Shown: positions 1 through 64,000 of the stretch, piece by piece
Layout of the letters: every line of letters begins with the position of its first letter
Position numbering within the stretch: the first letter of the stretch is position 1
Origin: a virus
Length of the DNA stretch: 64,000 nucleotides
Direction: 5' to 3' (one strand)
Virus record (IMG/VR): IMGVR_UViG_3300030060_002972
Coordinates: 19,748-83,747 of that record
Position numbers and translations under genes: made by a program
Notes under the pieces: generated by a model
What the model was told of the DNA's origin: nothing
The model's database searches: none
The model's input: the letters and a program-made list of their open reading frames with translations, nothing else

Positions 1-710
1 TGGATAGACTGCTTTATAGTCTGAACATGGTTGTCTAACCATGGTTTCCAGTAATCGTACTTTTGTACCTCCCTACTCATCTTTTCAAATCTAGTATCAC
101 AAGATATAATTACATATTTATTTTCCATGCTACTACGTTTAGTATACATAAGTACACCATAAGGTATATTAAGTTTTAGCTTTTCTTTCCCGTAATACAT
201 CCAGAGTAGGATTTGTTTAAGGTGGTATGGATGATACCTGAACTCATTCCATTTCCATAACTCTGTAGATTTTAACTCCATAGGGATGTAGAAAGTTCTA
301 TCTCTGTACTCATACTCATGTACAAAATCCGTAGTTGCAGTACACACTACGTCTTCTTCTACTCTTATGTGTACAGGAAACTGGTTTTGTTCTATAGACT
401 CCACACCATGTAGTTTACTATTCATTCTAGCTAGAAATTTAGCTTGAGTTTCTTCATTAATAAAACCCATGTACATTCTCTTCTTTGCAAACAAATCATC
501 TATTGGAGCAGACTCTCTGTCAGAGAAGAAACCATAATAAGATTGTCTTATACATGTACCCAAAGAAGAACTTCTAACTGCTTTACTCTTACCTCTAGCT
601 TTCCATTCCTCAGTACGTGCAGACATGTAAGAGTTTATCTCATCTTCACAAGATTTTTCTAAACTCTCTAGAAAAAACTCTGGGTCATATATCAAATCTT
701 TTGCATTCAT
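1..710 (-). CDS. Cas4-like PD-(D/E)XK exonuclease, 3'-truncated by the window edge
   Basis: Not in the ORF track. Reads MNAKDLIYDPEFFLESL...SSSLGTCIRQSYY...ELKSTE; homolog of 43071-43895. Confidence 0.8.
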   Translation of the reverse strand, partial: MNAKDLIYDPEFFLESLEKSCEDEINSYMSARTEEWKARGKSKAVRSSSLGTCIRQSYYGFFSDRESAPIDDLFAKKRMYMGFINEETQAKFLARMNSKLHGVESIEQNQFPVHIRVEEDVVCTATTDFVHEYEYRDRTFYIPMELKSTELWKWNEFRYHPYHLKQILLWMYYGKEKLKLNIPYGVLMYTKRSSMENKYVIISCDTRFEKMSREVQKYDYWKPWLDNHVQTIKQSI

Positions 711-751
711 AATTCTATAGGCAGTTTAAGGTCTATGCCTAGGACACATGT

Positions 752-1051
752 TTATCCTTGTTCTTGTTCTTGTATTAAGATGTCATGTAGTTCCTCTGGA
801 ATCTCTTCTTTTGGAATAGTAAAAGTAACATCAGCAGGATTCTTAGACTGACTTTTTGATTTGTCTGTCCAGAAAGCTCTGACTTTTAGACCATGTCCTG
901 CTATATTTATTATAGCATTCATAGCCAGTTTACTTCCACTAGGTCTGTTCCATCCAACACCAAGGGTAACCCATTCTTGTTTGCCTTTGCTCTGTTGAGG
1001 AGCTGAGCTTTTGTTAAGACTAGGTCTTTTGTATTGTGCTTGATAAGCCAT
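752..1051 (-). CDS. Small replication-module protein, possibly ssDNA-binding
   Basis: AGGAGG RBS; lies between polymerase and exonuclease; acidic C-terminus; homolog of 43905-44177. Confidence 0.5.
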   Translation of the reverse strand: MAYQAQYKRPSLNKSSAPQQSKGKQEWVTLGVGWNRPSGSKLAMNAIINIAGHGLKVRAFWTDKSKSQSKNPADVTFTIPKEEIPEELHDILIQEQEQG

Positions 1052-1075
1052 GTGTATTACCTCCTTTATAGTTTT

Positions 1076-3250
1076 TTAATTCCAATTATTACCTGTGTTT
1101 TTAATATCTAATGGTAGGTCTAACTCAATACCATAGTTGTATACATCTGGTATTTGAGTATCTATTCTACCTATCAGCTCATGTACCTTTTCTAACTCTG
1201 GAGTATATACATCTATCTCCATAGCATCATGAAACTCTAACCATATTCTAGACATTAGCTTTTCTTGACGGAGCATGTTGAACATTTGGATAATCCTTAT
1301 CTTATTCAAGTCAGCACTGAATGATTGTATTGGAAAATTAACTATCTGTGTTGGATTCATCCTATCTCCGATTCTCCCATATGCACTATAAGTATAGCCT
1401 ATTTTTTCTGCTGATGTCAATAACTGTTTCTGGTAAGTACCTATACCTATCTTGTCCATAGCTGTAATATATTTCTTAACAGTACTCTTAGCTACTCTGC
1501 TAGTAAGACCTGCTTTGATTAGCTCGTTAGTAAGCCTGAACTCCGTAGCTCCATACACATATGCAAAGTTTAATATCTTTGCATTCTTCCTTGTTATGCC
1601 TGTCATTTCAGAAGTCAAAGTGTGCATATCACTGCCCTTGTTGTAAGCATCTATTAGATATTTACTCTTAGCTAGATAAGCTAAGCATCTTAGTTCTGAT
1701 TGACTGGCATCCACTGTGAGGAGTGTACCATCATCCTCAAAGGTAGAACGAAAGCATGGGCGAACACGAGGAGGTATGTTCTGCATGTTAGGTTTCGTAC
1801 TAGTCATTCTACCTGTTGTAGTAGATGCCAGTTGTAGATTACAATGTAACCTACCAGAAGGAGTTACTAGCTCTGGTATTTTTGTAGTGTATGTAGTATT
1901 TAATTTAGAATACTTCCTGTAGTCTAGTACTAACTTTGCTAATGGGTGATTAATACCTTTGAGTATAGTTTCTCCAGTGCCTTCTAGGTCAAACCCAAGA
2001 CCTTGAAATGTTTCTAGAACTTGAGCAGGGCTAGAAGGGTTGATGTCATACTCTCTGTTGATTTCTTTTATTATATTATCTAGTTGTTCTGTGTTTTCTT
2101 TTGTATAAGTTTTTAACATTTCTAAATCTACACCTATACCAGAGTTCATCATCACTGATACAGGTAGTATCATATTCATATCAATTAGTCTTGCATTTTG
2201 CATCATGTCCCAATGGTTAGCATAATCATCCTTAAACATATAGTACAACTGCACTCCTGCATAGGCATCACCTGCACAGTAGTCCCTTAGTTTCTGAGTT
2301 GATTTAGCAAAGTCTTCTATCTCTATTTCTTTTGCATAGTCTACAAGATGTAGGTAATTATGAGCAAAGAACTTAAGACCCCCTACGGGTAGGTGTGGGG
2401 CAAGTTGTCGCTTGAGTATCAGAGTGTCCATAAAGTTACACTTTAATTTATCCACACCCACCAGTCTTATTAATCTAATTACATCTACTACTATGTTGTG
2501 TCCTACAATAGTTAGCTCTGAGTCTTGTACTATTTCTCTAAGTTTTTTTCTAACATCCCAATCTATTTCAAGAGCAATGCAGGATTTGCTAGAACTAAAT
2601 CCAACTGTATGAGTTACCTGTGTTTCAATGTTCCATTCAAAGTCTAGACCTAACAAGCCTTCTTCCTTGCTTTCTTCCATGACTTGGTCAAGTGAGGTAG
2701 TTAAAGGAATAGAATGTAACTCTTGTCTTAGCTCTGCCCCTGTTCTACAAAAACTTTCTATAATAGTTCTATCTAATGCTTTTTGTTTTAGTTGCTCTGG
2801 ATGTATACTAGATTCATACTCTTGGTTTATCTCTTTACATACCATTCTAGCTACATCACCCATAGCAATAACTTTATCTGGTTTTGTTTCTTCTATATCC
2901 TCTTTAAGATAGGGAGAACACCACCTTGCCTCATGAGTTTTAACTTGATAATCTTTTGGATGACATCTAATACCACAGGTTATCCAGACTTCACAACCAC
3001 CTAGATATTCTTTCATGTACTTCTTAACTACACTACCTGTACTATCTCCCCCAATCATCTTCTTAACATCCTCTGCTTGAGATGGTGTACCTAATACAAT
3101 AAGTACCCTACCACGCTGTCCATCTTGCAGTTTCAATCTAGAAAGATTGGGGGACTGACAGTGTTCAAATAATCCACACCTAAGACAATTATCCTTTAGA
3201 TTCTGGCTCTTGTATTTCTTCTTTCTTTCTGTGTAAGTTCTCGTTAGCAT
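1076..3250 (-). CDS. polA: Family A DNA polymerase with N-terminal family-4 UDG-like domain and 3'-5' exonuclease
   Basis: Exo motifs DFE, GHNIVVD, YCAGD; polymerase motifs A (DASQSELR), B (KILNFAYVYG), C (FHDA). N-terminal CxxCx5C, RCHP, CSPYL..DIEETKPDKVIAMG resembles the UDG4 domain of SPO1-type polymerases. Confidence 0.93.
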   Translation of the reverse strand: MLTRTYTERKKKYKSQNLKDNCLRCGLFEHCQSPNLSRLKLQDGQRGRVLIVLGTPSQAEDVKKMIGGDSTGSVVKKYMKEYLGGCEVWITCGIRCHPKDYQVKTHEARWCSPYLKEDIEETKPDKVIAMGDVARMVCKEINQEYESSIHPEQLKQKALDRTIIESFCRTGAELRQELHSIPLTTSLDQVMEESKEEGLLGLDFEWNIETQVTHTVGFSSSKSCIALEIDWDVRKKLREIVQDSELTIVGHNIVVDVIRLIRLVGVDKLKCNFMDTLILKRQLAPHLPVGGLKFFAHNYLHLVDYAKEIEIEDFAKSTQKLRDYCAGDAYAGVQLYYMFKDDYANHWDMMQNARLIDMNMILPVSVMMNSGIGVDLEMLKTYTKENTEQLDNIIKEINREYDINPSSPAQVLETFQGLGFDLEGTGETILKGINHPLAKLVLDYRKYSKLNTTYTTKIPELVTPSGRLHCNLQLASTTTGRMTSTKPNMQNIPPRVRPCFRSTFEDDGTLLTVDASQSELRCLAYLAKSKYLIDAYNKGSDMHTLTSEMTGITRKNAKILNFAYVYGATEFRLTNELIKAGLTSRVAKSTVKKYITAMDKIGIGTYQKQLLTSAEKIGYTYSAYGRIGDRMNPTQIVNFPIQSFSADLNKIRIIQMFNMLRQEKLMSRIWLEFHDAMEIDVYTPELEKVHELIGRIDTQIPDVYNYGIELDLPLDIKNTGNNWN

Positions 3251-3467
3251 CTTTCTCCTCCAGCACTACTCTAAATAATTCATCTAAGTTTCTTTGTAGT
3301 ACCCTCTGTATAATTAAATAAGCAGACACAGAATAGCTATCTGTTGTATTTGGTTTATCTAATTCTAAGCCAGTTATTATTTCTTTAGCTACCTTCTCAA
3401 TATAAAATGTCATGATTTCTTTCTGGTCTTCCTCCTGTTCTATTGCTAAGTTTTTGTAGTATCCCAT
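3189..3467 (-). CDS. Hypothetical protein
   Basis: Operon position; IITGLELDK segment shared with 46193-46402. Confidence 0.7.
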   Translation of the reverse strand: MGYYKNLAIEQEEDQKEIMTFYIEKVAKEIITGLELDKPNTTDSYSVSAYLIIQRVLQRNLDELFRVVLEEKDANENLHRKKEEIQEPESKG

Positions 3468-4231
3468 TATAGTACCTCGTTGATTAAAGATTCCAAGTCA
3501 TCATCATCGTATTCATATGGTTTCAAGTCTGTGTATATTTCAACAACTCTGACTCCATATCCAGAGAGCTTGGTTGCTAGTAATTTAGATATTACTTTGG
3601 CATCAGGGTCAAAGTATAATACCCAAGTAGTTGCAAACTGTCTACTTAAGACAGAGAGTTTCATAAATAAATCCATCCTCATACTTGTTCCAAGTATAGC
3701 AATGCTAGGTAAACTGGTAGCTTGATATAGTTTCATAGCATCATATACTGATTCAACTAGAAAACAGTAATACTTTAATGGCTCGTGTGGTAAACACCTA
3801 GAATAACTAGGGTACACATCCTCACCACTAACTCTCTTAGGTAACAGTTTATATTTAGGTTTTCTATTTATGTATCTTATCTGTTGTCCAGATGGATTCC
3901 CATAAATATCATATGTGTCTACAAGCAGAGTGCCATTGTGATACTTACACTTAAAATCCTCTGCAATGTCTAGTCTAATATTTCTTTTCTCAAAGAAATC
4001 TTTGGCATCATCACCGTACATGTATGAGTAACTATCCAAATTTTTTTTAGCACGTCCTTTGTGTAACGCACTGTCCGTAACAGGTTTCTCATGTGCTAGG
4101 TCTATCATCCATTGTTCTAGTTTGCCAGACTTATGACAACCAAAGCAGTAGTATCCATTATCATATATAGCTAGAGATGGGTCTGTGTCCCCATGAAAAG
4201 GACACCTAGTCATAGCAACAACCTTACCCAT
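3467..4231 (-). CDS. DNA primase (CHC2 zinc finger plus TOPRIM)
   Basis: CPFH..PSL...YYCFGC zinc finger; VESVYDA and FDPD TOPRIM motifs. Confidence 0.9.
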   Translation of the reverse strand: MGKVVAMTRCPFHGDTDPSLAIYDNGYYCFGCHKSGKLEQWMIDLAHEKPVTDSALHKGRAKKNLDSYSYMYGDDAKDFFEKRNIRLDIAEDFKCKYHNGTLLVDTYDIYGNPSGQQIRYINRKPKYKLLPKRVSGEDVYPSYSRCLPHEPLKYYCFLVESVYDAMKLYQATSLPSIAILGTSMRMDLFMKLSVLSRQFATTWVLYFDPDAKVISKLLATKLSGYGVRVVEIYTDLKPYEYDDDDLESLINEVL

Positions 4232-4415
4232 TATCTTCCTCTACATACTCTGCATGTCCAAACATAGATTCATCTCTATGTTCTTCATCTGGAAATGGCT
4301 CATCTTTATCAAACTTAGACTCTGCCATTTGTTGTGCAGTTTCTCTGTTGTATCCTCTTTCCATGTATGCTTCTACTAGTGCCTCTAGTAAAGTATCATT
4401 ATTTATATTACTCAT
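4224..4415 (-). CDS. Small acidic hypothetical protein
   Basis: Likely start MSNINND after GAGGAG; N-terminus resembles MSNKQNEEWLE in unit B. Confidence 0.55.
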   Translation of the reverse strand: MSNINNDTLLEALVEAYMERGYNRETAQQMAESKFDKDEPFPDEEHRDESMFGHAEYVEEDNG

Positions 4416-4884
4416 TGTCCACTCCTCTATACCATCTTGGTTTTTTAGCAGGGTATTTCCAAGTGGCAAACTTTGCTTTCTCATGCATATAAAAGTTCCT
4501 GTATGCAATAACAGGATTGTCGTGCTTGTACTTCTCTGGCATTGCCTGTGCAAAAGGTGTCATACCTATGTCTTCAATAGGTGGATTAGGTAGTTTCTCA
4601 ACTACTTCCCATGATTTGTGATGACCTTTATCATATCTGTATATGTACTCATTGTCTAGAAACTTTGTAAGTTCTTTGAGCCACAACCAATTAGATAGTG
4701 ATTCACCTGCCCAGATGGTACATGGGTGTTTAGGATGTACTGGTAAGTAGGGGGTATCTACTTCGTTCTGATGTAGAACGGTACATAACATTTGTGCAGA
4801 CTCTAGTATCATCTTTATAACATGCTTATCACAATGATACATAGCTGCAATAGGTGCTTCTCTATGTAGTACAAAAATGTTCAT
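4408..4884 (-). CDS. Pyrimidine-dimer DNA glycosylase/endonuclease V-like family protein
   Basis: Signature MNIFVL...HCDKHVIKMILESAQML...HPCTIW...AYRNFY. Confidence 0.75.
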   Translation of the reverse strand: MNIFVLHREAPIAAMYHCDKHVIKMILESAQMLCTVLHQNEVDTPYLPVHPKHPCTIWAGESLSNWLWLKELTKFLDNEYIYRYDKGHHKSWEVVEKLPNPPIEDIGMTPFAQAMPEKYKHDNPVIAYRNFYMHEKAKFATWKYPAKKPRWYRGVDNE

Positions 4885-4973
4885 GACTTTCTCCCTAATG
4901 TTTTTTAACATTTTTTACAATGTTTGTAAAGTATTGTTGTACTGCTTTATGTGTTCCTACATCCCAACGACAT

Positions 4974-5459
4974 CTAGTCGTTGTTAGATGTATCCACATT
5001 CTTCTCCATATTTTTGGTAGATTTATCAACATCTTCTTCTCCTCCTTTGTGGTCAATAAAATATTTGAAGCCTGTTTCTGGGTGTACTGCTAAGTAACTC
5101 ACATTCATTTCTTTTTGTTTTTGTGTTCTACTTAGAGGCACATCCCAGTATAGAACAGTCTGACCTTTCTTGTTTGTTCTTTTGTAGTTCTTACACATAG
5201 TTTTTACATCAACCATTTCTATCTTACCATTTGGATACATAATAATCATATCAACAGGTCCGACAGGGGACATGTTCTTGAATATAGTACAACCTTTTTT
5301 CATAAGAAAAGTTGCAACCTCATACTCATGTATACTTCCAAGATTACTATGACTCTTGGTTTGTAGCTTGTCTGGTTTTAGATTCTCCTTAAACCTCTTT
5401 TGTTTATGGAGTGGTATTCTTCTTGAGCCTCTCATTAAACATTCTCCTTTGTTTCTCAA
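4974..5459 (-). CDS. PD-(D/E)XK endonuclease
   Basis: GSIHEYEVA...GPVDMI...MVDVKT catalytic pattern. Confidence 0.7.
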   Translation of the reverse strand: MRNKGECLMRGSRRIPLHKQKRFKENLKPDKLQTKSHSNLGSIHEYEVATFLMKKGCTIFKNMSPVGPVDMIIMYPNGKIEMVDVKTMCKNYKRTNKKGQTVLYWDVPLSRTQKQKEMNVSYLAVHPETGFKYFIDHKGGEEDVDKSTKNMEKNVDTSNND

Positions 5460-5700
5460 AGTAATTTTTTGTGCTTACCTTGTATTGTTCAAAGTCATAA
5501 GCGTGTTGTTTTACAACCACCTCTGCTTTTTGCATACAAGAACTTCTAAGTGCCTGTCCTGTTTCATCTAGTTTATCTGGAACTACATAGGTTATGTTGT
5601 TTTGCTTAACCTTCTTCCATTCCATACAAGACTGTGGTATGTCTACACTGCACACAAGTCCATCTTGTGAGTAGACAGAAAATTTGAATGTATCTTTCAT
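5404..5700 (-). CDS. Hypothetical protein
   Basis: ATGA overlap with the helicase stop; GAGGAG RBS. Confidence 0.6.
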   Translation of the reverse strand: MKDTFKFSVYSQDGLVCSVDIPQSCMEWKKVKQNNITYVVPDKLDETGQALRSSCMQKAEVVVKQHAYDFEQYKVSTKNYFEKQRRMFNERLKKNTTP

Positions 5701-6764
5701 TGATTCTCCTCATAATTTTCATAGTCAAATGTCAAACTATTGAAGTTGAAATTTATCAGAAACTCTGCAAGAGCAGGGTGTCTTCTAGCTTTAATAGTAG
5801 TAACATTTCTAAAGTCTGACTGGATATCTCCACCTACACCTAGCACTAGGTCAGCATGTGATATGATTCCAGCTTTTGCCTCAAGCAAGTCATCAGCTTT
5901 GGGAAACGCCTCATCCTTGTTAAGTTGGTGAGCTGTAACAATGATGATGTTCTTGTCTTGAGCTAATCGTTTCAACTCAGATGTAATATTTTCTAGGTCA
6001 TATCTTCTTTGGTCTGACCTCTTGTGTGAAGTCATGACACCAAGATAATCTAGGAATACTATGTCTGGTTTGATAGTATCAATCTCCAACTCTAGCTGTG
6101 TTGTACTAAAATCTGAGTAACAACAAGCATAGAAATCTGGGAAGTCATCTACGGAAGACAACCTCTTTCTCAGCATGGTTTCACTAAAGTCCTTGATAGA
6201 TATGTACAAGGTCTTTAGATTGTTGACACATGCATCTCTGATAAATGATAACATGATACTAGTCTTACCACGCCCAGTAAATGCACAGATAACAGCTAGT
6301 TCTTCCTTAGTCAGTCCATAGTGAAACAGATAGAACAAGTCTGTGGTTTCTGTTATCTCCATATCAGAAAACTTTTTAGATTTACTTGTCCCATATTTTA
6401 GATTGGTGGTGGAGTAATTAGCAATCTGTTCTAGTTTCTTATCTGGGTTGTCATCAGATTGAATGATTTGGTTTATCCTATGGATTCTGTTATTAGAATA
6501 CAGAGTATTGATTGCTCTATATCCAACAGTATTAGATACAGACTCATCCATATCTTTGAAGAAGATAAACTCATCACCACTGAGTGTGTCTTTTACAATA
6601 GACAGGAAGTCTGTCTTTGTAATATCTTCTGGCAACTTCTTGATTTCTTCCCACAGAACATCATACGGATACTCTAGATAGAACGAATCAAGTAGCTTAG
6701 TTAGCTGTTGTCTTCTACTAGCAGACAACAAGAATGTAAATACATTTAAGTAGATATTCTCCAC
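5697..6764 (-). CDS. DnaB-like replicative helicase
   Basis: Walker A AFTGRGKT, Walker B VFLDY, AHQLN, KAR arginine finger. Confidence 0.88.
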   Translation of the reverse strand: MENIYLNVFTFLLSASRRQQLTKLLDSFYLEYPYDVLWEEIKKLPEDITKTDFLSIVKDTLSGDEFIFFKDMDESVSNTVGYRAINTLYSNNRIHRINQIIQSDDNPDKKLEQIANYSTTNLKYGTSKSKKFSDMEITETTDLFYLFHYGLTKEELAVICAFTGRGKTSIMLSFIRDACVNNLKTLYISIKDFSETMLRKRLSSVDDFPDFYACCYSDFSTTQLELEIDTIKPDIVFLDYLGVMTSHKRSDQRRYDLENITSELKRLAQDKNIIIVTAHQLNKDEAFPKADDLLEAKAGIISHADLVLGVGGDIQSDFRNVTTIKARRHPALAEFLINFNFNSLTFDYENYEENQ

Positions 6765-6785
6765 AAGTATACTCCCTAGTCTAAA

Positions 6786-6828
6786 CTAGTATATAATAAT
6801 TGACTATATAAAGTCAATTATTTACTAG
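6786..6828 (-). promoter_or_regulatory. Sigma70-like promoter (TTGACT-N18-TATACT) inside a long inverted repeat upstream of the helicase
   Basis: Minus strand TTGACTttatatagtcaattattaTATACT; arms AATAATTGACT and AGTCAATTATT. Confidence 0.55.
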
Positions 6829-7956
6829 AATAACCTTTCCTAGTTTAGACAGTTCTCGTTTATACCAGTCATCTGTAAGAACAAAGTGGATAAGGTTGTG
6901 TTTAGATACATCCAACTTGAATGATGACAAGCCACCATCTGTAAAGACAATAAGACTATCATGTGGTGATACATAGTCAAGAACAGGTTTAAGATTAGTA
7001 CCACCCCAAAACTTTTTGATACTGCTTAGGATACCTGCTTTGTCCTTGAGTTTGTAAACATCAGTAATCTTGGTATCAAACAACAAGACTTCACTGTCTG
7101 GAACATGACATATAAGTTGTCCCAATGCTTTGTCCACAACTTCTCTGTCCATAGAGCCAGAACAATCTACTGCAAACAACAGCTTGGGTTTAGCAGGAGT
7201 ATTGCCATAACCTTTGGACAAGATAGTATCACACACTGGATTCCTATGTTCTCTCCTGTATGTCCTTTCTCGCTCTTGATTGTCAAAGTTACGCACAACT
7301 CGTAACAGCTCATCTAGCCACTCAGCCATCTTCTCTGGTTGTATAAGGAAATCATAGTCTATATCAATAGTACTATGTTGTGTCCCACCTGCACAGAAGG
7401 ATGAACTAGGCACTGCCCCAGCTTTCTTAGCTTCTTCTAGCCCTTGCTCAATATTGGCTTGAATAATCTGTGTTTCTATCTTAGGGGCTGAGTGTTGCCA
7501 TAGTTTCTCATTGTTGGGTAGAGTGTTACTGATGTACTGCTCAAGCTTGGATAACTCCTTGTTCAGCTTGTCGTACAGCAGCTCTGGTGGCAGCTGTGGT
7601 AGATTGGTATTCTCATAGGTCAAACCACCCAAGTACTTGCCATCTGCTAGATTGACATGGATACTGCAATCAGCAACAATATTGAATAGCTTTCTTTGTT
7701 GTTCACTCTTGCCTACATTGAAGGATAGATGTCCAAACATGCCATGCCCTAGCTCATGCTTGATAAGCTCTAGCTTGTACTTGTTATCCTTACACAAGAG
7801 GTCATCCGATATGTAGATACTGAATCTACCTTTATCACTCCAACAATATGCAGTGTCTTTCTCATCACCAGAGTAGAAGTTTATCTTGTCTACTTGGTAT
7901 ATCAACCATGGCTCATCATCAAATGATACATGGTCATGTATGTTGATAGTATTCAT
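6814..7956 (-). CDS. Metallopeptidase-like (HExxH) plus VWA domain protein (DUF2201-type architecture)
   Basis: HELGH; MIDAS DCSGS, GGT, FTDG. Confidence 0.85.
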   Translation of the reverse strand: MNTINIHDHVSFDDEPWLIYQVDKINFYSGDEKDTAYCWSDKGRFSIYISDDLLCKDNKYKLELIKHELGHGMFGHLSFNVGKSEQQRKLFNIVADCSIHVNLADGKYLGGLTYENTNLPQLPPELLYDKLNKELSKLEQYISNTLPNNEKLWQHSAPKIETQIIQANIEQGLEEAKKAGAVPSSSFCAGGTQHSTIDIDYDFLIQPEKMAEWLDELLRVVRNFDNQERERTYRREHRNPVCDTILSKGYGNTPAKPKLLFAVDCSGSMDREVVDKALGQLICHVPDSEVLLFDTKITDVYKLKDKAGILSSIKKFWGGTNLKPVLDYVSPHDSLIVFTDGGLSSFKLDVSKHNLIHFVLTDDWYKRELSKLGKVILVNN

Positions 7957-8816
7957 TTGGCTCTCCTCTCTCTACGGCTTCTGTATGTAGAGATTTGTTT
8001 TGGTTTCTTGTAACTAGATTTGTGTGGTCTGTTAAACACCTTCAAGTTACGGTGGTCGCCCCACTTGTCAAATGGTAGATACCATGAAAACTTCTTGGCA
8101 TTTCTACATCTGTCAAAGTCAGTGAAGTATGTGTTTCTAGTCTTGTCATTCTTAAGACTAGGTCGCATTGGTTTGTCAATGACACATATGTCATTCTCTA
8201 GAACAGTGTGCTTGAGTTGCTCTGGAAAGGGTAACTTGGTTTCAGCACACCAGTTGTAGTATGTATCATTACATAACCTACCATCCTTTCTTGATATGTA
8301 GATAACAGACATGACTTCCTTGGGTTTGAAGCTGTGGACAAAGTTGTTCCAAGCCCTCTCTGGTCTAGGATAGTCTGCATTGAATTGCCTTGAGCTTGTG
8401 AAATCCCGAGTGTTGATGATACGAATGCCTACAACACATTGGAAATCATCTGCATTTGGTAGCTTCTCTTGGAACTTACCAATACATTTGTATCCTTTCT
8501 CCCATTGATATTCATGCTCATCTGTTATCTCTGGATTGAACTTGTGAAACCATTTGTATTCTTTGGCGTTTTTACTTCTAGTAATCTTCTGAGGTTGCAT
8601 AACCTTCTGTCTATCTGCAATAGCCGTAGAATACTCTTGAGTAACAGGCATGAAATGGCTAGATAAATAGAATCGCCACATACAATCGTCAACATCTTGT
8701 TGTAGATGATACGAGTATGGTTTTCTAGTATCATAGGTTTTCTTTGGATACTGTGTTCGTTTGGTTGTATCTCTGTGATAGTTTAGACTGAGGTAGTTTG
8801 GATTTGCTTTTCTCAT
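7953..8816 (-). CDS. Hypothetical protein between the AAA and VWA genes
   Basis: ATGA overlaps on both sides if the start is MRKANP. Confidence 0.7.
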   Translation of the reverse strand: MRKANPNYLSLNYHRDTTKRTQYPKKTYDTRKPYSYHLQQDVDDCMWRFYLSSHFMPVTQEYSTAIADRQKVMQPQKITRSKNAKEYKWFHKFNPEITDEHEYQWEKGYKCIGKFQEKLPNADDFQCVVGIRIINTRDFTSSRQFNADYPRPERAWNNFVHSFKPKEVMSVIYISRKDGRLCNDTYYNWCAETKLPFPEQLKHTVLENDICVIDKPMRPSLKNDKTRNTYFTDFDRCRNAKKFSWYLPFDKWGDHRNLKVFNRPHKSSYKKPKQISTYRSRRERRAK

Positions 8817-9865
8817 CTGTCCACATCCCATGAGTAGTAGAGTGTATCTACCTCATTAGTAAACCCAGACAAGACACCTGCTAGACTTTTACCTAGCTGA
8901 CGGACAAACTCAGGACTGAACTCATGTCTGCTCAGGTTTGGATACTGGTCTATTAGGATGTCATGTGTGTTCTTGTACAGTGCAATAAGGTCATCTGCAT
9001 TGGTACTAGCAAACTTAGATAGCAGTGCAGTCAACCTCTGAGCATGTTTAGTACTCTTGCCTACCTTGATAAACTCTACGTAGTGTCTAGCAATCTGTTC
9101 TACTGACTGCTGAGTTGCCATGAAGTTGGTGAAGTAGTCTTCATTGTCAAGCACTTGTTGATAGTTAACTTCTTCTACACCGCATAACATGTCATAGATA
9201 CTAGGCACTTGTTTCTTGGGGAAGATACCCATAAGCAACTGTCTTAGTACCTCTGGTTGTTGAGTCAGTACTGGATTGATTTGTTGATACAATTCTAGAA
9301 AGTGTACACTCTCCATGTTCTGTATCTGGTCTGGCATTTCTGGATACAGTGTCCATGACTCTTGTAGATACTGAGCTACATTGTTAAGAGTAGTATCTCT
9401 TGGCTCATACTGGAATGGTAAGAACACAGACCTAGCCTTTAGTGGCTCTGATAGGTTGTCATCCTCATTCATAGCACAGATGATAACACTTCCAGTAGGC
9501 AACGACTCGCCTCTGACTGTGCCTTCTCTGAGCAATGTAAGGATACTTGCATGAAGGTCATCCCTTGCCTTGTCTATCTCATCAAAGAAGAAGATAGAAG
9601 GTTGGTCTGTCCACCATGCAGGTTTAAGATAGCTCAAGCCATCACCCTCTTTGTATCTAGGATAACCCATGACCTCATCTGGTTGCTCGTTCTGTAATAG
9701 AACTTTGACAACAGGTAATCGTAGAGCATTGGATAGCTCGTTCTGAATCCAGTAGGTTTTACCAGAACTGGTCTTACCTACAAGGACAGGAACTTTAGCA
9801 TTAACAAGCCCTACCTTTCTTTGTAGTTTGCAGATGTCCTCTGCTATTTGCTTTGAACTAAGCAT
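8813..9865 (-). CDS. MoxR-like AAA+ ATPase
   Basis: Walker A GKTSSGKT, Walker B FFFDEIDKA, sensor AMN, ARS finger. Confidence 0.85.
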   Translation of the reverse strand: MLSSKQIAEDICKLQRKVGLVNAKVPVLVGKTSSGKTYWIQNELSNALRLPVVKVLLQNEQPDEVMGYPRYKEGDGLSYLKPAWWTDQPSIFFFDEIDKARDDLHASILTLLREGTVRGESLPTGSVIICAMNEDDNLSEPLKARSVFLPFQYEPRDTTLNNVAQYLQESWTLYPEMPDQIQNMESVHFLELYQQINPVLTQQPEVLRQLLMGIFPKKQVPSIYDMLCGVEEVNYQQVLDNEDYFTNFMATQQSVEQIARHYVEFIKVGKSTKHAQRLTALLSKFASTNADDLIALYKNTHDILIDQYPNLSRHEFSPEFVRQLGKSLAGVLSGFTNEVDTLYYSWDVDR

Positions 9866-9868
9866 ATG

Positions 9869-10741
9869 TTACTCCTCAATCAACTCGGCTTTACACCAAG
9901 TGATTTGTATTGCCTTGAAATTTCCCTGTGGCATATCAATGTCAAGGGATTGCAATACTTGTTCTAATGCCTCATCAGAGGCAAAGTCTTCTGGATAGAG
10001 GTCTAAGACCTGTTCATCAACATTCTGAGGTTTGGACTCAGTAGGTGTCAACGAGGGGGGAAGGACATTAGACAGTATCTCCACTGGACTAGATTGCTCA
10101 GTGGGTGTTACTTCTATTGTCTTGGTTGGTGTTGTACTACTAGATGTTGTGGTAGTGTTAGTAGTAGTAGAAGTCTTCTTTACTACTGCTTTCTTAGCAG
10201 GAACTGTAAACTTAGCGTACTCTGTTTCTAGTTTCTGCTTGGTATCTGGATGTAGGTTGCCATGTCTTCTCAGGAAGTCATTGCCCTGTCTGGCAAGGAA
10301 TCCCTCAGTGTAACTATCAACCATGTGGTCAAGGATGTCATCTTCTAGGTCATCATTGAGTAGGTCAGTCTTGGTATCAATATCCAAGAACTCATAGTTG
10401 TACCAACTCTGTGATTCTATCCACTTACCTTGTTTCTTGTACTTGGTAACCTTGTCCTTCTTGAAACCTGTCAGTTCTTCCATCTTATCTTGGTATGCTT
10501 TCCTTTTCTTCTCATCACCTGATGAGTTAGCATACTTCTTCTTATCCTTGAGTACCTCATGGCTCATGTTTAGAACGAGCAATGACATCTTCAACTCATA
10601 GAAGATAGTGGATACTTCTGACCTTAGCCTCTTGGCTAGACAAGAATCCCATTGTTTCTTCCACCCATCCAGTGCCTTCTGGCTAAACTTGTTAGATATA
10701 ACAAGAGTTGCAGGGTTTTTTGCTATTGCTTTCTTACTCAT
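9869..10741 (-). CDS. Early hypothetical protein with Thr/Ser-rich linker
   Basis: Start reassigned to MSKKAI, which follows an AAGGAGG RBS. Confidence 0.75.
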   Translation of the reverse strand: MSKKAIAKNPATLVISNKFSQKALDGWKKQWDSCLAKRLRSEVSTIFYELKMSLLVLNMSHEVLKDKKKYANSSGDEKKRKAYQDKMEELTGFKKDKVTKYKKQGKWIESQSWYNYEFLDIDTKTDLLNDDLEDDILDHMVDSYTEGFLARQGNDFLRRHGNLHPDTKQKLETEYAKFTVPAKKAVVKKTSTTTNTTTTSSSTTPTKTIEVTPTEQSSPVEILSNVLPPSLTPTESKPQNVDEQVLDLYPEDFASDEALEQVLQSLDIDMPQGNFKAIQITWCKAELIEE

Positions 10742-10760
10742 AATTTCCTCCTTGTCAGGG

Positions 10761-10797
10761 ATACACCCTAACCTCATTACATGAGGGTTAGGTGTAT
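10761..10797 (-). promoter_or_regulatory. Conserved TAC-loop hairpin 1, upstream of an RBS
   Basis: ATACACC-c-TAACCTCAT tac ATGAG-g-GTTAGGTGTAT. Confidence 0.65.
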
Positions 10798-10826
10798 AAA
10801 CTCTGACTGTTACGGACAAACCGTAA

Positions 10827-11357
10827 CTATTGCATGATTCTGTTTAGAATCTGCTCTGGTGTTTTTGGTTTACCAACTGGTTGTTTTCTAGCTGGTTTCT
10901 CCACTGTGTCAACGGAGTTGAGTCTGAGGTACTGTTCTCTGTAATTGTTAAGTACCATGACAAGACCTTCTACAAAGTCTATGACATTTGCCTCTGACTT
11001 GCCATACTTACTGGCAAATCTCCCAACATGTCGGTTGACAAACCTGTTAAGGTTTTTCTCCAACTCTGAGCTGACTGGTATATCCATTCCAGACTCAATT
11101 TGTTTGGCAAGATAATTCCATTTGCCTGGAGTTAGACAGTATCTAGTATCATCTTTGGAATACTGAAATACTCCTGATTTGTTAGAACAAGTAGCTAGGA
11201 TATCTAGTACTAACTCCTTGGGGGGTAGAAAACACTGAACAAACTTTCTATTGAAAGTTTTGTGGTTGCCATCTTCCCTCATCTTACTTGCCACAGTTAC
11301 TTTGTGGTCTTGTGTTGTACTCCATTTGTCTTGAAGTAATGTTGCTGATTTACTCAT
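10827..11357 (-). CDS. Early hypothetical protein
   Basis: AAGGAG RBS; 176 aa ORF. Confidence 0.75.
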   Translation of the reverse strand: MSKSATLLQDKWSTTQDHKVTVASKMREDGNHKTFNRKFVQCFLPPKELVLDILATCSNKSGVFQYSKDDTRYCLTPGKWNYLAKQIESGMDIPVSSELEKNLNRFVNRHVGRFASKYGKSEANVIDFVEGLVMVLNNYREQYLRLNSVDTVEKPARKQPVGKPKTPEQILNRIMQ

Positions 11358-11400
11358 AGTAAATTCTCCTTTGGCGAGTCGCCACCTTGTTTTTGGGTTA

Positions 11401-11434
11401 TAACCCTGTACTCACTACGTGAGGTACAGGGTTA
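11401..11434 (-). promoter_or_regulatory. Conserved TAC-loop hairpin 2
   Basis: TAACCCTGTAC-TCAC tac GTGA-g-GTACAGGGTTA. Confidence 0.7.
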
Positions 11435-11446
11435 AATTTGGGATTG

Positions 11447-11662
11447 TTAGCCTTGTACCATTGGGATTATTTCCTTTAGATAAGTGTCATAACCCATGAT
11501 ATCTTGATAGTGTACTTCATAGTCTTCAATGTCTTCCTTGAAGTTACGATAGTATATATCTTGATGTATCCAGAAGGTATCTGTACCTTCCTCTGGAATT
11601 TGTATGTTGTTTACTTCACACCAAACTCTAAAGTAATCTTGTTTTTCATAATGCTCTTGCAT
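11447..11662 (-). CDS. Small acidic early protein
   Basis: AAGGAG RBS. Confidence 0.7.
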   Translation of the reverse strand: MQEHYEKQDYFRVWCEVNNIQIPEEGTDTFWIHQDIYYRNFKEDIEDYEVHYQDIMGYDTYLKEIIPMVQG

Positions 11663-11689
11663 AATTCACTCTCCTTGAGGACTCGTTTA

Positions 11690-11773
11690 TAACTTGTACC
11701 TCACTACGTGAGGGTACAAGTTAAAAGGGGGACAGGTTTTTCCATTTCCAAGTATTTACTACGTAAATACTTG
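11690..11773 (-). promoter_or_regulatory. Conserved TAC-loop hairpins 3 (11690-11723) and 4 (11749-11773)
   Basis: TAACTTGTACC-TCAC tac GTGA-g-GGTACAAGTTA and CAAGTATTTAC tac GTAAATACTTG. Confidence 0.7.
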
Positions 11774-12113
11774 TTTGTACCCTCTCTCCACCACTAGAAA
11801 AAACATCCCCCCCATGTGCCCACCCACACCCCGTGTATATATATATATTGCTAGGTTTTTTCCCTGTTATGTGTGTTTGTATACCCATGTTTACTAGTTA
11901 TATACCCACAATCACTAGTTTTATCCCCACTATTACCCAGTTTTTACCCACAATCTAGTATAATATATAATGTAATAATATCAGTTAGTTACGTCACGGC
12001 ACTTGACATGCCCACTGTGTACAGTGTATATACATGTATATAGTACAAGTGTATACATAATATATACTTTGCAGTATATATTATAGTATAATCTACGTAG
12101 TATATACTAGTAC

Positions 12114-12142
12114 TTGACATTGCAAGTCCTGAGCTATATACA
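12114..12142 (+). promoter_or_regulatory. Sigma70-like promoter TTGACA-N17-TATACA
   Basis: Near-consensus boxes 12 nt before ATG 12155; a second TTGACA at 12003. Confidence 0.6.
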
Positions 12143-12154
12143 TATAAAGGGCAC

Positions 12155-12394
12155 ATGACTGACCACAACTATAACAAACTACGTATGTATACATATAAAT
12201 GTGCTAGTACTTATGATTTTAAATTACAAGATGCAGAAGATATACTCCATGATGCCCTGTTAGATTTTATAGAATCAGGGGTTGACATTACAAAGCTAAT
12301 ATGGAAGTATATAGGAAAGCACAGAGAACGTAGACATAGAGAAGGCAAACGTCAGATTAGCATGTCACACTTTGAAAACAAGGGGGAAGTATGA
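12155..12394 (+). CDS. Small protein resembling an isolated sigma70 region 2
   Basis: DAEDILHDALL resembles ECF sigma region 2.2 (DAEDxxQExFL). Confidence 0.4.
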   Translation: MTDHNYNKLRMYTYKCASTYDFKLQDAEDILHDALLDFIESGVDITKLIWKYIGKHRERRHREGKRQISMSHFENKGEV

Positions 12395-12876
12395 ATAAAA
12401 CATTACAGACACTATTCCCAGATATTCCTGTATATGAAAACAAAATAACTAAATTTTTAGAAGTATGTTACAACCTAGCCTGGTCATACAGAGCAGCTGG
12501 TAAAGAACTAAGCATAAACCACAAGACAGTAAAAAACATATTAGACAGTGTAAAAAACACGCCACAATATCATACATTTATGGGCAAACTAGAAGTACAG
12601 ATTAAAAATTTTGCTGACCCAAAATTTTCTCACACAGTATTTGACAGATATGAACAGCAACTAGCTGATATAGAAACAAGATTAAAACGTGCTGATAGAC
12701 AGAATGATAAGGCACAATCCCTGCAATTATTAAAATTAAAACAAGTCATACTTAAAGACCAGCTTAGAGCTAGTATGGTAGCAAGTAAAGATAAAGAAGA
12801 AATAGCTACTGTGCATGATGCAATATCTAGTCTGTCAGAAACAGCTTGGGAGGAAATGAATGAAAAAGTCCAATGA
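12391..12876 (+). CDS. HTH protein, putative terminase small subunit
   Basis: HTH WSYRAAGKELSINHKTVKN followed by coiled coil; upstream of TerL; homolog 53692-54177. Confidence 0.55.
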   Translation: MNKTLQTLFPDIPVYENKITKFLEVCYNLAWSYRAAGKELSINHKTVKNILDSVKNTPQYHTFMGKLEVQIKNFADPKFSHTVFDRYEQQLADIETRLKRADRQNDKAQSLQLLKLKQVILKDQLRASMVASKDKEEIATVHDAISSLSETAWEEMNEKVQ

Positions 12877-13081
12877 TGCACTTCCTGGCAGTGATAATGT
12901 GTTAAACCAAATAAACGGTCCTGCTAATAGATACTTACCTGCATGGATAGCCCGTGAAGGTACGGACATACCAAAATTAAATAAAGGAGAATTACAACGT
13001 GCTAGAAAAAATAATAATGGGACTCGCAACAAAAAAACTAAAAGGCAAGAACCGAGGAACAGGGTCAAGACCTCTGACTGA
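12860..13081 (+). CDS. Hypothetical protein
   Basis: RYLPxW motif shared with the ORF at 54140-54331. Confidence 0.55.
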   Translation: MKKSNDALPGSDNVLNQINGPANRYLPAWIAREGTDIPKLNKGELQRARKNNNGTRNKKTKRQEPRNRVKTSD

Positions 13082-13156
13082 AATATATATGGAAGAAAGA
13101 GAAAAGATTGCTAAAAACATAGGTAAAAAATTAAAATCTAGGTTTATGAAGAAAAA

Positions 13157-13429
13157 ATGAGAAAGGTACACAAAAGTAAAACAGGTGGACTTACTGCTGC
13201 AGGTAGAGCCCACTTTAAAAGAACAGAAGGAGCTAACTTAAAAGCTCCTGTTAGCAAAGGCACAAATCCAAGACGTGTTAGCTTTGCTGCAAGATTTGCT
13301 GGTATGAAAGGTCCTATGAAAGATAGCAAGGGTCGTCCAACCAGAAAAGCACTAGCCCTAAAAAAATGGGGCTTTGGCAGTGTTGAGGCTGCACGTAAGT
13401 TTGCAGCTACACATAAAAAGAAAAAATAG
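13157..13429 (+). CDS. Small basic phage protein (GGLxAAGR family)
   Basis: GGLTAAGR...NLKAP...SFAAR...ALKKWG; homolog 54267-54536. Confidence 0.8.
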   Translation: MRKVHKSKTGGLTAAGRAHFKRTEGANLKAPVSKGTNPRRVSFAARFAGMKGPMKDSKGRPTRKALALKKWGFGSVEAARKFAATHKKKK

Positions 13430-13439
13430 GAGATTTATT

Positions 13440-13604
13440 ATGCCAATGGGTAAAGGAACATACGGAAGTAAAAGAGGAAGACCAAAGAAAAAGAAGACTG
13501 GTACTTTAAAAGGTAGACAAAATAACTTACCAGCAGCACTAAAAAAAGCTATAGGTGCAAAAGGTCCTCGTGGTAAAAATATGAAAAAGAGTTACGGGAG
13601 ATAA
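13440..13604 (+). CDS. Small basic protein MPMGKGTYGSKRGRPKK
   Basis: AGGAG RBS; same N-terminus at 54549. Confidence 0.75.
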   Translation: MPMGKGTYGSKRGRPKKKKTGTLKGRQNNLPAALKKAIGAKGPRGKNMKKSYGR

Positions 13605-13611
13605 GAATATA

Positions 13612-13827
13612 ATGGCTATAGTAGGAATGGTAGGCAGACAATTAATAAAACTAGGTCTTTCTAAAGAAGCCCGTAAAAAAGTTAAAAAGGGTATACAGCA
13701 AGGTCATCTTAAAGTTTCTGGTAAAGAAATAAAAATGACTCCTAAAGGTAGTTATAAACAACAACAGACTAATAACCGAGAACTAAAAAAACTTAATCAG
13801 AAAGATAAAAAACGAGGTAAAAAATAA
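13612..13827 (+). CDS. Small Lys-rich protein
   Basis: Operon position; very basic. Confidence 0.6.
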   Translation: MAIVGMVGRQLIKLGLSKEARKKVKKGIQQGHLKVSGKEIKMTPKGSYKQQQTNNRELKKLNQKDKKRGKK

Positions 13828-14210
13828 TGGCAAAATTAAAGTCTAAAGTTGTAGAAAGAGCTAAAAAATATGAAACTAAGAAAAAATTACAGAAAAAACG
13901 TACTCTCATGGGTAAGGGCAAAGGCAGAGGTATTAAAGCAGATAAACCTTTAAAAAAACTAGATAAGTCTTTGCGTAGAATACGTAAAAACCCAGGTGGT
14001 TTTGCAGCATCTGTTGTTGACGCTGGTTCAGTAGTAGCACCTGCAAGTATTGCTAGGAAAGGAATTAAAATTGTAGGTAAGACTGATGTGGGTAAAAGAT
14101 TACTAAAAGACATAGAAAGATTAATGAAAAAAAATCCAAGAAAAACTGCTGAGGTAATAATGAAAAGAAATAAATTAGCAAATGTTCCTAGTAGTAAAAA
14201 AAGAAAATAA
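13827..14210 (+). CDS. Lys-rich protein
   Basis: TAATG coupling; GAGG RBS. Confidence 0.65.
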   Translation: MAKLKSKVVERAKKYETKKKLQKKRTLMGKGKGRGIKADKPLKKLDKSLRRIRKNPGGFAASVVDAGSVVAPASIARKGIKIVGKTDVGKRLLKDIERLMKKNPRKTAEVIMKRNKLANVPSSKKRK

Positions 14211-14259
14211 AACGGGTTGTGGCACAGGCAATGAGAATTGCAGCCAGTACAACCTGTTT
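14210..14259 (+). ncRNA. Putative structured RNA with GAGA tetraloop upstream of TerL (copy A)
   Basis: Nested stems with a G-U pair; covaries with the copy at 55227-55279. Confidence 0.6.
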
Positions 14260-14267
14260 GGAATAGT

Positions 14268-15782
14268 ATGATAAGAGACTGGTGGTACAAAGATGAAAAG
14301 ATGTTAGCGTTGTGGCGTAAAATCCACAGCATGACATCTGAGGAATTTGCTAATCTTGATAAAAAAGTTAAAGCAGAGTTACAATACTGGTACGGGAATC
14401 TTTTCTTTTTTAAACCGTATCCTGCTCAGAAGCCTATCGTGGACGATAATCACTTTAGTGTGTACGTACATGGTAATAATAGTTCTGGGAAGTCTTATTG
14501 TTGTGCTGCTAAAACGGCTTACAATGTTATAGGTTGGCATCCTAACTATACTATAGATAAACCTAAGTATGGTAATAGAATTATCTGGGCATTTAGTCCT
14601 TCATTTGATATTCAAAGAACTTCAAGTCAGGTACATTTGTTCTCAACTGATACGCCCAATGATATAGGACTACTGCCCTCTATAGAAAGTATAGAAAAAC
14701 GTGGTGGTAAAGTAGCCTGGGGTAAAAACAGATGTATTGACTTTGTTAGATTCTGGGACGGTACAGTCTTAGAATTTAAATCTGCTGAGATGAAAACACA
14801 AAACCTACAAGCGTCTGGTATTGACTATTGTTGGTTTGATGAGTGTCCATCACACACTATGCATGATGAGATTCTTGCTAGGTTGTTAAGAAAATCTGGT
14901 AAGATGGTTATGAGTTTTATTGTAGAAGATACTACTAGTAATTACATAGTACAAGATATCTATGGTAGAAACGAAGAAGATGAAGATACTTCGTTTCACT
15001 TTATAGATGTATATGACAATCTATCTTTAGAAAAAGAAGAGATAGAAAGATATAAGAAAAGATTTACAGAATCAGCTATGCACTGGAGATTCAGTGAAGG
15101 TGGTAAGTTTCAGTTACAACCAAGGGGTGCACTAGTTTATTCTGATTTTTGTGAAACTCATATGGTAGATGATTTAGCAGAACAATACGACCCACTAAGA
15201 ACTTTGTGGAGAAGTTGGGACATGGGGTTTGTTAGACCTGCATGTGTAGGTTTTCAAATTGACAAACACGGTAGAAAGAATGTATTATTCAGCATGATGG
15301 GGCACAATATACAGCTTACAGATTTTATAGACGAAGTGGAGAGTTATTGCAATGAAATATTACCTAAAGTTGTTGAAAAAATGGATATACTCCCACATGA
15401 TGCTAATAGAAAATATGATGTATCTCCTCACAGTGCTCTTGATATATTTGATGGTAAAAAGTTAAAAGCAGATACTATATATGTAAAAAGAGACATGTCA
15501 CATGCACAAGTTAATGAGGAGCTTAAAAAATTTACAAAGGGAGAACCAATGCTTAGGTTAGATTCTAAACACTGTGTATTACTAGCACAATGCTTAGCTG
15601 GTTATACTAGACATGAGCAAACAGGTCAACCTAGGAAAGATAATTATTATGAGCACATATCTGATGCATTTAAGTTAGGGTGTTTCTATGTGTCAAGAAA
15701 ATTAACAGAAACAAATACCGAGCTAAAAGAACCACAGTATTTTGGTCTAGAGTTTGGTGGAGGAAGTAATAGGATATTATGA
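14268..15782 (+). CDS. terL: Terminase large subunit
   Basis: Walker A GNNSSGKS, Walker B WFDE, nuclease WDMG and HISDA. Start set to MIRDW by comparison with copy B. Confidence 0.9.
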   Translation: MIRDWWYKDEKMLALWRKIHSMTSEEFANLDKKVKAELQYWYGNLFFFKPYPAQKPIVDDNHFSVYVHGNNSSGKSYCCAAKTAYNVIGWHPNYTIDKPKYGNRIIWAFSPSFDIQRTSSQVHLFSTDTPNDIGLLPSIESIEKRGGKVAWGKNRCIDFVRFWDGTVLEFKSAEMKTQNLQASGIDYCWFDECPSHTMHDEILARLLRKSGKMVMSFIVEDTTSNYIVQDIYGRNEEDEDTSFHFIDVYDNLSLEKEEIERYKKRFTESAMHWRFSEGGKFQLQPRGALVYSDFCETHMVDDLAEQYDPLRTLWRSWDMGFVRPACVGFQIDKHGRKNVLFSMMGHNIQLTDFIDEVESYCNEILPKVVEKMDILPHDANRKYDVSPHSALDIFDGKKLKADTIYVKRDMSHAQVNEELKKFTKGEPMLRLDSKHCVLLAQCLAGYTRHEQTGQPRKDNYYEHISDAFKLGCFYVSRKLTETNTELKEPQYFGLEFGGGSNRIL

Positions 15783-17491
15783 GAGAATCAGATATATTAA
15801 GATATTTTAATTATATACAGAAAGAAGCTGAAGATGGCTTTACACCTGTAAGAAAAGACTGGCAAGAAAACATGAAGTTTTACATGGATGAATACCAGTT
15901 TGAAAACAAGTTATCTTGGCAAACTAAAATAAAAGACCCTATAGTAGATAACTTAATAGTTAGAATGACTAACTTTTTTGTAAGAATACTAATGTCTGCT
16001 GATAATAAATACTTTACAGTAGAACATCCTAATCCATCTATCAAAACTGGATTATCAAAACTTGTAGAAGCTGTATTAAAAACTAATAAGTTTCCTATGA
16101 TTTTTGGTGATTCATTAAAGATGGCTTTACTTACAAGCCCTTATATAACAAAAGTAAACTATAATTATAAATCTGAAAGTTACCCTACATATGACCAGGG
16201 AACTGGTGAGTATGGTACAGAGAATAGTATTGTAGGTAAAACAGAAATACACTCTGTAGACCCTATGCAAATACGTTTAGACCCAGTGGGTAATCAGTAT
16301 ATTATAGAGAAAAAAGAATGTGATGTAGGTGATTTCATAAACATGGCAGAAGTCAACGGTTGGAAAAACGGTGATAAAGTTATGAGAAGTCTCTACAAAG
16401 TCTCAGATTCTGAGGATACAAGCTATAGACCTACAGTCAGTTTAGACTATGTTTTTAGTAAGTGTTTAACAGATGAGCGAGGTAAAATCTTAGACGAGCA
16501 TGTTCACTTTATTATTGCTAATAAACAGCATGTCGTTTATTACGGTAAGAATATCTTACCAAAAGGTCAGTTTCCTTACATTGTAGGATTTCCTATGAAG
16601 GTACTAAAAGGAAGATATGGTAGAGGGTACATAACAAAGCTAAGGTCTTTGTTAAGTTCCTATGTTGAATCAATGAACCTGCTACTGGATGCTTTTACAT
16701 TAAATACGCTAGGTGTATACGAAGTAGTAACTAGTAATATTGAAACAGGGAAAGCACATTTATTCGGGTCAGTAGTACCAGGTAGACTTTACCCAGTCTC
16801 CTCTACTGGAACTATAAACCAAGTTTATAATAACTCGGTTAATCCTAATGCCACAAACCTTTTATTTGTACTTGATAGACTTATACAAAATAGGTCGTTC
16901 CAAAACGAGTTCTTTCAGGGACAACCAACAAGTAAAGGCAGACCAACAGCTTCTGAAATAAGTCAAAAATCCCAAGAAACATCTGGGTTTTTTGCAGATA
17001 TAGCTAATGAGATTGAGAGGTCAATCATAGAACCTACTCTAGAATTAATTCTACATACAGAATTAATCTACATGAATGATGAATCTCATTTTGATTACAG
17101 CAAGTCCCTTGAAGATTCAGAAGCACTCAATGCGTTAAAGACACTTAGCTTCAATGAGCGTATCAACGCAATTAAAGACGCTACTTTAACAGTCAAGGGC
17201 ATCTCTGGCAAAGTTCTGAAGATGACTAATTTTCAGAAGTTGATGCAGATTATCAACGTAATTGGTAACATGCCTCAAGTTGCACAGGCAGTTGACCCTG
17301 CTAAGTTTGTTTCAAGGATATTTGAATCATTTGATGAGAACCCTGAAGACATTCTTAACATGGATAACTTGACTCAAGGTGGACCAGGTGCAACGCCAAC
17401 GGGTGCAGAGGGAGCTTCACCTACTCAACCTCAATCACCAGAACAACTCATGGAGGTTTTAAACAATGTCAGAAGAAACGAAACAGGATAA
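15779..17491 (+). CDS. Portal protein
   Basis: 570 aa directly after TerL; YGRG and TASEI motifs typical of podoviral portals. Confidence 0.8.
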   Translation: MRESDILRYFNYIQKEAEDGFTPVRKDWQENMKFYMDEYQFENKLSWQTKIKDPIVDNLIVRMTNFFVRILMSADNKYFTVEHPNPSIKTGLSKLVEAVLKTNKFPMIFGDSLKMALLTSPYITKVNYNYKSESYPTYDQGTGEYGTENSIVGKTEIHSVDPMQIRLDPVGNQYIIEKKECDVGDFINMAEVNGWKNGDKVMRSLYKVSDSEDTSYRPTVSLDYVFSKCLTDERGKILDEHVHFIIANKQHVVYYGKNILPKGQFPYIVGFPMKVLKGRYGRGYITKLRSLLSSYVESMNLLLDAFTLNTLGVYEVVTSNIETGKAHLFGSVVPGRLYPVSSTGTINQVYNNSVNPNATNLLFVLDRLIQNRSFQNEFFQGQPTSKGRPTASEISQKSQETSGFFADIANEIERSIIEPTLELILHTELIYMNDESHFDYSKSLEDSEALNALKTLSFNERINAIKDATLTVKGISGKVLKMTNFQKLMQIINVIGNMPQVAQAVDPAKFVSRIFESFDENPEDILNMDNLTQGGPGATPTGAEGASPTQPQSPEQLMEVLNNVRRNETG

Positions 17492-17999
17492 TCCTGTCGA
17501 AGAACAAGCAGCTACTGAGGTGGATGATAGAATCCAAATCAAAGCAAAAGATGCAGCTGAACAGTTATTACCAGGTGGTAAATCTGTTAATGAAATGTCA
17601 AATGAAGAGATGGCTCAGTACACTGCTAACATGGCTAAGGCAGATAGACTATATGCAAAACATACAGATGGTCTAGCTGATTTAGACAAAGAAGTATTTG
17701 ATGCTTTACTTCTTGCTAGTGACCCATCTAATTCTGTAGAGGAACGATTCAAGTCTACTGTAAGTAAGTTTGAATCTATCAAGAAGGGTAAAGATGAGGA
17801 CAAGAAGGACGAAGAAGCAGTTAAAGAAGTTCCCCCAAAAGGGAATATGGAGACAACCAGCAGAGCTACTGGTAATCCAATAAACAAATTAGAGCCTGAG
17901 AATGATGCTCCTCTAGGGGATGACCAAGATTACTTTGATTTCATGCTCAAGAGATATCGTCAACAGGCTACTGTTAAAAGAAAAGAAACAATAAATTAA
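17466..17999 (+). CDS. Putative scaffolding protein
   Basis: Acidic helical protein between portal and capsid. Confidence 0.6.
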   Translation: MSEETKQDNPVEEQAATEVDDRIQIKAKDAAEQLLPGGKSVNEMSNEEMAQYTANMAKADRLYAKHTDGLADLDKEVFDALLLASDPSNSVEERFKSTVSKFESIKKGKDEDKKDEEAVKEVPPKGNMETTSRATGNPINKLEPENDAPLGDDQDYFDFMLKRYRQQATVKRKETIN

Positions 18000-18018
18000 T
18001 AACTAGGAGGAATAAGTT

Positions 18019-18963
18019 ATGCCACAAGGAGCAGTAAGTTTTCTTAATGAATCCGATAGACTTGCCAAGTTAAAAATGGACAGTGATATTAGATTCGTTG
18101 CAGGAAACATGATGCAATTCAGAAACTTGGCAAAACCAATTCAAGCATTTGGTAGAAACAAAGGCTCAACGATTGAAATTGAAAAATATCAGAAGTTAAC
18201 AAAAGCTACTGGTACTATCTCAGAACTACAATCATTGCCTATGAATAAACCTAACGTAGGTTTTGTACAGGTAACTGTAGCAGAGTATGGTAATGGTGTA
18301 TCATACACTAAAAAATCACAAACATTAGCAGAATATTCTGTGGATGAAACTCTTAAAAAGATATTAGCTATGAACGTAGCTGAATCTATGGACCAGGTTG
18401 CTGGTACAGAGTTCCAAAACTCAGACGTATTCTACACACCAACTTCAACAAGTGCAGGGACATTAGACAAAGATGGAACTGTAAGTACAGGTGCTGGAGC
18501 AGCTATTACAGCAGCCCACATCAGAGACATAATCAGAAATCTAAAAACTGATAATGTACCAAAATGGGATGGAAATTCTTATTTAGGAATCTTCTCCCCA
18601 TTTGCAATGGCTAAACTGTTTGAAGACACAGCAACAGGAGGCATTATAGACTTACACAAATATGACCAACCAGAGAATTTAATCAATGGTGAAATTGGTC
18701 AATACTTTGGAATGAGAATGATAGAAGAGAACAACGTTCTTTCTAACACAATCGGTGGGTCATCACATAATGGTGAAGTAATAGTCTGTGGCTTTGAGCC
18801 AGTAGTTGAAGCTCTTGTAGAACCAGAATCTACTATGGTAGAAAACTGGGACTTCAACAGATTCACAGGTATTGCATGGAACGCATTGACAGGGTTCAAA
18901 AAAGTTTGGACTAATTCAACTGACAATGAGTATCACTTAGTTAGAATTCATTCTAACGACTAG
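18019..18963 (+). CDS. Major capsid protein (N4-gp56-like family)
   Basis: Strong AGGAGG RBS; EYGNG and GEIG motifs; most conserved gene between the units. Confidence 0.85.
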   Translation: MPQGAVSFLNESDRLAKLKMDSDIRFVAGNMMQFRNLAKPIQAFGRNKGSTIEIEKYQKLTKATGTISELQSLPMNKPNVGFVQVTVAEYGNGVSYTKKSQTLAEYSVDETLKKILAMNVAESMDQVAGTEFQNSDVFYTPTSTSAGTLDKDGTVSTGAGAAITAAHIRDIIRNLKTDNVPKWDGNSYLGIFSPFAMAKLFEDTATGGIIDLHKYDQPENLINGEIGQYFGMRMIEENNVLSNTIGGSSHNGEVIVCGFEPVVEALVEPESTMVENWDFNRFTGIAWNALTGFKKVWTNSTDNEYHLVRIHSND

Positions 18964-18976
18964 GAGGTAAAATAAC

Positions 18977-19384
18977 ATGGCGTTTAATAGTAAACTTCAA
19001 TTTGCTATAATCCCAGTATCAGCAGACCTTGACGGCTCAGCTGGTGATGATTTTACTTTCAAAGTGAATCATCCTATGGTAGTCCATAGATTTGAGTTTA
19101 TAGTACAGACTGCAGTTGTAGCTACGTCTACTGACCCAGTAGTATCATTAGATTATACTGACACAGTAAACAGCGTATCTAGAGCTGAGAAAGTAACATT
19201 GACAGTTCCAAATACTACAGCAGCTGGTGTTACAATAGAAGCGAGTTTAACTCCTTTCTTTGTATCCGACACTGACATTCTACATTTTGAGCGTAAGACT
19301 CAAGGTGCTGGAGGTTCAACAGCTGGTGATGGGTTTTATATCATGTATTATGAGTTAATCCCAGATAGCAATGGAGTTGCCTAA
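18977..19384 (+). CDS. Putative capsid decoration protein
   Basis: Beta-rich protein directly after MCP with a strong RBS. Confidence 0.5.
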   Translation: MAFNSKLQFAIIPVSADLDGSAGDDFTFKVNHPMVVHRFEFIVQTAVVATSTDPVVSLDYTDTVNSVSRAEKVTLTVPNTTAAGVTIEASLTPFFVSDTDILHFERKTQGAGGSTAGDGFYIMYYELIPDSNGVA

Positions 19385-19861
19385 ATGTGGTATAGAGTGC
19401 ACTTAAACAGAGTACACTTTAACCCTTTGGACAAAGAGGGCAAGATGGTTAGAGTCTTGTCCTCTGGTCCTACGTTTAACTGTCATACATCAACAGATTT
19501 AGAATTAGAACTGTTATATATGTTAGCAGAAACTAACTCTGAGTTGATGCAGTTTATTAAATCCTGGACTGAGCAAGATAACTCTTGGTATCAACTAGTA
19601 TTTACTAAACTGTCTAGTGCTACAAGAGCTGGATTTACAGGTAAAGCAAAAGTGTTTAGCTACATGGGGTATGCCCTATGTCAACGTGTAGCAGACCATA
19701 TAATATTTGAAACTAAGTATATGAACATAGGCAGTCTTAGTGACTATAATATAGGAGCAAGTAGAGACGTAAGAGAAGAAGTTAGAAATACAAATAATCA
19801 TCTCGTACCTGGTGCAGAAAAAGTAGGTAAAGACTGGGTTGAGAAGAATGGTGGCAAATGA
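19385..19861 (+). CDS. Conserved hypothetical virion-module protein
   Basis: Homolog 60480-60968. Confidence 0.7.
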   Translation: MWYRVHLNRVHFNPLDKEGKMVRVLSSGPTFNCHTSTDLELELLYMLAETNSELMQFIKSWTEQDNSWYQLVFTKLSSATRAGFTGKAKVFSYMGYALCQRVADHIIFETKYMNIGSLSDYNIGASRDVREEVRNTNNHLVPGAEKVGKDWVEKNGGK

Positions 19862-20619
19862 GAAGTGAATTAAATTATGACAGAAGTAACATTCGTACTA
19901 AAGTAAAAAGTATAATAGGTAGAAACTTTAGTGGTATAGATGATGTTTTAAATGACTTAATAAATATAGCAGTAGAGCTATTTGGTAATACTGTGCAGTC
20001 AGTATATGATGAGTTTGTATATACACATACAATTACAAGTGGAGAAGTAACTGCAAAAACAGATGAGTACAATTTACCTAACAGAACAAAAGTAATACTA
20101 GATGCATATTATATAGATGTATCAGGAAGTGATGATGTTTATTATCCTATACATTTAAGAAGTCCTATAGATTTTAATGAAGCAGGTAATTATACTCCAA
20201 GTGTTAAGTATGGTAGACCTACATTTGATTACTCTACAGATACTATAAAGTTTGGTGTAAGTTATAACACATCAGGAGCTACTCGTGCAGATTATACAGG
20301 TATACCTCAGCAAGGGTATAGAGTAAACAATGCATTTCATGTATACCCTAGACCTGGTAGTTCAGAACAAGATAATAAAATAAGACTTATGCTGGGATTA
20401 TTTCCAGCAGATTTACAGTCTGATAGTGATAAGAATAGTATAACAAAGAGCTACCCACAGGCATTGATTACTTATACAGCAGCAATGTTTTGGGGAATGC
20501 ATATGAATGATGCTCAAAGAGCAGCACAGTATTTAACAACAGCACAGTTGTTGTTAGCAAGTTTTGCTAAGCAAGACGAAATAAACAAACTCGTGAATAT
20601 AACCATGAAGTTACAATAG
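19858..20619 (+). CDS. Putative head-tail adaptor (tail tubular protein A-like)
   Basis: Position; VYPRP and YPQALI motifs typical of adaptor proteins. Confidence 0.6.
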   Translation: MRSELNYDRSNIRTKVKSIIGRNFSGIDDVLNDLINIAVELFGNTVQSVYDEFVYTHTITSGEVTAKTDEYNLPNRTKVILDAYYIDVSGSDDVYYPIHLRSPIDFNEAGNYTPSVKYGRPTFDYSTDTIKFGVSYNTSGATRADYTGIPQQGYRVNNAFHVYPRPGSSEQDNKIRLMLGLFPADLQSDSDKNSITKSYPQALITYTAAMFWGMHMNDAQRAAQYLTTAQLLLASFAKQDEINKLVNITMKLQ

Positions 20620-20627
20620 GAGGAAAC

Positions 20628-21029
20628 ATGGCAAACGCAATATACCCAAAGGCAAAAGAATCATTCTTAAAAGGTGAGATTGATTTAGTAGATGATACAA
20701 TCAAGATTGCTTTGGTAGATACAGGTACATATACCTACAATGCAGCTCATGACTTTTACAATGATTTATCTGGAGTGTTAGGTACACCCGTAGCATTAGG
20801 AAGTAAGACTGTAACTGATGGAGTATTTGATGCAGCAGATGCTACATTTACAACACCATCAGCAGGTACAAGTATTGAAGCATTAGTTATCTACAAAGAC
20901 ACAGGTAATACAGCTACAAGTAATTTGATTGCATACATTGATACAGGTACAGGGTTACCTTTTACATCTAACGGAGCAGACATAGATATAGTCTTTGATT
21001 CAGGTAGTAATAAAATCTTTGCATTATGA
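20628..21029 (+). CDS. Virion structural protein
   Basis: IDLVDDTIKIAL...FDAADATF...LIAYID pattern common in phage tail modules. Confidence 0.6.
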   Translation: MANAIYPKAKESFLKGEIDLVDDTIKIALVDTGTYTYNAAHDFYNDLSGVLGTPVALGSKTVTDGVFDAADATFTTPSAGTSIEALVIYKDTGNTATSNLIAYIDTGTGLPFTSNGADIDIVFDSGSNKIFAL

Positions 21030-21223
21030 GAAAGTTTAAGAAAGTACCAAAGACAAAAGGCGGAGTACCAAAGAAATATGTTGCAGGTACTAAGAGTCCA
21101 TCAGCTAGAGAAAAAGAGATAAAAAATACTCGTAAGCTCTACAAAGCAGGTAAGTTAACTCCAGCTATGATGGATAAGATAAGTAAATCAAGAGCAAAGG
21201 ATAGGAGGAAAAAACGTGCCTAG
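21026..21223 (+). CDS. Small basic protein
   Basis: VPKKYVAG; ATGA overlap. Confidence 0.65.
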   Translation: MRKFKKVPKTKGGVPKKYVAGTKSPSAREKEIKNTRKLYKAGKLTPAMMDKISKSRAKDRRKKRA

Positions 21224-21434
21224 TTTTAGTGGAATACCTGGAGCATCTAAGTTCAGCAAAGAGACACTTCGTAAGGTGTACAAGCGTGGAATGGGAGCTT
21301 ACTATAGTTCAGGTTCTAGAAATGTACCAGCTCATGCATGGGCTATGGGTAGAGTAAAAAGTTTTGTATCAGGTAAAGGTGGTGCAAGAAAAGCTGACAA
21401 AGATTTATTAAGTAAAGGAAAGAAAAAGAAATGA
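21216..21434 (+). CDS. Small basic protein (DUF5824-like)
   Basis: TLRKVYKRGMGAY...WAMGRVKSF. Confidence 0.6.
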   Translation: MPSFSGIPGASKFSKETLRKVYKRGMGAYYSSGSRNVPAHAWAMGRVKSFVSGKGGARKADKDLLSKGKKKK

Positions 21435-21562
21435 AAAAAGGATTATATGCAAACATACATGCCAAGCGTAAGCGTGGTGAAAAGATGAGAAAGAAAGGTG
21501 CAAAAGGTGCACCTACAGCAAAGCAATTTGCTAGAGCTAAACAAACAGCGAGGAAAAAATGA
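21431..21562 (+). CDS. Small basic protein MKKGLYANIHAKRKRG (43 aa)
   Basis: Read manually; ATGA overlaps on both sides; GLYANI also at 62489. Confidence 0.65.
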   Translation: MKKGLYANIHAKRKRGEKMRKKGAKGAPTAKQFARAKQTARKK

Positions 21563-22617
21563 GTATAGCAGGAAGTTTAACAGATGCTATAAATTTTAGA
21601 TATGTGTTTACTATTAGTGGTACTCCTACAACTGTTAGTGGTGCAGATGATAATAGTAAAACTTTAGCTTACAATGTAGGTTTCGTAGACGTATATCTTA
21701 ATGGTGTAAAACAAGTAGTGGGTACAGACGTAACAGCTACATCAGGCAGTACCCTTGTATTTGCTAGTGCACTTGCAGCTAATGATATAGTAGAAGCTGT
21801 AACTTTTGATACGTTTACTTCTGCTACTGCAGCTATAGTTGGCACACGTTCAGAATTTAATTATGTAATAAGTGGTACACCTACTACAGTAAGTGGAGCT
21901 GATGCAGGTGGTAGTACATTATCTTATACAGCAGGATTAGTAGATGTATTCTTAAATGGAGTACGTATGAAAGTGGGCACTGATGTTACAGCAAGTAATG
22001 GTACTGAAGTAGTATTTGCTAGTGCGTTAGCAGCAGGAGATTTAGTAGATATTGTAGCACATCAAAATTTTAGTATAGCTAATCTACCTGCTAGTTCTAT
22101 AGGCTCTGGCACATTGTCTAATGATAGATTACCTACTATAGATGATAGTAAGTTAGGAGCTGGTGCTATACTACAGGTTGTAAATTCAATTAAAACAGAT
22201 ACATTAGCAAGTTCAGGTGCAGGTTCATGGAATGATATTGGTTTATCTGTTGCAATTACACCTAGAAGCACATCATCTAAAATTTTAGTAAATGTTAATG
22301 TAAGTGGTGCATTAAACAATTCTAATACTTGGTTAAAAATTGTAAGAGGTTCAACAGACATAGGTATTGGTGATGCTGGAAGTTCAAGACTACAATGTAC
22401 CTTTGGAAATCTTTACACATTTGGAGATGCCAATATTATGAAAACACATAGTTTTCAACTGTTAGATTCACCATCAAGCACATCAGAACTTACTTACAAA
22501 GTGCAAGTTAGAAGTGCAGCAAACACATATTACATTAATAGAACTGTAAATGATACAGATAGTGTAGACCATGGTAGAGCATCATCAACAATAACATTAA
22601 TGGAGGTTCAAGGATAA
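21559..22617 (+). CDS. Tail fibre/appendage protein with duplicated N-terminal domain
   Basis: Two ~82-aa VDVxLNGV repeats followed by an ILQVV...LDSP...MEV C-terminal domain. Confidence 0.7.
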   Translation: MSIAGSLTDAINFRYVFTISGTPTTVSGADDNSKTLAYNVGFVDVYLNGVKQVVGTDVTATSGSTLVFASALAANDIVEAVTFDTFTSATAAIVGTRSEFNYVISGTPTTVSGADAGGSTLSYTAGLVDVFLNGVRMKVGTDVTASNGTEVVFASALAAGDLVDIVAHQNFSIANLPASSIGSGTLSNDRLPTIDDSKLGAGAILQVVNSIKTDTLASSGAGSWNDIGLSVAITPRSTSSKILVNVNVSGALNNSNTWLKIVRGSTDIGIGDAGSSRLQCTFGNLYTFGDANIMKTHSFQLLDSPSSTSELTYKVQVRSAANTYYINRTVNDTDSVDHGRASSTITLMEVQG

Positions 22618-22910
22618 TGGACATAATATCAGCAATTTTAGCTTTAGACCCAAATGCACAAGTAAGTGTAAATGCAGAGAGTCTTGACCAGATTACATGG
22701 CATGATGGTAATCCTAATAACATTACCAATGACCAGATAACTGCAAAACAAGCAGAGTTAAAAACAGCTTACGACAATAAAAAATATCAAAGAGATAGAG
22801 CTGCAGAATATCCTAGTTGGCAAGACCAGTTAGACAAGATATACCATGACGGTATTGATGCATGGAAAGCAGATATAAAAGCAGTAAAAGACAAATATCC
22901 AAAGGGGTAA
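22617..22910 (+). CDS. Putative tail fibre assembly chaperone
   Basis: YQRDR..EYPS..DQLD..YH...W...I.AVKDKYPK motif. Confidence 0.65.
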   Translation: MDIISAILALDPNAQVSVNAESLDQITWHDGNPNNITNDQITAKQAELKTAYDNKKYQRDRAAEYPSWQDQLDKIYHDGIDAWKADIKAVKDKYPKG

Positions 22911-22913
22911 TAT

Positions 22914-23432
22914 ATGGGTAGACGAAGAGAATTAGGTAACTATACAGGTAAGATATTACAAACAGTAAGAGGCGAGTTGACTACAAAATTTGCATCTTCT
23001 GCTACTGCTAGTTATGTAGACATAGGTCTAAGTGCTGCAATTACTCCAGCATCAACAAGTAATAAAATAATTATACATGCTACAATTTGGAGTGGTGGAC
23101 AAAATGATGCTTATCCTTTCTTTAGATTACTTAGAGGTTCTACAGAAATAGGAAGTGGTACAGGTAATAGTGGTAGTAATAATGTTAACGCTTTTGCAGG
23201 TGGATTTTTTACAGCAATAGGTGCAATGCAATATAGACAGCATTGTCTTAACAGACATTTTGTAGATTCACCCAATACTACTTCTGCAACAACATATAAG
23301 ATACAAGGTAAAAATCCTTATGTAGCTGGTGGTGCAGGAATAGTTTACATTAATAGGGCTCATAATGATGGAGACAATTTATTTGCAGGATGCTTGCAAA
23401 GTGAATTAGTTTTAATGGAGGTAGCAGGGTAA
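22914..23432 (+). CDS. Stand-alone fibre C-terminal-type domain protein
   Basis: KILQTV...ITPASTSNKI...DSPNTTSATTYK...LMEV; paralog of the fibre C-terminus. Confidence 0.65.
   Translation: MGRRRELGNYTGKILQTVRGELTTKFASSATASYVDIGLSAAITPASTSNKIIIHATIWSGGQNDAYPFFRLLRGSTEIGSGTGNSGSNNVNAFAGGFFTAIGAMQYRQHCLNRHFVDSPNTTSATTYKIQGKNPYVAGGAGIVYINRAHNDGDNLFAGCLQSELVLMEVAG
22957..23012 (+). repeat. 56-bp exact repeat of 63945-64000
   Basis: TACAAACAGTAAGAGGCGAG...GCTACTGCTAGT is identical at both sites and runs to the window end. Confidence 0.9.
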
Positions 23433-23752
23433 TGCCAGTAACAAGTATATTAAATGGAACAGTAACCACAGATGGCACAGAGCAGACCGTAGGTTCTGCA
23501 CAAACTAGTGATAACTTTTTTACAGGTTATATAGATTTATCAAACAATGCATCGGGTGATACCATTGTAATAAAAATAAAAGTAAGGGTAGATAGTAGTG
23601 ATATTATATGTATACAAGATACATTTACTGGTGCACAAGCTGAACCACTATATCACTTTCCACCACTGCCTAGTACAGAAAATTTTGTAGTAACAATACA
23701 AAAAACAGGTGGAACAAATAGAGCATACAAATATAGGATATTTACAGCGTAG
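23432..23752 (+). CDS. Hypothetical virion protein
   Basis: TAATG coupling; beta-rich. Confidence 0.65.
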   Translation: MPVTSILNGTVTTDGTEQTVGSAQTSDNFFTGYIDLSNNASGDTIVIKIKVRVDSSDIICIQDTFTGAQAEPLYHFPPLPSTENFVVTIQKTGGTNRAYKYRIFTA

Positions 23753-24382
23753 ATGGCATTAGGACGTTTTTCAGGAAGATTAAATCAATTTAGTGCAGGT
23801 GCTGCAGGAGTACCTGTATTAGAAATTGAAGTAAGTGCAGTTACAACAACTAATGCATTTGGTACACCTATTGCTAAATTACAAGCTAGCAATACAGGTT
23901 TAGCTGATGGGTTTGCATTTGGTACTACGGTAGTCAAGTTAGAAGTTAATACACTAACTGGATTTGAAGATACATTTGTATTTGGTACAAGTGTTGCTAA
24001 GTTACAAGCTAGTAACACAGGTATATCAGATGGTTTTGCTTTTGGTACACCAATAGGAAAGTTACAAGCAAGTAACACAGGATTGTCTGACCCGTTTGCT
24101 TTTGGTACGGCTATAGCAAAACTAGAAGCTGGTACTACTGGTATCTCAGACAGTTTTGTATTTGGAACATTAGCCTCTAAGATGAATGTAACACTTAGTG
24201 GCTTTGCAGAAACAGACGCTGTAGGTAATGCGTTAGTAGTATTTAAGGATTGGTCAGTAATAGTTGCACCTACAAGCACAGACTTTAGCGAAGTAACAGC
24301 TGCAAGTAGTACAGACTTTAGTGCCGTAGCTGCAGCAAGTAGTAGTGATTTTACACAAGTAGATAACGAAGGTAGTTTATGA
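23753..24382 (+). CDS. Repeat-containing virion protein
   Basis: About six 20-aa FGTxxxKLxASNTGxxDxFx repeats plus three 11-aa STDFS repeats. Confidence 0.7.
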   Translation: MALGRFSGRLNQFSAGAAGVPVLEIEVSAVTTTNAFGTPIAKLQASNTGLADGFAFGTTVVKLEVNTLTGFEDTFVFGTSVAKLQASNTGISDGFAFGTPIGKLQASNTGLSDPFAFGTAIAKLEAGTTGISDSFVFGTLASKMNVTLSGFAETDAVGNALVVFKDWSVIVAPTSTDFSEVTAASSTDFSAVAAASSSDFTQVDNEGSL

Positions 24383-25824
24383 AAAGATTTATAAAAGATT
24401 TATCAGGTGGGTTAAATTTATCTAGACCACCACATTTAATACAAGATAATCAATTATCTGTTGCTACCGATTGCGTGTACAGGTCAGGCAAATGGCAAAA
24501 ACGTGATGGCTTTGCAAACTTAACTGCAACTACAGATACTGCAAAAGTATTAGAAATAGCAGACCAAGTACGTAATGATGGCACAGCTAGAAGATTTCAT
24601 GCTACAACCAATAACATATACGAATGGAATGGCAGTAGTTATACAGCAAGATTAGCTGCTAGTAGTAATAGACTATCAACAGAAAAATTATTCTTTACAG
24701 AAATAAATAATGAAATATATGTAACAGATGGTAAAAACAATATAGCTAAATCTAGCACAGGAGCATTTAGTAATATATCTTGGGATACTAGTAGCTCTGG
24801 TAGAAATGTAACTGCTGCACATATAATTTTAGCATTTAATTCTAGATTATTATTATTTAATACAACAGATGGTACTGACGGAGAAGTGCCTTATAGATTG
24901 TTATTTACAGACGTATTAGATTTTGACCGTGTATCAACTAATAATTTTCTAGACTTAAGTTATTCATCATCACCTATAGTAAGTGCAAAACGATTAGGAC
25001 AAAATTTTATAGCAGTATATAAATCAGATTCTATTGTAACATTACAAGACCAAGGTAGCCCATTATTCTTTGTACCTAAAGCTAGACAGACTATAGGTAT
25101 CATAGGACCAAAGGCTGTAACAGATATACCTAATGGACATTTATTTGTTAGTAATGATGGCATCTATGTATTTAATGGTGGTGCAGTAGAACCTGTAGCA
25201 GATAGAACAGTTGTAAATAATTTCTTTAATAACCTAAATTATACATACAAAGATAATATATATTGTTGGACAGATTTAAGAAATAGAGAAGTAATAATAC
25301 ATTACCCTACTGGTAGTAACGAAGAACCCGATAAATGTTTAGTTTGGAATTATCAATCTAATGTATGGAGTCAATGGAATTTTGCAGCATACTCTGGGTT
25401 CTATAGATATAGAGCTATCAATACACCAGAAGTATATTTTGGTTCTGGGTCAGGCATAGTAAAACAAAGAGATACGTCAGGCACTGATGGTAGTTCTGCT
25501 ATAGCTAGTACATTAGCAACCAAAGCATTTCACAGTGTATTTGATGGACAGATATTAGGCGGTAGTCCTGAGTCTGCCACAGACTATGTACAAATATTAA
25601 GAGTGCAAACAGATGCTACACCTACTAGCACAACTATATCTGTAGGTGCGGCAGATTTGGGTACAGATACCCCAACTTATTCTGACAGTACAATTACTGA
25701 TGAAGACGGTAAAGCACCTAGAGCAGATTTTAATTCGTTTGGCAGATACATAACAATTAAAGCTACCAACTTTACAAGTCTATCCGAGTTTGTAGTAGAC
25801 TTAGAATCTGGAGGTGATAGTTAA
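24379..25824 (+). CDS. Putative tail nozzle/DNA stabilisation protein (tubular B or P22 gp10-like)
   Basis: GGLN start, KRDG, beta-propeller-like repeats; podoviral position. Confidence 0.65.
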   Translation: MKRFIKDLSGGLNLSRPPHLIQDNQLSVATDCVYRSGKWQKRDGFANLTATTDTAKVLEIADQVRNDGTARRFHATTNNIYEWNGSSYTARLAASSNRLSTEKLFFTEINNEIYVTDGKNNIAKSSTGAFSNISWDTSSSGRNVTAAHIILAFNSRLLLFNTTDGTDGEVPYRLLFTDVLDFDRVSTNNFLDLSYSSSPIVSAKRLGQNFIAVYKSDSIVTLQDQGSPLFFVPKARQTIGIIGPKAVTDIPNGHLFVSNDGIYVFNGGAVEPVADRTVVNNFFNNLNYTYKDNIYCWTDLRNREVIIHYPTGSNEEPDKCLVWNYQSNVWSQWNFAAYSGFYRYRAINTPEVYFGSGSGIVKQRDTSGTDGSSAIASTLATKAFHSVFDGQILGGSPESATDYVQILRVQTDATPTSTTISVGAADLGTDTPTYSDSTITDEDGKAPRADFNSFGRYITIKATNFTSLSEFVVDLESGGDS

Positions 25825-27110
25825 TGTCTATAAATAATTATTCTTTTGATGACATAACCATACCTCAACCACCTGTATATATAGAAGGTCAAGTATTAGA
25901 TTATGTTACAGAAAAAATACCACAGTTTTTTAATTCACAATATATAGCGTTACTTGATTTTGTAGGTGCAGTACAAAATGCATTTCTAATAGATAGCGAC
26001 CAAGTTAATTCATTAGACGCAGATAAAATAACTAGCAATACACAATTTACACAAAGTGTGTTTGTTGGTGCAGAAAGTAAAATAAAATTAGATGGAGCCA
26101 ATAATTTAATTACTGTTGATGATAGCCAAGGCACACCAGTAACTAGAGTGAAAATTGGTAAAGTAGGTACCGGCACTAACGAGTATGGTATACAAATAAT
26201 AGATGCAGGCGGTACTATAAGATTTCAGACAGGTAGTAGCACTTTTATTGACGGAGGCATAATATCTGCTGATAGTGTTACAGCTACACAAATAGCAGCT
26301 AGCACAATAACAACTACACAGTTAGCAGCTAATACGATTACAGCTGATGATATTGCATCTAGTACAATCACTGCTACAGAATTAGCAGCAGGTGCCGTTA
26401 CAGCTGGTAAAATAAATGTAAGTGAATTATCTGCTATAGTAGCAGACTTAGGAACAATTACTGCTGGTACAATTACCGGTGGTACAATACAAACTGCGGC
26501 ATCGGGTGCTAGAGTTGAATTAGCATCATCTGGTTTAAATGCATACAAATCAGATGGTACACAAACTGTAGATGTAAATGTAGATGGTACGTTTAGATTT
26601 GGTCCTAGCAGTGGTGATAACGTTGCGTGGGATAATAGTAACTTAACTGTTAGTGGTGATATTATTGCTACAGGTAATATACAAGATGGAGCTGTGACAG
26701 TACCGACTGTGACAACAGGTACATCTTCTGATGGTAGCAATGTAAATTTAGTTGTGTCTACAAAGGGTGGAAACATTGTAGCCACTATTTCTGTTGTAGC
26801 TGTTGTACGAGGTCTTACTGCTGTAGGTACAGGATTAGGAAATATGAGAGTGCAAATAGATGGCAACACGTTTAAAAATGTTGTAGGTTCTAAGGCTACA
26901 TCTGGTGGTGGTAGTGTAGTAGTACCACAAAATACTGATGGGCAAACATGCACTGGCACATTCTTAGATGGAGACCCAGCAGGAAGTATAGGTAGTGCAG
27001 CTAATACAACATATACAGTAGCAGTTGATATTACAGATGTAATAACTGATACTACATTAAGTGTACAAAGTTATAGTGTAAAATTAGTAACATTGGAGAC
27101 ATTTAAATGA
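25824..27110 (+). CDS. Tail fibre/host-specificity protein
   Basis: 10-aa IAAxTITAxx repeats; LSAIVADLGTITAG. Confidence 0.65.
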   Translation: MSINNYSFDDITIPQPPVYIEGQVLDYVTEKIPQFFNSQYIALLDFVGAVQNAFLIDSDQVNSLDADKITSNTQFTQSVFVGAESKIKLDGANNLITVDDSQGTPVTRVKIGKVGTGTNEYGIQIIDAGGTIRFQTGSSTFIDGGIISADSVTATQIAASTITTTQLAANTITADDIASSTITATELAAGAVTAGKINVSELSAIVADLGTITAGTITGGTIQTAASGARVELASSGLNAYKSDGTQTVDVNVDGTFRFGPSSGDNVAWDNSNLTVSGDIIATGNIQDGAVTVPTVTTGTSSDGSNVNLVVSTKGGNIVATISVVAVVRGLTAVGTGLGNMRVQIDGNTFKNVVGSKATSGGGSVVVPQNTDGQTCTGTFLDGDPAGSIGSAANTTYTVAVDITDVITDTTLSVQSYSVKLVTLETFK

Positions 27111-27277
27111 ACAAGTGTGAATGTAAAAATAAAGAAATATTAGAAAAAAAATTAGAAGACTTAGAGATTCGTTATGAACAATCTAAGGCTGCAAGTGCAT
27201 ACTTACAAGGGCAAGTTATGTTAATAAAAGAATTGTTAGAATGTGTTTGTGAGGAGGATTGTAATTGCAAAAAGTAA
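27107..27277 (+). CDS. Small coiled-coil protein with Cys-rich ends (56 aa)
   Basis: Read manually: MNKCECKNKEILEKKLEDL...ECVCEEDCNCKK; ATGA overlap with the fibre gene. Confidence 0.5.
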   Translation: MNKCECKNKEILEKKLEDLEIRYEQSKAASAYLQGQVMLIKELLECVCEEDCNCKK

Positions 27278-27675
27278 TATATGATTACCAAGAGTATTAT
27301 GTTGATAAATACATAGAAGAAGTAAAACCTAAAGAAACCAGAGACATACTAACTCACGGATTAACATGGCATATATTAACTGAAGGCAGTTGGGATTCTG
27401 AACCTATGGGGATGATAGGTTATCAAATAGTAACAGATGGTCATGAGAATAAATTGTACATAGAATTTATATACATTGACCCTAAATATAGAAGGAGACC
27501 TAACTTATGGTTTAGCAAAATTGTACAGTTTTGTAGAAAATGGAAATTTAAGACTGTAGAAATATCAGCAAGCCAAAAAACAAAAAGATGGGTAGAAAAA
27601 TTAGCAAATAAAAAACCTTATGTTTTAATTTATGACGTAGATGTATCACGTTTAGAAAAAAAATATGGGTGGTAG
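27265..27675 (+). CDS. GNAT-fold protein
   Basis: LYIEFIYIDPKYRR GNAT-like motif A; GAGGAGG RBS before TTG. Confidence 0.6.
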   Translation: MQKVIYDYQEYYVDKYIEEVKPKETRDILTHGLTWHILTEGSWDSEPMGMIGYQIVTDGHENKLYIEFIYIDPKYRRRPNLWFSKIVQFCRKWKFKTVEISASQKTKRWVEKLANKKPYVLIYDVDVSRLEKKYGW

Positions 27676-27684
27676 GAGAACACA

Positions 27685-28962
27685 ATGGCTAGTAGAAGTA
27701 AATCAAGAAGTAAACAAGAATCTGTACAAGGACCAAGTACAACGCAAACTATAGCAGCTAATGCAATATTAGAATCATTAATGCCAGGTAGTACACAAGC
27801 AGGCACAGGATATGTGCAACAACCTGTTCAACAAATGCAAACACAAACAGGTTTACCTTACGAAGGTCCTGGAGGAACACCACAGGGACAAGCAGTGGGT
27901 TCTAGAGCAACAGATGCTAGTAAAGAAGGTTATGGAGTAAAACAAGGACGAGATATCATGTCACAATTTTTAAGTACAGTTCCCGCATATTCATCATCAT
28001 TACCTGGAGACAGTAATCGTATGGTAACACAAAGTCCTACAGGTTTAGAAGCTGGGCAAGAAGCGTTAAAATTATTACCTGATTTTGATGACGCTGCTTA
28101 TGTAGATTTTTTTGAAAAATACGATTCAGGTACATTGTCAGAGTCTTCTAATCAAGTTGTAACAAATATTCTGGATATTGTAAATAATCCAGTGGCTGCA
28201 AGCCAAGAACAAATGGCAGAGATATACAGAGTATCTAATATGGAAGAAGCACTAAGTGTGCCAGAACCCCCAGTGTTAACAGAAGTTGTTGGACAGATTG
28301 TAGAAAATTTACCAACACCAATGACTAATTTTATGAATAACATTTTTATTGCAGGAACCCAAGAGGCAATGGAAGCAGAGATAGAAAACTTAAGTCAAAA
28401 ATTACTTGATTTTGGTAATGAAACCGCAAGTGATTTTATGGATGCTACATTAGGTAGAGTTGCTGCACAAACTGGTGGTGCAATGTCTGGAGCAGCTTTA
28501 GCGGCTATACAAGAGGGCGTAGTAGATATTGCCAAAGGTGTTAATACACAAATAGCCCAAGCAAGATTAAGTGCTATGGGTACTTTACTGCAAGCTAGAG
28601 AACAAGGTATAAGTTTAATTACACAGCTATTAGATGACGGTCAACAACAACAAGCTATGGAGTTAAGTAGAGGTATTAAAGATGTAGAGTTAGCTTTGGC
28701 TACACAACAAAGTAAATTAAATGCCCATACACAAATGCAGATGCAAATGAATCAATCACTACAAAATATACTACCAATTATTGTAGATGAAGAAAGACAA
28801 GTAGAAGCAAACAAAGAAAGAACACAACAATTTATTTATAACTTAATGGCACAACTAGCTACAGCTGGTCCATCGTCTAGTTACAGTTATGGTAAATCAA
28901 GGTCATCATCATTTAGTCTAGGTGGTCAAGTAGGAATTACTTACGCTATGGGTCCAAAATAA
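27685..28962 (+). CDS. Putative ejection/internal virion protein
   Basis: Q/A/M-rich helical protein following the GNAT gene, as in podoviruses. Confidence 0.5.
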   Translation: MASRSKSRSKQESVQGPSTTQTIAANAILESLMPGSTQAGTGYVQQPVQQMQTQTGLPYEGPGGTPQGQAVGSRATDASKEGYGVKQGRDIMSQFLSTVPAYSSSLPGDSNRMVTQSPTGLEAGQEALKLLPDFDDAAYVDFFEKYDSGTLSESSNQVVTNILDIVNNPVAASQEQMAEIYRVSNMEEALSVPEPPVLTEVVGQIVENLPTPMTNFMNNIFIAGTQEAMEAEIENLSQKLLDFGNETASDFMDATLGRVAAQTGGAMSGAALAAIQEGVVDIAKGVNTQIAQARLSAMGTLLQAREQGISLITQLLDDGQQQQAMELSRGIKDVELALATQQSKLNAHTQMQMQMNQSLQNILPIIVDEERQVEANKERTQQFIYNLMAQLATAGPSSSYSYGKSRSSSFSLGGQVGITYAMGPK

Positions 28963-28977
28963 AATTAGGAGAATAAT

Positions 28978-31188
28978 ATGGGAAGATTAACAGGTATAAA
29001 TTTAGGTCCACTTTCAATTAAATTTGATAGAGACAAAACAGCACAGCGTAAAAGTGATAGATTCAAAGCGCAAGATATTGTATCCAAACTTACTAGGGAT
29101 GCATTAAAAGGTGTTAATACTGATAGTACCAATAATATAATACGTAAAGGTATTGCAGATTTAGAATCAGGTAGTGATAAAATTATTAATAGTAAAAGAG
29201 ATTTGGGTACAAGTACCCTAACTACTAGTGGATTAGAAGGTGCTAATATTAAAGGTAGCACTACTTTAAGTGATGATGTTTTAACTCAAGCCAAAGAAGA
29301 CTCTGGAGGTTTTGTAGACGAAGCATCTAAGTTAGCCGTAGAAACTCACATAAAAAAATTAACTGATTTTAATAAAAATATTACTGAAAAAGAAAGAGTA
29401 GTAGCAGAAAATATAGACAATGTTATAAATCACCCGTCTGTAGGCGGCAGTGTTAAAACAATATTAGGCAATGAAAATATTACTGATACACAAAAAGTAG
29501 ATTACATATATGGATTAATAAATGATTTAGCATCTATTAAACCACAGAGTGAGAGAAGTAAAACTAGATTACAAGAAGCAGATAAAGCCTTAAATACCAC
29601 GTTAAAAAATAAAACTGTTCAAGATACATTTTTAGCGTTTAAACCAGCTGCAGGTGGTGGTTTCCAATTTGAAGCAAGTGATGGTTCTGCTATTACTTTC
29701 GGTAGTGATGAAAGGACGCCTTTACCTGGCATAGGTATGGGTGCCTATACTCCAGATGTAGCAGCTAGTCATACTTATATTGATAACAAAAGTTTGAAGT
29801 TAGATGAAGATTATCATTTTTTGGATAACACTGTTAGAGTTGCAGTGCCTGGCGACCCTACTGTAATAGAAACTAAAGATGACGGTACTCAAATAACATC
29901 ATCAGTAGAAGATTATATAGATTTTGATGGTCTAACATATAGTGCGTTATATCCTAAATATTTACGTACTAAATATGATGACAATTATACTGTAGAAGAT
30001 TTTAATAATGATGTTAGTCAATATATGAAAAGTCAAATTTTTGGCGGGTCTAGTGCAGATTATGATGACGAGTTAGCTAATACTATTGATGAGGCTATCG
30101 GTAACAGTATGGGTCAACAGCTGTATGACCAATTAGCATCTTTTGATGCAAATGCTAAAATAGGAGCATATAATAAATACAAAGAAGACGCTGGTGTAGG
30201 AGGTGGACTTGAAGCCTTAAACCAAATTAGGACAAAAGACGCTGAACGTATTACAGAAGATGCATTTTTCAGAATGTATGAAAAAGAACAAGAAGAAATG
30301 TACCGTGCAGGTTCAACCTATAGCTCGTATATGAAAGAACACAGAGTAGCATCACAAGATAAATTTTTACGTGCAGCATCTAGTCAATTTAGTGGATATA
30401 GACAAAGATTTAATGACATACTTAATAGATACGGAGATGATGACGGTAGTTTACACGACCAGCTTAGCAAAAAACTAGGTTATGACACAGAAGAATATTT
30501 TGAACATTTATTATTAAACGGAGATTTATCACAAATTCAAAACACCTTAATACAAATAGGTAGATTCTTAGAATTAGGTGATAATGAAAATGCTGATATG
30601 ATAAAATATATTATTGGTGATACAACTACATTTGGTAATTTTGTAAAACTTAGAGATAAAATCTACACAGATGATGCAAATACAATAAACCCAAACATAT
30701 CTGGTATGAAAGCCATGTTTGGCAACTTTGCTTCACTAAATAGAAGTCTTAATTTTTCTGGTGACGAAGTAATATTTGAAGATGTTAGACAAGAAATTAA
30801 AGGTGATAAGAAAACTTTGTTAGATGCTTTGTATAAAGAAGTAACTACAAATAGTAAACTAGGTAATTTAATTAGTGCTGTAGAAGAATCTTACACTCAA
30901 TCTGAGGGTAACGCATTTACTATAGGTGGTGCTGATGAGGTAGATGCACAAGATGCAGATGTATTAGCGGGACAAATTGCAGAGATAGATACAGAAACTA
31001 GTGAACTTAACGCTTCTAGTACAGAAGTAGCGTCTGTTGTTAACGCACTGTTACCAGATTTAGCTAGTGCTGGTATAGATGTAGATACATACTTAGAAGC
31101 TTTATTGGAAGATATGAAATATGTTGCAAGAGACAGAGCAAAATTTAAACGAGATATAATTAATCAATTAAACTTTGATTTAGGATAG
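28978..31188 (+). CDS. Putative ejection/internal virion protein
   Basis: 736 aa; middle member of a three-gene size series. Confidence 0.5.
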   Translation: MGRLTGINLGPLSIKFDRDKTAQRKSDRFKAQDIVSKLTRDALKGVNTDSTNNIIRKGIADLESGSDKIINSKRDLGTSTLTTSGLEGANIKGSTTLSDDVLTQAKEDSGGFVDEASKLAVETHIKKLTDFNKNITEKERVVAENIDNVINHPSVGGSVKTILGNENITDTQKVDYIYGLINDLASIKPQSERSKTRLQEADKALNTTLKNKTVQDTFLAFKPAAGGGFQFEASDGSAITFGSDERTPLPGIGMGAYTPDVAASHTYIDNKSLKLDEDYHFLDNTVRVAVPGDPTVIETKDDGTQITSSVEDYIDFDGLTYSALYPKYLRTKYDDNYTVEDFNNDVSQYMKSQIFGGSSADYDDELANTIDEAIGNSMGQQLYDQLASFDANAKIGAYNKYKEDAGVGGGLEALNQIRTKDAERITEDAFFRMYEKEQEEMYRAGSTYSSYMKEHRVASQDKFLRAASSQFSGYRQRFNDILNRYGDDDGSLHDQLSKKLGYDTEEYFEHLLLNGDLSQIQNTLIQIGRFLELGDNENADMIKYIIGDTTTFGNFVKLRDKIYTDDANTINPNISGMKAMFGNFASLNRSLNFSGDEVIFEDVRQEIKGDKKTLLDALYKEVTTNSKLGNLISAVEESYTQSEGNAFTIGGADEVDAQDADVLAGQIAEIDTETSELNASSTEVASVVNALLPDLASAGIDVDTYLEALLEDMKYVARDRAKFKRDIINQLNFDLG

Positions 31189-31195
31189 GTGTTAC

Positions 31196-34100
31196 TTGGG
31201 TATTAAAAAACAGTTAACTATAGACAAACTAAAAAATTACAAGAAGGTTCCTATAGGAGGACAGGATACTATTACTGCTCCTCAAGTAGATTTACAATCT
31301 ATAACACAAAATACTTTTAACAAATTAAATACTCAGAAACAAGAAGAAGAACTTAATACTGATTTAAACTTAGAGATTAACGCTCCTACTATAGTTAAAC
31401 CTGATACATATATTAGTGACAATGAATTAAATGCATCTAGTTTATTTAGTCTAGAAAATTTAGTTGGTAGAGAAAATAGTGATTATATAAATAACGCTAT
31501 AGACGAGTTTTTACCTAACTTTCATATTGACCCTGGAGAAATTATTTATGGGCGTAAAAATTCTTATGAAAATCCTACAGCAGCACAAGCATTTTATAAT
31601 GGTCTTATGCCTGGGCGTGACCGTGACATAGCAGATTTTGCAGAACGTGTAGAGTTTGCCAGAGCAAATGGTATTAATCCACTAGATACTTACATAGATA
31701 GTTTTATGTGGGGTTTAGGTGAAGCATTACAATTTTATGGATACTGGAGAATGTCAGGTGCGTTTGCAAAAAATCTATTAATACCAGCATTAACTCGTAT
31801 AGGTATATTAAGTAAAAGTAAACGTATTGCAGAATTAGGTGAAGGTACAGAAAAAGTTGTAAATAGATTACCTAAAGTATTACAACAAGATGCTAAGAAA
31901 TTTTTAACAGACAATAAATACAGACAACAATTAATAGGAACAATTGGCGTTGAATCAAGTATTGTAACGGCAGTAGAAGACGATATTGTAGACGGCATAT
32001 TGTACACTGTGGGTTATCCAGCTGCATTTAAGTACGGTTTTATTCCTGGATTCAAAGGGTTTATAGATGTTGCCGGTAAAGGGCTAACTAAGGTTGTAGA
32101 TAAAGGTAAAAATTTAGTTATTAAATCTCAAACAGAAGATGATATTCCTAAACCATTAAATAAAATTACATCACTAATACAAAAAGTATTAGATGGCACT
32201 CAAAAAGATGGTATAGAAAACTTGGGTACAAATACCCAAAAAGTTATTAAAGAGCTAGAAAATATTAGTGTTGAAGGACAAAAAAATTTAGGTGATTTAA
32301 TAAAAACATCTGCAGCATTACAAAATGATGTGCAAAAATTATTAAAAGTATTTAACACAAAAGTAGTAGGTATTATCAACAACATTGGTAACACTACAGC
32401 TACAAAAAATATTAAAGCATTACTAGATTCTCCTGACTTAAAAAATGGAGATTTTGAAACACTAATTAAATTTACAAAATTAATTGCTAATGAAAGCAAA
32501 CACGGGCATAAACAAAATAGAAAAAAATTCTTTGTTAGTGTGTTAGATGAAGCAGATGATATGCTAAGTAAGTTTGGTAATAGTGATGTAGCAACTATTG
32601 TAGCACCCGGCAAAATACCTTTAACTAAAGATAATTCAAGAATACTTTATAGTAAAATTAAAACTAAGTTACAAGATTTAGTTGGTCACACAAAAGGACA
32701 AGCTGCGGATGTAGATAGCACATTACGTCAAGCATTAGGTTTTAACACAAGTCAAAGCCCAGACGCTATATTCAAAAACTTATTGCATAAATTACAGGGA
32801 AAATTTGCAAACAAAGTAAATAAAAATTCTCAAACAGATTTAGGGACGTTGTTAAATTTAGCTAAAGAAAACCCTAAAGGCATAACAAAATTAATAGACA
32901 ATATATCAGCTCTTAATGACTACAAAAAATTTATATCAAATGAAACTTTTGATAACCAAAGTAGAAATTGGAAAAAATTAGTATACCACATAAAAAATGT
33001 ACAAGCTGTAACCGGCATGACCGGAGTTAAAAGAAAAATTAATAAAATCTTAGACACCAAAAGAGATTATAACAAGTTGTTTGATGTAGCCGGACGTAAA
33101 ACTAGTGAAGTTAAAATTCAAAAAGGTAAAAAAGGAAAAACAGAAACTGTTACTATTATAGAACAAGAAGATAGATTTGGTTATAAGCAAGACATTGCTA
33201 GAAAACAACGTCTTAGACAAGAGCTAGGCATACCTATTACTCGTTCAGTTAGTCTACGTCAGTTATTAAATCGTTCTCAGAAAGGGTTTACAAGAGAAGA
33301 ATATGATACAGCATTAACTTTATTGAGAAAAGAAATAGAAGAAGCAGGTCTATTGCCACAAGACTTAAGTAAAGAATTAGGTAGACAATTAACTAGACGT
33401 AATAGAATTAAACGTAGTGCATTTAATACAAGAGTAAGAAATGATTTAGCTAGTGATGAAGCATTAGATGAAATAGCACAGCGTTTTGTAGATGATATAC
33501 AAATAAAAGCAGAGATGGCTAAATATGGTATAGACCCTAGTATTGTTAACAGAAGTAGTTTAGACAAATTAACTAAACGTAAAAAACGATTAAGAGAATT
33601 ACATACAGATTTAAACAATCAGTTATTTAAGTCTAATACTAAAATACAAACTCACATCAACAAAATTGGCAGCATTGTAAATAAAATAAGTAACGGTAAA
33701 GAAACTCTGGCTATGTTAAACCCATTCAAAAACATACAAGAAATTAATCAGGGTATTAAATTTGTTAGTAGATACCAACAAGGGCAGTCTCTAGAAGTAG
33801 GTGACGGGTTAGCAAATGCAACTAAAATGTTTGCTGCCATGGAAAAAAATATTTCTAACACTATTAAAAGTGGTGCTCAAAATTCTAACAATTTGAACAA
33901 AGAATTCTTTAGGTTTATGAATGATTACCTAAATGAGAAAAACTTAAATACCCCTGAGTTACGTGACGTACAAGAAGTTATTGCCAGCGTATTAACTAGC
34001 GGGCGAACTACAGCAGAGATTAAAACTAAAGCAAGAACTGGTTTATACAAAACATTAGTAGCTCATGTGTATGATGATTTGCCTGGTATAGGACACATAC

Positions 34101-37100
34101 TGCAAGTTAGGGGTAAAAAAGAAGATGCTCAGTTTATTAAAAAACTAATTAGTGGTACAAAACAAGATAAAATAAAAGGTGCATATGAATTAACTAGACG
34201 AATTTTAACTGATGAACAATTAATGATGGATGTTATAAATAAAAATACACAAACACAAACATTATTTTTGTTAATGAAATCTATAGATAATCCTAAATTA
34301 AAACCTGTAGTAAAACAAATTTTGCAAGCAAACAAAACACAAACATCTGTAGTAGATTTATTACATAACATGGCTAAACAAGAAAACGCTACTAACAAAC
34401 CAAGCGTATCACTTACTAGCACTGGAGATACACGATTAGTTAATGAAGAATTACAAGACGCTACCGGTGGTGAAAGCGGTGTTATAAAACGTGTTTACAA
34501 TTATTTCTTTAAGGAATATCAACAAATAATGAGAGACAGTGGTTTTGAACCAGGTGTAGCTATACAAAAATTAGCATCTAATGCAGAACAATCATACACA
34601 AGAGAAGCTAGTAAAGGCGGATTAATAGAAACTACAGTATTAGAAGTAAAACAAAAATTAAAAAATACACTAGATGAAGTAAATAGTGGGTTAGCACCAG
34701 GCGCTGATAAATATACCAAAGATGATATTGATAATATTTTGGTTCAATTAGATAGATTAGCTAGTGGAGATAATGGTAAAGCAGCTGCAACTAAAATATT
34801 TAATGCGTTGCCAGGACCTGTACAAAGATATGTAGGTGAATATCATTCTACATTACGTAAAGCCTTGGAACGTTTTAATAGCAAAGTAGATGACATAAAT
34901 CTTATGGTAGAAAAAGGTGAAGTGTTTCCTGATACAGGTATAAATGTACCTTGGAAAGACCTTAGTCTAGAACGAGTTGACCCGTTAGATTTTTATTTTC
35001 CTAGATTTAGTAACGTAGAAAAAATGAACATAGAAAGATTTGATGTTTTTGCTACAATTAAATATGCAGACGGACACACTCAACGTGTACGTGTAGTTAA
35101 TGAAGCTGTAGATACCTTAGAAGATGTGCATAGAAAAATTATTGACCATGCAGATGTAGGTTTACCACCAGGAGCCGTATCATTAAATTACAATGTATCA
35201 CCTACACAACCATTGTTACGAAGTATTGACCAATACAATCCTACATCACAAGCACAGCAAGTTGTAGACGACATTGAAAATTTATTTCAAGTTGATTACA
35301 AAACCGTTAAGTCTGCATTAGACAAAGGCGGTTATAATTATCAAACTTTTTATAACGATGCGTTTATTGCTGGTCCAACATTTGCAAAACAAAGAACAGG
35401 TTTTGCTGCTAATTATGACACTGACCATTTAACAGTATTAAATACATATTTAATGAAAGAATCTAGATATAGAAATTTTATTGAACCTGTAATAAAACAT
35501 GACGCATTAAAAAGATACATGAAAGATACTCCGTTAGTAGATAAAAATGGCAACACTATGACAGGCACTATGGATTACGTTAGTCACATAGTAGATAACA
35601 TGTTAGGTAGACCACAACCAGCTACAGTTATGTTTAACAAATTACTACAAGGCATTATTAAAGGTGGCAAGTTATACAAAATACCTGGCATATCTAAGGA
35701 TGCTGATGTTAGAAGTTTCATAGATGCTAACTCTACATTTAACTATTATCTACAGTTTGCAGTAGACATACCAGCATCGTTAATACAAAGCACCATGGCA
35801 GTTACTTCTGTGTTACCGGCAGCGGGTAGGTATGCTTTTAGTATGCAACCTATGAAAGATGCTACAAATTTATTGTTAAGGTCATTAGTAAAAAATGACA
35901 GAGTTGCAAAAAATCCTATATTAAAACGTGTGCATAAAAGTTTCAAAAATAAATTAGATAAATTAGACACACAAACTAAACAAAAATATGATGACTTAGA
36001 ACAAGTATTTGTAGACATGAATCTTGAAATAGATAGTGCTCATGCTGTGCATATGGCAGACCAATATACAGCACAATTTGGTGTTGAAGCTAGTAATTTC
36101 TTAAAACGTAGCTATCACACAATAGGTAATGCTGTGACATATGCATTTAGAAAAGGTGATATTATCCCTAGACGTTTAGCTGCTACTTTAGCCTATGAAA
36201 ATGCCGATGCAGCTTTCAATAATGTTGCTAAAAAATTAAATAAAGCTGAAGTAGATTGGTTAGCTGGACCATTAAACACAGAAAAAGTTAGAAGTTTATT
36301 AAGACAAAAAGGTTTAACATTGAATCCATTGGAAGAAGAAACTATGAAACTTATGGTTAATTCTTCTAACCGTCAATACACTAATACTGGGCGTACTTAT
36401 GCAACTAAGACACAAGGTGCGTTTTACACTAAAGAAAAAGTAGGGATGCAATGGAAATACAAAGCTAACAGAAACTTTAAGAAAGATTTAGCTAAAAATT
36501 TTAGTGAAGAAACTAACCACAAATACAACTCAGCTAACAACACTGGATTTATGAATGAAGGATTGTTAAAAAACTTTAACTTGTACAAAAAATTTGCAGT
36601 AAAAGAATTTAGTAGGTTAGTGGGTTATGGTAAAAAAGGACAATACCCGGCACTAGCTGCTAGTCTGTTAGCGTATCAACAGATTGCAGGAAGTGTAGGA
36701 TTACCTTTTGCAAGAGACTTAAAACAATTATTAGAATGGGCATACTACGGGTCAGAAGTAATAGCTAAACCAAAAACAGAAGCTAATCCAGCTTTATTAG
36801 ATATGGAATCTAACTTAAGAGCCTATGCAGCAGACAGCCCACTAAGAAAATATGCGTTGTTTGGTCTTGCATCTACAGCGGGTATTGATTTAACACAAAG
36901 TGCATCTGTTAATATGGAAGGTTACTTTAGTCCAAGAACACCTATAAATGGATTTGGTGATGTTGTAGGTAATTTAGTGTTAGGAGATACTTATAGACGT
37001 ATGAAATCTATGTTTAATCGTATAGCTAACTTAAAATCACAAGGCAACTTATACGAACTAGGCGGAGAAACTGGATTACAAAAATACATTAGAGGTTTTG

Positions 37101-37648
37101 AGGCTGCGGCACCTTTTATTCCAATGGGTGAACAAGCAGTAGACGCCTTACAAGTAATCAACGGTATGCAACCTAGAGATTATAGTGGACGACTTATGGA
37201 TGTGTATGGTAGACAGGATGAGTTAAGCCAAGGTAACGAAGCTATACTAAAATTATTAGGATTTAATACTATGGATGAGGTATTATATAAACAAACATCT
37301 TCATTAATTAGTGGAAAAACTGGTAAAGAGTTAAGAGAAATAGACAAAATAAAACGAAGACATTTTGTTAATGATGCTTTTGGATTAATTACAGATTACA
37401 TAAATGCAACTAACGAAGGTGAAGTTGATGCAGAAGAAGTTGATGACATTATAGAAGAATTGTCTGAGATTGTCACTTATTTTGGTGGGGATAAACAACT
37501 GTTAAATGCTATGAATTATGCATTTGTGACAAACAATGTGCCTAGAGATATATTAAAATTAAAACGAGGCACAGCTAAACAGAAACAATTAATTATAAAC
37601 AACTTAGATATTTTATTACGCCAAACTAACAAAGGAGGACAAGACTAA
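31196..37648 (+). CDS. Large (2150 aa) putative ejection/internal virion protein
   Basis: Size and position; helical; no RNAP DxDGD motif seen. Confidence 0.55.
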   Translation: MGIKKQLTIDKLKNYKKVPIGGQDTITAPQVDLQSITQNTFNKLNTQKQEEELNTDLNLEINAPTIVKPDTYISDNELNASSLFSLENLVGRENSDYINNAIDEFLPNFHIDPGEIIYGRKNSYENPTAAQAFYNGLMPGRDRDIADFAERVEFARANGINPLDTYIDSFMWGLGEALQFYGYWRMSGAFAKNLLIPALTRIGILSKSKRIAELGEGTEKVVNRLPKVLQQDAKKFLTDNKYRQQLIGTIGVESSIVTAVEDDIVDGILYTVGYPAAFKYGFIPGFKGFIDVAGKGLTKVVDKGKNLVIKSQTEDDIPKPLNKITSLIQKVLDGTQKDGIENLGTNTQKVIKELENISVEGQKNLGDLIKTSAALQNDVQKLLKVFNTKVVGIINNIGNTTATKNIKALLDSPDLKNGDFETLIKFTKLIANESKHGHKQNRKKFFVSVLDEADDMLSKFGNSDVATIVAPGKIPLTKDNSRILYSKIKTKLQDLVGHTKGQAADVDSTLRQALGFNTSQSPDAIFKNLLHKLQGKFANKVNKNSQTDLGTLLNLAKENPKGITKLIDNISALNDYKKFISNETFDNQSRNWKKLVYHIKNVQAVTGMTGVKRKINKILDTKRDYNKLFDVAGRKTSEVKIQKGKKGKTETVTIIEQEDRFGYKQDIARKQRLRQELGIPITRSVSLRQLLNRSQKGFTREEYDTALTLLRKEIEEAGLLPQDLSKELGRQLTRRNRIKRSAFNTRVRNDLASDEALDEIAQRFVDDIQIKAEMAKYGIDPSIVNRSSLDKLTKRKKRLRELHTDLNNQLFKSNTKIQTHINKIGSIVNKISNGKETLAMLNPFKNIQEINQGIKFVSRYQQGQSLEVGDGLANATKMFAAMEKNISNTIKSGAQNSNNLNKEFFRFMNDYLNEKNLNTPELRDVQEVIASVLTSGRTTAEIKTKARTGLYKTLVAHVYDDLPGIGHILQVRGKKEDAQFIKKLISGTKQDKIKGAYELTRRILTDEQLMMDVINKNTQTQTLFLLMKSIDNPKLKPVVKQILQANKTQTSVVDLLHNMAKQENATNKPSVSLTSTGDTRLVNEELQDATGGESGVIKRVYNYFFKEYQQIMRDSGFEPGVAIQKLASNAEQSYTREASKGGLIETTVLEVKQKLKNTLDEVNSGLAPGADKYTKDDIDNILVQLDRLASGDNGKAAATKIFNALPGPVQRYVGEYHSTLRKALERFNSKVDDINLMVEKGEVFPDTGINVPWKDLSLERVDPLDFYFPRFSNVEKMNIERFDVFATIKYADGHTQRVRVVNEAVDTLEDVHRKIIDHADVGLPPGAVSLNYNVSPTQPLLRSIDQYNPTSQAQQVVDDIENLFQVDYKTVKSALDKGGYNYQTFYNDAFIAGPTFAKQRTGFAANYDTDHLTVLNTYLMKESRYRNFIEPVIKHDALKRYMKDTPLVDKNGNTMTGTMDYVSHIVDNMLGRPQPATVMFNKLLQGIIKGGKLYKIPGISKDADVRSFIDANSTFNYYLQFAVDIPASLIQSTMAVTSVLPAAGRYAFSMQPMKDATNLLLRSLVKNDRVAKNPILKRVHKSFKNKLDKLDTQTKQKYDDLEQVFVDMNLEIDSAHAVHMADQYTAQFGVEASNFLKRSYHTIGNAVTYAFRKGDIIPRRLAATLAYENADAAFNNVAKKLNKAEVDWLAGPLNTEKVRSLLRQKGLTLNPLEEETMKLMVNSSNRQYTNTGRTYATKTQGAFYTKEKVGMQWKYKANRNFKKDLAKNFSEETNHKYNSANNTGFMNEGLLKNFNLYKKFAVKEFSRLVGYGKKGQYPALAASLLAYQQIAGSVGLPFARDLKQLLEWAYYGSEVIAKPKTEANPALLDMESNLRAYAADSPLRKYALFGLASTAGIDLTQSASVNMEGYFSPRTPINGFGDVVGNLVLGDTYRRMKSMFNRIANLKSQGNLYELGGETGLQKYIRGFEAAAPFIPMGEQAVDALQVINGMQPRDYSGRLMDVYGRQDELSQGNEAILKLLGFNTMDEVLYKQTSSLISGKTGKELREIDKIKRRHFVNDAFGLITDYINATNEGEVDAEEVDDIIEELSEIVTYFGGDKQLLNAMNYAFVTNNVPRDILKLKRGTAKQKQLIINNLDILLRQTNKGGQD

Positions 37649-37842
37649 TGGAATTAATTTCACAATATGCACCGTGGTTATTAACAGGTGTATTGTCTAT
37701 AGCTGGATATTTGTTCAAAGGTAAATATGCACAACTTAAAGTGTGTGTTAAAACTTTTATTGATATGATAGAAGATGATAAAATTACACCTGAAGAAATG
37801 AAACAGTTTATGACTGAAGCAAAAAAACTTATAGGTAAATAA
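37648..37842 (+). CDS. Small membrane protein
   Basis: One TM segment followed by DDKITPEE. Confidence 0.6.
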   Translation: MELISQYAPWLLTGVLSIAGYLFKGKYAQLKVCVKTFIDMIEDDKITPEEMKQFMTEAKKLIGK

Positions 37843-37844
37843 TT

Positions 37845-38492
37845 ATGCGTGTACATATTTTAATATTATTAACATTATTGTTATTTGGATTAGTAGGTTG
37901 GGTCAAAGTATTTGCTACCGACAACAGCACATCTAACCAAACTAATACGTCTGGTTCAAACACCAGTATTAGTGGTGGGTACACATCTACTACTAACAAT
38001 ACGTACAGTGGTGGGCAAACCAACACGACCACTAACAGTACAACTAATAGTACAAAAAATAGTAAAATACCTGTAGGCACCGCTACTGCACCTAGTATGT
38101 CATCGTACAGTCAAGATTTATGTATTGTAGGCGTATCTGGTGGAGTGCAAGTCACCGGATTTGGGGTATCAGGTGGCACATATGTTACTGACGAGAATTG
38201 TGAACGAATGAAACTATCAAAACTTCTATATGATTTTAATATGCGAGTTGCATCAATCGCAATTCTCTGTCAGGACGATAGAGTATTTTCTGCTATGGAA
38301 CACGCAGGCACACCTTGCCCGTTTGAAGGTAAGATAGGAAAAGATGCAGAAGACCAATGGAAAAAATATGACGTAGAAAGACCTGACTACGACAAATATG
38401 TACAAAAATTAAAACGAAGAGCGGCTATAGACAAAGAAACAGAATTTGTACCTATAGACACGGAGTATGATTTATATGGAGACGATGATTAA
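37845..38492 (+). CDS. Secreted/membrane protein with Ser/Thr/Asn-rich linker and Cys-containing domain
   Basis: Signal-like N-terminus; TATAPS...DLC...DENCER...LCQD..VF..M...GTPCP. Confidence 0.7.
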   Translation: MRVHILILLTLLLFGLVGWVKVFATDNSTSNQTNTSGSNTSISGGYTSTTNNTYSGGQTNTTTNSTTNSTKNSKIPVGTATAPSMSSYSQDLCIVGVSGGVQVTGFGVSGGTYVTDENCERMKLSKLLYDFNMRVASIAILCQDDRVFSAMEHAGTPCPFEGKIGKDAEDQWKKYDVERPDYDKYVQKLKRRAAIDKETEFVPIDTEYDLYGDDD

Positions 38493-39858
38493 ATGTGGTT
38501 ACTTATTGTTAATTGCATTCTTGATAGCGTGGGCAGCAACCGCAGAAGAGATAACGACTGGAAACCTTTTGCCAAATGGTTCTGGAAACGCAAGTAACTA
38601 CCAATCTGTAGATAATACTATACCTAACGTAACAACTAATGGTTTTAATGTGGTTGGTAATGTTAGAGATTGGGGACAAGAATTAGAAACAACAGGTACA
38701 GGTAGTATTAATTACACTGGTAATTTAACTGACCATGCTACACAGCAACAATTAGACAATGGTATTAGATTAGATTCTACTACTATAGTACAAAACTGTG
38801 AGTGGGTAGGGTCTAATTGGCAGTGCGGACAAGCTAGAGCAGGTCAAGACACATATACTACTACCGTAAAAATATTAGATGATGAAGGTAATACATTAGC
38901 CATAGTAAATCAAACTAGAAATAATGACTCTGGGTATGGTGCAAACGCATACAAGTATGAAGATTCTGTTACATATACAGGTGCGGGCAGTAATCAATTT
39001 TACTGGGAATGGGAAGGTGTAGACGAAGGCAGTTATGTAAACTTAGGTGGACCTAATTTGCTTGGTGCAAAACTTACAATGACCTATGATGACACTGTAA
39101 TACCGGAAGAAACTATAGAAGAAATATATGAAGTTATAGAAGAATTTGAGGAATGGCAAGAGACATTTGTACCAGTAGAATTTATAGAAGAGTTTATTCC
39201 GTTACCTGTTTTAATAGAAAAATTTCCTATGTCAGTGTTAGAAGAAGAAATAGTTTTTGAAGAACTTAATGCTATTGAAGAAGAGTTTGAAGAAGTAGAA
39301 ATACTACAAGTATTTGGTGGACCTGAAATAGTAGAGGAACCAGAAGAAGAAGTTGTAGAAGAACCAACACCTACACAAGCTGCAATAGAACCTACACAAG
39401 AAGAAACTGAAACGGAAAGTGAACCACAAGAAGTAAATAATGAACCAGCGTTAGTAGTAGCTGAAGAACCAGAACAGGGTACAGTACCCGAAAAAACACC
39501 TAGTGTAAGTGTAGATAATATACAAGCAGAAGTAAGTGTGACAGTTAAAGAAGTAGATAAACAATTAGCTGTAGTTAACGTAGTAGCGGCTAAGATGATA
39601 GAAGATAAACAAGTAGATATTTCTAGTTATTACAAACAATACACAGATAACCGTGAGATTTATGATAGTCGTATCTATGAAGATTTGCGTATATTAGATA
39701 ATTATGATATACAAATATATAACAATAATAATAAATTTGTAGCTATATCTGTTAATGACCCTGTATTAAAATATCAAGTACAATTTCAGAAAGCTAGAAG
39801 TATACGTATACAAAAAGAAAAAGAATTAGAATATTTAAGGAGACAATATGCTAGATAA
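38467..39858 (+). CDS. Secreted/membrane protein with Glu-rich stalk
   Basis: Signal-like peptide, beta-rich domain, E/P-rich region. Confidence 0.7.
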   Translation: MIYMETMIKCGYLLLIAFLIAWAATAEEITTGNLLPNGSGNASNYQSVDNTIPNVTTNGFNVVGNVRDWGQELETTGTGSINYTGNLTDHATQQQLDNGIRLDSTTIVQNCEWVGSNWQCGQARAGQDTYTTTVKILDDEGNTLAIVNQTRNNDSGYGANAYKYEDSVTYTGAGSNQFYWEWEGVDEGSYVNLGGPNLLGAKLTMTYDDTVIPEETIEEIYEVIEEFEEWQETFVPVEFIEEFIPLPVLIEKFPMSVLEEEIVFEELNAIEEEFEEVEILQVFGGPEIVEEPEEEVVEEPTPTQAAIEPTQEETETESEPQEVNNEPALVVAEEPEQGTVPEKTPSVSVDNIQAEVSVTVKEVDKQLAVVNVVAAKMIEDKQVDISSYYKQYTDNREIYDSRIYEDLRILDNYDIQIYNNNNKFVAISVNDPVLKYQVQFQKARSIRIQKEKELEYLRRQYAR

Positions 39859-40084
39859 ATTACAAAAATATGCAATGATAGTTGGTGTGGTATCTGCTAT
39901 TGGTGGCGGTTTCTACGCATGGGGTGAGTTTAATACTAGATTAGATGCAGTATCTCAAGCAATAGGCAGTGACAATGTAGAAAAACTACAACAACAAGTT
40001 AATTTGTTAGATAAAAAATTGGAAGTCTTAGAAGCTAAACTAGATGAGTTTAGGTCTGGACTAAATAATCCATTGGGGAAATAG
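39848..40084 (+). CDS. Small TM plus coiled-coil protein
   Basis: AIGGGFYAWGEF...NNPL. Confidence 0.65.
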   Translation: MLDKLQKYAMIVGVVSAIGGGFYAWGEFNTRLDAVSQAIGSDNVEKLQQQVNLLDKKLEVLEAKLDEFRSGLNNPLGK

Positions 40085-40086
40085 AT

Positions 40087-41385
40087 ATGGTAACACCTAA
40101 AATACGTATGATAAAAACAAAAGACGGTTATTACGCAGTTAGCCCTGTACGTTGGGATAGTGAACTACAAAAAAATCGTTTTATTACAGACGATGAGTGT
40201 GCTGCAGAGGCATTAGAATCTGCTAGTGCACATGTAATAGAATATTTTACTAATGAAAAAGATGCAACAGCGTACACAAAAGCACAAATTGTTCCATATA
40301 ATAAAAATATAGCAGGAACAGCCTATAAACAAATTGCAGGTTTTGATAAAAAAGACCAGCAAAGTATAGAGGACCATTTGTCTGGACGTTTAGCTCCAAT
40401 CAGAATTACAAACAAATCAGATTTTAACAGATACAAAAAATTTATACCTGCAACAGTACAAAACGCATTAATTAAAAGTAATTTTACTATGCCATTTTCT
40501 ATTGCTAACCCGTATGACACCGGTAGTTTGGATGCAAACCACGGTAAATTAAATAGAGAACAGGAATTACACAACGCTAATTCACGTTATTTTCCAGGTT
40601 ATATTCCAGACTATAATTTTAGGGGTGCAGGTAATTTAGATATGGACACTATGGAATACACCGAAAGAGCAAATGTAGGTAGGACTTTTAGTTATGGTGA
40701 TGATATGTTACAACTGTTTAGACATTCACATGGGTTAACTTATAAAGGTAAATACGATGCAACAAAACCTGGGTTTACCTGGAGAAATGCTTTTGCAGTA
40801 TCAACTGATACAGATACGTACTTAAAAAAAGCTAATGGATTTATTAAACAAATGCCTAAATTTTTGAACATGACCGGCAGTACGTTTACAGAAAATTGGA
40901 AACCTTACGGCAATGACAAAAGAACACCAGAAACTATGCAAGAATTATTGTATACACTTTTAGGAATAGGTCTTATGGAATCTGGATATAATGAAATGAA
41001 TGAAGAAGAACAGCAACTAGCTTTGGCTGACTTAAAAACTCGTTACTCAATACTACATCCAATGATGCAAAACTTTGATATGGTTCTTAGAAACCACGGA
41101 TACCAACATGGGTACGTAGATTACTTAGCTGCGGATGACGACAAAAAAGATGCATTTCGTAAAAGACTAACGGAGAAGTTGCGTACACCAGAGTATGAAA
41201 TATCTCGTAACAATGGTGAGGCAATGAGAAAATTTATGATAAAACTTACAGAGATACCTACAGAACAAAATGACAGAATACAAAAACAAATACAAAAAGA
41301 CGGTACTATTAACACAGATAATTTATTAAGAACTAAACCAACAGAGGCTGATATTACACTAACTAACCCGCCTCTAGGAGACTAA
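40087..41385 (+). CDS. Hypothetical protein
   Basis: 432-aa ORF in the late operon. Confidence 0.7.
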   Translation: MVTPKIRMIKTKDGYYAVSPVRWDSELQKNRFITDDECAAEALESASAHVIEYFTNEKDATAYTKAQIVPYNKNIAGTAYKQIAGFDKKDQQSIEDHLSGRLAPIRITNKSDFNRYKKFIPATVQNALIKSNFTMPFSIANPYDTGSLDANHGKLNREQELHNANSRYFPGYIPDYNFRGAGNLDMDTMEYTERANVGRTFSYGDDMLQLFRHSHGLTYKGKYDATKPGFTWRNAFAVSTDTDTYLKKANGFIKQMPKFLNMTGSTFTENWKPYGNDKRTPETMQELLYTLLGIGLMESGYNEMNEEEQQLALADLKTRYSILHPMMQNFDMVLRNHGYQHGYVDYLAADDDKKDAFRKRLTEKLRTPEYEISRNNGEAMRKFMIKLTEIPTEQNDRIQKQIQKDGTINTDNLLRTKPTEADITLTNPPLGD

Positions 41386-41627
41386 TGGACGAATACGGAA
41401 TGATAGAAAGTATGATTACAAATGTAGGTTTTCCTATAGCTGTAGCTTTCTTTGTTTTGTACAAACTAAATCAAAGTCTAGATAAACTACGTGGTAGTGT
41501 AGATAGATTATATGATTTAATGTCTGAAAAAGATGTAACTATGAAAGAACTAACTTTGAAAGTAGATTACTTAGAACGTGCTGTACATAGATACAATAGA
41601 AATAATAGGAAAAAACCCCACCAGTAA
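41385..41627 (+). CDS. YvrJ-like putative holin
   Basis: ITNVGFPIAVAFFVL TM segment plus coiled coil. Confidence 0.55.
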   Translation: MDEYGMIESMITNVGFPIAVAFFVLYKLNQSLDKLRGSVDRLYDLMSEKDVTMKELTLKVDYLERAVHRYNRNNRKKPHQ

Positions 41628-41637
41628 TTAGTGGGGT
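41610..41637 (-). terminator. Intrinsic terminator at the convergence of late and replication operons
   Basis: ACCCCAC-N9-GTGGGGT stem with an A-run on its left, i.e. a U-tract on the minus strand. Confidence 0.75.
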
Positions 41638-41671
41638 ACCGCATGCAACTGAACGCCATAGTTACAAGGGG

Positions 41672-42160
41672 TTAATTAAGTGTTGACGTATCATCATCTG
41701 GATATGGGTCGTATAAACTTGGTAGTATTTCCTTAGAATATACTTCCCATGGCACTATACTTAAATCACAAGTATCATACCCTGCGTCTATAGACTCTTG
41801 TATAATTTTAATTTTAGTATTTGTTGCATCATTGTGTGTATCTACACGATTATATGTAATTCTGTTACGTATTAAACTTGTAGTTAAATCCTTAGGTAAC
41901 ATGTACGACATCATACTATTTATCATTTGAGAACAACGATTAAATATGTTATGATGGTACCCGTCAATAAAAATTAACTTAGCTTCTTCTAGTGCTATCA
42001 AAGCAATTAAACTAGGAAAATGTTTATCTTGCAATGAGGCATACCCTGGATTAACCATAAATTTTACGGTCTCACTTCTAATTAATTGAGGGTTAGAAAC
42101 AATAGACCAGTAGTTGTGTATGCTAAACACATCAGATAAATTACTAACTACTACTAACAT
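41672..42160 (-). CDS. Hypothetical protein
   Basis: Last gene of the minus operon; overlaps the upstream ORF. Confidence 0.65.
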   Translation of the reverse strand: MLVVVSNLSDVFSIHNYWSIVSNPQLIRSETVKFMVNPGYASLQDKHFPSLIALIALEEAKLIFIDGYHHNIFNRCSQMINSMMSYMLPKDLTTSLIRNRITYNRVDTHNDATNTKIKIIQESIDAGYDTCDLSIVPWEVYSKEILPSLYDPYPDDDTSTLN

Positions 42161-42713
42161 TCTCTTCTCCGGTATATAAGAATTTTTTGTACGCTTCTAA
42201 TACACTATTATGTATATCATCCCATTCACATGAGATACAAAAGAAATGAAATTTAGTTGGAAACATTGAACCTGGATGTTTAATTATATTATGCTGTAAT
42301 ATGTGCATAACAATATCAGGTATTAAATTATAATAAATACGTACTTTCATATTACACAAACGTTCTATCTTACCTATTGTAGGCAACTCTATCATACGAG
42401 TAGAGTCATGTAATAAATTTTTATAAGTCATTGTTAAATAACTTTCTTTTCTTAAATAAGCTATTTTTGTTTCGTTCAACCATTCATGAAATAGCACCGG
42501 AGATATTTCTTCAGGTATAAATCTAGACAACTGCAAAGGCAACCAGTTATTGTTAACTAAAGTCAATAGTTTACTTATCATTGTAATTCTACTGTCTTGA
42601 AACATGCTAGGCATTAACATGCCTGCACCAAACTTATCTTTGTACATTAAACAAATAACACCTAAACGTTGTAGTACAAGTAAATATTCTTTATTCACTA
42701 GTGCCCTCCGCAT
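42144..42713 (-). CDS. Hypothetical protein
   Basis: Operon position. Confidence 0.65.
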   Translation of the reverse strand: MRRALVNKEYLLVLQRLGVICLMYKDKFGAGMLMPSMFQDSRITMISKLLTLVNNNWLPLQLSRFIPEEISPVLFHEWLNETKIAYLRKESYLTMTYKNLLHDSTRMIELPTIGKIERLCNMKVRIYYNLIPDIVMHILQHNIIKHPGSMFPTKFHFFCISCEWDDIHNSVLEAYKKFLYTGEENVSSS

Positions 42714-43071
42714 AAGTTGGAATTGTTAAATGCAACTCAATCCAGTCATCAAAAGCAGGTGTCATAATAAAGTTTTTTTGTGCATCTAGAGTAGCATGAT
42801 ATAACATCATTCCTTTTTCTTTCATGGCTCTGTAAGCATCACGTTTCATTTGTGGTTTACTAATGTAACCTTTTTTACATTGCACACCAAACCAAAAACG
42901 TTCGCCTGTATCCATGTTATATACACCACACATAATATCTGCCATACCTTTACTACCTCTAGATTCCATAATGTGATACTTAATGCGTTTTAAGGGAGCA
43001 AGCTGATTATTCAAATACTCAACAGTACGTTTTTCAAATCTATAACCAGCTTGATATCTTTTGTTAACCAT
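42691..43071 (-). CDS. Hjc-type Holliday junction resolvase
   Basis: AGYRFEKR...SRGSKGMADI...VQCK. Confidence 0.75.
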   Translation of the reverse strand: MVNKRYQAGYRFEKRTVEYLNNQLAPLKRIKYHIMESRGSKGMADIMCGVYNMDTGERFWFGVQCKKGYISKPQMKRDAYRAMKEKGMMLYHATLDAQKNFIMTPAFDDWIELHLTIPTYAEGTSE

Positions 43072-43895
43072 TAATAGTTACCATCCCTATCACACACAGG
43101 TTTGTGAGGGCAAGATGCACAGATGTATTTAGGAACATCGGTTGGTAAAGCGGGTACTTGTTTACTCTGTGAGGAGTTTCGCAAGGTGTCCACCAGATGG
43201 TGAATGTATGGCTGCCAATGTTCGTAATTTTCTATTACCCTGCCCATTTTGCTGTATTTTGTATCTACAGGAATGATACAATGTTTCATATCCATAGAGC
43301 TACGTCTTGTATATAACAAGATAGCATAGGGTACGTTGTACCCAAGTTGCTTAGCTATGTATACCCACAACAATAATTGTTTTAGGTGATACTTCCAATA
43401 TGTAAAATCTTTCCACTTGTAAATTTCTGTAGATTTTAATTCTAACGGTATTAAATATTTGTTACCGTCCTTGTCTTCAAATTCTTTAACAAAGTCTGTA
43501 GTAGCTGCAAATCCTATAGGTTTATCAGCATCCATTTCCACATGAATAGGAAATTGATTCTGTTCCGCACTATCTAACCCATGGATTTTTCCAGGCATTT
43601 TGTCTATGATTCTTCCCATGGTTTGTTCGTTAACAAATCCCATAAACATTCTACGTCTAGCCAATGGGTCAGATACCGGTGTTCTTTCCACATCAGATAG
43701 ATAAGAATAATATGCTTGGCGTATGCATGTACCAAGACTTGAAGAACGTACTAAATGTTTCCTACCTTCGCCTCGTGCTTTCCATTCTTCAAATCTTAAT
43801 GCAAACTCTTCGTCTAGTACAGACTCTGTTGAGTCGTGTAAAGCCTCCAGAAACAACTCTGGGTCTGTCATTAGTTGTTTAACTGTGTAGCTCAT
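43071..43895 (-). CDS. Cas4-like PD-(D/E)XK exonuclease with Fe-S cysteines
   Basis: SSSLGTCIRQ...TD...ELKS...QL..W...CASCPHKPVC. Confidence 0.8.
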   Translation of the reverse strand: MSYTVKQLMTDPELFLEALHDSTESVLDEEFALRFEEWKARGEGRKHLVRSSSLGTCIRQAYYSYLSDVERTPVSDPLARRRMFMGFVNEQTMGRIIDKMPGKIHGLDSAEQNQFPIHVEMDADKPIGFAATTDFVKEFEDKDGNKYLIPLELKSTEIYKWKDFTYWKYHLKQLLLWVYIAKQLGYNVPYAILLYTRRSSMDMKHCIIPVDTKYSKMGRVIENYEHWQPYIHHLVDTLRNSSQSKQVPALPTDVPKYICASCPHKPVCDRDGNY

Positions 43896-43904
43896 ACAAA
43901 TCTC

Positions 43905-44177
43905 CTATCCTCTTGGCTCAGCTGGTTCTCCGTCTGTTTCTTCAGCACGTAAACTAAATGCTAAATCAGGCGGATTGTTACCATCTCTGTATTTATTCCA
44001 AAATGCTAGAACTTTGTATTTTCTACCACCAACTGTAAGAACACATGAGTATCCCCAGTCTTTTTTCCAACCACCACCAATGTTAACTAGACTTTTCTTT
44101 TCACCATTGGTATTAGCTGGAGCACTGGATTCACTACGTCCTCCTACTCTTCCGGCTCTTGGTTCACCGTATGCCAT
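43905..44177 (-). CDS. Small replication-module protein, possibly ssDNA-binding
   Basis: Start MAYGE after AGGAGG; homolog of 752-1051. Confidence 0.5.
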   Translation of the reverse strand: MAYGEPRAGRVGGRSESSAPANTNGEKKSLVNIGGGWKKDWGYSCVLTVGGRKYKVLAFWNKYRDGNNPPDLAFSLRAEETDGEPAEPRG

Positions 44178-44187
44178 AAATGACCTC

Positions 44188-46251
44188 CTATTCCCAGTTG
44201 ACGCCATGTTCTTTGACATCCAAAGGGAGCTGTAAATTTATGCCTTTACCCAAGACATCAGGGATATCTTCATTAATTTCGTTCTTTAATATTTCTCTAA
44301 CCTGTTCTAACTCAGGCGTGTACACATCTAACTCCATGGCATCATGGAACTCTAACCAAATGCGACTCTTTAACTTATATTTTTTTAACAAATTAAACAT
44401 TTGTATTATACGTTGTTTATTTATATCAGCACTAAATGACTGTATAGGGTAGTTAACAACTTGCGTAGTTTTTAACCTATTACCCACTCTACCATATGGT
44501 GAATATATATACCCAAGACCTTTAGCTTTGTCAATAAGTTTGCGTTGATAATCTGCTATACCAATTTCAGACATTGTATTGATAAAAAGTTTTACAGTTT
44601 GTGCAGATAAATTTTTAGGTACGCCAGACATAATTAATTGATTAATTAAACCAAACTCAGAAGAGCCATAAACATATGCAAAATTTAATACCTTAGCACG
44701 TTTACGTTCTATACCAGCTAACTCTGACACAAGAGTATGCATATCTTTACCTTCATTGTATGCATTAATTAAATATTCACTACCACTTAAATAAGCTAGG
44801 CAACGCAACTCACTTTGGCTAGCATCTACTGTAATTAAACAACCATCAGGTTCAAACACTGATTGAAAAATAGGTCTAACAGATGGCGGTATGTTTTGCA
44901 TATTAGGATTACTACTACTCATACGCCCAGTTACAGTGCCACCTAAATGTAAATTACATCGTATAATTCCTTGGTCGTCAGCTAAGTCTGGTATCTTGTC
45001 TAAGTAAGTAGTAAGTAGTTTAGTTACTTTACGATACTGTAATAATTTTTCAGCAAAAGGTGTGTTTAATTTAGTTAACACATCAACACCAGTGGATTTA
45101 ACTTTATGTTTCTTTTGTAATATTTCTAATACTTGTGTAGGACTTGATGGATTTATGTCATAGTTATTTTCAAAGTATTGTAAAAGAGCAATCTGTTCTT
45201 TGTGTAATTTTTTTCTTTGTTTTACTAATTCTTTTTTGTCTAATTTAATCCCACCATGTATCATGTGCGCTACAGGTAGTACCATCTCCATATCTAACCT
45301 ACGTGCTACGTCCATAAACTGCCAATCTTTTTGATACTTTTGGTAATATGTGTCCCACAAACGTAGAGTAGCCCAAGCATCACCAGCAGTATAACGCAAC
45401 AACTTAGGACTAGGACTTGCAAAATCTTCAACTGTAATCTCCTTCCAATAATTTTCTAACAGTAAAAATCTGTCTGCTAAATATTTTAATCCGTTGTTCT
45501 TGTTACTAAAATCTAATTCACGTTTTAATAATAACGTGTCCATAAAATTACATTGTATATCATTACCTAAATAATCTAATATTTTAGTACAGTCTGCCGT
45601 AATATTATGACCTACCACAGTCATATTTTTATCACGTACAGCTCTTAATATAACTTGTTTTATTTGGTCAGTAAGTATAAATCCACCACACCATTTACCC
45701 GCTGCTAAACCTACAGAGTGTGGCACACCTGTGTCTGGATTCCACTCAAAATCTATAGCCAACTCTTTGTATCTTTCTGCATGCATCATAATTTTACTAA
45801 GATTAGGTGTTATAGGTATTGGGTACAGTGTACCCCTAAACTCATGTTGTACTCTTGTAAATGTTTCTACAAAAGATGTAAAATTACCGTCAAACCAACT
45901 ACCACAAGAAAAAACTTCTGGTAATTTCATACCGTCTAATTCTTCTAGCGCACGCACTGCGTCACGTCCCATAGCTATTATATAATTAGGATTTAATTTA
46001 TTAATAACGTTTGTAATAAAAGGTAAATGTTTACGTATGTCTGCTATCTTTATTTTTTCTTGATACTTAGGCACACACGGCACCCACCACGTTTGTATAT
46101 TAGGTAGATTGTCTTTACACAATACTTCTAAGTCGTCATACATCTTAGTGCCCTTAGCCTGCCCAAGTCTAGTCATAGCTTCACATGGTTTGTCAGCCAG
46201 AATCAACACTAATCTTTTGGTTGTTCCCGCTTGTATTTTTTTGTGGTCCAT
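44188..46251 (-). CDS. polA: Family A DNA polymerase with degenerate UDG-like N-terminal domain
   Basis: DFEW, GHNITAD, YTAGD, DASQSELR, KVLNFAYVYG, FHDA. Confidence 0.93.
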   Translation of the reverse strand: MDHKKIQAGTTKRLVLILADKPCEAMTRLGQAKGTKMYDDLEVLCKDNLPNIQTWWVPCVPKYQEKIKIADIRKHLPFITNVINKLNPNYIIAMGRDAVRALEELDGMKLPEVFSCGSWFDGNFTSFVETFTRVQHEFRGTLYPIPITPNLSKIMMHAERYKELAIDFEWNPDTGVPHSVGLAAGKWCGGFILTDQIKQVILRAVRDKNMTVVGHNITADCTKILDYLGNDIQCNFMDTLLLKRELDFSNKNNGLKYLADRFLLLENYWKEITVEDFASPSPKLLRYTAGDAWATLRLWDTYYQKYQKDWQFMDVARRLDMEMVLPVAHMIHGGIKLDKKELVKQRKKLHKEQIALLQYFENNYDINPSSPTQVLEILQKKHKVKSTGVDVLTKLNTPFAEKLLQYRKVTKLLTTYLDKIPDLADDQGIIRCNLHLGGTVTGRMSSSNPNMQNIPPSVRPIFQSVFEPDGCLITVDASQSELRCLAYLSGSEYLINAYNEGKDMHTLVSELAGIERKRAKVLNFAYVYGSSEFGLINQLIMSGVPKNLSAQTVKLFINTMSEIGIADYQRKLIDKAKGLGYIYSPYGRVGNRLKTTQVVNYPIQSFSADINKQRIIQMFNLLKKYKLKSRIWLEFHDAMELDVYTPELEQVREILKNEINEDIPDVLGKGINLQLPLDVKEHGVNWE

Positions 46252-46402
46252 TCATTTCCTCCATTAGCCAAGCTATGTTGCGAGTTAAGATACGTTTAAC
46301 TATCAGCTCTTCCATTCTGTATTTTATAGGGTCTCTACGTTTATCTAACTCTAACCCTGTCATAATTTGTTGTGTTACTTCATCTATATATTTACTAATC
46401 AT
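46193..46402 (-). CDS. Hypothetical protein
   Basis: Homolog of 3189-3467 (TGLELDK). Confidence 0.65.
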   Translation of the reverse strand: MISKYIDEVTQQIMTGLELDKRRDPIKYRMEELIVKRILTRNIAWLMEEMNGPQKNTSGNNQKISVDSG

Positions 46403-46403
46403 A

Positions 46404-47144
46404 CTACCTCCAATTATCCAGTAATGAATTTATAGTTGTTATAGGCACTTTGTATGGAGCGTCAGGTAAATCTACTAAACCGGCATCAATACCATATGAC
46501 ATGATTATATCCTGTAAGTATGACGCTATTACAATTGCATCGGGGTCAAATACAATATTGACACGCATGTGTTCAAAAAAAGGTATAATGTCCATAGGTA
46601 TATTAGTACCTAATAAAGCAAGACATGGTATACGTAATTTAGAAATATACAAGGCGTCTATAACTGATTCGACAATACAACACACAACCTTACCACCAGA
46701 GATAGGCACCGATACACCCGTATCTATCCAACTATACTTGGCATACTCCCCATTTACTGGCAGAGATTTATATTTGGGGTTGCCAGTTATGTTACGGATT
46801 TGATACCCATGCAGGTGCCCATCAAAATCGTAAGCGGGTATTAAAAACTGGTTTGGTTTAGCCATAATACCGTACTCTAACGTTTCTGACGCTGATATGT
46901 TTCTTGCCTTTAAGAAATCTAAGTGTTCAGTTTTGTAACTGTAAGAGAAATCAGATTTATCTACGTTGATAGACCTCTTTGCCACATCTCTGTGGTCCTG
47001 TTTAGAAACTAAGTCAGTCATCCACGGCTCTAATTTACCACTCTTCTTACAACCAAAACAATAGTATCCATTTTCATAAATAGCTAACGATGGTGTTTTG
47101 TCACGATGCCACGGACATTTTGTCATTGCTATAACTTGACCCAT
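46404..47144 (-). CDS. DNA primase (CHC2 plus TOPRIM)
   Basis: CPWH...YYCFGC; VESVIDA; FDPD. Confidence 0.9.
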   Translation of the reverse strand: MGQVIAMTKCPWHRDKTPSLAIYENGYYCFGCKKSGKLEPWMTDLVSKQDHRDVAKRSINVDKSDFSYSYKTEHLDFLKARNISASETLEYGIMAKPNQFLIPAYDFDGHLHGYQIRNITGNPKYKSLPVNGEYAKYSWIDTGVSVPISGGKVVCCIVESVIDALYISKLRIPCLALLGTNIPMDIIPFFEHMRVNIVFDPDAIVIASYLQDIIMSYGIDAGLVDLPDAPYKVPITTINSLLDNWR

Positions 47145-47652
47145 TTATTATATCCTCCGGTTTAAATTCAACGTAATGATACCACATGCGACACCTCTTC
47201 GTCAGTCTAGGGGGTGCAGACACACGTACATGAAAAGCTTTTTGTCCGGGTTGTACCATGCTTGGGTATACAAACACACCCTTTTCTAACTCAGGCACGT
47301 AGGCATAAACACAATCTATATTATTTTCAAAATACAATAATGTTTTACCCATCCTACCTCCTGTGTCATGTTGACTGTACATTCTTCTGTATGAGTTTTT
47401 TAATGGCACTATAAATTTTACACCGCCACTTGTAACACATCTCATAGAAGAACAATATTTTATTTGAAAACGCAATGTGTGGTCACGGCTATAAGCAAAA
47501 GCATCTACCGGTGATATGTGTGAATCTGGAAAAGCCACGTCCCACCCGGCTTCTCGTAAAACTTCTTTTGCAAATGCATGATGTGCTATCTGTCCTTTTT
47601 GATTAGCTACGTTATGCCCGTAAGTATGTTCTTCTCCAACATGAAAATTCAT
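47101..47652 (-). CDS. PD-(D/E)XK endonuclease, possibly homing-type
   Basis: KGQIA...PVD...FQIKY...YFENNIDCVYAY resembles I-Ssp6803I-type nucleases. Confidence 0.65.
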   Translation of the reverse strand: MNFHVGEEHTYGHNVANQKGQIAHHAFAKEVLREAGWDVAFPDSHISPVDAFAYSRDHTLRFQIKYCSSMRCVTSGGVKFIVPLKNSYRRMYSQHDTGGRMGKTLLYFENNIDCVYAYVPELEKGVFVYPSMVQPGQKAFHVRVSAPPRLTKRCRMWYHYVEFKPEDIINGSSYSNDKMSVAS

Positions 47653-47831
47653 ACTTCATCAACCTCCTCAACAGAAAATCCGTTTGTATCTATTTCACGT
47701 TCGTCACCATTTTCTTCTAAGAAATCATAATCAATGCTTTCAGCTATTGCCCATGCGTCATCTTCATTCTCAGCAGTAATGGTTGTTTCATAATAATGTT
47801 CATTAGTTAGTCTTACTCTGTATTCTGGCAT
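47649..47831 (-). CDS. Small acidic protein (DpnD/PcfM-like)
   Basis: YRVRL...ITAENEDDAWAIA. Confidence 0.55.
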   Translation of the reverse strand: MPEYRVRLTNEHYYETTITAENEDDAWAIAESIDYDFLEENGDEREIDTNGFSVEEVDEV

Positions 47832-47856
47832 TTAATCCTCCTCGGGTACCAGTACC

Positions 47857-48903
47857 CTAATATAAAAATGTTTTAAGATTAGCAAAGTCAATGTCTATTT
47901 TGAATACATCAACGGGTGCTGACCTTCTTGATTTGATTGTAGTAACGTTACGAACTGTCTCATACATGTCACCACCTATACCCAATACTAAATCAGTGTG
48001 GGCTAATAATCCAGCTTTAGCTTCAAGTAACTCACGCTCTGTAGGTAAATCTACGTCTGCATTTAACTGATGTGCTGTAAGTATACAGATGTTTTTTTCT
48101 TGTGCTAATCGCTTAAGATTTTCTGATATATACTCTAGCTGAAAACGTTTTTCTTTTATCTGCGGAGTGCTCATAACACTCATGTAATCTAGAAAAACTA
48201 TATCAGGACGCAAAGCATCTATCTCTATTTCTAATTCTGGTATACCAAACGAAGCAGAACAACACGCATAAAAGTCAGGAAACTCTGACGCATGGTCTAA
48301 TCTCTGTTTTAACATACCTTCACTAAAATCTTGTATGGATATAAACAAAGTTTTTAATCCACTTTTGACTGCATCACGTAGCAAGGATAACAACACTGTA
48401 GTCTTACCTCTACCACTAAATGCACACAACACAGCCAACTCCTCTCTACACAAACCATAGTAGAACACCTTAAATATGTCTTCAGTTTCATCACTACTAA
48501 AAGAACTAATTAATTTAGATTGTGCTTGGCTGTTAAAATTTTGCACATCAGATGCACGTTGTATGTTTAACAACTTTTTTTCTGGACGCAATCTACTCTT
48601 CAGAATGTCAGCTATTTCTTTGACCTGTGTCAAACTACGTAAGTGTTTCATAGACCTGAATCCTACCGCACTGGTAACTGACTCAGGCATACCACGTACA
48701 AAGTTAAACTGTGTAGAATTTAGTTTATCTTTTACAACGTCTAGAAAATCTTGCTTACTTAAATCAGTTTCACATAAGTACATTTCTTCTAATAACACAT
48801 CAAAGGGTGTTTCTAGTTGTACACCCTTAAGTTGTTTTTTTAGCGTGTGTCTTCTTTCTTTTTTTAGTAGAAACGACATTAGATTTAGCACTGAATTTTC
48901 CAT
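47857..48903 (-). CDS. DnaB-like replicative helicase
   Basis: AFSGRGKT, VFLDY, AHQLN; start MENSV after AAGGAG. Confidence 0.88.
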   Translation of the reverse strand: MENSVLNLMSFLLKKERRHTLKKQLKGVQLETPFDVLLEEMYLCETDLSKQDFLDVVKDKLNSTQFNFVRGMPESVTSAVGFRSMKHLRSLTQVKEIADILKSRLRPEKKLLNIQRASDVQNFNSQAQSKLISSFSSDETEDIFKVFYYGLCREELAVLCAFSGRGKTTVLLSLLRDAVKSGLKTLFISIQDFSEGMLKQRLDHASEFPDFYACCSASFGIPELEIEIDALRPDIVFLDYMSVMSTPQIKEKRFQLEYISENLKRLAQEKNICILTAHQLNADVDLPTERELLEAKAGLLAHTDLVLGIGGDMYETVRNVTTIKSRRSAPVDVFKIDIDFANLKTFLY

Positions 48904-48998
48904 TTGACACTCCTTTCTTTTGCATTGCCCTGTGTTGCCAAGGACTATTAGGCAGATAATCATTAGACTGCACTTCTTTATGTTTTGTCTGCCCTATA

Positions 48999-51900
48999 CT
49001 ATTTATCTTCTTCCAACTTGTCACCGTACAACTCCTTATCTCTGTAATCAAGTAGTTGCTGTGATACTTTACACACATCATCTATGTTAAGACCATGCTG
49101 TAGTATAGCCACAGCAGTATTAAGAGTAGCTAAGATAGTAATACCTTCTTGTTTTACCTTCTCAGCCTGCTGTCTATCCTCGTCCCTATGTATTTGTTGA
49201 TTTTTATAATAACCCATTTATATACCTCCATTGTTTTTATGAGTTTGATAGCCTCGTTTGCTACCATCGACATTGAACCAAGCTACTAGCTTGCGCTCTT
49301 GTCTAATCTGATTTAATGCAAGATGAGATGCGACTCTGAACGCAACTTTTTTTGTACCTAACATGCTGTGTATTAACTTTGTTTCATCTTTGGTCCAAAT
49401 CTCAACATAGCCATCATCAGCTTTATGTACAACGACATAGTCGTCTTTATACTCTTCTTGTATTGATTGTAGTTTCTCTACAATATCCATGTTTGCCTCC
49501 TTGGGTATGTGTACCCTATGATTGTAATTTTTTTTGGACATGTTTCTCATGCAACGTATCTAACAATAACTCTGCAACATAGTGTGGCGGGTAGTTGCCG
49601 TACTTTGCTATGACATCAGCACCAGTCTGTCCATTTAGTGCCTGATTAAAAACGTGGATATCAACAGTCATTTCTAGTAAACATTCTTTGACTGCCTCTA
49701 ACCATTCTTCATTTTGTTTATTTGACATGTGTCCTCCTTGAGTAGAATTCATGCATTATAGCATAATGTATCATAATGTATATAAGCATACTAATACCAA
49801 CCACACAAAAATAAATATGTACATGTAACTTACAAACTCATCATTCATTATCTTCCCTCCCTGTAATCTAACGGCTCTTCAAAGTCATCATCATCACCAT
49901 GTATTTTTACTAGCTTATAATGTCCTTTACAGTCGTTTGTGTTTACTTGTCCATTGAAATTACCATAAAAAGTTATATATACTTCATTATCTTCTTTATA
50001 TAAATTGAAGTCTAAATCTTTATAACCTTTTAAATCTGTTTCAACTATACCCCAAGTATCTTCTACAAATAATTCACTCATCATCTTCCTCCTTACCCAC
50101 GTCATGCATGGGGTCTAATAATTGCGGTAATATAAATGTAAAATGTAAGTACCACCATTCAGGGTTACCTTTTGCATCTCTAGCATCTTGATAATCATAA
50201 CCAAACTCAGACATATAGCGCAAAAGAGTATCATACTCATCTTTACACATAAGTAAAGTACAGGATGACACATGACCTAATTTAATAGCCAACTCCATGT
50301 CATCAGATAACATCTCACCATATCTACTATCTTGTAAATCATAATACCAAAAGCTAGTCTCCGGTTTCATCATCAGTAACCTCCTCACATATATCCCACT
50401 GAAAACCAGTGTAATTTGCTATAAGGTCGTTTTTCTTATACCATGTTACCGATGATAATTGTTGTGAGAATTTACTTTTTGCATCTGCCAAATCTTTAGC
50501 TTCAATTTGCAGTTCATATTCCACAACTTCACTACCTCTTAATATGTATTTCTTTTTCATAAGTCTTCTCCTTTGGGTACAGGTACCCTGTGGCTAGAGA
50601 TTGGATTTGCTCGTACGATGCATCTATTCTCTCTATTTAATACAGCTATGGATTCCATTCGTAACCACACAGTTTTATTGTCCTTGGTGATATGCCATAA
50701 CTTTAGGGTATTTTTCAGCTAACTCTGCATATCTTGTGATGATAGTAAAATGTTCATCACGAGTTAACTCAGCTCGTTCTCTTGCTTCTTGGCTCATCAT
50801 GTTATGACCGCCTTCATGTTGTACAGAAACAAATCTGTCAAACGTAAAATGGTCAATAGCATCGATACCTAAATCAACAGGTCTACTCATTGTTATATCT
50901 ACCTCCTATACCCAAACCACGCATATACACATGCACTGCATGGCTAACTATTGGGTCTAATTTTTTTTGTTTCATTAACAGACATATACAAGAGTGCCAC
51001 CTTACATGACACTCTTCATAATCTGGATAATTTCTTTCTAGATATTCGTACAAGTCTGTACCAAAGTTAAAACTGTATCTTAAACTTCGCAGTGTTTTCT
51101 TCATAAATTACCTCCGACTAGGGCATATAAACCGCTAGCTATCATAACTAAGCCAATTATGTAGAATAAAAGACCTGTGATAAACTGACGGTTCATAATG
51201 CACCCCAGTAAGCGTCTACATTTGTACGACTAACATCGCTAGTCGGTGACATGTAGTACGTTTGATAATGATTTTGCTTATCAATGGCATGGTCAAGAAG
51301 TAATTTCTCAAACATTGGGTACGGTACCCTACGAGCTTTTGCCTCTTTACTTCCACCATCTATCCAAGATAAGTGTTTGCCGGTAGTTACCGACCATTCG
51401 TTTTGGCATACATATTGCATACCGTGCATCTCTATGGCTACAGCAGTAACATAGCTGTACCATACTTTGATACCAACTTCATCATCTTTACAGTAGTAAA
51501 AATTACGTGTACTACGTGGATAATGTTTATTGTATAACATAATATTTTCTCCTATAGAATGTGTGACTAATCGTGAACAGGTCACTTTAATCTCACGCCT
51601 TAATCCTGTCTTAGCCACACAAATTTGGGTACAGTACCTTAAATATCGTACTCTACGTCCTTTTTGACTCTAGTACGTTTGTATTTGCCGTAACCTGTAG
51701 CTTTTGGCAACATACTTTTGTCATCAACCCAAAATCCTGCTAAGTCGTGCACTAGCACGTCTAGAATCATTAGGGCTGTAGCATCACCGTGCTTATCTTG
51801 AAGGGCATCAAGATTATCTAGCACGTATTGAACGAAACCTTCCGCATCATCTAACCAATCATAGAAATCAGCTTTGGGATGCTTGTCGGTGCTAACTTGG

Positions 51901-52137
51901 TTGGTCTGTGACTTCACGCCACTCACCTTTTACATTGACAAACCAAATGTCAGTGGCATAGACGGAGCCCATCTCGTCACAAAAGCCAATCTCTGAACCT
52001 TTGGTGTCTACAAGGATAGTTTTTTTGAGACCCTTTCCCTGTCTTGGTGATTCCATCAAGTACGATGTTACGGGGTCACCGAGTTGCACCGTCTTGAGTT
52101 TGTCACCTTTTTTCAGGTCTTTATATTGTACGCTCAT
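48999..52137 (-). other. Cluster of about 11 small early hypothetical genes (48999-49217, 49218-49550, 49516-49752, 49848-50105, 50074-50388, 50354-50560, 50675-50890, 50883-51104, 51193-51618, 51639-51926, 51892-52137)
   Basis: Tightly packed minus-strand ORFs, many with GGAG(G) RBS; mostly no counterparts in the early region of A. Confidence 0.65.
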
Positions 52138-52296
52138 TGCGTCACCTCACAGAATAAATTTCGGGTACAAGTACCCAATAAGCCGGCACTTGACACGATG
52201 GGATTACAAGTATAAACTACTAGTGACAACCACCTAGTTAATAAATACATAAGTGCTAGTACACACGATGAGTTAATACAAGTAATCATAAATCCT

Positions 52297-52324
52297 ATTA
52301 TAACATCTATGTTCATAAAGTCAA
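52297..52324 (-). promoter_or_regulatory. Early promoter TTGACT-N16-TATAAT with extended -10
   Basis: Minus strand TTGACTttatgaacatagaTGtTATAAT, upstream of the early cluster. Confidence 0.65.
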
Positions 52325-52471
52325 TACACAAATAATAATTACATTTCCTGTACACATCTTAAGTTTATTTTTGTACCCTCTTTGTACCTTGTTATTTTTT
52401 CCCTGTTAAAAAGTTATTATTGTAAAAGTTATTTTTTGGGTACGTGTACCCTAATCTTTTTCTTAGTTCTA

Positions 52472-52499
52472 TTTACTTAATCCGTTTTGATGATATAAT
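52472..52499 (+). promoter_or_regulatory. Extended -10 promoter (TGaTATAAT) for the orphan gene
   Basis: TTTACT-N16-TATAAT. Confidence 0.55.
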
Positions 52500-52544
52500 G
52501 CTTTTATTATGTTTATTAAGTGTATCGGTGGTAAGGAAAAAAGT

Positions 52545-53237
52545 ATGGCTAAAGTAAAAGCGGGTACTAGTACCCAAACCACTAAATTAAATTCAAGGGC
52601 TGATTATATCAGTAACTATAAGGCGGAGATGGTAAACGGGATTATCAATAATTATAATTCCGCAAATCAATGCCTAGAGGATGCATTAAAGCACCGTATT
52701 GCTGTTGCACGTATTCTAGTAATCAATGAAAAAGAATATGATGTAATTGATGACAAAAAAGTTAAAGCAAACTTTAAGAAGTCGTGGCAGTTCGGCGCTA
52801 GCAATCCAGAAAAACTGAATGATAAAGCGCTAGAAAATTGGAATAAGAATTTTAAGAAATATATCAAGTCTTATAATTTCTTGAATGCTTGTTTCAAGCT
52901 ACGTAAATGGTTAACGGATGACGGCTTGGATATTGACCGTAAAAGGATTAAACAAGCTATGTTGTCTCCGCAAACTATTGCTAATATGACGGGCTCCAGA
53001 ACCTTAGGCGACGAGTTAGGCAAAAAAGTAGAGGGTCAAACCACTACTAAAGTTAAAGGTCCTAAAAAAGTTGACTATCAAAAACAGGTTGAAGAGTTTA
53101 AGCAACTTATAGAAAAAGGAATTAGTTCCGATGATGCCGATGGTATCGATGTTGATGGAGTTAAAATGATGCTATCTAGTATTCAAAACTTAATCAATAA
53201 ACGTGGAGTTAATTTTGTTACTTCAGTAATTAATTAA
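52545..53237 (+). CDS. Stand-alone basic hypothetical protein in the control region of B
   Basis: TAAGGA RBS before MAKVK; own promoter; flanked by a 12-bp inverted repeat. Confidence 0.75.
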   Translation: MAKVKAGTSTQTTKLNSRADYISNYKAEMVNGIINNYNSANQCLEDALKHRIAVARILVINEKEYDVIDDKKVKANFKKSWQFGASNPEKLNDKALENWNKNFKKYIKSYNFLNACFKLRKWLTDDGLDIDRKRIKQAMLSPQTIANMTGSRTLGDELGKKVEGQTTTKVKGPKKVDYQKQVEEFKQLIEKGISSDDADGIDVDGVKMMLSSIQNLINKRGVNFVTSVIN

Positions 53238-53595
53238 ATAAACATAAAAATCAAATCAAATAAAATCCACCGATACACACACAGAGAATTATATTTTTTG
53301 TAATCATTTTTTAACTAATTAATTTTTATACAATCTTCTTTTAAGTTCAAAACTTATGATCAAGAGTAATATTAAACAGTATTAAAAACATGTTTCTTTT
53401 TTCTTGGTCAAATTTTTTCTGTTGCCAGCTGACCCCCCGTGGGCGACCACCCACCCCCGTCATATATATAAATATACATAGGGTTTTTATTCATCTACCC
53501 ATTTTTACCCAAAAATTAAGGTACATGTACCCAACTATAATATGTAATGATTACAGGTACTTACAAATCCCCCACTAGTTACCCAAAAATAACAC

Positions 53596-53625
53596 TTGAC
53601 TTATGCAAATTTCTTACTGTATTAT
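53596..53625 (+). promoter_or_regulatory. Sigma70-like promoter TTGACT-N18-TATTAT for the late module
   Basis: Upstream of the TerS-like gene; same position as the promoters in A. Confidence 0.45.
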
Positions 53626-53691
53626 TATAAAGCCTATATTAATTGGTGTAATTACTTGACAAATTGATTTTGGTACATTAGGAGGCACTTA

Positions 53692-54177
53692 ATGAACAAC
53701 ACACTAAGTAAATTATTCCCTGAAACTAATGATTACAATACTAAGATATGGAAATTCCTAGAATTAAGTTACAGCAAAGGCTGGTCATACCGTGCAACCA
53801 GTAAAGAATTAAATATTGACCACAAGACAGTAAAGAATATATTAGAATCTGTAAAAGATACAGAAACATATAAAGTATTTATGACAAAAATAGAAGCTAC
53901 TGTGCAATCATTTAGTGATAAAAAGTTTAAGCACACTATATTTGACAGATATGAGAAGACATTGGCGGATTTGGACAAGAAAATAAAACAATCTGAAGAT
54001 AATGATGACAAGAAAGACGTAGTTAACTACTATAAATTAAAATTAGCGGTGCTAAAAGACCAATTAAGAGCATCACTAGCTGTGCAAACTACAGAAACAC
54101 AACAAATTGCTATAGAAAATGCAATAACTACGTTACAAGATGAAGCATGGGAGGAGTATGGTGAAAAAATCCAGTAA
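53692..54177 (+). CDS. HTH protein, putative terminase small subunit
   Basis: WSYRATSKELNIDHKTVKN; AGGAGG RBS. Confidence 0.55.
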   Translation: MNNTLSKLFPETNDYNTKIWKFLELSYSKGWSYRATSKELNIDHKTVKNILESVKDTETYKVFMTKIEATVQSFSDKKFKHTIFDRYEKTLADLDKKIKQSEDNDDKKDVVNYYKLKLAVLKDQLRASLAVQTTETQQIAIENAITTLQDEAWEEYGEKIQ

Positions 54178-54266
54178 CTTTTTACCAGATAGTAAAAATA
54201 TTGTAGATGACTTCAATAACTCAAACGGCAGGTACTTACCTGTGTGGATGAGAAGAGAGGAGCAAC

Positions 54267-54536
54267 ATGGCAAGAAAGAAATCCAGCAGCAAAAGCCCAG
54301 CGTGGCAAAGAAAAGCAGGAAAAAATCCTAGCGGCGGATTAAATGCTGCAGGTAGGGCAAGTTACAATCGTGAAACTGGCGGTAACTTAAAAGCGCCTAC
54401 AAAAAAGAAAGGTAATAAAAGAAGAAAATCTTTTTGTGCTAGAATGAGAGGTATGAAAAGAAAATTAACATCAGCAAAAACAGCAAGAGACCCTAACTCA
54501 CGTATTAATAAAGCGTTGAGAGCATGGGATTGCTAG
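54267..54536 (+). CDS. Small basic phage protein (GGLxAAGR family)
   Basis: GGLNAAGRASYN...SFCARM...ALRAWDC. Confidence 0.8.
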   Translation: MARKKSSSKSPAWQRKAGKNPSGGLNAAGRASYNRETGGNLKAPTKKKGNKRRKSFCARMRGMKRKLTSAKTARDPNSRINKALRAWDC

Positions 54537-54548
54537 GAGGAAACACAT

Positions 54549-54695
54549 ATGCCAATGGGTAAAGGAACATACGGTAGCAAAAAAGGGAGACCAAAGAAGA
54601 ATGGTGCCAAAAAATTAATGGCAAAGAACCCTAAGATGCCAAAAGGTGTAGCTAAAGCTATTGCTAAGAATATGAAGAAGAAGAGGATGGGATAA
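54549..54695 (+). CDS. Small basic protein MPMGKGTYGSKKGRPKK
   Basis: Read manually; AGGAGG RBS. Confidence 0.7.
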   Translation: MPMGKGTYGSKKGRPKKNGAKKLMAKNPKMPKGVAKAIAKNMKKKRMG

Positions 54696-54696
54696 A

Positions 54697-54897
54697 ATGC
54701 CTTGGTGGTTATTAAAAATAATCCCATCTATATCTAAATTTTTATTTGGCTGGTGGAGTAAACGTGGTCAAGATAAAAAAGATATAGAATTAAAGTCTGC
54801 TAACCACGCATTGTATGTAAAAGAGTTAGAGGAACAGGCAAAGAAAGATGCAAATAAAAAAATTGATAATGCTACTGATTATCTTGATAAGCCTTAG
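54697..54897 (+). CDS. Putative i-spanin-like membrane protein
   Basis: N-terminal hydrophobic segment plus coiled coil; overlaps a lipoprotein gene. Confidence 0.45.
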   Translation: MPWWLLKIIPSISKFLFGWWSKRGQDKKDIELKSANHALYVKELEEQAKKDANKKIDNATDYLDKP

Positions 54898-55069
54898 CGG
54901 TTGTTCAATATTAAGTAGCAAAGTAAAATTTATTAAACCTGAGTGCCCACAAGCGCCTGACTGTAGTAATGCAGAAAACAAAGTAGAGTGCTGGGCATAT
55001 CAGAAACAAAGTTATAAAGCATGTATTAATATGCATGACAAAGCGTGGGATAAGTTAAATAGTTATTAA
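54848..55069 (+). CDS. Lipoprotein, putative o-spanin
   Basis: Lipobox LSGC after a hydrophobic signal; Pro/Cys-containing mature part. Confidence 0.55.
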   Translation: MQIKKLIMLLIILISLSGCSILSSKVKFIKPECPQAPDCSNAENKVECWAYQKQSYKACINMHDKAWDKLNSY

Positions 55070-55226
55070 CATTCCATAAGGCATGGATAAAAAGCCTCTC
55101 ATAGTTCATGAGTTACAAGAACAGGGAGGTAGATATGAAAAATATCAGAGCTGCTCAATTGAGAGTATATCAAAGGGCACAAAGGAAAAGAAGAAATTTA
55201 TGTACGTTCATCAAATTAAGTTATTG

Positions 55227-55279
55227 CTAGATAGGTTGTGGCGAAGGCAAGGAGACTTGCAGCCAAACAACCTGTTTAG
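55227..55279 (+). ncRNA. Putative structured RNA with GAGA tetraloop upstream of TerL (copy B)
   Basis: CTAGATAGGTTGT GGC gaag GCAAG gaga CTTGC a GCC aa ACAACCTGTTTAG. Confidence 0.6.
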
Positions 55280-55339
55280 TAAGACAAACATATTACACAT
55301 AATAATCCAAGTATCATTACTAGGAGTGATATCAATTTT

Positions 55340-56860
55340 ATGATAAGAGACTGGTGGTACAAAGACCCTAAGATGTTAGCGTTGTGGCACAAGATACACA
55401 ATATGACACCAGAGGAATTAGATAATGTGGATAAAAAAATTATTCAAGAGTTACAATACTGGTATGGAAACTTATTTTTCTTTAATCCGTACCCTGCACA
55501 AAAGCCCATTGTGGACGATAATAATTTCAGTGTTTATGTACACGGTAATAATTCTAGTGGTAAGTCATATTGTAGCGCAGCTGTTACAGCTTATAACGTA
55601 ATAGGTTGGCATCCTAATCTAGAGATAGCTAAACCTAAATATGGTAATAGAATTATCTGGGCATTTAGTCCATCGTTTGATATACAACGTACTTCTAGTC
55701 AGGTGCATTTATTTTCTACAGATACTCCTAATGACATTGGGTTATTACCATCTATAGAAAGTATAGAAAAACGTGGGGGTAAAGTAGCCTGGGGTAAAAA
55801 TAGATGTATTGATTTTGTAAGATTTTGGGACGGTACAATCTTAGAATTTAAATCGGCTGAAATGAAAACGCAAAACCTTCAAGCCTCCGGTATTGACTTT
55901 TGCTGGTTTGATGAGTGTCCGTCCCAGACAATGCATGATGAGATTCTTGCTAGGTTGTTAAGAAAGTCTGGCAAAATGCTTATGAGTTTTATTGTAGAAG
56001 ATGCTACTAGTAATTATATTGTACAAGATATATATGGTAGGAACGAAGAAGATGAACATACTTCGTTTCATTTTATTGATGTATATGATAACCTATCCTT
56101 AGAGAAAGAAGAGATAGAAAGATATAAGAAAAGATTTACTGAGTCAGCTATGCACTGGAGATTTAGCCAAGGTGGTAAATTTCAATTGCAACCACAAGGT
56201 GCTATTGTATACCCTGACTTTAGTGAACAACACGTAGTGGACGATTTAACAGAACAGTATGACCCATTACGTACATTGTGGAGAGGTTGGGACCTAGGGT
56301 TTACACGTCCCGCATGTGTTGCTTTTCAAATAGATAAAAACGGCAACAAGAATGTTCTGTATTGTAAGATGGGTAAAAATATACAGCTAACTGATTTTAT
56401 AGATGAAGTTAATGCATACCAAAATGAGATAATGCCTGAAGTGCAAAGCACTATGGATTTGTTACCTCATGATGCTAATAGGAAATACGATGTGTCTCCT
56501 AACACTAGTGCAACAATATTTAAACGCAAAGGATTGCAAACAGATGTTGTTTATGTTAAAAGAGACACCAGTGTCGAATTAGCTAATGAAGAGTTAAAAG
56601 AATTTAGTGCGGGTATACCTAAAATTAAATTAGACTCTAAGCATTGTACACTTCTAATACAAGCATTGTCAGCATATACCCGTGAAGAACAAACAGGACA
56701 GCCAAGAAGAGATAAATATTTTGAACATGTAAGTGATGCGTTTAAACTAGGATTGTATTACATATCAAAAAAATTATTACAAACAGATTCGTTTGCACCG
56801 AATGAACCTAAATATTATTCTATGGATTTTGATGTAAACAAAGAGAGGTTACTAAATTGA
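55340..56860 (+). CDS. terL: Terminase large subunit
   Basis: GNNSSGKS, WFDE, WDLG, HVSDA. Confidence 0.9.
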   Translation: MIRDWWYKDPKMLALWHKIHNMTPEELDNVDKKIIQELQYWYGNLFFFNPYPAQKPIVDDNNFSVYVHGNNSSGKSYCSAAVTAYNVIGWHPNLEIAKPKYGNRIIWAFSPSFDIQRTSSQVHLFSTDTPNDIGLLPSIESIEKRGGKVAWGKNRCIDFVRFWDGTILEFKSAEMKTQNLQASGIDFCWFDECPSQTMHDEILARLLRKSGKMLMSFIVEDATSNYIVQDIYGRNEEDEHTSFHFIDVYDNLSLEKEEIERYKKRFTESAMHWRFSQGGKFQLQPQGAIVYPDFSEQHVVDDLTEQYDPLRTLWRGWDLGFTRPACVAFQIDKNGNKNVLYCKMGKNIQLTDFIDEVNAYQNEIMPEVQSTMDLLPHDANRKYDVSPNTSATIFKRKGLQTDVVYVKRDTSVELANEELKEFSAGIPKIKLDSKHCTLLIQALSAYTREEQTGQPRRDKYFEHVSDAFKLGLYYISKKLLQTDSFAPNEPKYYSMDFDVNKERLLN

Positions 56861-58620
56861 ACGAAAAAGATATAATCAAATTTCATTCACATATTAAAGC
56901 TGCAGCAACAGGCGAATATGATATGGCATCAGCAGAGTGGAAAGAGAACATGCGTTTCTACATGGATGAGTATAGTTTTAACAATAAGATAGATTGGCAA
57001 ACAAAAATCAAAGACCCTATAGTAGATAACTTAGTAGTTAGAATGTCTAACTATTTTGTACGTATACTAATGTCAACTGATAATAAATATTTTACTGTAG
57101 AACATCCTGACAAAAATGTACAAACTGGATTAAATAAATTATTAGAACAATCATTAATACAAAATAGATTTCCGTTAGTATTTGGTGATGCATTAAAAAT
57201 GGCATTACTAACTGCACCGTATATAACTAAAATTAATTATACATATACAGAAGAAACATACCCACAATTTAATGAAGAGAACGGAGAGATTGAACCGCAA
57301 AAAGAAACAGTGGGTAGAGTAAATATTAAACCTGTTAATCCATTTAATGTAATGATGGACCCTGACGGTAATAATTATATAATAGAAACAAAACGTTGTT
57401 CAGTCGCTGAGTATCAGTCTTTAGCTAGAGTGAACAATTGGAACAAAACAAAAACTATACTACAAGAGTCTGTTAACAAATCAGAGGGGGATGTTGATTA
57501 TGTCTCTGATGTTAAATTAGATTATGTATATAGTAAGTATATTTCGGATGCTCGTGGACAGGTCCTTGACGAGAATATACATTATGTAGTCGCTAATGAT
57601 AGACATATTGTATACTACGGTAAAAACAATTTACCAAACGGTGAATTTCCATATTGTGTGGGATTCCCAATGAAAGTATTACAAGGTCGTTATGGTAGGG
57701 GTTATATTACAAAATTAAGAAGCCTGCTTAGCTCATACGTAGAAAGTATGAATTTGTTGCTAGATGCATTTACAATTTCCACACTGGGCGTATATGAAGT
57801 TGTAACTGCCAACATAGAATCTGGCAAAGCCCATTTGTTTGGTAGCGTGGTGCCTGGACGTATGTATCCAGTCTCTGCTCCAAATACTATAAACCAGGTG
57901 TATAACAACGCATTAAACCCAAATGCCGTAAACCTATTATTTACAATAGACCGTTTGATTCAAAATAGGTCGTTTCAAAACGAGTTTTTTCAAGGACAAC
58001 CCACAAGTAAAGGTAGACCTACAGCGTCAGAGATAGCAACTAAAACACAAGAGACTTCTAGTTTCTTTACTGATATTGCCAGTGAGATAGAGAGAAGTAT
58101 TATAGAACCTTCATTACAAACGTTGCTACATACAGAACTGATGTACATGGATGACGATTTTCATGCACCGTTATTTACAGAAGATGAAACAGATAAAGCT
58201 GTTGTAACGTTGCTAGGCATGTCATTTAACGAACGTATGAAACTTGTAAAAGATGCAAGAATAAGAGTACGAGGAGTATCCGGTAAGGTAATGAAGATGA
58301 GTAACTTTAACAAACTAATGCAGATTGTTAATGTTATAGGCAATATGCCGAAAGTTGCAAATGCGGTAGACCCTACTAAATTTGTACAAAGAATCTTTGA
58401 GAGCTTTGATGAAGCGCCTGAAGATTTACTAAACATGGAGATGATAGAGAACGTCAATCAGCCAGAGGGTACTGTACCCGAAACTCCACAAGGTCCAGCA
58501 ATGCCAGGTGCGCCTGGTGGATTAAATGGTATGGGACAATCACCTGCAGGCAACGAACCACAACAACAATTAGAGGAGGTCTTAGCAAATGTCAGAAGAA
58601 ACCAAAGACAACAACAATGA
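56857..58620 (+). CDS. Portal protein
   Basis: Homolog of 15779-17491. Confidence 0.8.
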   Translation: MNEKDIIKFHSHIKAAATGEYDMASAEWKENMRFYMDEYSFNNKIDWQTKIKDPIVDNLVVRMSNYFVRILMSTDNKYFTVEHPDKNVQTGLNKLLEQSLIQNRFPLVFGDALKMALLTAPYITKINYTYTEETYPQFNEENGEIEPQKETVGRVNIKPVNPFNVMMDPDGNNYIIETKRCSVAEYQSLARVNNWNKTKTILQESVNKSEGDVDYVSDVKLDYVYSKYISDARGQVLDENIHYVVANDRHIVYYGKNNLPNGEFPYCVGFPMKVLQGRYGRGYITKLRSLLSSYVESMNLLLDAFTISTLGVYEVVTANIESGKAHLFGSVVPGRMYPVSAPNTINQVYNNALNPNAVNLLFTIDRLIQNRSFQNEFFQGQPTSKGRPTASEIATKTQETSSFFTDIASEIERSIIEPSLQTLLHTELMYMDDDFHAPLFTEDETDKAVVTLLGMSFNERMKLVKDARIRVRGVSGKVMKMSNFNKLMQIVNVIGNMPKVANAVDPTKFVQRIFESFDEAPEDLLNMEMIENVNQPEGTVPETPQGPAMPGAPGGLNGMGQSPAGNEPQQQLEEVLANVRRNQRQQQ

Positions 58621-59101
58621 GACTCGTGTTAAAATTAACACAAAAGATGCGGCAGCAGCAATGCTACCAGCAGGAGTTGACGTAGAAAAATTAACTCCAG
58701 AACAACAACTTAATGTTACATCCACTATGGTAAAAGCATCCCGTTTACATGAAAAAGCCATAGAAGGTTTAACAGCAGAAGAACAAGATGTGTTTAATGC
58801 AATTTTGTTATCAACACCAGACGATATGGATGTTGAAGAACGATTTGCAAAAGCACAAGATTTGTTTATAAAAACGGTTAAGAAACCAGAACAAGTAGAA
58901 ACAGTGGAAGAGAAAGAAGCAACAAAAATTTCTCCTAAAGGAGAGATGGATGTAACTACACCTGTCACTGTTAAAGATAGTAATTTGTTAACTGAAGTAA
59001 ATGATGCACCTTACGGTGACGATGATGCTTATTTTAAGTATCTAGAAGATAGATACAAAAAACAAACTACTGTCAAAAGGCAAAAAGAAATAATTAATTA
59101 G
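58589..59101 (+). CDS. Putative scaffolding protein
   Basis: Homolog of 17466-17999. Confidence 0.6.
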   Translation: MSEETKDNNNETRVKINTKDAAAAMLPAGVDVEKLTPEQQLNVTSTMVKASRLHEKAIEGLTAEEQDVFNAILLSTPDDMDVEERFAKAQDLFIKTVKKPEQVETVEEKEATKISPKGEMDVTTPVTVKDSNLLTEVNDAPYGDDDAYFKYLEDRYKKQTTVKRQKEIIN

Positions 59102-59113
59102 GAGGAATAAATC

Positions 59114-60058
59114 ATGCCACAAGGAGCAATTAGCTACTTAAATGAAGAGGCGAGATTAGCCAAAATTAAAATTGATTCAGATATCAGATTTCAAGCTGGT
59201 AACATGATGCAATTTAGAACGCTATCAAAACCAATTCAATCATATGGTAAGAACAAAGGTTCACAAGTAGAGATTGAGAAGTATCAAAAACTATCACAAG
59301 CTACTTCTACTATTTCTGAACTACAGTCTTTACCAATGCAAAAACCTAGCGTTGGATTTGTAGTAGCCACAGTAGCGGAATATGGTAATGGTGTATCTTA
59401 TACAAGAAAAGCACAAACTCTTGCAGAGTATTCTGTAGACGAAACTCTAAAGAAAATACTTGCAATGAATGTTGCTGAATCTATGGATAAGATTGCTGGT
59501 ACTGAATTCCAAAACTCTGACGTATTCTACACACCAACATCAACTACAGCAGGAACATTAGATAAAGATGGGACTGTAAGCACAAGTGCAGGCGCAAGTA
59601 TTACATCTGCACATATTAGAGACATTATCAGAAATCTTAAAACTGATAACGTGCCAAAATGGGACGGAAATTCTTATTTAGGAATCTTCTCACCATTCGC
59701 AATGGCAAAACTATTTGAAGATACTGCAAGCGGAAGCATTGTAGACTTACACAAATATGACCAACCAGAGAACTTAATCAATGGTGAAATTGGTCAATAC
59801 TTTGGAATGAGAATGATAGAAGAGAACAACGTTCTTTCTAACACAATCGGTGGGTCAGCACACAATGGTGAAGCTATAGTTTGTGGATTCGAACCAGTAG
59901 TAGAAGTGTTAGCACAACCTGAAACTACAATGGTAGAATCTTGGGACTTCGGTAGATTCACAGGTGTTGCCTGGAACGCACTGACAGGGTTCAAAAAAGT
60001 TTGGACTAATTCAACTGACGGTGAGTATCATATGTTACGTATACACAGTAACGACTAG
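59114..60058 (+). CDS. Major capsid protein
   Basis: Same length (314 aa) as and highly similar to 18019-18963. Confidence 0.85.
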   Translation: MPQGAISYLNEEARLAKIKIDSDIRFQAGNMMQFRTLSKPIQSYGKNKGSQVEIEKYQKLSQATSTISELQSLPMQKPSVGFVVATVAEYGNGVSYTRKAQTLAEYSVDETLKKILAMNVAESMDKIAGTEFQNSDVFYTPTSTTAGTLDKDGTVSTSAGASITSAHIRDIIRNLKTDNVPKWDGNSYLGIFSPFAMAKLFEDTASGSIVDLHKYDQPENLINGEIGQYFGMRMIEENNVLSNTIGGSAHNGEAIVCGFEPVVEVLAQPETTMVESWDFGRFTGVAWNALTGFKKVWTNSTDGEYHMLRIHSND

Positions 60059-60071
60059 GAGGTAAAATAAC

Positions 60072-60479
60072 ATGGCTTTTAATAGTAAAGTACAATTTGC
60101 TATGATTCCGGTATCAGCTGACCTTGATGGAACAGCTGGTGATGACTTTACCTTCAAGGTAAATCATCCTATGGTTATCCATAGATTTGAATTTATAGTA
60201 CAAACTGCAGTTGTAGCTACATCTACTGCACCAGTAGTATCATTAGATTTTACTGACACAGTAGGCAGCGTATCTAGAGCTGAGAAAGTAACACTAACAA
60301 TTCCAAACACTACAGCAGCTGGTGTAACAATAGAAGCGGACTTAACTCCGTTCTTTGTACAAGACACTGACATCTTACACTTTGAGAGAAAAACTCAAGG
60401 TGCTGGTGGCACAACAGCTGGTGACGGGTTTTATCTTTTATATTACGAGTTAATTCCTGACGGCAATGGAGTTGCATAA
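60072..60479 (+). CDS. Putative capsid decoration protein
   Basis: Homolog of 18977-19384. Confidence 0.5.
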   Translation: MAFNSKVQFAMIPVSADLDGTAGDDFTFKVNHPMVIHRFEFIVQTAVVATSTAPVVSLDFTDTVGSVSRAEKVTLTIPNTTAAGVTIEADLTPFFVQDTDILHFERKTQGAGGTTAGDGFYLLYYELIPDGNGVA

Positions 60480-60968
60480 ATGTGGTATAGAGTGCACTTA
60501 AACAGAGTACACTTTAATCCATTGGATAAAGAGGGCAAGATTGTAAGGGTCTTGTCCTCTGGTCCTACATTTAATTGTATGACAGAAACTGATGTAGAGG
60601 TTGAATTGTTATACATGTTATCAGCGCCTACTTCGGAGTTGATGCAATTTGTTAAATCCTGGACGGAACAAGATAATGCTTGGTACCAATTAGTATTTAC
60701 CAAATTGTCTAATGCTAGTAGAGCTGGCTTTACTGGCAACAAAAAAGTATTTAGTTATATGGGTTATACATTATGTCAAAGAGTAAAAGACCATATAATA
60801 TTTGAAACTAAATATATGAATATAGGTAAATTAAGTGCGTACAATCTAGAGTCTAGAGATGTACGAGAAGAAGTAAGAAATAAAAATAATCATAAAATAC
60901 CTGGTGGAGAAAAAATAAAAAAAGATTGGGTAGAAGAAAATGGTGGCGATGCAATTAAAATTAGGTGA
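60480..60968 (+). CDS. Conserved hypothetical virion-module protein
   Basis: Homolog of 19385-19861. Confidence 0.7.
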   Translation: MWYRVHLNRVHFNPLDKEGKIVRVLSSGPTFNCMTETDVEVELLYMLSAPTSELMQFVKSWTEQDNAWYQLVFTKLSNASRAGFTGNKKVFSYMGYTLCQRVKDHIIFETKYMNIGKLSAYNLESRDVREEVRNKNNHKIPGGEKIKKDWVEENGGDAIKIR

Positions 60969-61290
60969 TAATTATAAACCTATAGATGTGCACTTTGTAT
61001 CACCAGATATGTTAAACACACAAGCAAAAGAACACGGTGTGTATAACGAAAATGAACAAGTAGAAGGTTTATGGGTACCTAACAATCATTGTATTTATGT
61101 ATCAAATAATCCTAAAGTAAATACAGCAGAGTTTATTTTTATGCACGAATTAATACATTGCATAGACGACTTAACCGATATGCACGAAGAAGAAAATAAA
61201 GTTGATGCTAAAGCAAATTTATTATTAGCATTTATAAGAGAAAACAATTTTGTATTACGCAAAATTATATCAAAGGAGTTACATAAGTAA
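60940..61290 (+). CDS. Small zincin-like metallopeptidase (HExxH)
   Basis: VEGLW...IYV...FMHELIH...EEE; absent at this position in A. Confidence 0.6.
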   Translation: MVAMQLKLGDNYKPIDVHFVSPDMLNTQAKEHGVYNENEQVEGLWVPNNHCIYVSNNPKVNTAEFIFMHELIHCIDDLTDMHEEENKVDAKANLLLAFIRENNFVLRKIISKELHK

Positions 61291-62054
61291 TGAGAAGTGA
61301 ATTAAATTATGATAGAAGTAATATACGCACAAAAGTAAAAAGCATTTGTGGTAGAAACTTTAGCGGTATAGATACAGTAATAAATGACTTAATAAATGTA
61401 GCTACTGAATTATTTGGTAATACTATACAATCAGTTTATGATGAATTTGTATATACACATACAATTTCTAGTGGAGAAGTATCTGCAAAAACAGATGAAT
61501 ATAATCTACCTAATAGAACAAAAGTAATATTAGATGCATATTATATAGATGTGTCTGGTAGTGAAGAAGTTTATTATCCATTACATATACGCAGCCCTAT
61601 TGATTTTAATGAATCATCTAACTATCAATTAGGCACAACTTATGGTCGTGCAAGTTTTGATTATTCAACAGATACATTAAAGTTTGGACCAGGATATATG
61701 TCAAGTCGTGCAACTCGTGCAGACTTTGAAGGTATACCGCAGTTATGTTATAGAGTTAATAATGCATTGCACGTATATCCTAGACCAGGAAGTTCAGAGC
61801 AAGATAATAAACTTAGACTTATGTTAGGATTGTTTCCAGCAGATTTACAATCTGACAGTGATAAAAATAGTATAACAAAAAGTTATCCGCAAGCGTTGAT
61901 TACATATACTGCAGCGTTATTTTGGGGATTACATATGAATGATGCGCAAAGAGCGCAACAATATACAGCCACTGCACAAGTGCTGTTACAAAGTTTTGCA
62001 AGGCAAGACGAAATAAATAAATTAGTAAACGTAACGTTAAAGTTACCAGCATAG
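61290..62054 (+). CDS. Putative head-tail adaptor
   Basis: Homolog of 19858-20619. Confidence 0.6.
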   Translation: MRSELNYDRSNIRTKVKSICGRNFSGIDTVINDLINVATELFGNTIQSVYDEFVYTHTISSGEVSAKTDEYNLPNRTKVILDAYYIDVSGSEEVYYPLHIRSPIDFNESSNYQLGTTYGRASFDYSTDTLKFGPGYMSSRATRADFEGIPQLCYRVNNALHVYPRPGSSEQDNKLRLMLGLFPADLQSDSDKNSITKSYPQALITYTAALFWGLHMNDAQRAQQYTATAQVLLQSFARQDEINKLVNVTLKLPA

Positions 62055-62062
62055 GAGGATAC

Positions 62063-62464
62063 ATGGCAAACGCAATATACCCAGCAGCTAAAGATTCGTT
62101 TCTTAAAGGTGAAATAGATTTAATAGATGATACAATTAAAATTGCTCTGGTAGATACAGGTACTTATACCTATAATGCAGCACATGATTTTTATAATGAT
62201 TTGTCTGGTGTTATCGGTACACCAGTAGCATTAGGTAGTAAGACTGTATCATCAGGGGTATTTGATGCAGCAGATGCAACATTTACCACACCATCATCAG
62301 GTACATCTGTAGAAGCATTAATTATCTACAAAGATACAGGTAATACAGCTACAAGTAATTTAATTGCATACATTGATACAGGAACAGGATTACCATTTAC
62401 AACTAACGGAGCAGATGTAGATATAGTCTTTGATTCAGGTAGTAACAAAATTTTTGCATTATAG
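62063..62464 (+). CDS. Virion structural protein
   Basis: Homolog of 20628-21029. Confidence 0.6.
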   Translation: MANAIYPAAKDSFLKGEIDLIDDTIKIALVDTGTYTYNAAHDFYNDLSGVIGTPVALGSKTVSSGVFDAADATFTTPSSGTSVEALIIYKDTGNTATSNLIAYIDTGTGLPFTTNGADVDIVFDSGSNKIFAL

Positions 62465-62488
62465 GGTACACGTACCCGAGGAGTTAGC

Positions 62489-62647
62489 ATGGCAAAACCA
62501 GGTTTATACGCAAATATAAATAAAAGAAAAAAAGCAGGAACAAGTAGAAGTAAAAAGAATTCTACAATATCTGCAAAAGCATATGCAAATATGAAAGCAG
62601 GATTCCCTAACAGTAAAAAGAATAAAAAGAAACGTAACAAAGCATGA
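62489..62647 (+). CDS. Small basic protein MAKPGLYANINKRKK (52 aa)
   Basis: Read manually; GAGGAG RBS. Confidence 0.65.
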   Translation: MAKPGLYANINKRKKAGTSRSKKNSTISAKAYANMKAGFPNSKKNKKKRNKA

Positions 62648-62796
62648 AGAAAAAATTAACGCAAAGACAAGAAGCAGCATTGAAACGTCACAGTGTACAT
62701 CACACAAAATCAGTGTTAGCAAAAATGAGGAGACAAATGGAGCGAGGTATGAGTTTTACAAAAGCACATAAAAATGCTCCTAAGAAAAAAACATGA
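62644..62796 (+). CDS. Small basic protein MKKKLTQRQEAALKRHSVHHT (50 aa)
   Basis: Read manually; ATGA overlaps on both sides. Confidence 0.6.
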   Translation: MKKKLTQRQEAALKRHSVHHTKSVLAKMRRQMERGMSFTKAHKNAPKKKT

Positions 62797-63605
62797 GTAT
62801 AGCAGGAACACTACAAGACTCAGTAAATATTAGATATGTATTTACCATTAGTGGTACACCTACAACTGTAAATGGTGCAGATGATAATAGTAGAACATTA
62901 GCATATACAGCAGGACAAGCAGATGTATATTTGAATGGTGTAAAGCAAGTAGTAGGTACAGATGTTACAGCTACTAATGGTAGCAGTGTAGTTTTTGCTA
63001 GTGCACTTGCAGCAAATGATATAGTAGAAGTTGTAGCGTTTGATACATTTCAAGCAGCTAATGTAGACGCAGGAGCAGTAGCATCTGGTACGTTGTCTAA
63101 TGATAGATTACCTACTATAGATGATAGTAAGTTAGGAGCTGGTTCTATATTACAAGTCGTATCTACAACTAAGACAGATACATTTACAACAACTACTACT
63201 GAAACTTTTGTAGATATAACAGGTCTAAGTGTAGACATTACACCAAGGTCTACTAGCAGTAAAATACTTATTATAGCAGATACACAAATGAGTGGTAACG
63301 AATTGTTTTTTATTCAATTGGTAAGAGGTAGTACAGCAATTAAAGTAGGAGATTCTGATTCAGCAAACAGAGTTGAATGTTCTCAAGGTGGAGTATTTCA
63401 GGCATCTAATAATGACAAAGTTGCTCCTATGGTAATAAACTTTTTAGATTCACCTAACACAACAAGTGAAACAACATATAAACTACAAGGTAGAATTTAT
63501 GGAAGCTCTAAGACATTAACAGTAAATAGAACTTTTAATGATGCAAATACTACATATTCAGGCAGAGGAGCAAGTACAATAACAGTAATGGAGGTTCAAG
63601 GATAA
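62793..63605 (+). CDS. Tail fibre/appendage protein (single N-terminal domain)
   Basis: Homolog of 21559-22617 lacking one repeat. Confidence 0.7.
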   Translation: MSIAGTLQDSVNIRYVFTISGTPTTVNGADDNSRTLAYTAGQADVYLNGVKQVVGTDVTATNGSSVVFASALAANDIVEVVAFDTFQAANVDAGAVASGTLSNDRLPTIDDSKLGAGSILQVVSTTKTDTFTTTTTETFVDITGLSVDITPRSTSSKILIIADTQMSGNELFFIQLVRGSTAIKVGDSDSANRVECSQGGVFQASNNDKVAPMVINFLDSPNTTSETTYKLQGRIYGSSKTLTVNRTFNDANTTYSGRGASTITVMEVQG

Positions 63606-63898
63606 TGGACATAATATCAGCAATTTTAGCTCTAGACCCAAATGCACAAGTAAGTGTAAATGGAGAAAGTTTAGACGGTATTATATGGCATGACGGTAAT
63701 CCTAATAACATTACTAATGACCAGATAACTGCAAAACAAGCAGAGTTAAAAACAATCTATGATTCTTTGCAATATCAAAGAGATAGAAAATTAGAATATC
63801 CAAGCATAGAAGACCAATTAGATGACTTGTATCATAATGGTATAGATGGGTGGAAAACAACAATAAAAGCAGTAAAAGACAAATATCCAAAGGGGTAG
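63605..63898 (+). CDS. Putative tail fibre assembly chaperone
   Basis: Homolog of 22617-22910. Confidence 0.65.
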   Translation: MDIISAILALDPNAQVSVNGESLDGIIWHDGNPNNITNDQITAKQAELKTIYDSLQYQRDRKLEYPSIEDQLDDLYHNGIDGWKTTIKAVKDKYPKG

Positions 63899-63901
63899 TG
63901 C

Positions 63902-64000
63902 ATGAGTAAAGCAAGAGAATTAGGTAACTATACAGGTAAAATACTACAAACAGTAAGAGGCGAGTTGACTACAAAATTTGCATCTTCTGCTACTGCTAGT
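63902..64000 (+). CDS. Start of the homolog of 22914-23432 (truncated)
   Basis: MSKARELGNYTGKILQTVRGELTTKFASSATAS. Confidence 0.8.
   Translation, partial: MSKARELGNYTGKILQTVRGELTTKFASSATAS

Follow-up and report, generated by a model that had tools for sequence, protein, structure and literature searches.

A covarying GAGA-tetraloop hairpin upstream of terL in a clade of marine podoviruses, a candidate cis-acting mRNA element

Introduction

Why does a small hairpin with a GAGA tetraloop stand just 5' of the terminase gene terL in marine podoviruses, and does it act as RNA or as DNA? The question is raised by a window of 64,000 nucleotides, bases 19748-83747 of an 83.7-kb IMG/VR record. The record consists of two diverged sister marine podovirus genomes (A and B) of ~41 kb each, arranged head to tail with a period of about 41 kb, and the hairpins of the two genomes are 41,019 nt apart. 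The original prediction, made from the letters of the window, described a covarying RNA structure before both terL genes and proposed a cis-regulatory element for terminase expression, a processing site or a small packaging-associated RNA. To our knowledge, nothing is known about late-gene control in the phages that carry it. We examined the fold, covariation, distribution and genomic position of the hairpin and weighed the explanations that these allow.

Results

Genome layout

Each genome had a leftward replication module encoding a family A DNA polymerase, a primase and a DnaB-like helicase. The rightward block ran from a 161-aa HTH gene through small basic, AT-hook-like or lysis genes to terL, a T7-type portal gene, a capsid gene and onward (Table 1). 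Another record, G004, likewise ended with a second partial terL copy.

The 161-aa HTH gene was found 1-1.8 kb 5' of terL in all clade members (45-100% identity), and a relative at 31% identity was present in two hairpin-less loci, L272 and L274. The AF2 model of this protein (pLDDT 82) had no PDB match; the protein is a putative small terminase (TerS) or regulator. Pfam and PHROGs searches of the ORFs scanned in both genomes returned no RNA-binding protein, RNase or RNA polymerase family, and the phages appear to be without an RNA polymerase of their own. A 2150-aa protein of the ejection module had no Pfam match, and an N4-like virion polymerase was raised for it as a question.

Small Lys/Arg-rich ORFs with an AT-hook-like GRP core (MPMGKGTYGSK[RK]GRPKK...) were located between the DUF6321 gene and terL, a stretch whose content differed among relatives. 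In genome B and many relatives, an overlapping i-spanin (N-terminal TM and coiled coil) and o-spanin lipoprotein (lipobox LSGC) were encoded just 5' of the hairpin, where genome A had Lys-rich genes. A Com/mom-like zinc-finger protein was considered for the Cys-rich upstream gene and rejected because that gene is the o-spanin, as judged by its lipobox and its overlap with the TM/coiled-coil gene.

Table 1. Positions of the two hairpins and their neighboring features in the window
Feature	Position	Strand	Remarks
161-aa HTH + long-helix protein, genome A	12391..12876	+	context gene
AT-hook-like ORF	13374-13604	+	Lys/Arg-rich
Upstream Lys-rich ORF, genome A	13827-14210	+	127 aa; TAA stop 14208..14210 at 5' foot of hairpin A
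Hairpin copy A	14210..14259	+	66.3 bits (R1) and 73.1 bits (R2), covariance models
Copy A P1	14210-14220/14249-14259	+	11 bp, one G.U
Copy A P2	14221-14223/14243-14245	+	GGC/GCC, then 3-nt 3' bulge AGU
Copy A P3	14228-14232/14237-14241	+	GCAAU/AUUGC; internal loop ACAG/A
Copy A tetraloop	14233-14236	+	GAGA
SD-like GGAA of terL A	14260-14263	+	directly past 3' arm of hairpin A
terL, genome A	14268..15782	+	504 aa; phrog_2, Terminase_6N
Ejection-module protein	31196-37648	+	2150 aa
161-aa HTH + long-helix protein, genome B	53692-54177	+	context gene
AT-hook-like ORF	54549-54695	+	Lys/Arg-rich
i-spanin, genome B	54697-54897	+	overlaps o-spanin
o-spanin, genome B	54848-55069	+	lipoprotein
Upstream basic peptide ORF, genome B	55135-55230	+	31 aa; TAG stop 55228..55230 inside hairpin B 5' arm
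Hairpin copy B	55224..55282	+	67.3 bits (R1) and 69.4 bits (R2)
Copy B P1	55224-55239/55267-55282	+	longer, 16 bp with G.U pairs; bulge AA
Copy B P2	55240-55242/55262-55264	+	GGC/GCC; internal loop GAAG/A
Copy B P3	55247-55251/55256-55260	+	GCAAG/CUUGC
Copy B tetraloop	55252-55255	+	GAGA
Insert between hairpin B and terL B	55265-55339	+	75 nt, non-coding; own AGGAG
terL, genome B	55340..56860	+	506 aa

Hairpin structure

Both sequences were present where they had been predicted, and the U-A to G-C change of the loop-closing pair, the G.U pairs and the asymmetric internal loop were all as described. The element was a single hairpin of ~55 nt. As plus-strand RNA, copies A and B folded at -21.6 and -30.2 kcal/mol (z of -4.6 and -8.4), and none of 200 shuffles was as stable; the minus strands folded more weakly (z of -2.5 and -3.3). 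The core pattern occurred exactly 2 times in the 64 kb, compared to 0 expected. A search of the whole window against Rfam 15 gave 0 matches at the gathering threshold; at a permissive E<=10 around both copies, only chance matches far below threshold were returned (MicF at 17 of 79 bits, mir-67, UCA1).

Among the copies from related phages, P1 had 9-16 bp, P2 was always GGC/GCC, and P3 had 4-7 bp and was closed by GAGA. The bulge was on the 3' strand, 2-3 nt long and A first, and the 5' side of the internal loop had 3-5 A-rich nt, its 3' side 1-3 nt. P1, P2 and P3 together made 17-23 bp in most copies. In L186-type copies, P1 was 5-6 bp and the total 12-13 bp, with fold energies of merely -12 to -16.4 kcal/mol compared to -21.6 to -30.9 kcal/mol in the P1-bearing types. 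Since the L186-type relatives shorten P1 yet keep P2, P3 and GAGA, the apical part appears to be the functional core.

Covariation and fixed bases

Covariation was assessed in a MAFFT alignment of 31 distinct copies, with a CM-realigned set as the second alignment (31-34 distinct sequences overall). In the MAFFT alignment, 85% of cells were paired, compared to 30-45% in slid controls. Changes on both sides were found in 13 of 22-23 pairs over the 31-34 distinct sequences (13 of 23 in the 31 copies); in P1, for example, GGUUGU/ACAACC was replaced by GGUUCU/AGAACC, GGAUGU/ACAUCC and CCUUG/CAAGG. The covariation score was 0.371 compared to 0.158 in shuffles, was reached by 0 of 500 shuffles, and was in agreement with the CM-realigned set. 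Wobble in the core helices was strongly one-sided, with 42 G.U and 7 A.C pairs, which identifies the sense strand as the folded one. The predicted plus-strand, covarying structure was thus borne out in a much larger set than the two copies from which it was drawn.

The covariation, the wobble bias and indels of lengths not divisible by three together indicate a sense RNA and exclude three alternatives, namely a coding sequence, a cruciform and a duplex DNA site. The spacing from GGC to GCC varied from 25 to 29 nt, which further argues against recognition as double-stranded DNA, and core lengths in this range, not being multiples of three, led us to reject a coding reading. A hairpin promoter on the template strand was also rejected because the minus-strand fold has A.C mismatches. 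An integron attC-like site was considered as well; attC cores have the order R''(RYYYAAC)...R'(GTTRRRY), and the order here, GGTTGT...ACAACC, is the reverse, with no integrase family among the ORFs scanned.

Several bases did not vary in the 31-34 distinct copies: GAGA, GGC/GCC, the A-U pair 28/35 in P3, the U-A pair 14/51 in P1 and the first bulge A (A46). Of 70 synonymous third positions at the beginning of terL in these phages, only 5 were invariant. Neutral sites of terL nearly all vary, so the fixed bases are selected for their identity and not for pairing alone. Stability alone would permit other GNRA loops, and the invariance of GAGA therefore counts as selection on specific bases. An invariant loop and P2 amid saturated neutral change call for a sequence-specific partner.

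Distribution among relatives

TerL peptides, which are blind to the hairpin, were used to retrieve relatives from IMG/VR and metagenome contigs, TARA and JGI ocean samples among them. This gave about 60 loci of the clade, with TerL at least 73% identical. All clade loci with enough 5' DNA carried one copy, on the terL strand and 10-240 nt 5' of terL, so the positional tie to terL, which had been offered as a point on which the prediction could fail, held throughout. There was one copy per genome in 5 of 5 near-complete genomes, and in the record a covariance-model search picked up a single plus-strand copy in each genome, with everything else at noise level.

The hairpin was absent from the loci with TerL 41-55% identical, which were taken from IMG/VR; further TerL relatives on long contigs, P0018 (59%) and P0019, P0024 and P0033 (45-50%), were outside this set. 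At hairpin-less loci, terL is directly adjoined or overlapped by the upstream gene, or its 5' flank is taken up by tRNA genes or other coding sequence. No relative was found in the 185,579 prokaryote genomes of GTDB, and cultured phages had no close TerL, the best being N4-like and Vibrio podoviruses at 25-30% identity. Matches to a loose pattern in IMG/VR were mostly due to chance. One recurrent look-alike, the L134 family, was rejected; it lies in coding sequence, has no GCC partner and is missed by the covariance model.

Position between the upstream stop and terL

The stop codon of the upstream ORF was always inside the 5' arm, 8-13 nt 5' of GGC. The upstream gene itself has been replaced at least five times by unrelated kinds (Lys-rich and other basic proteins, AT-hook-like proteins, a 31-aa Arg-rich peptide, an o-spanin lipoprotein) with the position of the hairpin kept, and the upstream genes of A and B were unrelated, as predicted. 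Genome A and L001 have an identical hairpin, TerL that is 99% identical and different upstream genes, which makes a sharp mosaic junction. Recoding by frameshift, read-through or bypass was rejected because the kind of stop, the frame and the upstream gene all differ among copies and more stops follow in frame.

The 31-aa Arg-rich peptide ORF of genome B (MKNIRAAQLRVYQRAQRKRRN...) has a strong GGAGG SD. It differs from the L007 copy by 11 synonymous changes and 1 conservative change, and is therefore a real micro-gene. The peptide is similar to arginine-rich RNA-binding peptides and is confined to B/L007-type genomes.

In most copies, the SD of terL comes immediately past the 3' arm, which would place stop and start side by side in the folded state. 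In three lineages, insertions of 75-241 nt separate the hairpin from terL, exclusively on the 3' side. The B-type insertion is 75 nt and non-coding. The L186-type insertion, 86-89 nt, forms a second, G.U-rich hairpin of 28 pairs with 3 compensatory pairs (L186:2415-2503, L198, L208, L226, L227). In L192:1962-2205 and L206:1760-2003, the insertion is a 71-aa ORF; its start is spaced as the terL start is in other loci, and its end has an ATGA overlap with terL. In every fold, whether the 5' arm was included or left out, the ribosome site of terL was unpaired, and no conserved alternative fold sequestered it. Given such inserts and a ribosome site that is never sequestered, the hairpin may or may not regulate terminase expression.

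Discussion

The explanation that we favor, and hold tentatively, is that the hairpin is a clade-specific, single-copy, cis-acting element of the sense mRNA that is read sequence-specifically by a trans factor and punctuates entry into the structural operon led by terL. P1, P2 and P3 would hold a fixed surface made of GAGA, the A-U pair two steps below the loop, GGC/GCC and flanking adenines. Its reader would most likely be a phage or host protein, or else the transcription or translation machinery. By binding, the factor would mark where the structural operon begins, at the junction with the changeable accessory and lysis genes, and may set how much of the upstream expression continues into terL and the genes after it. 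The means would be control of processing and stability or of read-through, rather than occlusion of the ribosome site.

That 75-241 nt are tolerated before terL suggests an action independent of distance. Tolerated 3' insertions and an open ribosome site also argue against simple steric repression of translation, and favor processing and stability or read-through into the ~27-kb operon. The cis-acting regulatory or processing role put forward in the original prediction fits a place inside a polycistronic message. We infer both the binding of a factor and the effect of that binding, whether on processing, read-through or translation, from these features. Against this explanation, a ribosome terminating at the upstream stop would open P1, and a stable protein complex is hard to square with that; a search for a binding partner with Pfam and PHROGs in both genomes identified no candidate.

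A site for host RNase III of the T7 R1.1 kind, with one cut at the 3' bulge or with binding but no cutting, is the alternative that survives best, and we consider it unlikely. A cut would leave the upstream mRNA with a protective 3' hairpin and release terL as a message of its own. The hairpin lies between cistrons as the RNase III sites of T7 do, and its 17-23 bp in most copies, with bulge and internal loop, speak for such a site; the 12-13 bp of L186-type copies speak against it, the quasi-continuous helix of an RNase III signal being about 20-22 bp. T7 has about ten such signals, and one site per genome rather than many also speaks against this reading. Substrates of E. coli RNase III span about two helical turns; where they contain internal loops or bulges, only one strand is cut and a protective 3' hairpin is left (PMC1540722). 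A bulge-helix-bulge motif permits binding with no cut, and uR1.1, the minimal substrate derived from R1.1, is capped by a GNRA (GCAA) loop (PMC1540722). Since E. coli RNase III has no tetraloop sequence requirement (PMC1540722), the invariant GAGA is unexplained by RNase III alone.

It is rather improbable that the hairpin is a factor-independent terminator, an attenuator or a 3'-end stabilizer that closes the upstream transcription unit. A stable hairpin begins at the upstream stop in every variant, insertions are found exclusively on its 3' side, and it is GC-rich, as an intrinsic terminator would be. However, the U-run of such a terminator is missing. No U tract followed the stem in the copies examined, in line with the absence of a U tail noted originally; the 3' flank was CCUGCCUAGUUGG in many copies and GCUACAUUAC in the L186-type, with GGAAUAG, CCUAGUUGG and GCUACAUU also recorded, and a terminator scan left the hairpin unflagged. 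A-type genomes have no promoter between the hairpin and terL, so terL must be transcribed through it, and no promoter was called nearby. A terminator also does not require an invariant loop and invariant P2 bases.

The hairpin could instead be a processive-antitermination or polymerase-modifying RNA comparable to nut or put, in the form of a single bulged GAGA hairpin that would load a factor onto, or reprogram, host RNA polymerase at entry to the ~27-kb operon. We think this improbable as well. Entry to a long operon is where lambda nut is also found, but no terminator enrichment of the kind that antitermination would require was seen in the operon, and a boxA (YGCTCTTTA-like) had no match within 100 nt of either copy with one mismatch allowed.

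Quite improbable in our view is an element that acts at the DNA level, either as a plus-strand ssDNA hairpin or as a terminase (pac-like) or recombination site co-inherited with terL. Strict linkage to terL, the single copy per genome and the sharp mosaic junction between A and L001 are consistent with it, and four independent IMG/VR contigs (L003, L244, L248, L254) terminate within the hairpin, in three cases at the loop or beside it. These ends are explained equally well by assembly forks at a strain-variable junction, whereas near-complete records and a double-length record run through the hairpin, with no fixed distance to contig ends. Compensatory changes, bulges and the bias of G.U over A.C are unfit for duplex recognition or a cruciform, and the variable spacing of the half-sites and the distance of 1-1.8 kb to the putative TerS gene also speak against a DNA site.

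A free-standing small RNA acting in packaging, as the phi29 pRNA does and as the original prediction had allowed, is very improbable, since nearness to terL is the sole point in its favor and the element is a single hairpin of about 55 nt that lacks the multi-helix features of pRNA, has neither a promoter nor a terminator of its own, holds the upstream stop in its 5' arm and is followed by the terL SD after its 3' arm.

The mRNA element that we favor would be a clean candidate RNA motif, being small, strongly covarying and single-copy in each genome, with recognition surface and genomic address both fixed. Phages that carry it turned up widely in marine metagenomes (TARA and JGI ocean samples). 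Should a partner come to light, the pair could offer a handle on how phages seemingly without a polymerase of their own keep the expression of accessory and lysis genes apart from that of structural genes, and possibly a compact RNA-protein pair for engineering. If it is merely a processing or stability hairpin, it would be an ordinary device with a new spelling.

Comparison with known systems

The phi29-type pRNA has at least 120 nt, several helices and its own transcription unit; unlike it, the present element is a single ~55-nt hairpin between a stop codon and an SD. A bulk screen of IMG/VR in 2023 (the DNAVirus_X set) gave 14 unnamed candidate RNAs that are consistently upstream of a putative large terminase (PMC10690425). 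These were likewise predicted from IMG/VR and have no assigned function, and the hairpin may be among them. A literature search found no description of the hairpin, and its spelling and architecture are new insofar as there was no Rfam match and no paper, with the DNAVirus_X set compared by description only.

Like the T7 R1.1 RNase III signals, it is an intercistronic hairpin in phage mRNA whose lower and upper stems flank an asymmetric interruption and whose loop is a GNRA tetraloop, has about two helical turns and can leave a stabilizing 3' hairpin on the upstream message (PMC1540722). Unlike R1.1, it is single-copy in each genome, its loop and P2 bases are invariant, some members are too short, and cleavage is hypothetical here.

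Lambda-type nut consists of boxA and a boxB hairpin that is bound by an Arg-rich N peptide. The terL hairpin differs from nut, which has a pentaloop, by its true tetraloop, its extra P1 and P2 helices and a position that is not promoter-proximal. No N-like protein was seen to be conserved across the clade; the 31-aa Arg-rich peptide, under purifying selection, is found in the B/L007-type only. The resemblance to nut lies in a short covarying stem with a GNRA-type loop of invariant sequence and, in the B-type, in the gene for an Arg-rich peptide that ends inside the hairpin. HK022 put is a factor-independent antitermination RNA that acts in cis, in the nascent transcript, on polymerase; it has two stem-loops in about 70 nt just downstream of early promoters. 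Unlike put, the present element is a single hairpin with no sequence resemblance to it and no Rfam match. Like put, it is a cis-acting structured RNA that could act on polymerase independently of distance.

Follow-up and report, generated by a model that had tools for sequence, protein, structure and literature searches.

A dispersed GC-rich dyad in a marine phage genome varies in spelling with a fast-evolving slot gene, a candidate reader of the sites

Introduction

The nearest known parallels to the repeat described here are the 17-bp dyads of Cluster O mycobacteriophages, the start-associated sequences of Cluster K and the stoperators of Cluster A. The Cluster O repeat is a 17-bp dyad, 5'-TGTTCGGNNNCCGAACA, with a 7-3-7 layout, invariant arms and a free central triplet, which occurs in tens of copies per genome that become denser toward one end, partly in intergenic DNA and for about one-third of copies in coding sequence; there is no obvious sign that the phages are temperate, and the authors predict a dimeric DNA-binding protein (PMC4351075). 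Our repeat differs in sequence, host and phage lineage, in its lower copy number (5-17), in the 5-6 bp arms and variable spacing of the version in our window, and in a spelling that varies between close relatives by concerted symmetric changes; moreover, a candidate reader gene can be named here from co-variation, whereas none is named in the available portion of PMC4351075. The likeness lies in a short inverted repeat, in many copies, at mixed intergenic and coding positions, and some relatives of our phage (types G2 and G3 below) have the exact 7-3-7 or 6-3-6 geometry.

Cluster A phages are temperate, and their stoperators, which are 13 bp long and oriented with transcription, co-evolve with the repressor. 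As far as the accessible text of the sources goes, stoperators are many dispersed repressor sites, mostly in short intergenic gaps, that block transcription elongation in phages whose immune specificities evolve (PMC9283540, PMC6550527); they are asymmetric (PMC9283540), and their reader is a monomeric two-domain repressor. Our sites are likewise multi-copy and dispersed through the genome, but they are dyads, and in their candidate reader, which is predicted to dimerize, no homology to known repressors can be detected. In Cluster K, the start-associated sequence, 13 nt long and asymmetric, takes in the ribosome-binding site, and the arms of its extended form (ESAS) are 17 bp long and imperfect. 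Both are conserved short repeats that directly precede the start of some of the genes; the ESAS is an inverted repeat with a variable spacer and a consensus that varies by subcluster (PMC3203893). The element analysed here is, in contrast, a compact perfect dyad that also occurs in coding sequence and in promoter-upstream DNA. Finally, T7 carries about ten intercistronic RNase III sites per 40-kb genome, mostly in the early operon and before the next ribosome-binding site; these are long, irregular hairpins with no shared spelling, read by a host enzyme, whereas the stems described below are 5-7 bp long and identical within a genome.

Results

The window, that is, the whole 64,000-nucleotide stretch that was analysed, comprises bases 19748-83747 of an 83.7-kb virus record, which self-BLAST resolves into two related ~41-kb marine phage genomes joined head to tail: unit A (record positions 1-~42760; window 1-~23013) and unit B (the remainder of the record; window ~23013-64000). 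A preliminary description of the window had listed 12 perfect copies of GGGTAC-N1-3-GTACCC and five near-perfect ones as a genome-wide feature; all 12 are present, as are the five, each with one mismatch, and all 17 lie in unit B, so that "genome-wide" holds for unit B but not for the record as a whole. As had also been reported, unit A has no perfect or near-perfect copy, and this extends to the 19.7 kb that precede the window; a search of unit A for a short inverted repeat of comparable enrichment found none. Unit A does have its own family of longer hairpins, 19-43 nt 5' of its first leftward genes.

The supposed rarity of the pattern by chance was borne out, since dinucleotide shuffles give an expectation of 0.01 and a count of 12 was reached in none of 100; the seven perfect copies wholly within called genes compare with a mean of 0.06 in 300 synonymous-codon shuffles. 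Nine of the 17 sites are intragenic. Their invariant core is GGGTA-N3-5-TACCC and the sixth C:G pair of the stem is frequently broken; the spacer, put earlier at 1-3 nt, is thus variable as claimed but really amounts to 3-5 nt between the arms. Loop sequences are not conserved, and the stems fold as RNA at -4 to -10 kcal/mol. In about 13 of 14 imperfect stem pairs the mRNA strand has A.C and the template strand G.T, although these cases are non-independent and could reflect mutation bias.

Most densely populated are the leftward early (replication) operon and the region of the divergent promoters: on ~27% of the unit B genome they carry eight of the 12 perfect copies. The operon (41672-52137, minus strand), inside which most sites lie, encodes a helicase (47857-48963), a Zn-ribbon primase (46404-47144), PolA and a PD-(D/E)XK nuclease. 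Both of the divergent promoters are sigma-70-like and are consensus predictions only: a leftward early one (52297-52324, minus strand; TTGACT-16-TATAAT with TG, 11/12), conserved in G1 relatives, and a rightward one before the orphan gene (52472-52499, plus strand; 10/12, with TG). One perfect site (52438-52451) lies between them, its end 20 nt from the -35 of the orphan-gene promoter, and another (52562-52575) occupies codons 6-10 of the orphan gene (ATG at 52545), just as had been noted for these two peak copies. A third (52163-52176) sits in the 5' leader of the operon, ~115 nt past the predicted start and 14 nt 5' of where the first early gene (51892-52137) has its ribosome-binding site, and a one-mismatch site (53519-53532) follows the stop codon of the orphan gene by 282 nt.

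Leftward along the operon come a one-mismatch site (51627-51639) in the gap between minus-strand genes 51639-51926 and 51193-51618, a perfect 13-mer (51317-51329) within the latter, a perfect site (50575-50588) 1 nt 5' of the ribosome-binding site of a 68-aa gene (50354-50560, minus strand), a one-mismatch site (49503-49516) abutting that of a 90-aa gene (about 49218-49490, minus strand), and a perfect site (47844-47857) lying between the stop codon of the helicase gene and the GAGGAGG that serves as ribosome-binding site for a 60-aa gene (47649-47831, minus strand). Two perfect 15-mers lie further on, one (45821-45835) in the part of PolA (44188-46251; RGTLYP) that encodes the N-terminal domain preceding the exonuclease domain and one (43329-43343) in the nuclease gene (43071-43895; LGYNVP), the latter kept in L005 and L051. 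Elsewhere, perfect sites fall within a 736-aa late gene (29205-29218, a 14-mer; gene 28978-31188), a 463-aa late gene (39477-39489, a 13-mer; gene 38467-39858) and the portal gene (58467-58479, a 13-mer; gene 56857-58620; EGTVP), and against the ribosome-binding site (GAGGAG) of a plus-strand late gene starting near 62489 (62464-62477); one-mismatch sites lie within gene 24379-25824 (25659-25672) and within a gene for a 2150-aa protein (32224-32237). The portal site is retained in the G1a/G1b relatives L005, L012, L013 and L043, and in L044 with its own spelling. The peptides read earlier at the PolA, nuclease and portal copies are confirmed, and unit A differs in residues at each of these positions. 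Six of the 17 sites lie 0-25 nt 5' of a ribosome-binding site, and in unit B and its relatives this distance is mostly 0-2 nt, with 9-22 nt at the leader and some others.

The preliminary description had also seen a gradient in spacing. Counted from 29205, successive intervals are 10272, 3852, 2492, 2023, 1659, 1072, 742, 310, 536, 275 and 124 nt, followed by 957, 4948 and 3997; this series takes in the near-perfect copies except 32224, which the earlier series had left out and which divides the interval 29205-39477 into 3019 + 7253. The shrinkage is real along the leftward early operon but the late arm has no gradient, and it is largely explained by the fact that the sites fall between ever-shorter genes near the early-operon promoter.

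The orphan gene (52545-53237, plus strand) occupies a slot that is filled differently in relatives, and it encodes an all-helical protein of 230 aa that belongs to no known family and is basic, as described before (pI 9.5, 32 Lys). Searches of Pfam, PHROG, NCBIfam and the PDB found no relatives of the slot protein, and neither a recognisable DNA- or RNA-binding fold nor an HUH or transposase signature was found in it; a search for an integrase or a known repressor family likewise found none. Structure prediction, which had been proposed as a check and which took as input an alignment built in this analysis, returned a putative symmetric homodimer (ipSAE 0.79, against 0.00 for the best control), with at least 39% of contacts in common between runs and a partner pLDDT of at least 68; 20 of 30 proteins solved as one-chain pairs and one of 23 solved as single chains attained the mark.

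In relatives with ~80% identical terminase, different stems occupy the same places. These are CGGGT-N5-ACCCG, GTCGGGA-N3-TCCCGAC, GTCGGTA-N3-TACCGAC and GCGGGA-N3-TCCCGC; one stem is common to all copies of a genome, and between relatives the stem changes while the place and its flanks stay. Between L010 and L046, which are 89-92% identical, the same symmetric G:C to T:A change has occurred at four of four sites, which argues that both arms are read in a sequence-specific manner. The same PolA alignment column bears a site in three motif lineages, each with its own spelling (imperfect in L051-53); conservation of the position acts at the level of nucleic acid. The two near-complete G3 genomes have all of their sites (6/6 and 5/5) in the early arm or control region and none in ~70% of the genome.

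Motif type follows slot-gene type across relatives: G1a goes with GGGTA..TACCC, G1b with CGGGT..ACCCG, G2 with GTCGG(G/T)A and G3 with GCGGGA, and relatives whose slot holds another gene carry another dyad. L018 and L027, whose slot gene is unrelated, have no GC-rich dyad. In IMG/VR, a close homologue of the orphan (62% identity) occurs on just one contig, whose motif and motif positions match those of unit B, and remoter homologues accompany a related motif. One case is L072 and the G3 genomes, in which helicase (94%), TerL (95-96%) and PolA (88%) are nearly identical, other proteins are mostly 75-96% identical and ~110 nt of early promoter and leader match in full (100% identity); the slot gene has diverged more than any other syntenic gene, with only 25-31% identity between its proteins, and no site keeps the same stem. 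L072 and G2, on the other hand, share a dyad although their slot proteins have no detectable similarity. The slot proteins of G1, G2 and G3 are not demonstrably homologous as judged from their sequences (best hhalign E 0.0026, G2 against G3; 0.02-0.2 for G1 against the others). In all lineages examined, a site lies 60-125 nt 5' of the slot-gene start codon (imperfect in L044), 20-25 nt 5' of the predicted -35 and hence outside the predicted transcript, which favours DNA as the level of action; the slot cassette is inverted between G1 and G2/G3, and the upstream site is kept nonetheless.

Discussion

A fast-evolving slot gene with a spelling that tracks it points to dispersed sites of a candidate regulator. 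Gene-site co-occurrence is confounded with descent because every slot-spanning B-clade contig has both, and it is by co-variation in spelling alone that a cognate link can be told from shared descent. The earlier proposal of a link between motif and orphan gene gains support from the homologue contig, from the tracking of slot alleles, from unit A, which lacks both gene and motif, and from the predicted homodimer, with the protein as a candidate binder. The reading that we tentatively favour, at somewhat less than an even chance, is that the slot protein is the cognate dimeric binder of the dyads and regulates the early operon, with DNA as a likelier target than RNA; we infer binding, action on DNA and repression, and the symmetric dimer is predicted. 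The protein would be expressed from its own sigma-70-type promoter and regulate itself through the site just upstream and the one in its first codons. The dimer would then occupy the dyads that dot the leftward early operon, whether they lie in its leader, ahead of ribosome-binding sites in short gaps or inside certain genes, and early-gene expression could be tuned or shut off with the dimer serving as roadblock or operator. As specificity drifted between lineages, all sites of a genome would be re-spelled to match. Counting against this reading are the lack of a recognisable binding fold, the slot proteins of G1, G2 and G3 that are not demonstrably homologous, and the dyad that L072 shares with G2. 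Other early genes differ between lineages too, and either the primase or the 60-aa gene downstream of a site, with 58-60% identity between L072 and G3, could be the reader. A parS-like role, which had been raised before, is unsupported because ParA and ParB are both absent.

The variable 3-5 nt spacing fits the tolerant or hairpin-like recognition suggested earlier, whether at the DNA or, as it may be, the RNA level; a range of 2 bp is awkward for a rigid duplex-binding dimer, and with so many sites adjoining a ribosome-binding site an RNA role fits equally well. In a less likely variant of our favoured reading, the slot protein would clamp the equivalent hairpin beside the ribosome-binding site in mRNA. 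More generally, and doubtful in our estimate, the sites could be hairpins in early mRNAs (5-7 bp stem, 3-5 nt loop) that act as lineage-specific signals for processing, stability or translational control, with a nuclease or some phage protein, be it the slot protein or another, as reader, by analogy with the T7 RNase III sites or the operators of phage translational repressors. Six unit B sites, like their equivalents in every relative, precede a ribosome-binding site on the sense strand; an invariant stem with a loop of variable length and unconserved sequence is natural for RNA, the stems fold as RNA with the energies given above, and unit A places its longer hairpins before its first leftward genes. 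However, the site upstream of the slot promoter in each lineage examined is by prediction untranscribed, those within the genes for PolA, the nuclease, the portal and the tail would expose essential mRNAs to cutting or clamping, and RNase III needs stems longer than 5-7 bp. The prevalence of A.C on the mRNA strand is also the opposite of what RNA pairing leads one to expect, non-independent as the cases are.

It is improbable that a host factor reads the dyads, or that structure alone matters, with spelling set by host or restriction pressure and the slot gene a mere hypervariable neighbour. This would accommodate the graded stems around a common GG core (GGGTA, CGGTA, CGGGA, GCGGGA), a slot protein with no visible binding fold, and the dyad shared by G2 and L072. 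Structure alone, however, leaves the single spelling across all copies of a genome unexplained, and the near-isogenic L072 and G3 genomes change spelling together with the slot allele, while unit A, in the same record, has neither.

Less probable still are single-stranded DNA hairpins that serve phage replication as primase- or helicase-loading or origin elements. The replication module is where sites concentrate, a palindrome can function on either strand, the one-strand G.T bias hints at a DNA hairpin, and the Zn-ribbon primase (39-44% identical between lineages) has diverged far more than the adjacent helicase (67-68%). Priming sites should nevertheless be spread over the genome rather than packed into a 1-kb promoter region or before ribosome-binding sites, G3 genomes are site-free over most of their length, and the flanking of the slot gene by sites would go unexplained.

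That the sites are hairpin promoters used by a phage RNA polymerase brought in with the virion, as in N4, is very improbable and weakly refuted already. N4 early promoters have a 5-7 bp stem and a 3-nt loop, which the geometry of our sites resembles, N4-like phages are among the best terminase matches (at only 22-25% identity), and a 2150-aa virion protein is encoded. This protein, however, has no polymerase motifs and no sequence match in Pfam, PHROG or the PDB, and its nearest Atlas clusters bear LPD39/LPD38 "polyvalent protein" domains; perfect palindromes with unconserved loops would give no direction, and good, conserved sigma-70-type early promoters exist. That the repeats are small mobile palindromes of a REP/RAYT or MITE kind, dispersed through the action of the gene beside them, is the most unlikely reading of all, for although copies flank the slot gene and the cassette is found in both orientations, its protein has no HUH or transposase signature, the elements are 13-15 nt long without target duplications, coding copies are in frame and arose by substitution rather than insertion, and the places are conserved while their spellings differ.

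The record and its two genomes

The record is 83,747 bases long, the window taking up bases 19748-83747, and a self-BLAST resolves it into two related genomes of ~41 kb in head-to-tail arrangement (genome 5-218 pairs with 42973-43188 and 42284-42759 with 83272-83747). In the same comparison the collinear blocks of these genomes, unit A and unit B, are 65-92% identical; unit A ends at about window position 23013 and the remainder of the window is unit B. In the probable source run, the reads over window 21500-24500 gave only short Logan contigs at the junction, with loose ends at 22600-22607 and 23123, so that the join may be an assembly artefact at a tail-fibre cassette common to both units. 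In each unit two operons diverge from a single control region, an early/replication operon running leftward and a late one running rightward. The early operon of unit B runs leftward from 52137 down to 41672 and encodes a DnaB-like helicase, a Zn-ribbon primase, PolA and a PD-(D/E)XK nuclease; the late and early arms converge on a likely terminator (window 41615-41637), a 9-bp GC-rich hairpin with a T-run. Relatives are frequent in marine metagenomes. No close cultured phage was found, the TerL, PolA and capsid matches being only 22-29% identical, and no integrase was found among the ORFs scanned.

Dyad sites in unit B

The preliminary description had listed 12 perfect copies of the inverted repeat GGGTAC-N1-3-GTACCC (29205, 39477, 43329, 45821, 47844, 50575, 51317, 52163, 52438, 52562, 58467 and 62464) and five near-perfect ones (25659, 32224, 49503, 51627 and 53519), had judged them far in excess of chance, and had seen none in unit A. 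All of this was borne out: the 12 copies stand against 0.01 expected, the five others each carry one mismatch, and every copy lies in unit B, with 0 in unit A, where no other enriched short inverted repeat was found either. Synonymous-codon shuffling left a mean of 0.06 in-gene copies compared with the 7 observed. The invariant core, in unit B and its closest relative alike, is GGGTA/TACCC with the halves 3-5 nt apart, the sixth C:G pair being often broken. Arms of 5-6 bp and spacers of 1-5 nt in unit B correspond to arms of 6-7 bp and a spacer of 3 nt in relatives; the unit B sites are perfect dyads whose centres, loops and flanks are unconserved.

Eight of the 12 perfect sites fall in the early arm and control region, which make up ~27% of the unit B genome. 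Counting all 17, eight lie outside called genes (in gaps, the leader and promoter-upstream DNA) and nine inside them. A ribosome-binding site is preceded by a dyad in 6/17 cases, five of them at a distance of 0-2 nt (among these 47844, 49503 and 50575 on the minus strand and 62464 on the plus strand) and the sixth, the leader site at 52163, at 14 nt. The leader site lies ~115 nt after the early promoter (52324-52297), which is predicted from its consensus match to be a strong, conserved promoter of the sigma-70 type. Another site ends 20 nt 5' of the predicted -35 of the promoter of the orphan gene (52545-53237, plus strand, 230 aa), and yet another covers orphan codons 6-10. The shrinking of the spacing towards this gene, proposed earlier as a genome-wide gradient, is real along the early operon, where it is largely explained by the genes getting shorter towards the promoter, and is absent from the late arm. 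As intrinsic terminators, which have a GC stem and then a U-run, the sites can be set aside: a terminator screen flagged only three, weakly, among the 12 perfect sites (17 including near copies).

Other spellings at the same places in relatives

Some 95 further loci were fetched via TerL and helicase. Within the clade defined by at least 62% helicase identity to unit B, every contig of sufficient length has an enriched GC-rich dyad. The spelling, that is the sequence of the arms, is GGGTA-N3-5-TACCC in the closest relative (contig 3300020439_000089, 13 core copies), (C)GGGT-N4-6-ACCC(G) in loci L013, L044 and L051-53, GTCGGGA-N3-TCCCGAC in L010, L078 and the L072 group, GTCGGTA-N3-TACCGAC in L046 and L077, and GCGGGA-N3-TCCCGC in L020 and L026-29. 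In two essentially complete genomes of the last type, every site (6/6 and 5/5) maps to the early arm or control region. Between L010 and L046, which are 89-92% identical, the flanks of four sites are conserved and 4/4 sites carry the identical symmetric change of G:C to T:A; a per-gene comparison of the two does not single out a specificity determinant, many proteins being different.

Sites within coding sequence are respelled as well. In three lineages one PolA site falls on the same column of the alignment, within a variable loop of the N-terminal domain, in each lineage's own spelling and in frame as x-G-x-x-P (the L051-53 copy is imperfect), and the PolA site of unit B lies 41 columns downstream of that column. 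A seemingly equal distance of the PolA sites from the ORF start proved misleading, since the alignment puts the site of unit B and L050 those 41 columns off. That the dyads are mobile palindromes of the REP/RAYT or MITE kind is less likely, because the coding copies are in-frame substitutions and the protein of the variable gene described below has no HUH-Y1 transposase domain. In the G1b subtype an asymmetric variant, CGGTTAC-N-GTACCCG, whose stem contains a T.C mismatch, is found repeatedly at conserved positions (L052 2942, 13040 and 18204; L053 2996, 13038 and 18225; L051 5100 and 10264), one of which is the shared PolA column. None of the GC-rich dyads above occurs in the clade that includes unit A, in which the helicase is ~47% identical.

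The slot gene and its product

Between the two operons lies a slot holding a variable gene of 190-290 aa, which in unit B is the orphan gene and in unit A is missing. Type G1 comprises the unit B orphan, L005 (62% identical), L013 and L044 (29-35% identical) and, in addition, six representative clusters among 1.8 billion proteins; a scan of IMG/VR with its alignment returned only three contigs, all already known. G2 is found in L010 and L046, G3 in L020 and L026-29 with L072 as an outlier (25-31% identical), and G4 in L018 and L027, with no GC-rich dyad. The cassette points rightward in G1 and leftward in G2 and G3. In every lineage examined a site lies 60-125 nt before the slot start codon (imperfect in L044) and 20-25 nt before the predicted -35. 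After the slot stop codon there is a further perfect site in G2, G3 and L072, and in unit B a one-mismatch copy 282 nt downstream; the G3 gene has its own intrinsic terminator.

The suggested link between sites and orphan gene is supported by this comparison, in that the motif type follows the slot type, although their co-occurrence is confounded with descent save for the co-variation of spelling. For that co-variation the strongest point is the comparison of L072 with the G3 genomes, which share 94% identity in helicase, 95-96% in TerL, 88% in PolA and 100% over ~110 nt of early promoter and leader, whereas no site has the same stem in both (GTCGGGA versus xGCGGGA) and identity between the slot proteins is only 25-31%.

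The slot protein is basic (pI 9.5) and all-helical, with a helical N-domain, a disordered Lys-rich linker and a C-terminal helical pair. It has no match in Pfam, PHROGs or NCBIfam and none in a sequence search of the PDB; AF2 models of the window's protein (pLDDT 61, core ~80) and of the L072-type protein (pLDDT 75.7) have no Foldseek match, and a VIA-wide comparison of the former gave generic helical matches only (Z up to 6.7). The ESM Atlas returned unnamed viral clusters only, its leads at 0.80 to DUF3102 and Streptomyces phage repressor c being too weak to use. A symmetric homodimer is predicted (ipSAE 0.79 versus 0.00 for the best control, with our own alignment as input, at least 39% of contacts common between runs and a partner pLDDT of at least 68), a mark attained by 20/30 proteins solved as one-chain pairs and by 1/23 solved as single chains. 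Three slot groups have in common an ENW(N/D) motif followed ~50-60 residues on by an N-(L/M)-(G/T) turn. In profile-profile tests, however, homology of the groups did not reach significance (best E 0.0026, G2 versus G3).

A candidate reader and its probable mode of action

The single spelling in each genome, the concerted symmetric changes, the respelling at the same places and the co-variation with the hypervariable, neighbouring slot gene suggest, when combined, that the dyads have a cognate reader with two-fold symmetry and sequence specificity, for which the slot protein is the best candidate; that the sites are instead read by a host factor or act through structure only, or that they serve as replication signals, is less likely. 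A serious rival is that the stems work in RNA, as they adjoin ribosome-binding sites and tolerate variable loops. We nevertheless favour action on DNA, as operator or roadblock, since one site per lineage lies upstream of a predicted promoter and since essential genes of both arms contain sites. More weakly, imperfect stem pairs argue in the same direction: over all loci of the unit B clade ~13/14 of them, cases that are not mutually independent, are A.C on the mRNA strand and G.T on the template strand, a skew that could reflect either mutation bias or a DNA hairpin of the template strand. Hairpin promoters of the N4 type would have the 5-7 bp stem and 3-nt loop that are present here, but are less likely, given that the element is palindromic with unconserved loops and flanks, and thus not directional, and that sequence-level searches of the 2150-aa protein of unit B found no polymerase motif or match, its Atlas lead being to LPD39/LPD38.

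If the slot protein is indeed the reader, bound sites would tune or shut off the early operon, and the protein would regulate its own gene. A bolder extension, which we consider unlikely though worth stating, is that a fold-orphan dimeric protein and its 5-17 dyads form an exchangeable specificity module, an immunity-like, kin-discriminating early-gene switch of uncultured marine phages. In this apparently lytic clade the dyads would gate the early operon, and a shift in protein specificity would entail the respelling of all sites in the genome, including those at fixed positions in polymerase, nuclease and portal coding sequence; the switch would amount to stoperator logic without lysogeny. 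Were it true, it would explain the slot gene as the fastest-evolving gene on the backbone.

Relation to known systems

The closest published parallel is the repeat of Cluster O mycobacteriophages, a 17-bp 7-3-7 dyad with >30 copies, one third of them coding, and denser at one end; the phages carrying it are not clearly temperate. Its authors expect it to be bound by a dimeric protein, and the extracts available of their paper give the function as unknown and name no reader (PMC4351075). Both systems have invariant inverted arms, a short free spacer and many copies in intergenic as well as coding DNA. However, TGTTCGG/CCGAACA is not the unit B sequence and the phage here is an unrelated marine one, so that the unit B system is an analogue and not a member. 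For the Cluster K SAS/ESAS, another analogue, likewise of unknown function and with no reader named in the available extracts (PMC3203893), the defining position is a few bp before the start codons of a subset of genes; in unit B 6/17 sites precede a ribosome-binding site and the remaining ones are coding or promoter-upstream. A further analogue, as far as the extracts describe them, are the Cluster A stoperators (PMC9283540, PMC6550527), which share the many dispersed copies of one short site in gaps of transcribed regions; unlike them, the unit B sites are perfect dyads rather than asymmetric sites with a single orientation, and neither a homologue of the gp71-type HTH repressor (Pfam, PHROG and NCBIfam) nor an integrase was found among the ORFs scanned. 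The unit B system belongs to none of these three systems; its sequence, symmetry and protein family differ.

What is new with respect to Clusters O and K, as these extracts present them, is the existence of natural specificity variants on closely related backbones, among them a case in which every site shows one and the same symmetric base-pair switch, together with a candidate reader that can be named. The question of the reader is directly testable with few proteins and oligonucleotides, and a positive answer would provide a novel fold for binding DNA or RNA, several orthogonal pairs of protein and site, and a worked example of the respelling of a whole regulon, coding sequence included, under specificity drift.

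Further observations

Both units encode giant virion proteins, of 2150 aa in unit B (window 31196-37648) and ~2265 aa in unit A (genome 8418-15219), with no BLASTP similarity seen between them; the nearest Atlas clusters of the former have LPD39/LPD38 'polyvalent protein' domains. The Zn-ribbon primase (window 46404-47144) is 39-44% identical across lineages compared with 67-68% for the adjacent helicase, and on this comparison it evolves unusually fast.

Unit A (window 10761-11773) has its own family of four long hairpins, with stems of up to ~15 bp, a GUA triloop on the minus strand and, in 3/4, a bulge or internal loop; 3/4 are located 19-43 nt before the first leftward genes, an arrangement that is analogous to that of the unit B dyads, the element itself being different. 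Two members of the unit A-like clade carry TTACGCA-N3-TGCGTAA in 3-4 copies each (L088 376, 3752 and 9398; L089 1545, 2574, 6955 and 8494), one copy per contig lying 5-7 nt before a ribosome-binding site.

Finally, four genomes that differ elsewhere by 5-25% (L058, at 6460-6575, and L057, L059 and L072 at the corresponding places; the unit B counterpart is ~52177-52324) share, at 100% identity, an early promoter of the sigma-70 type and an AT-rich leader of ~80 nt packed with ACTAGT/TAGTA repeats, which suggests that the leader element is strongly constrained.
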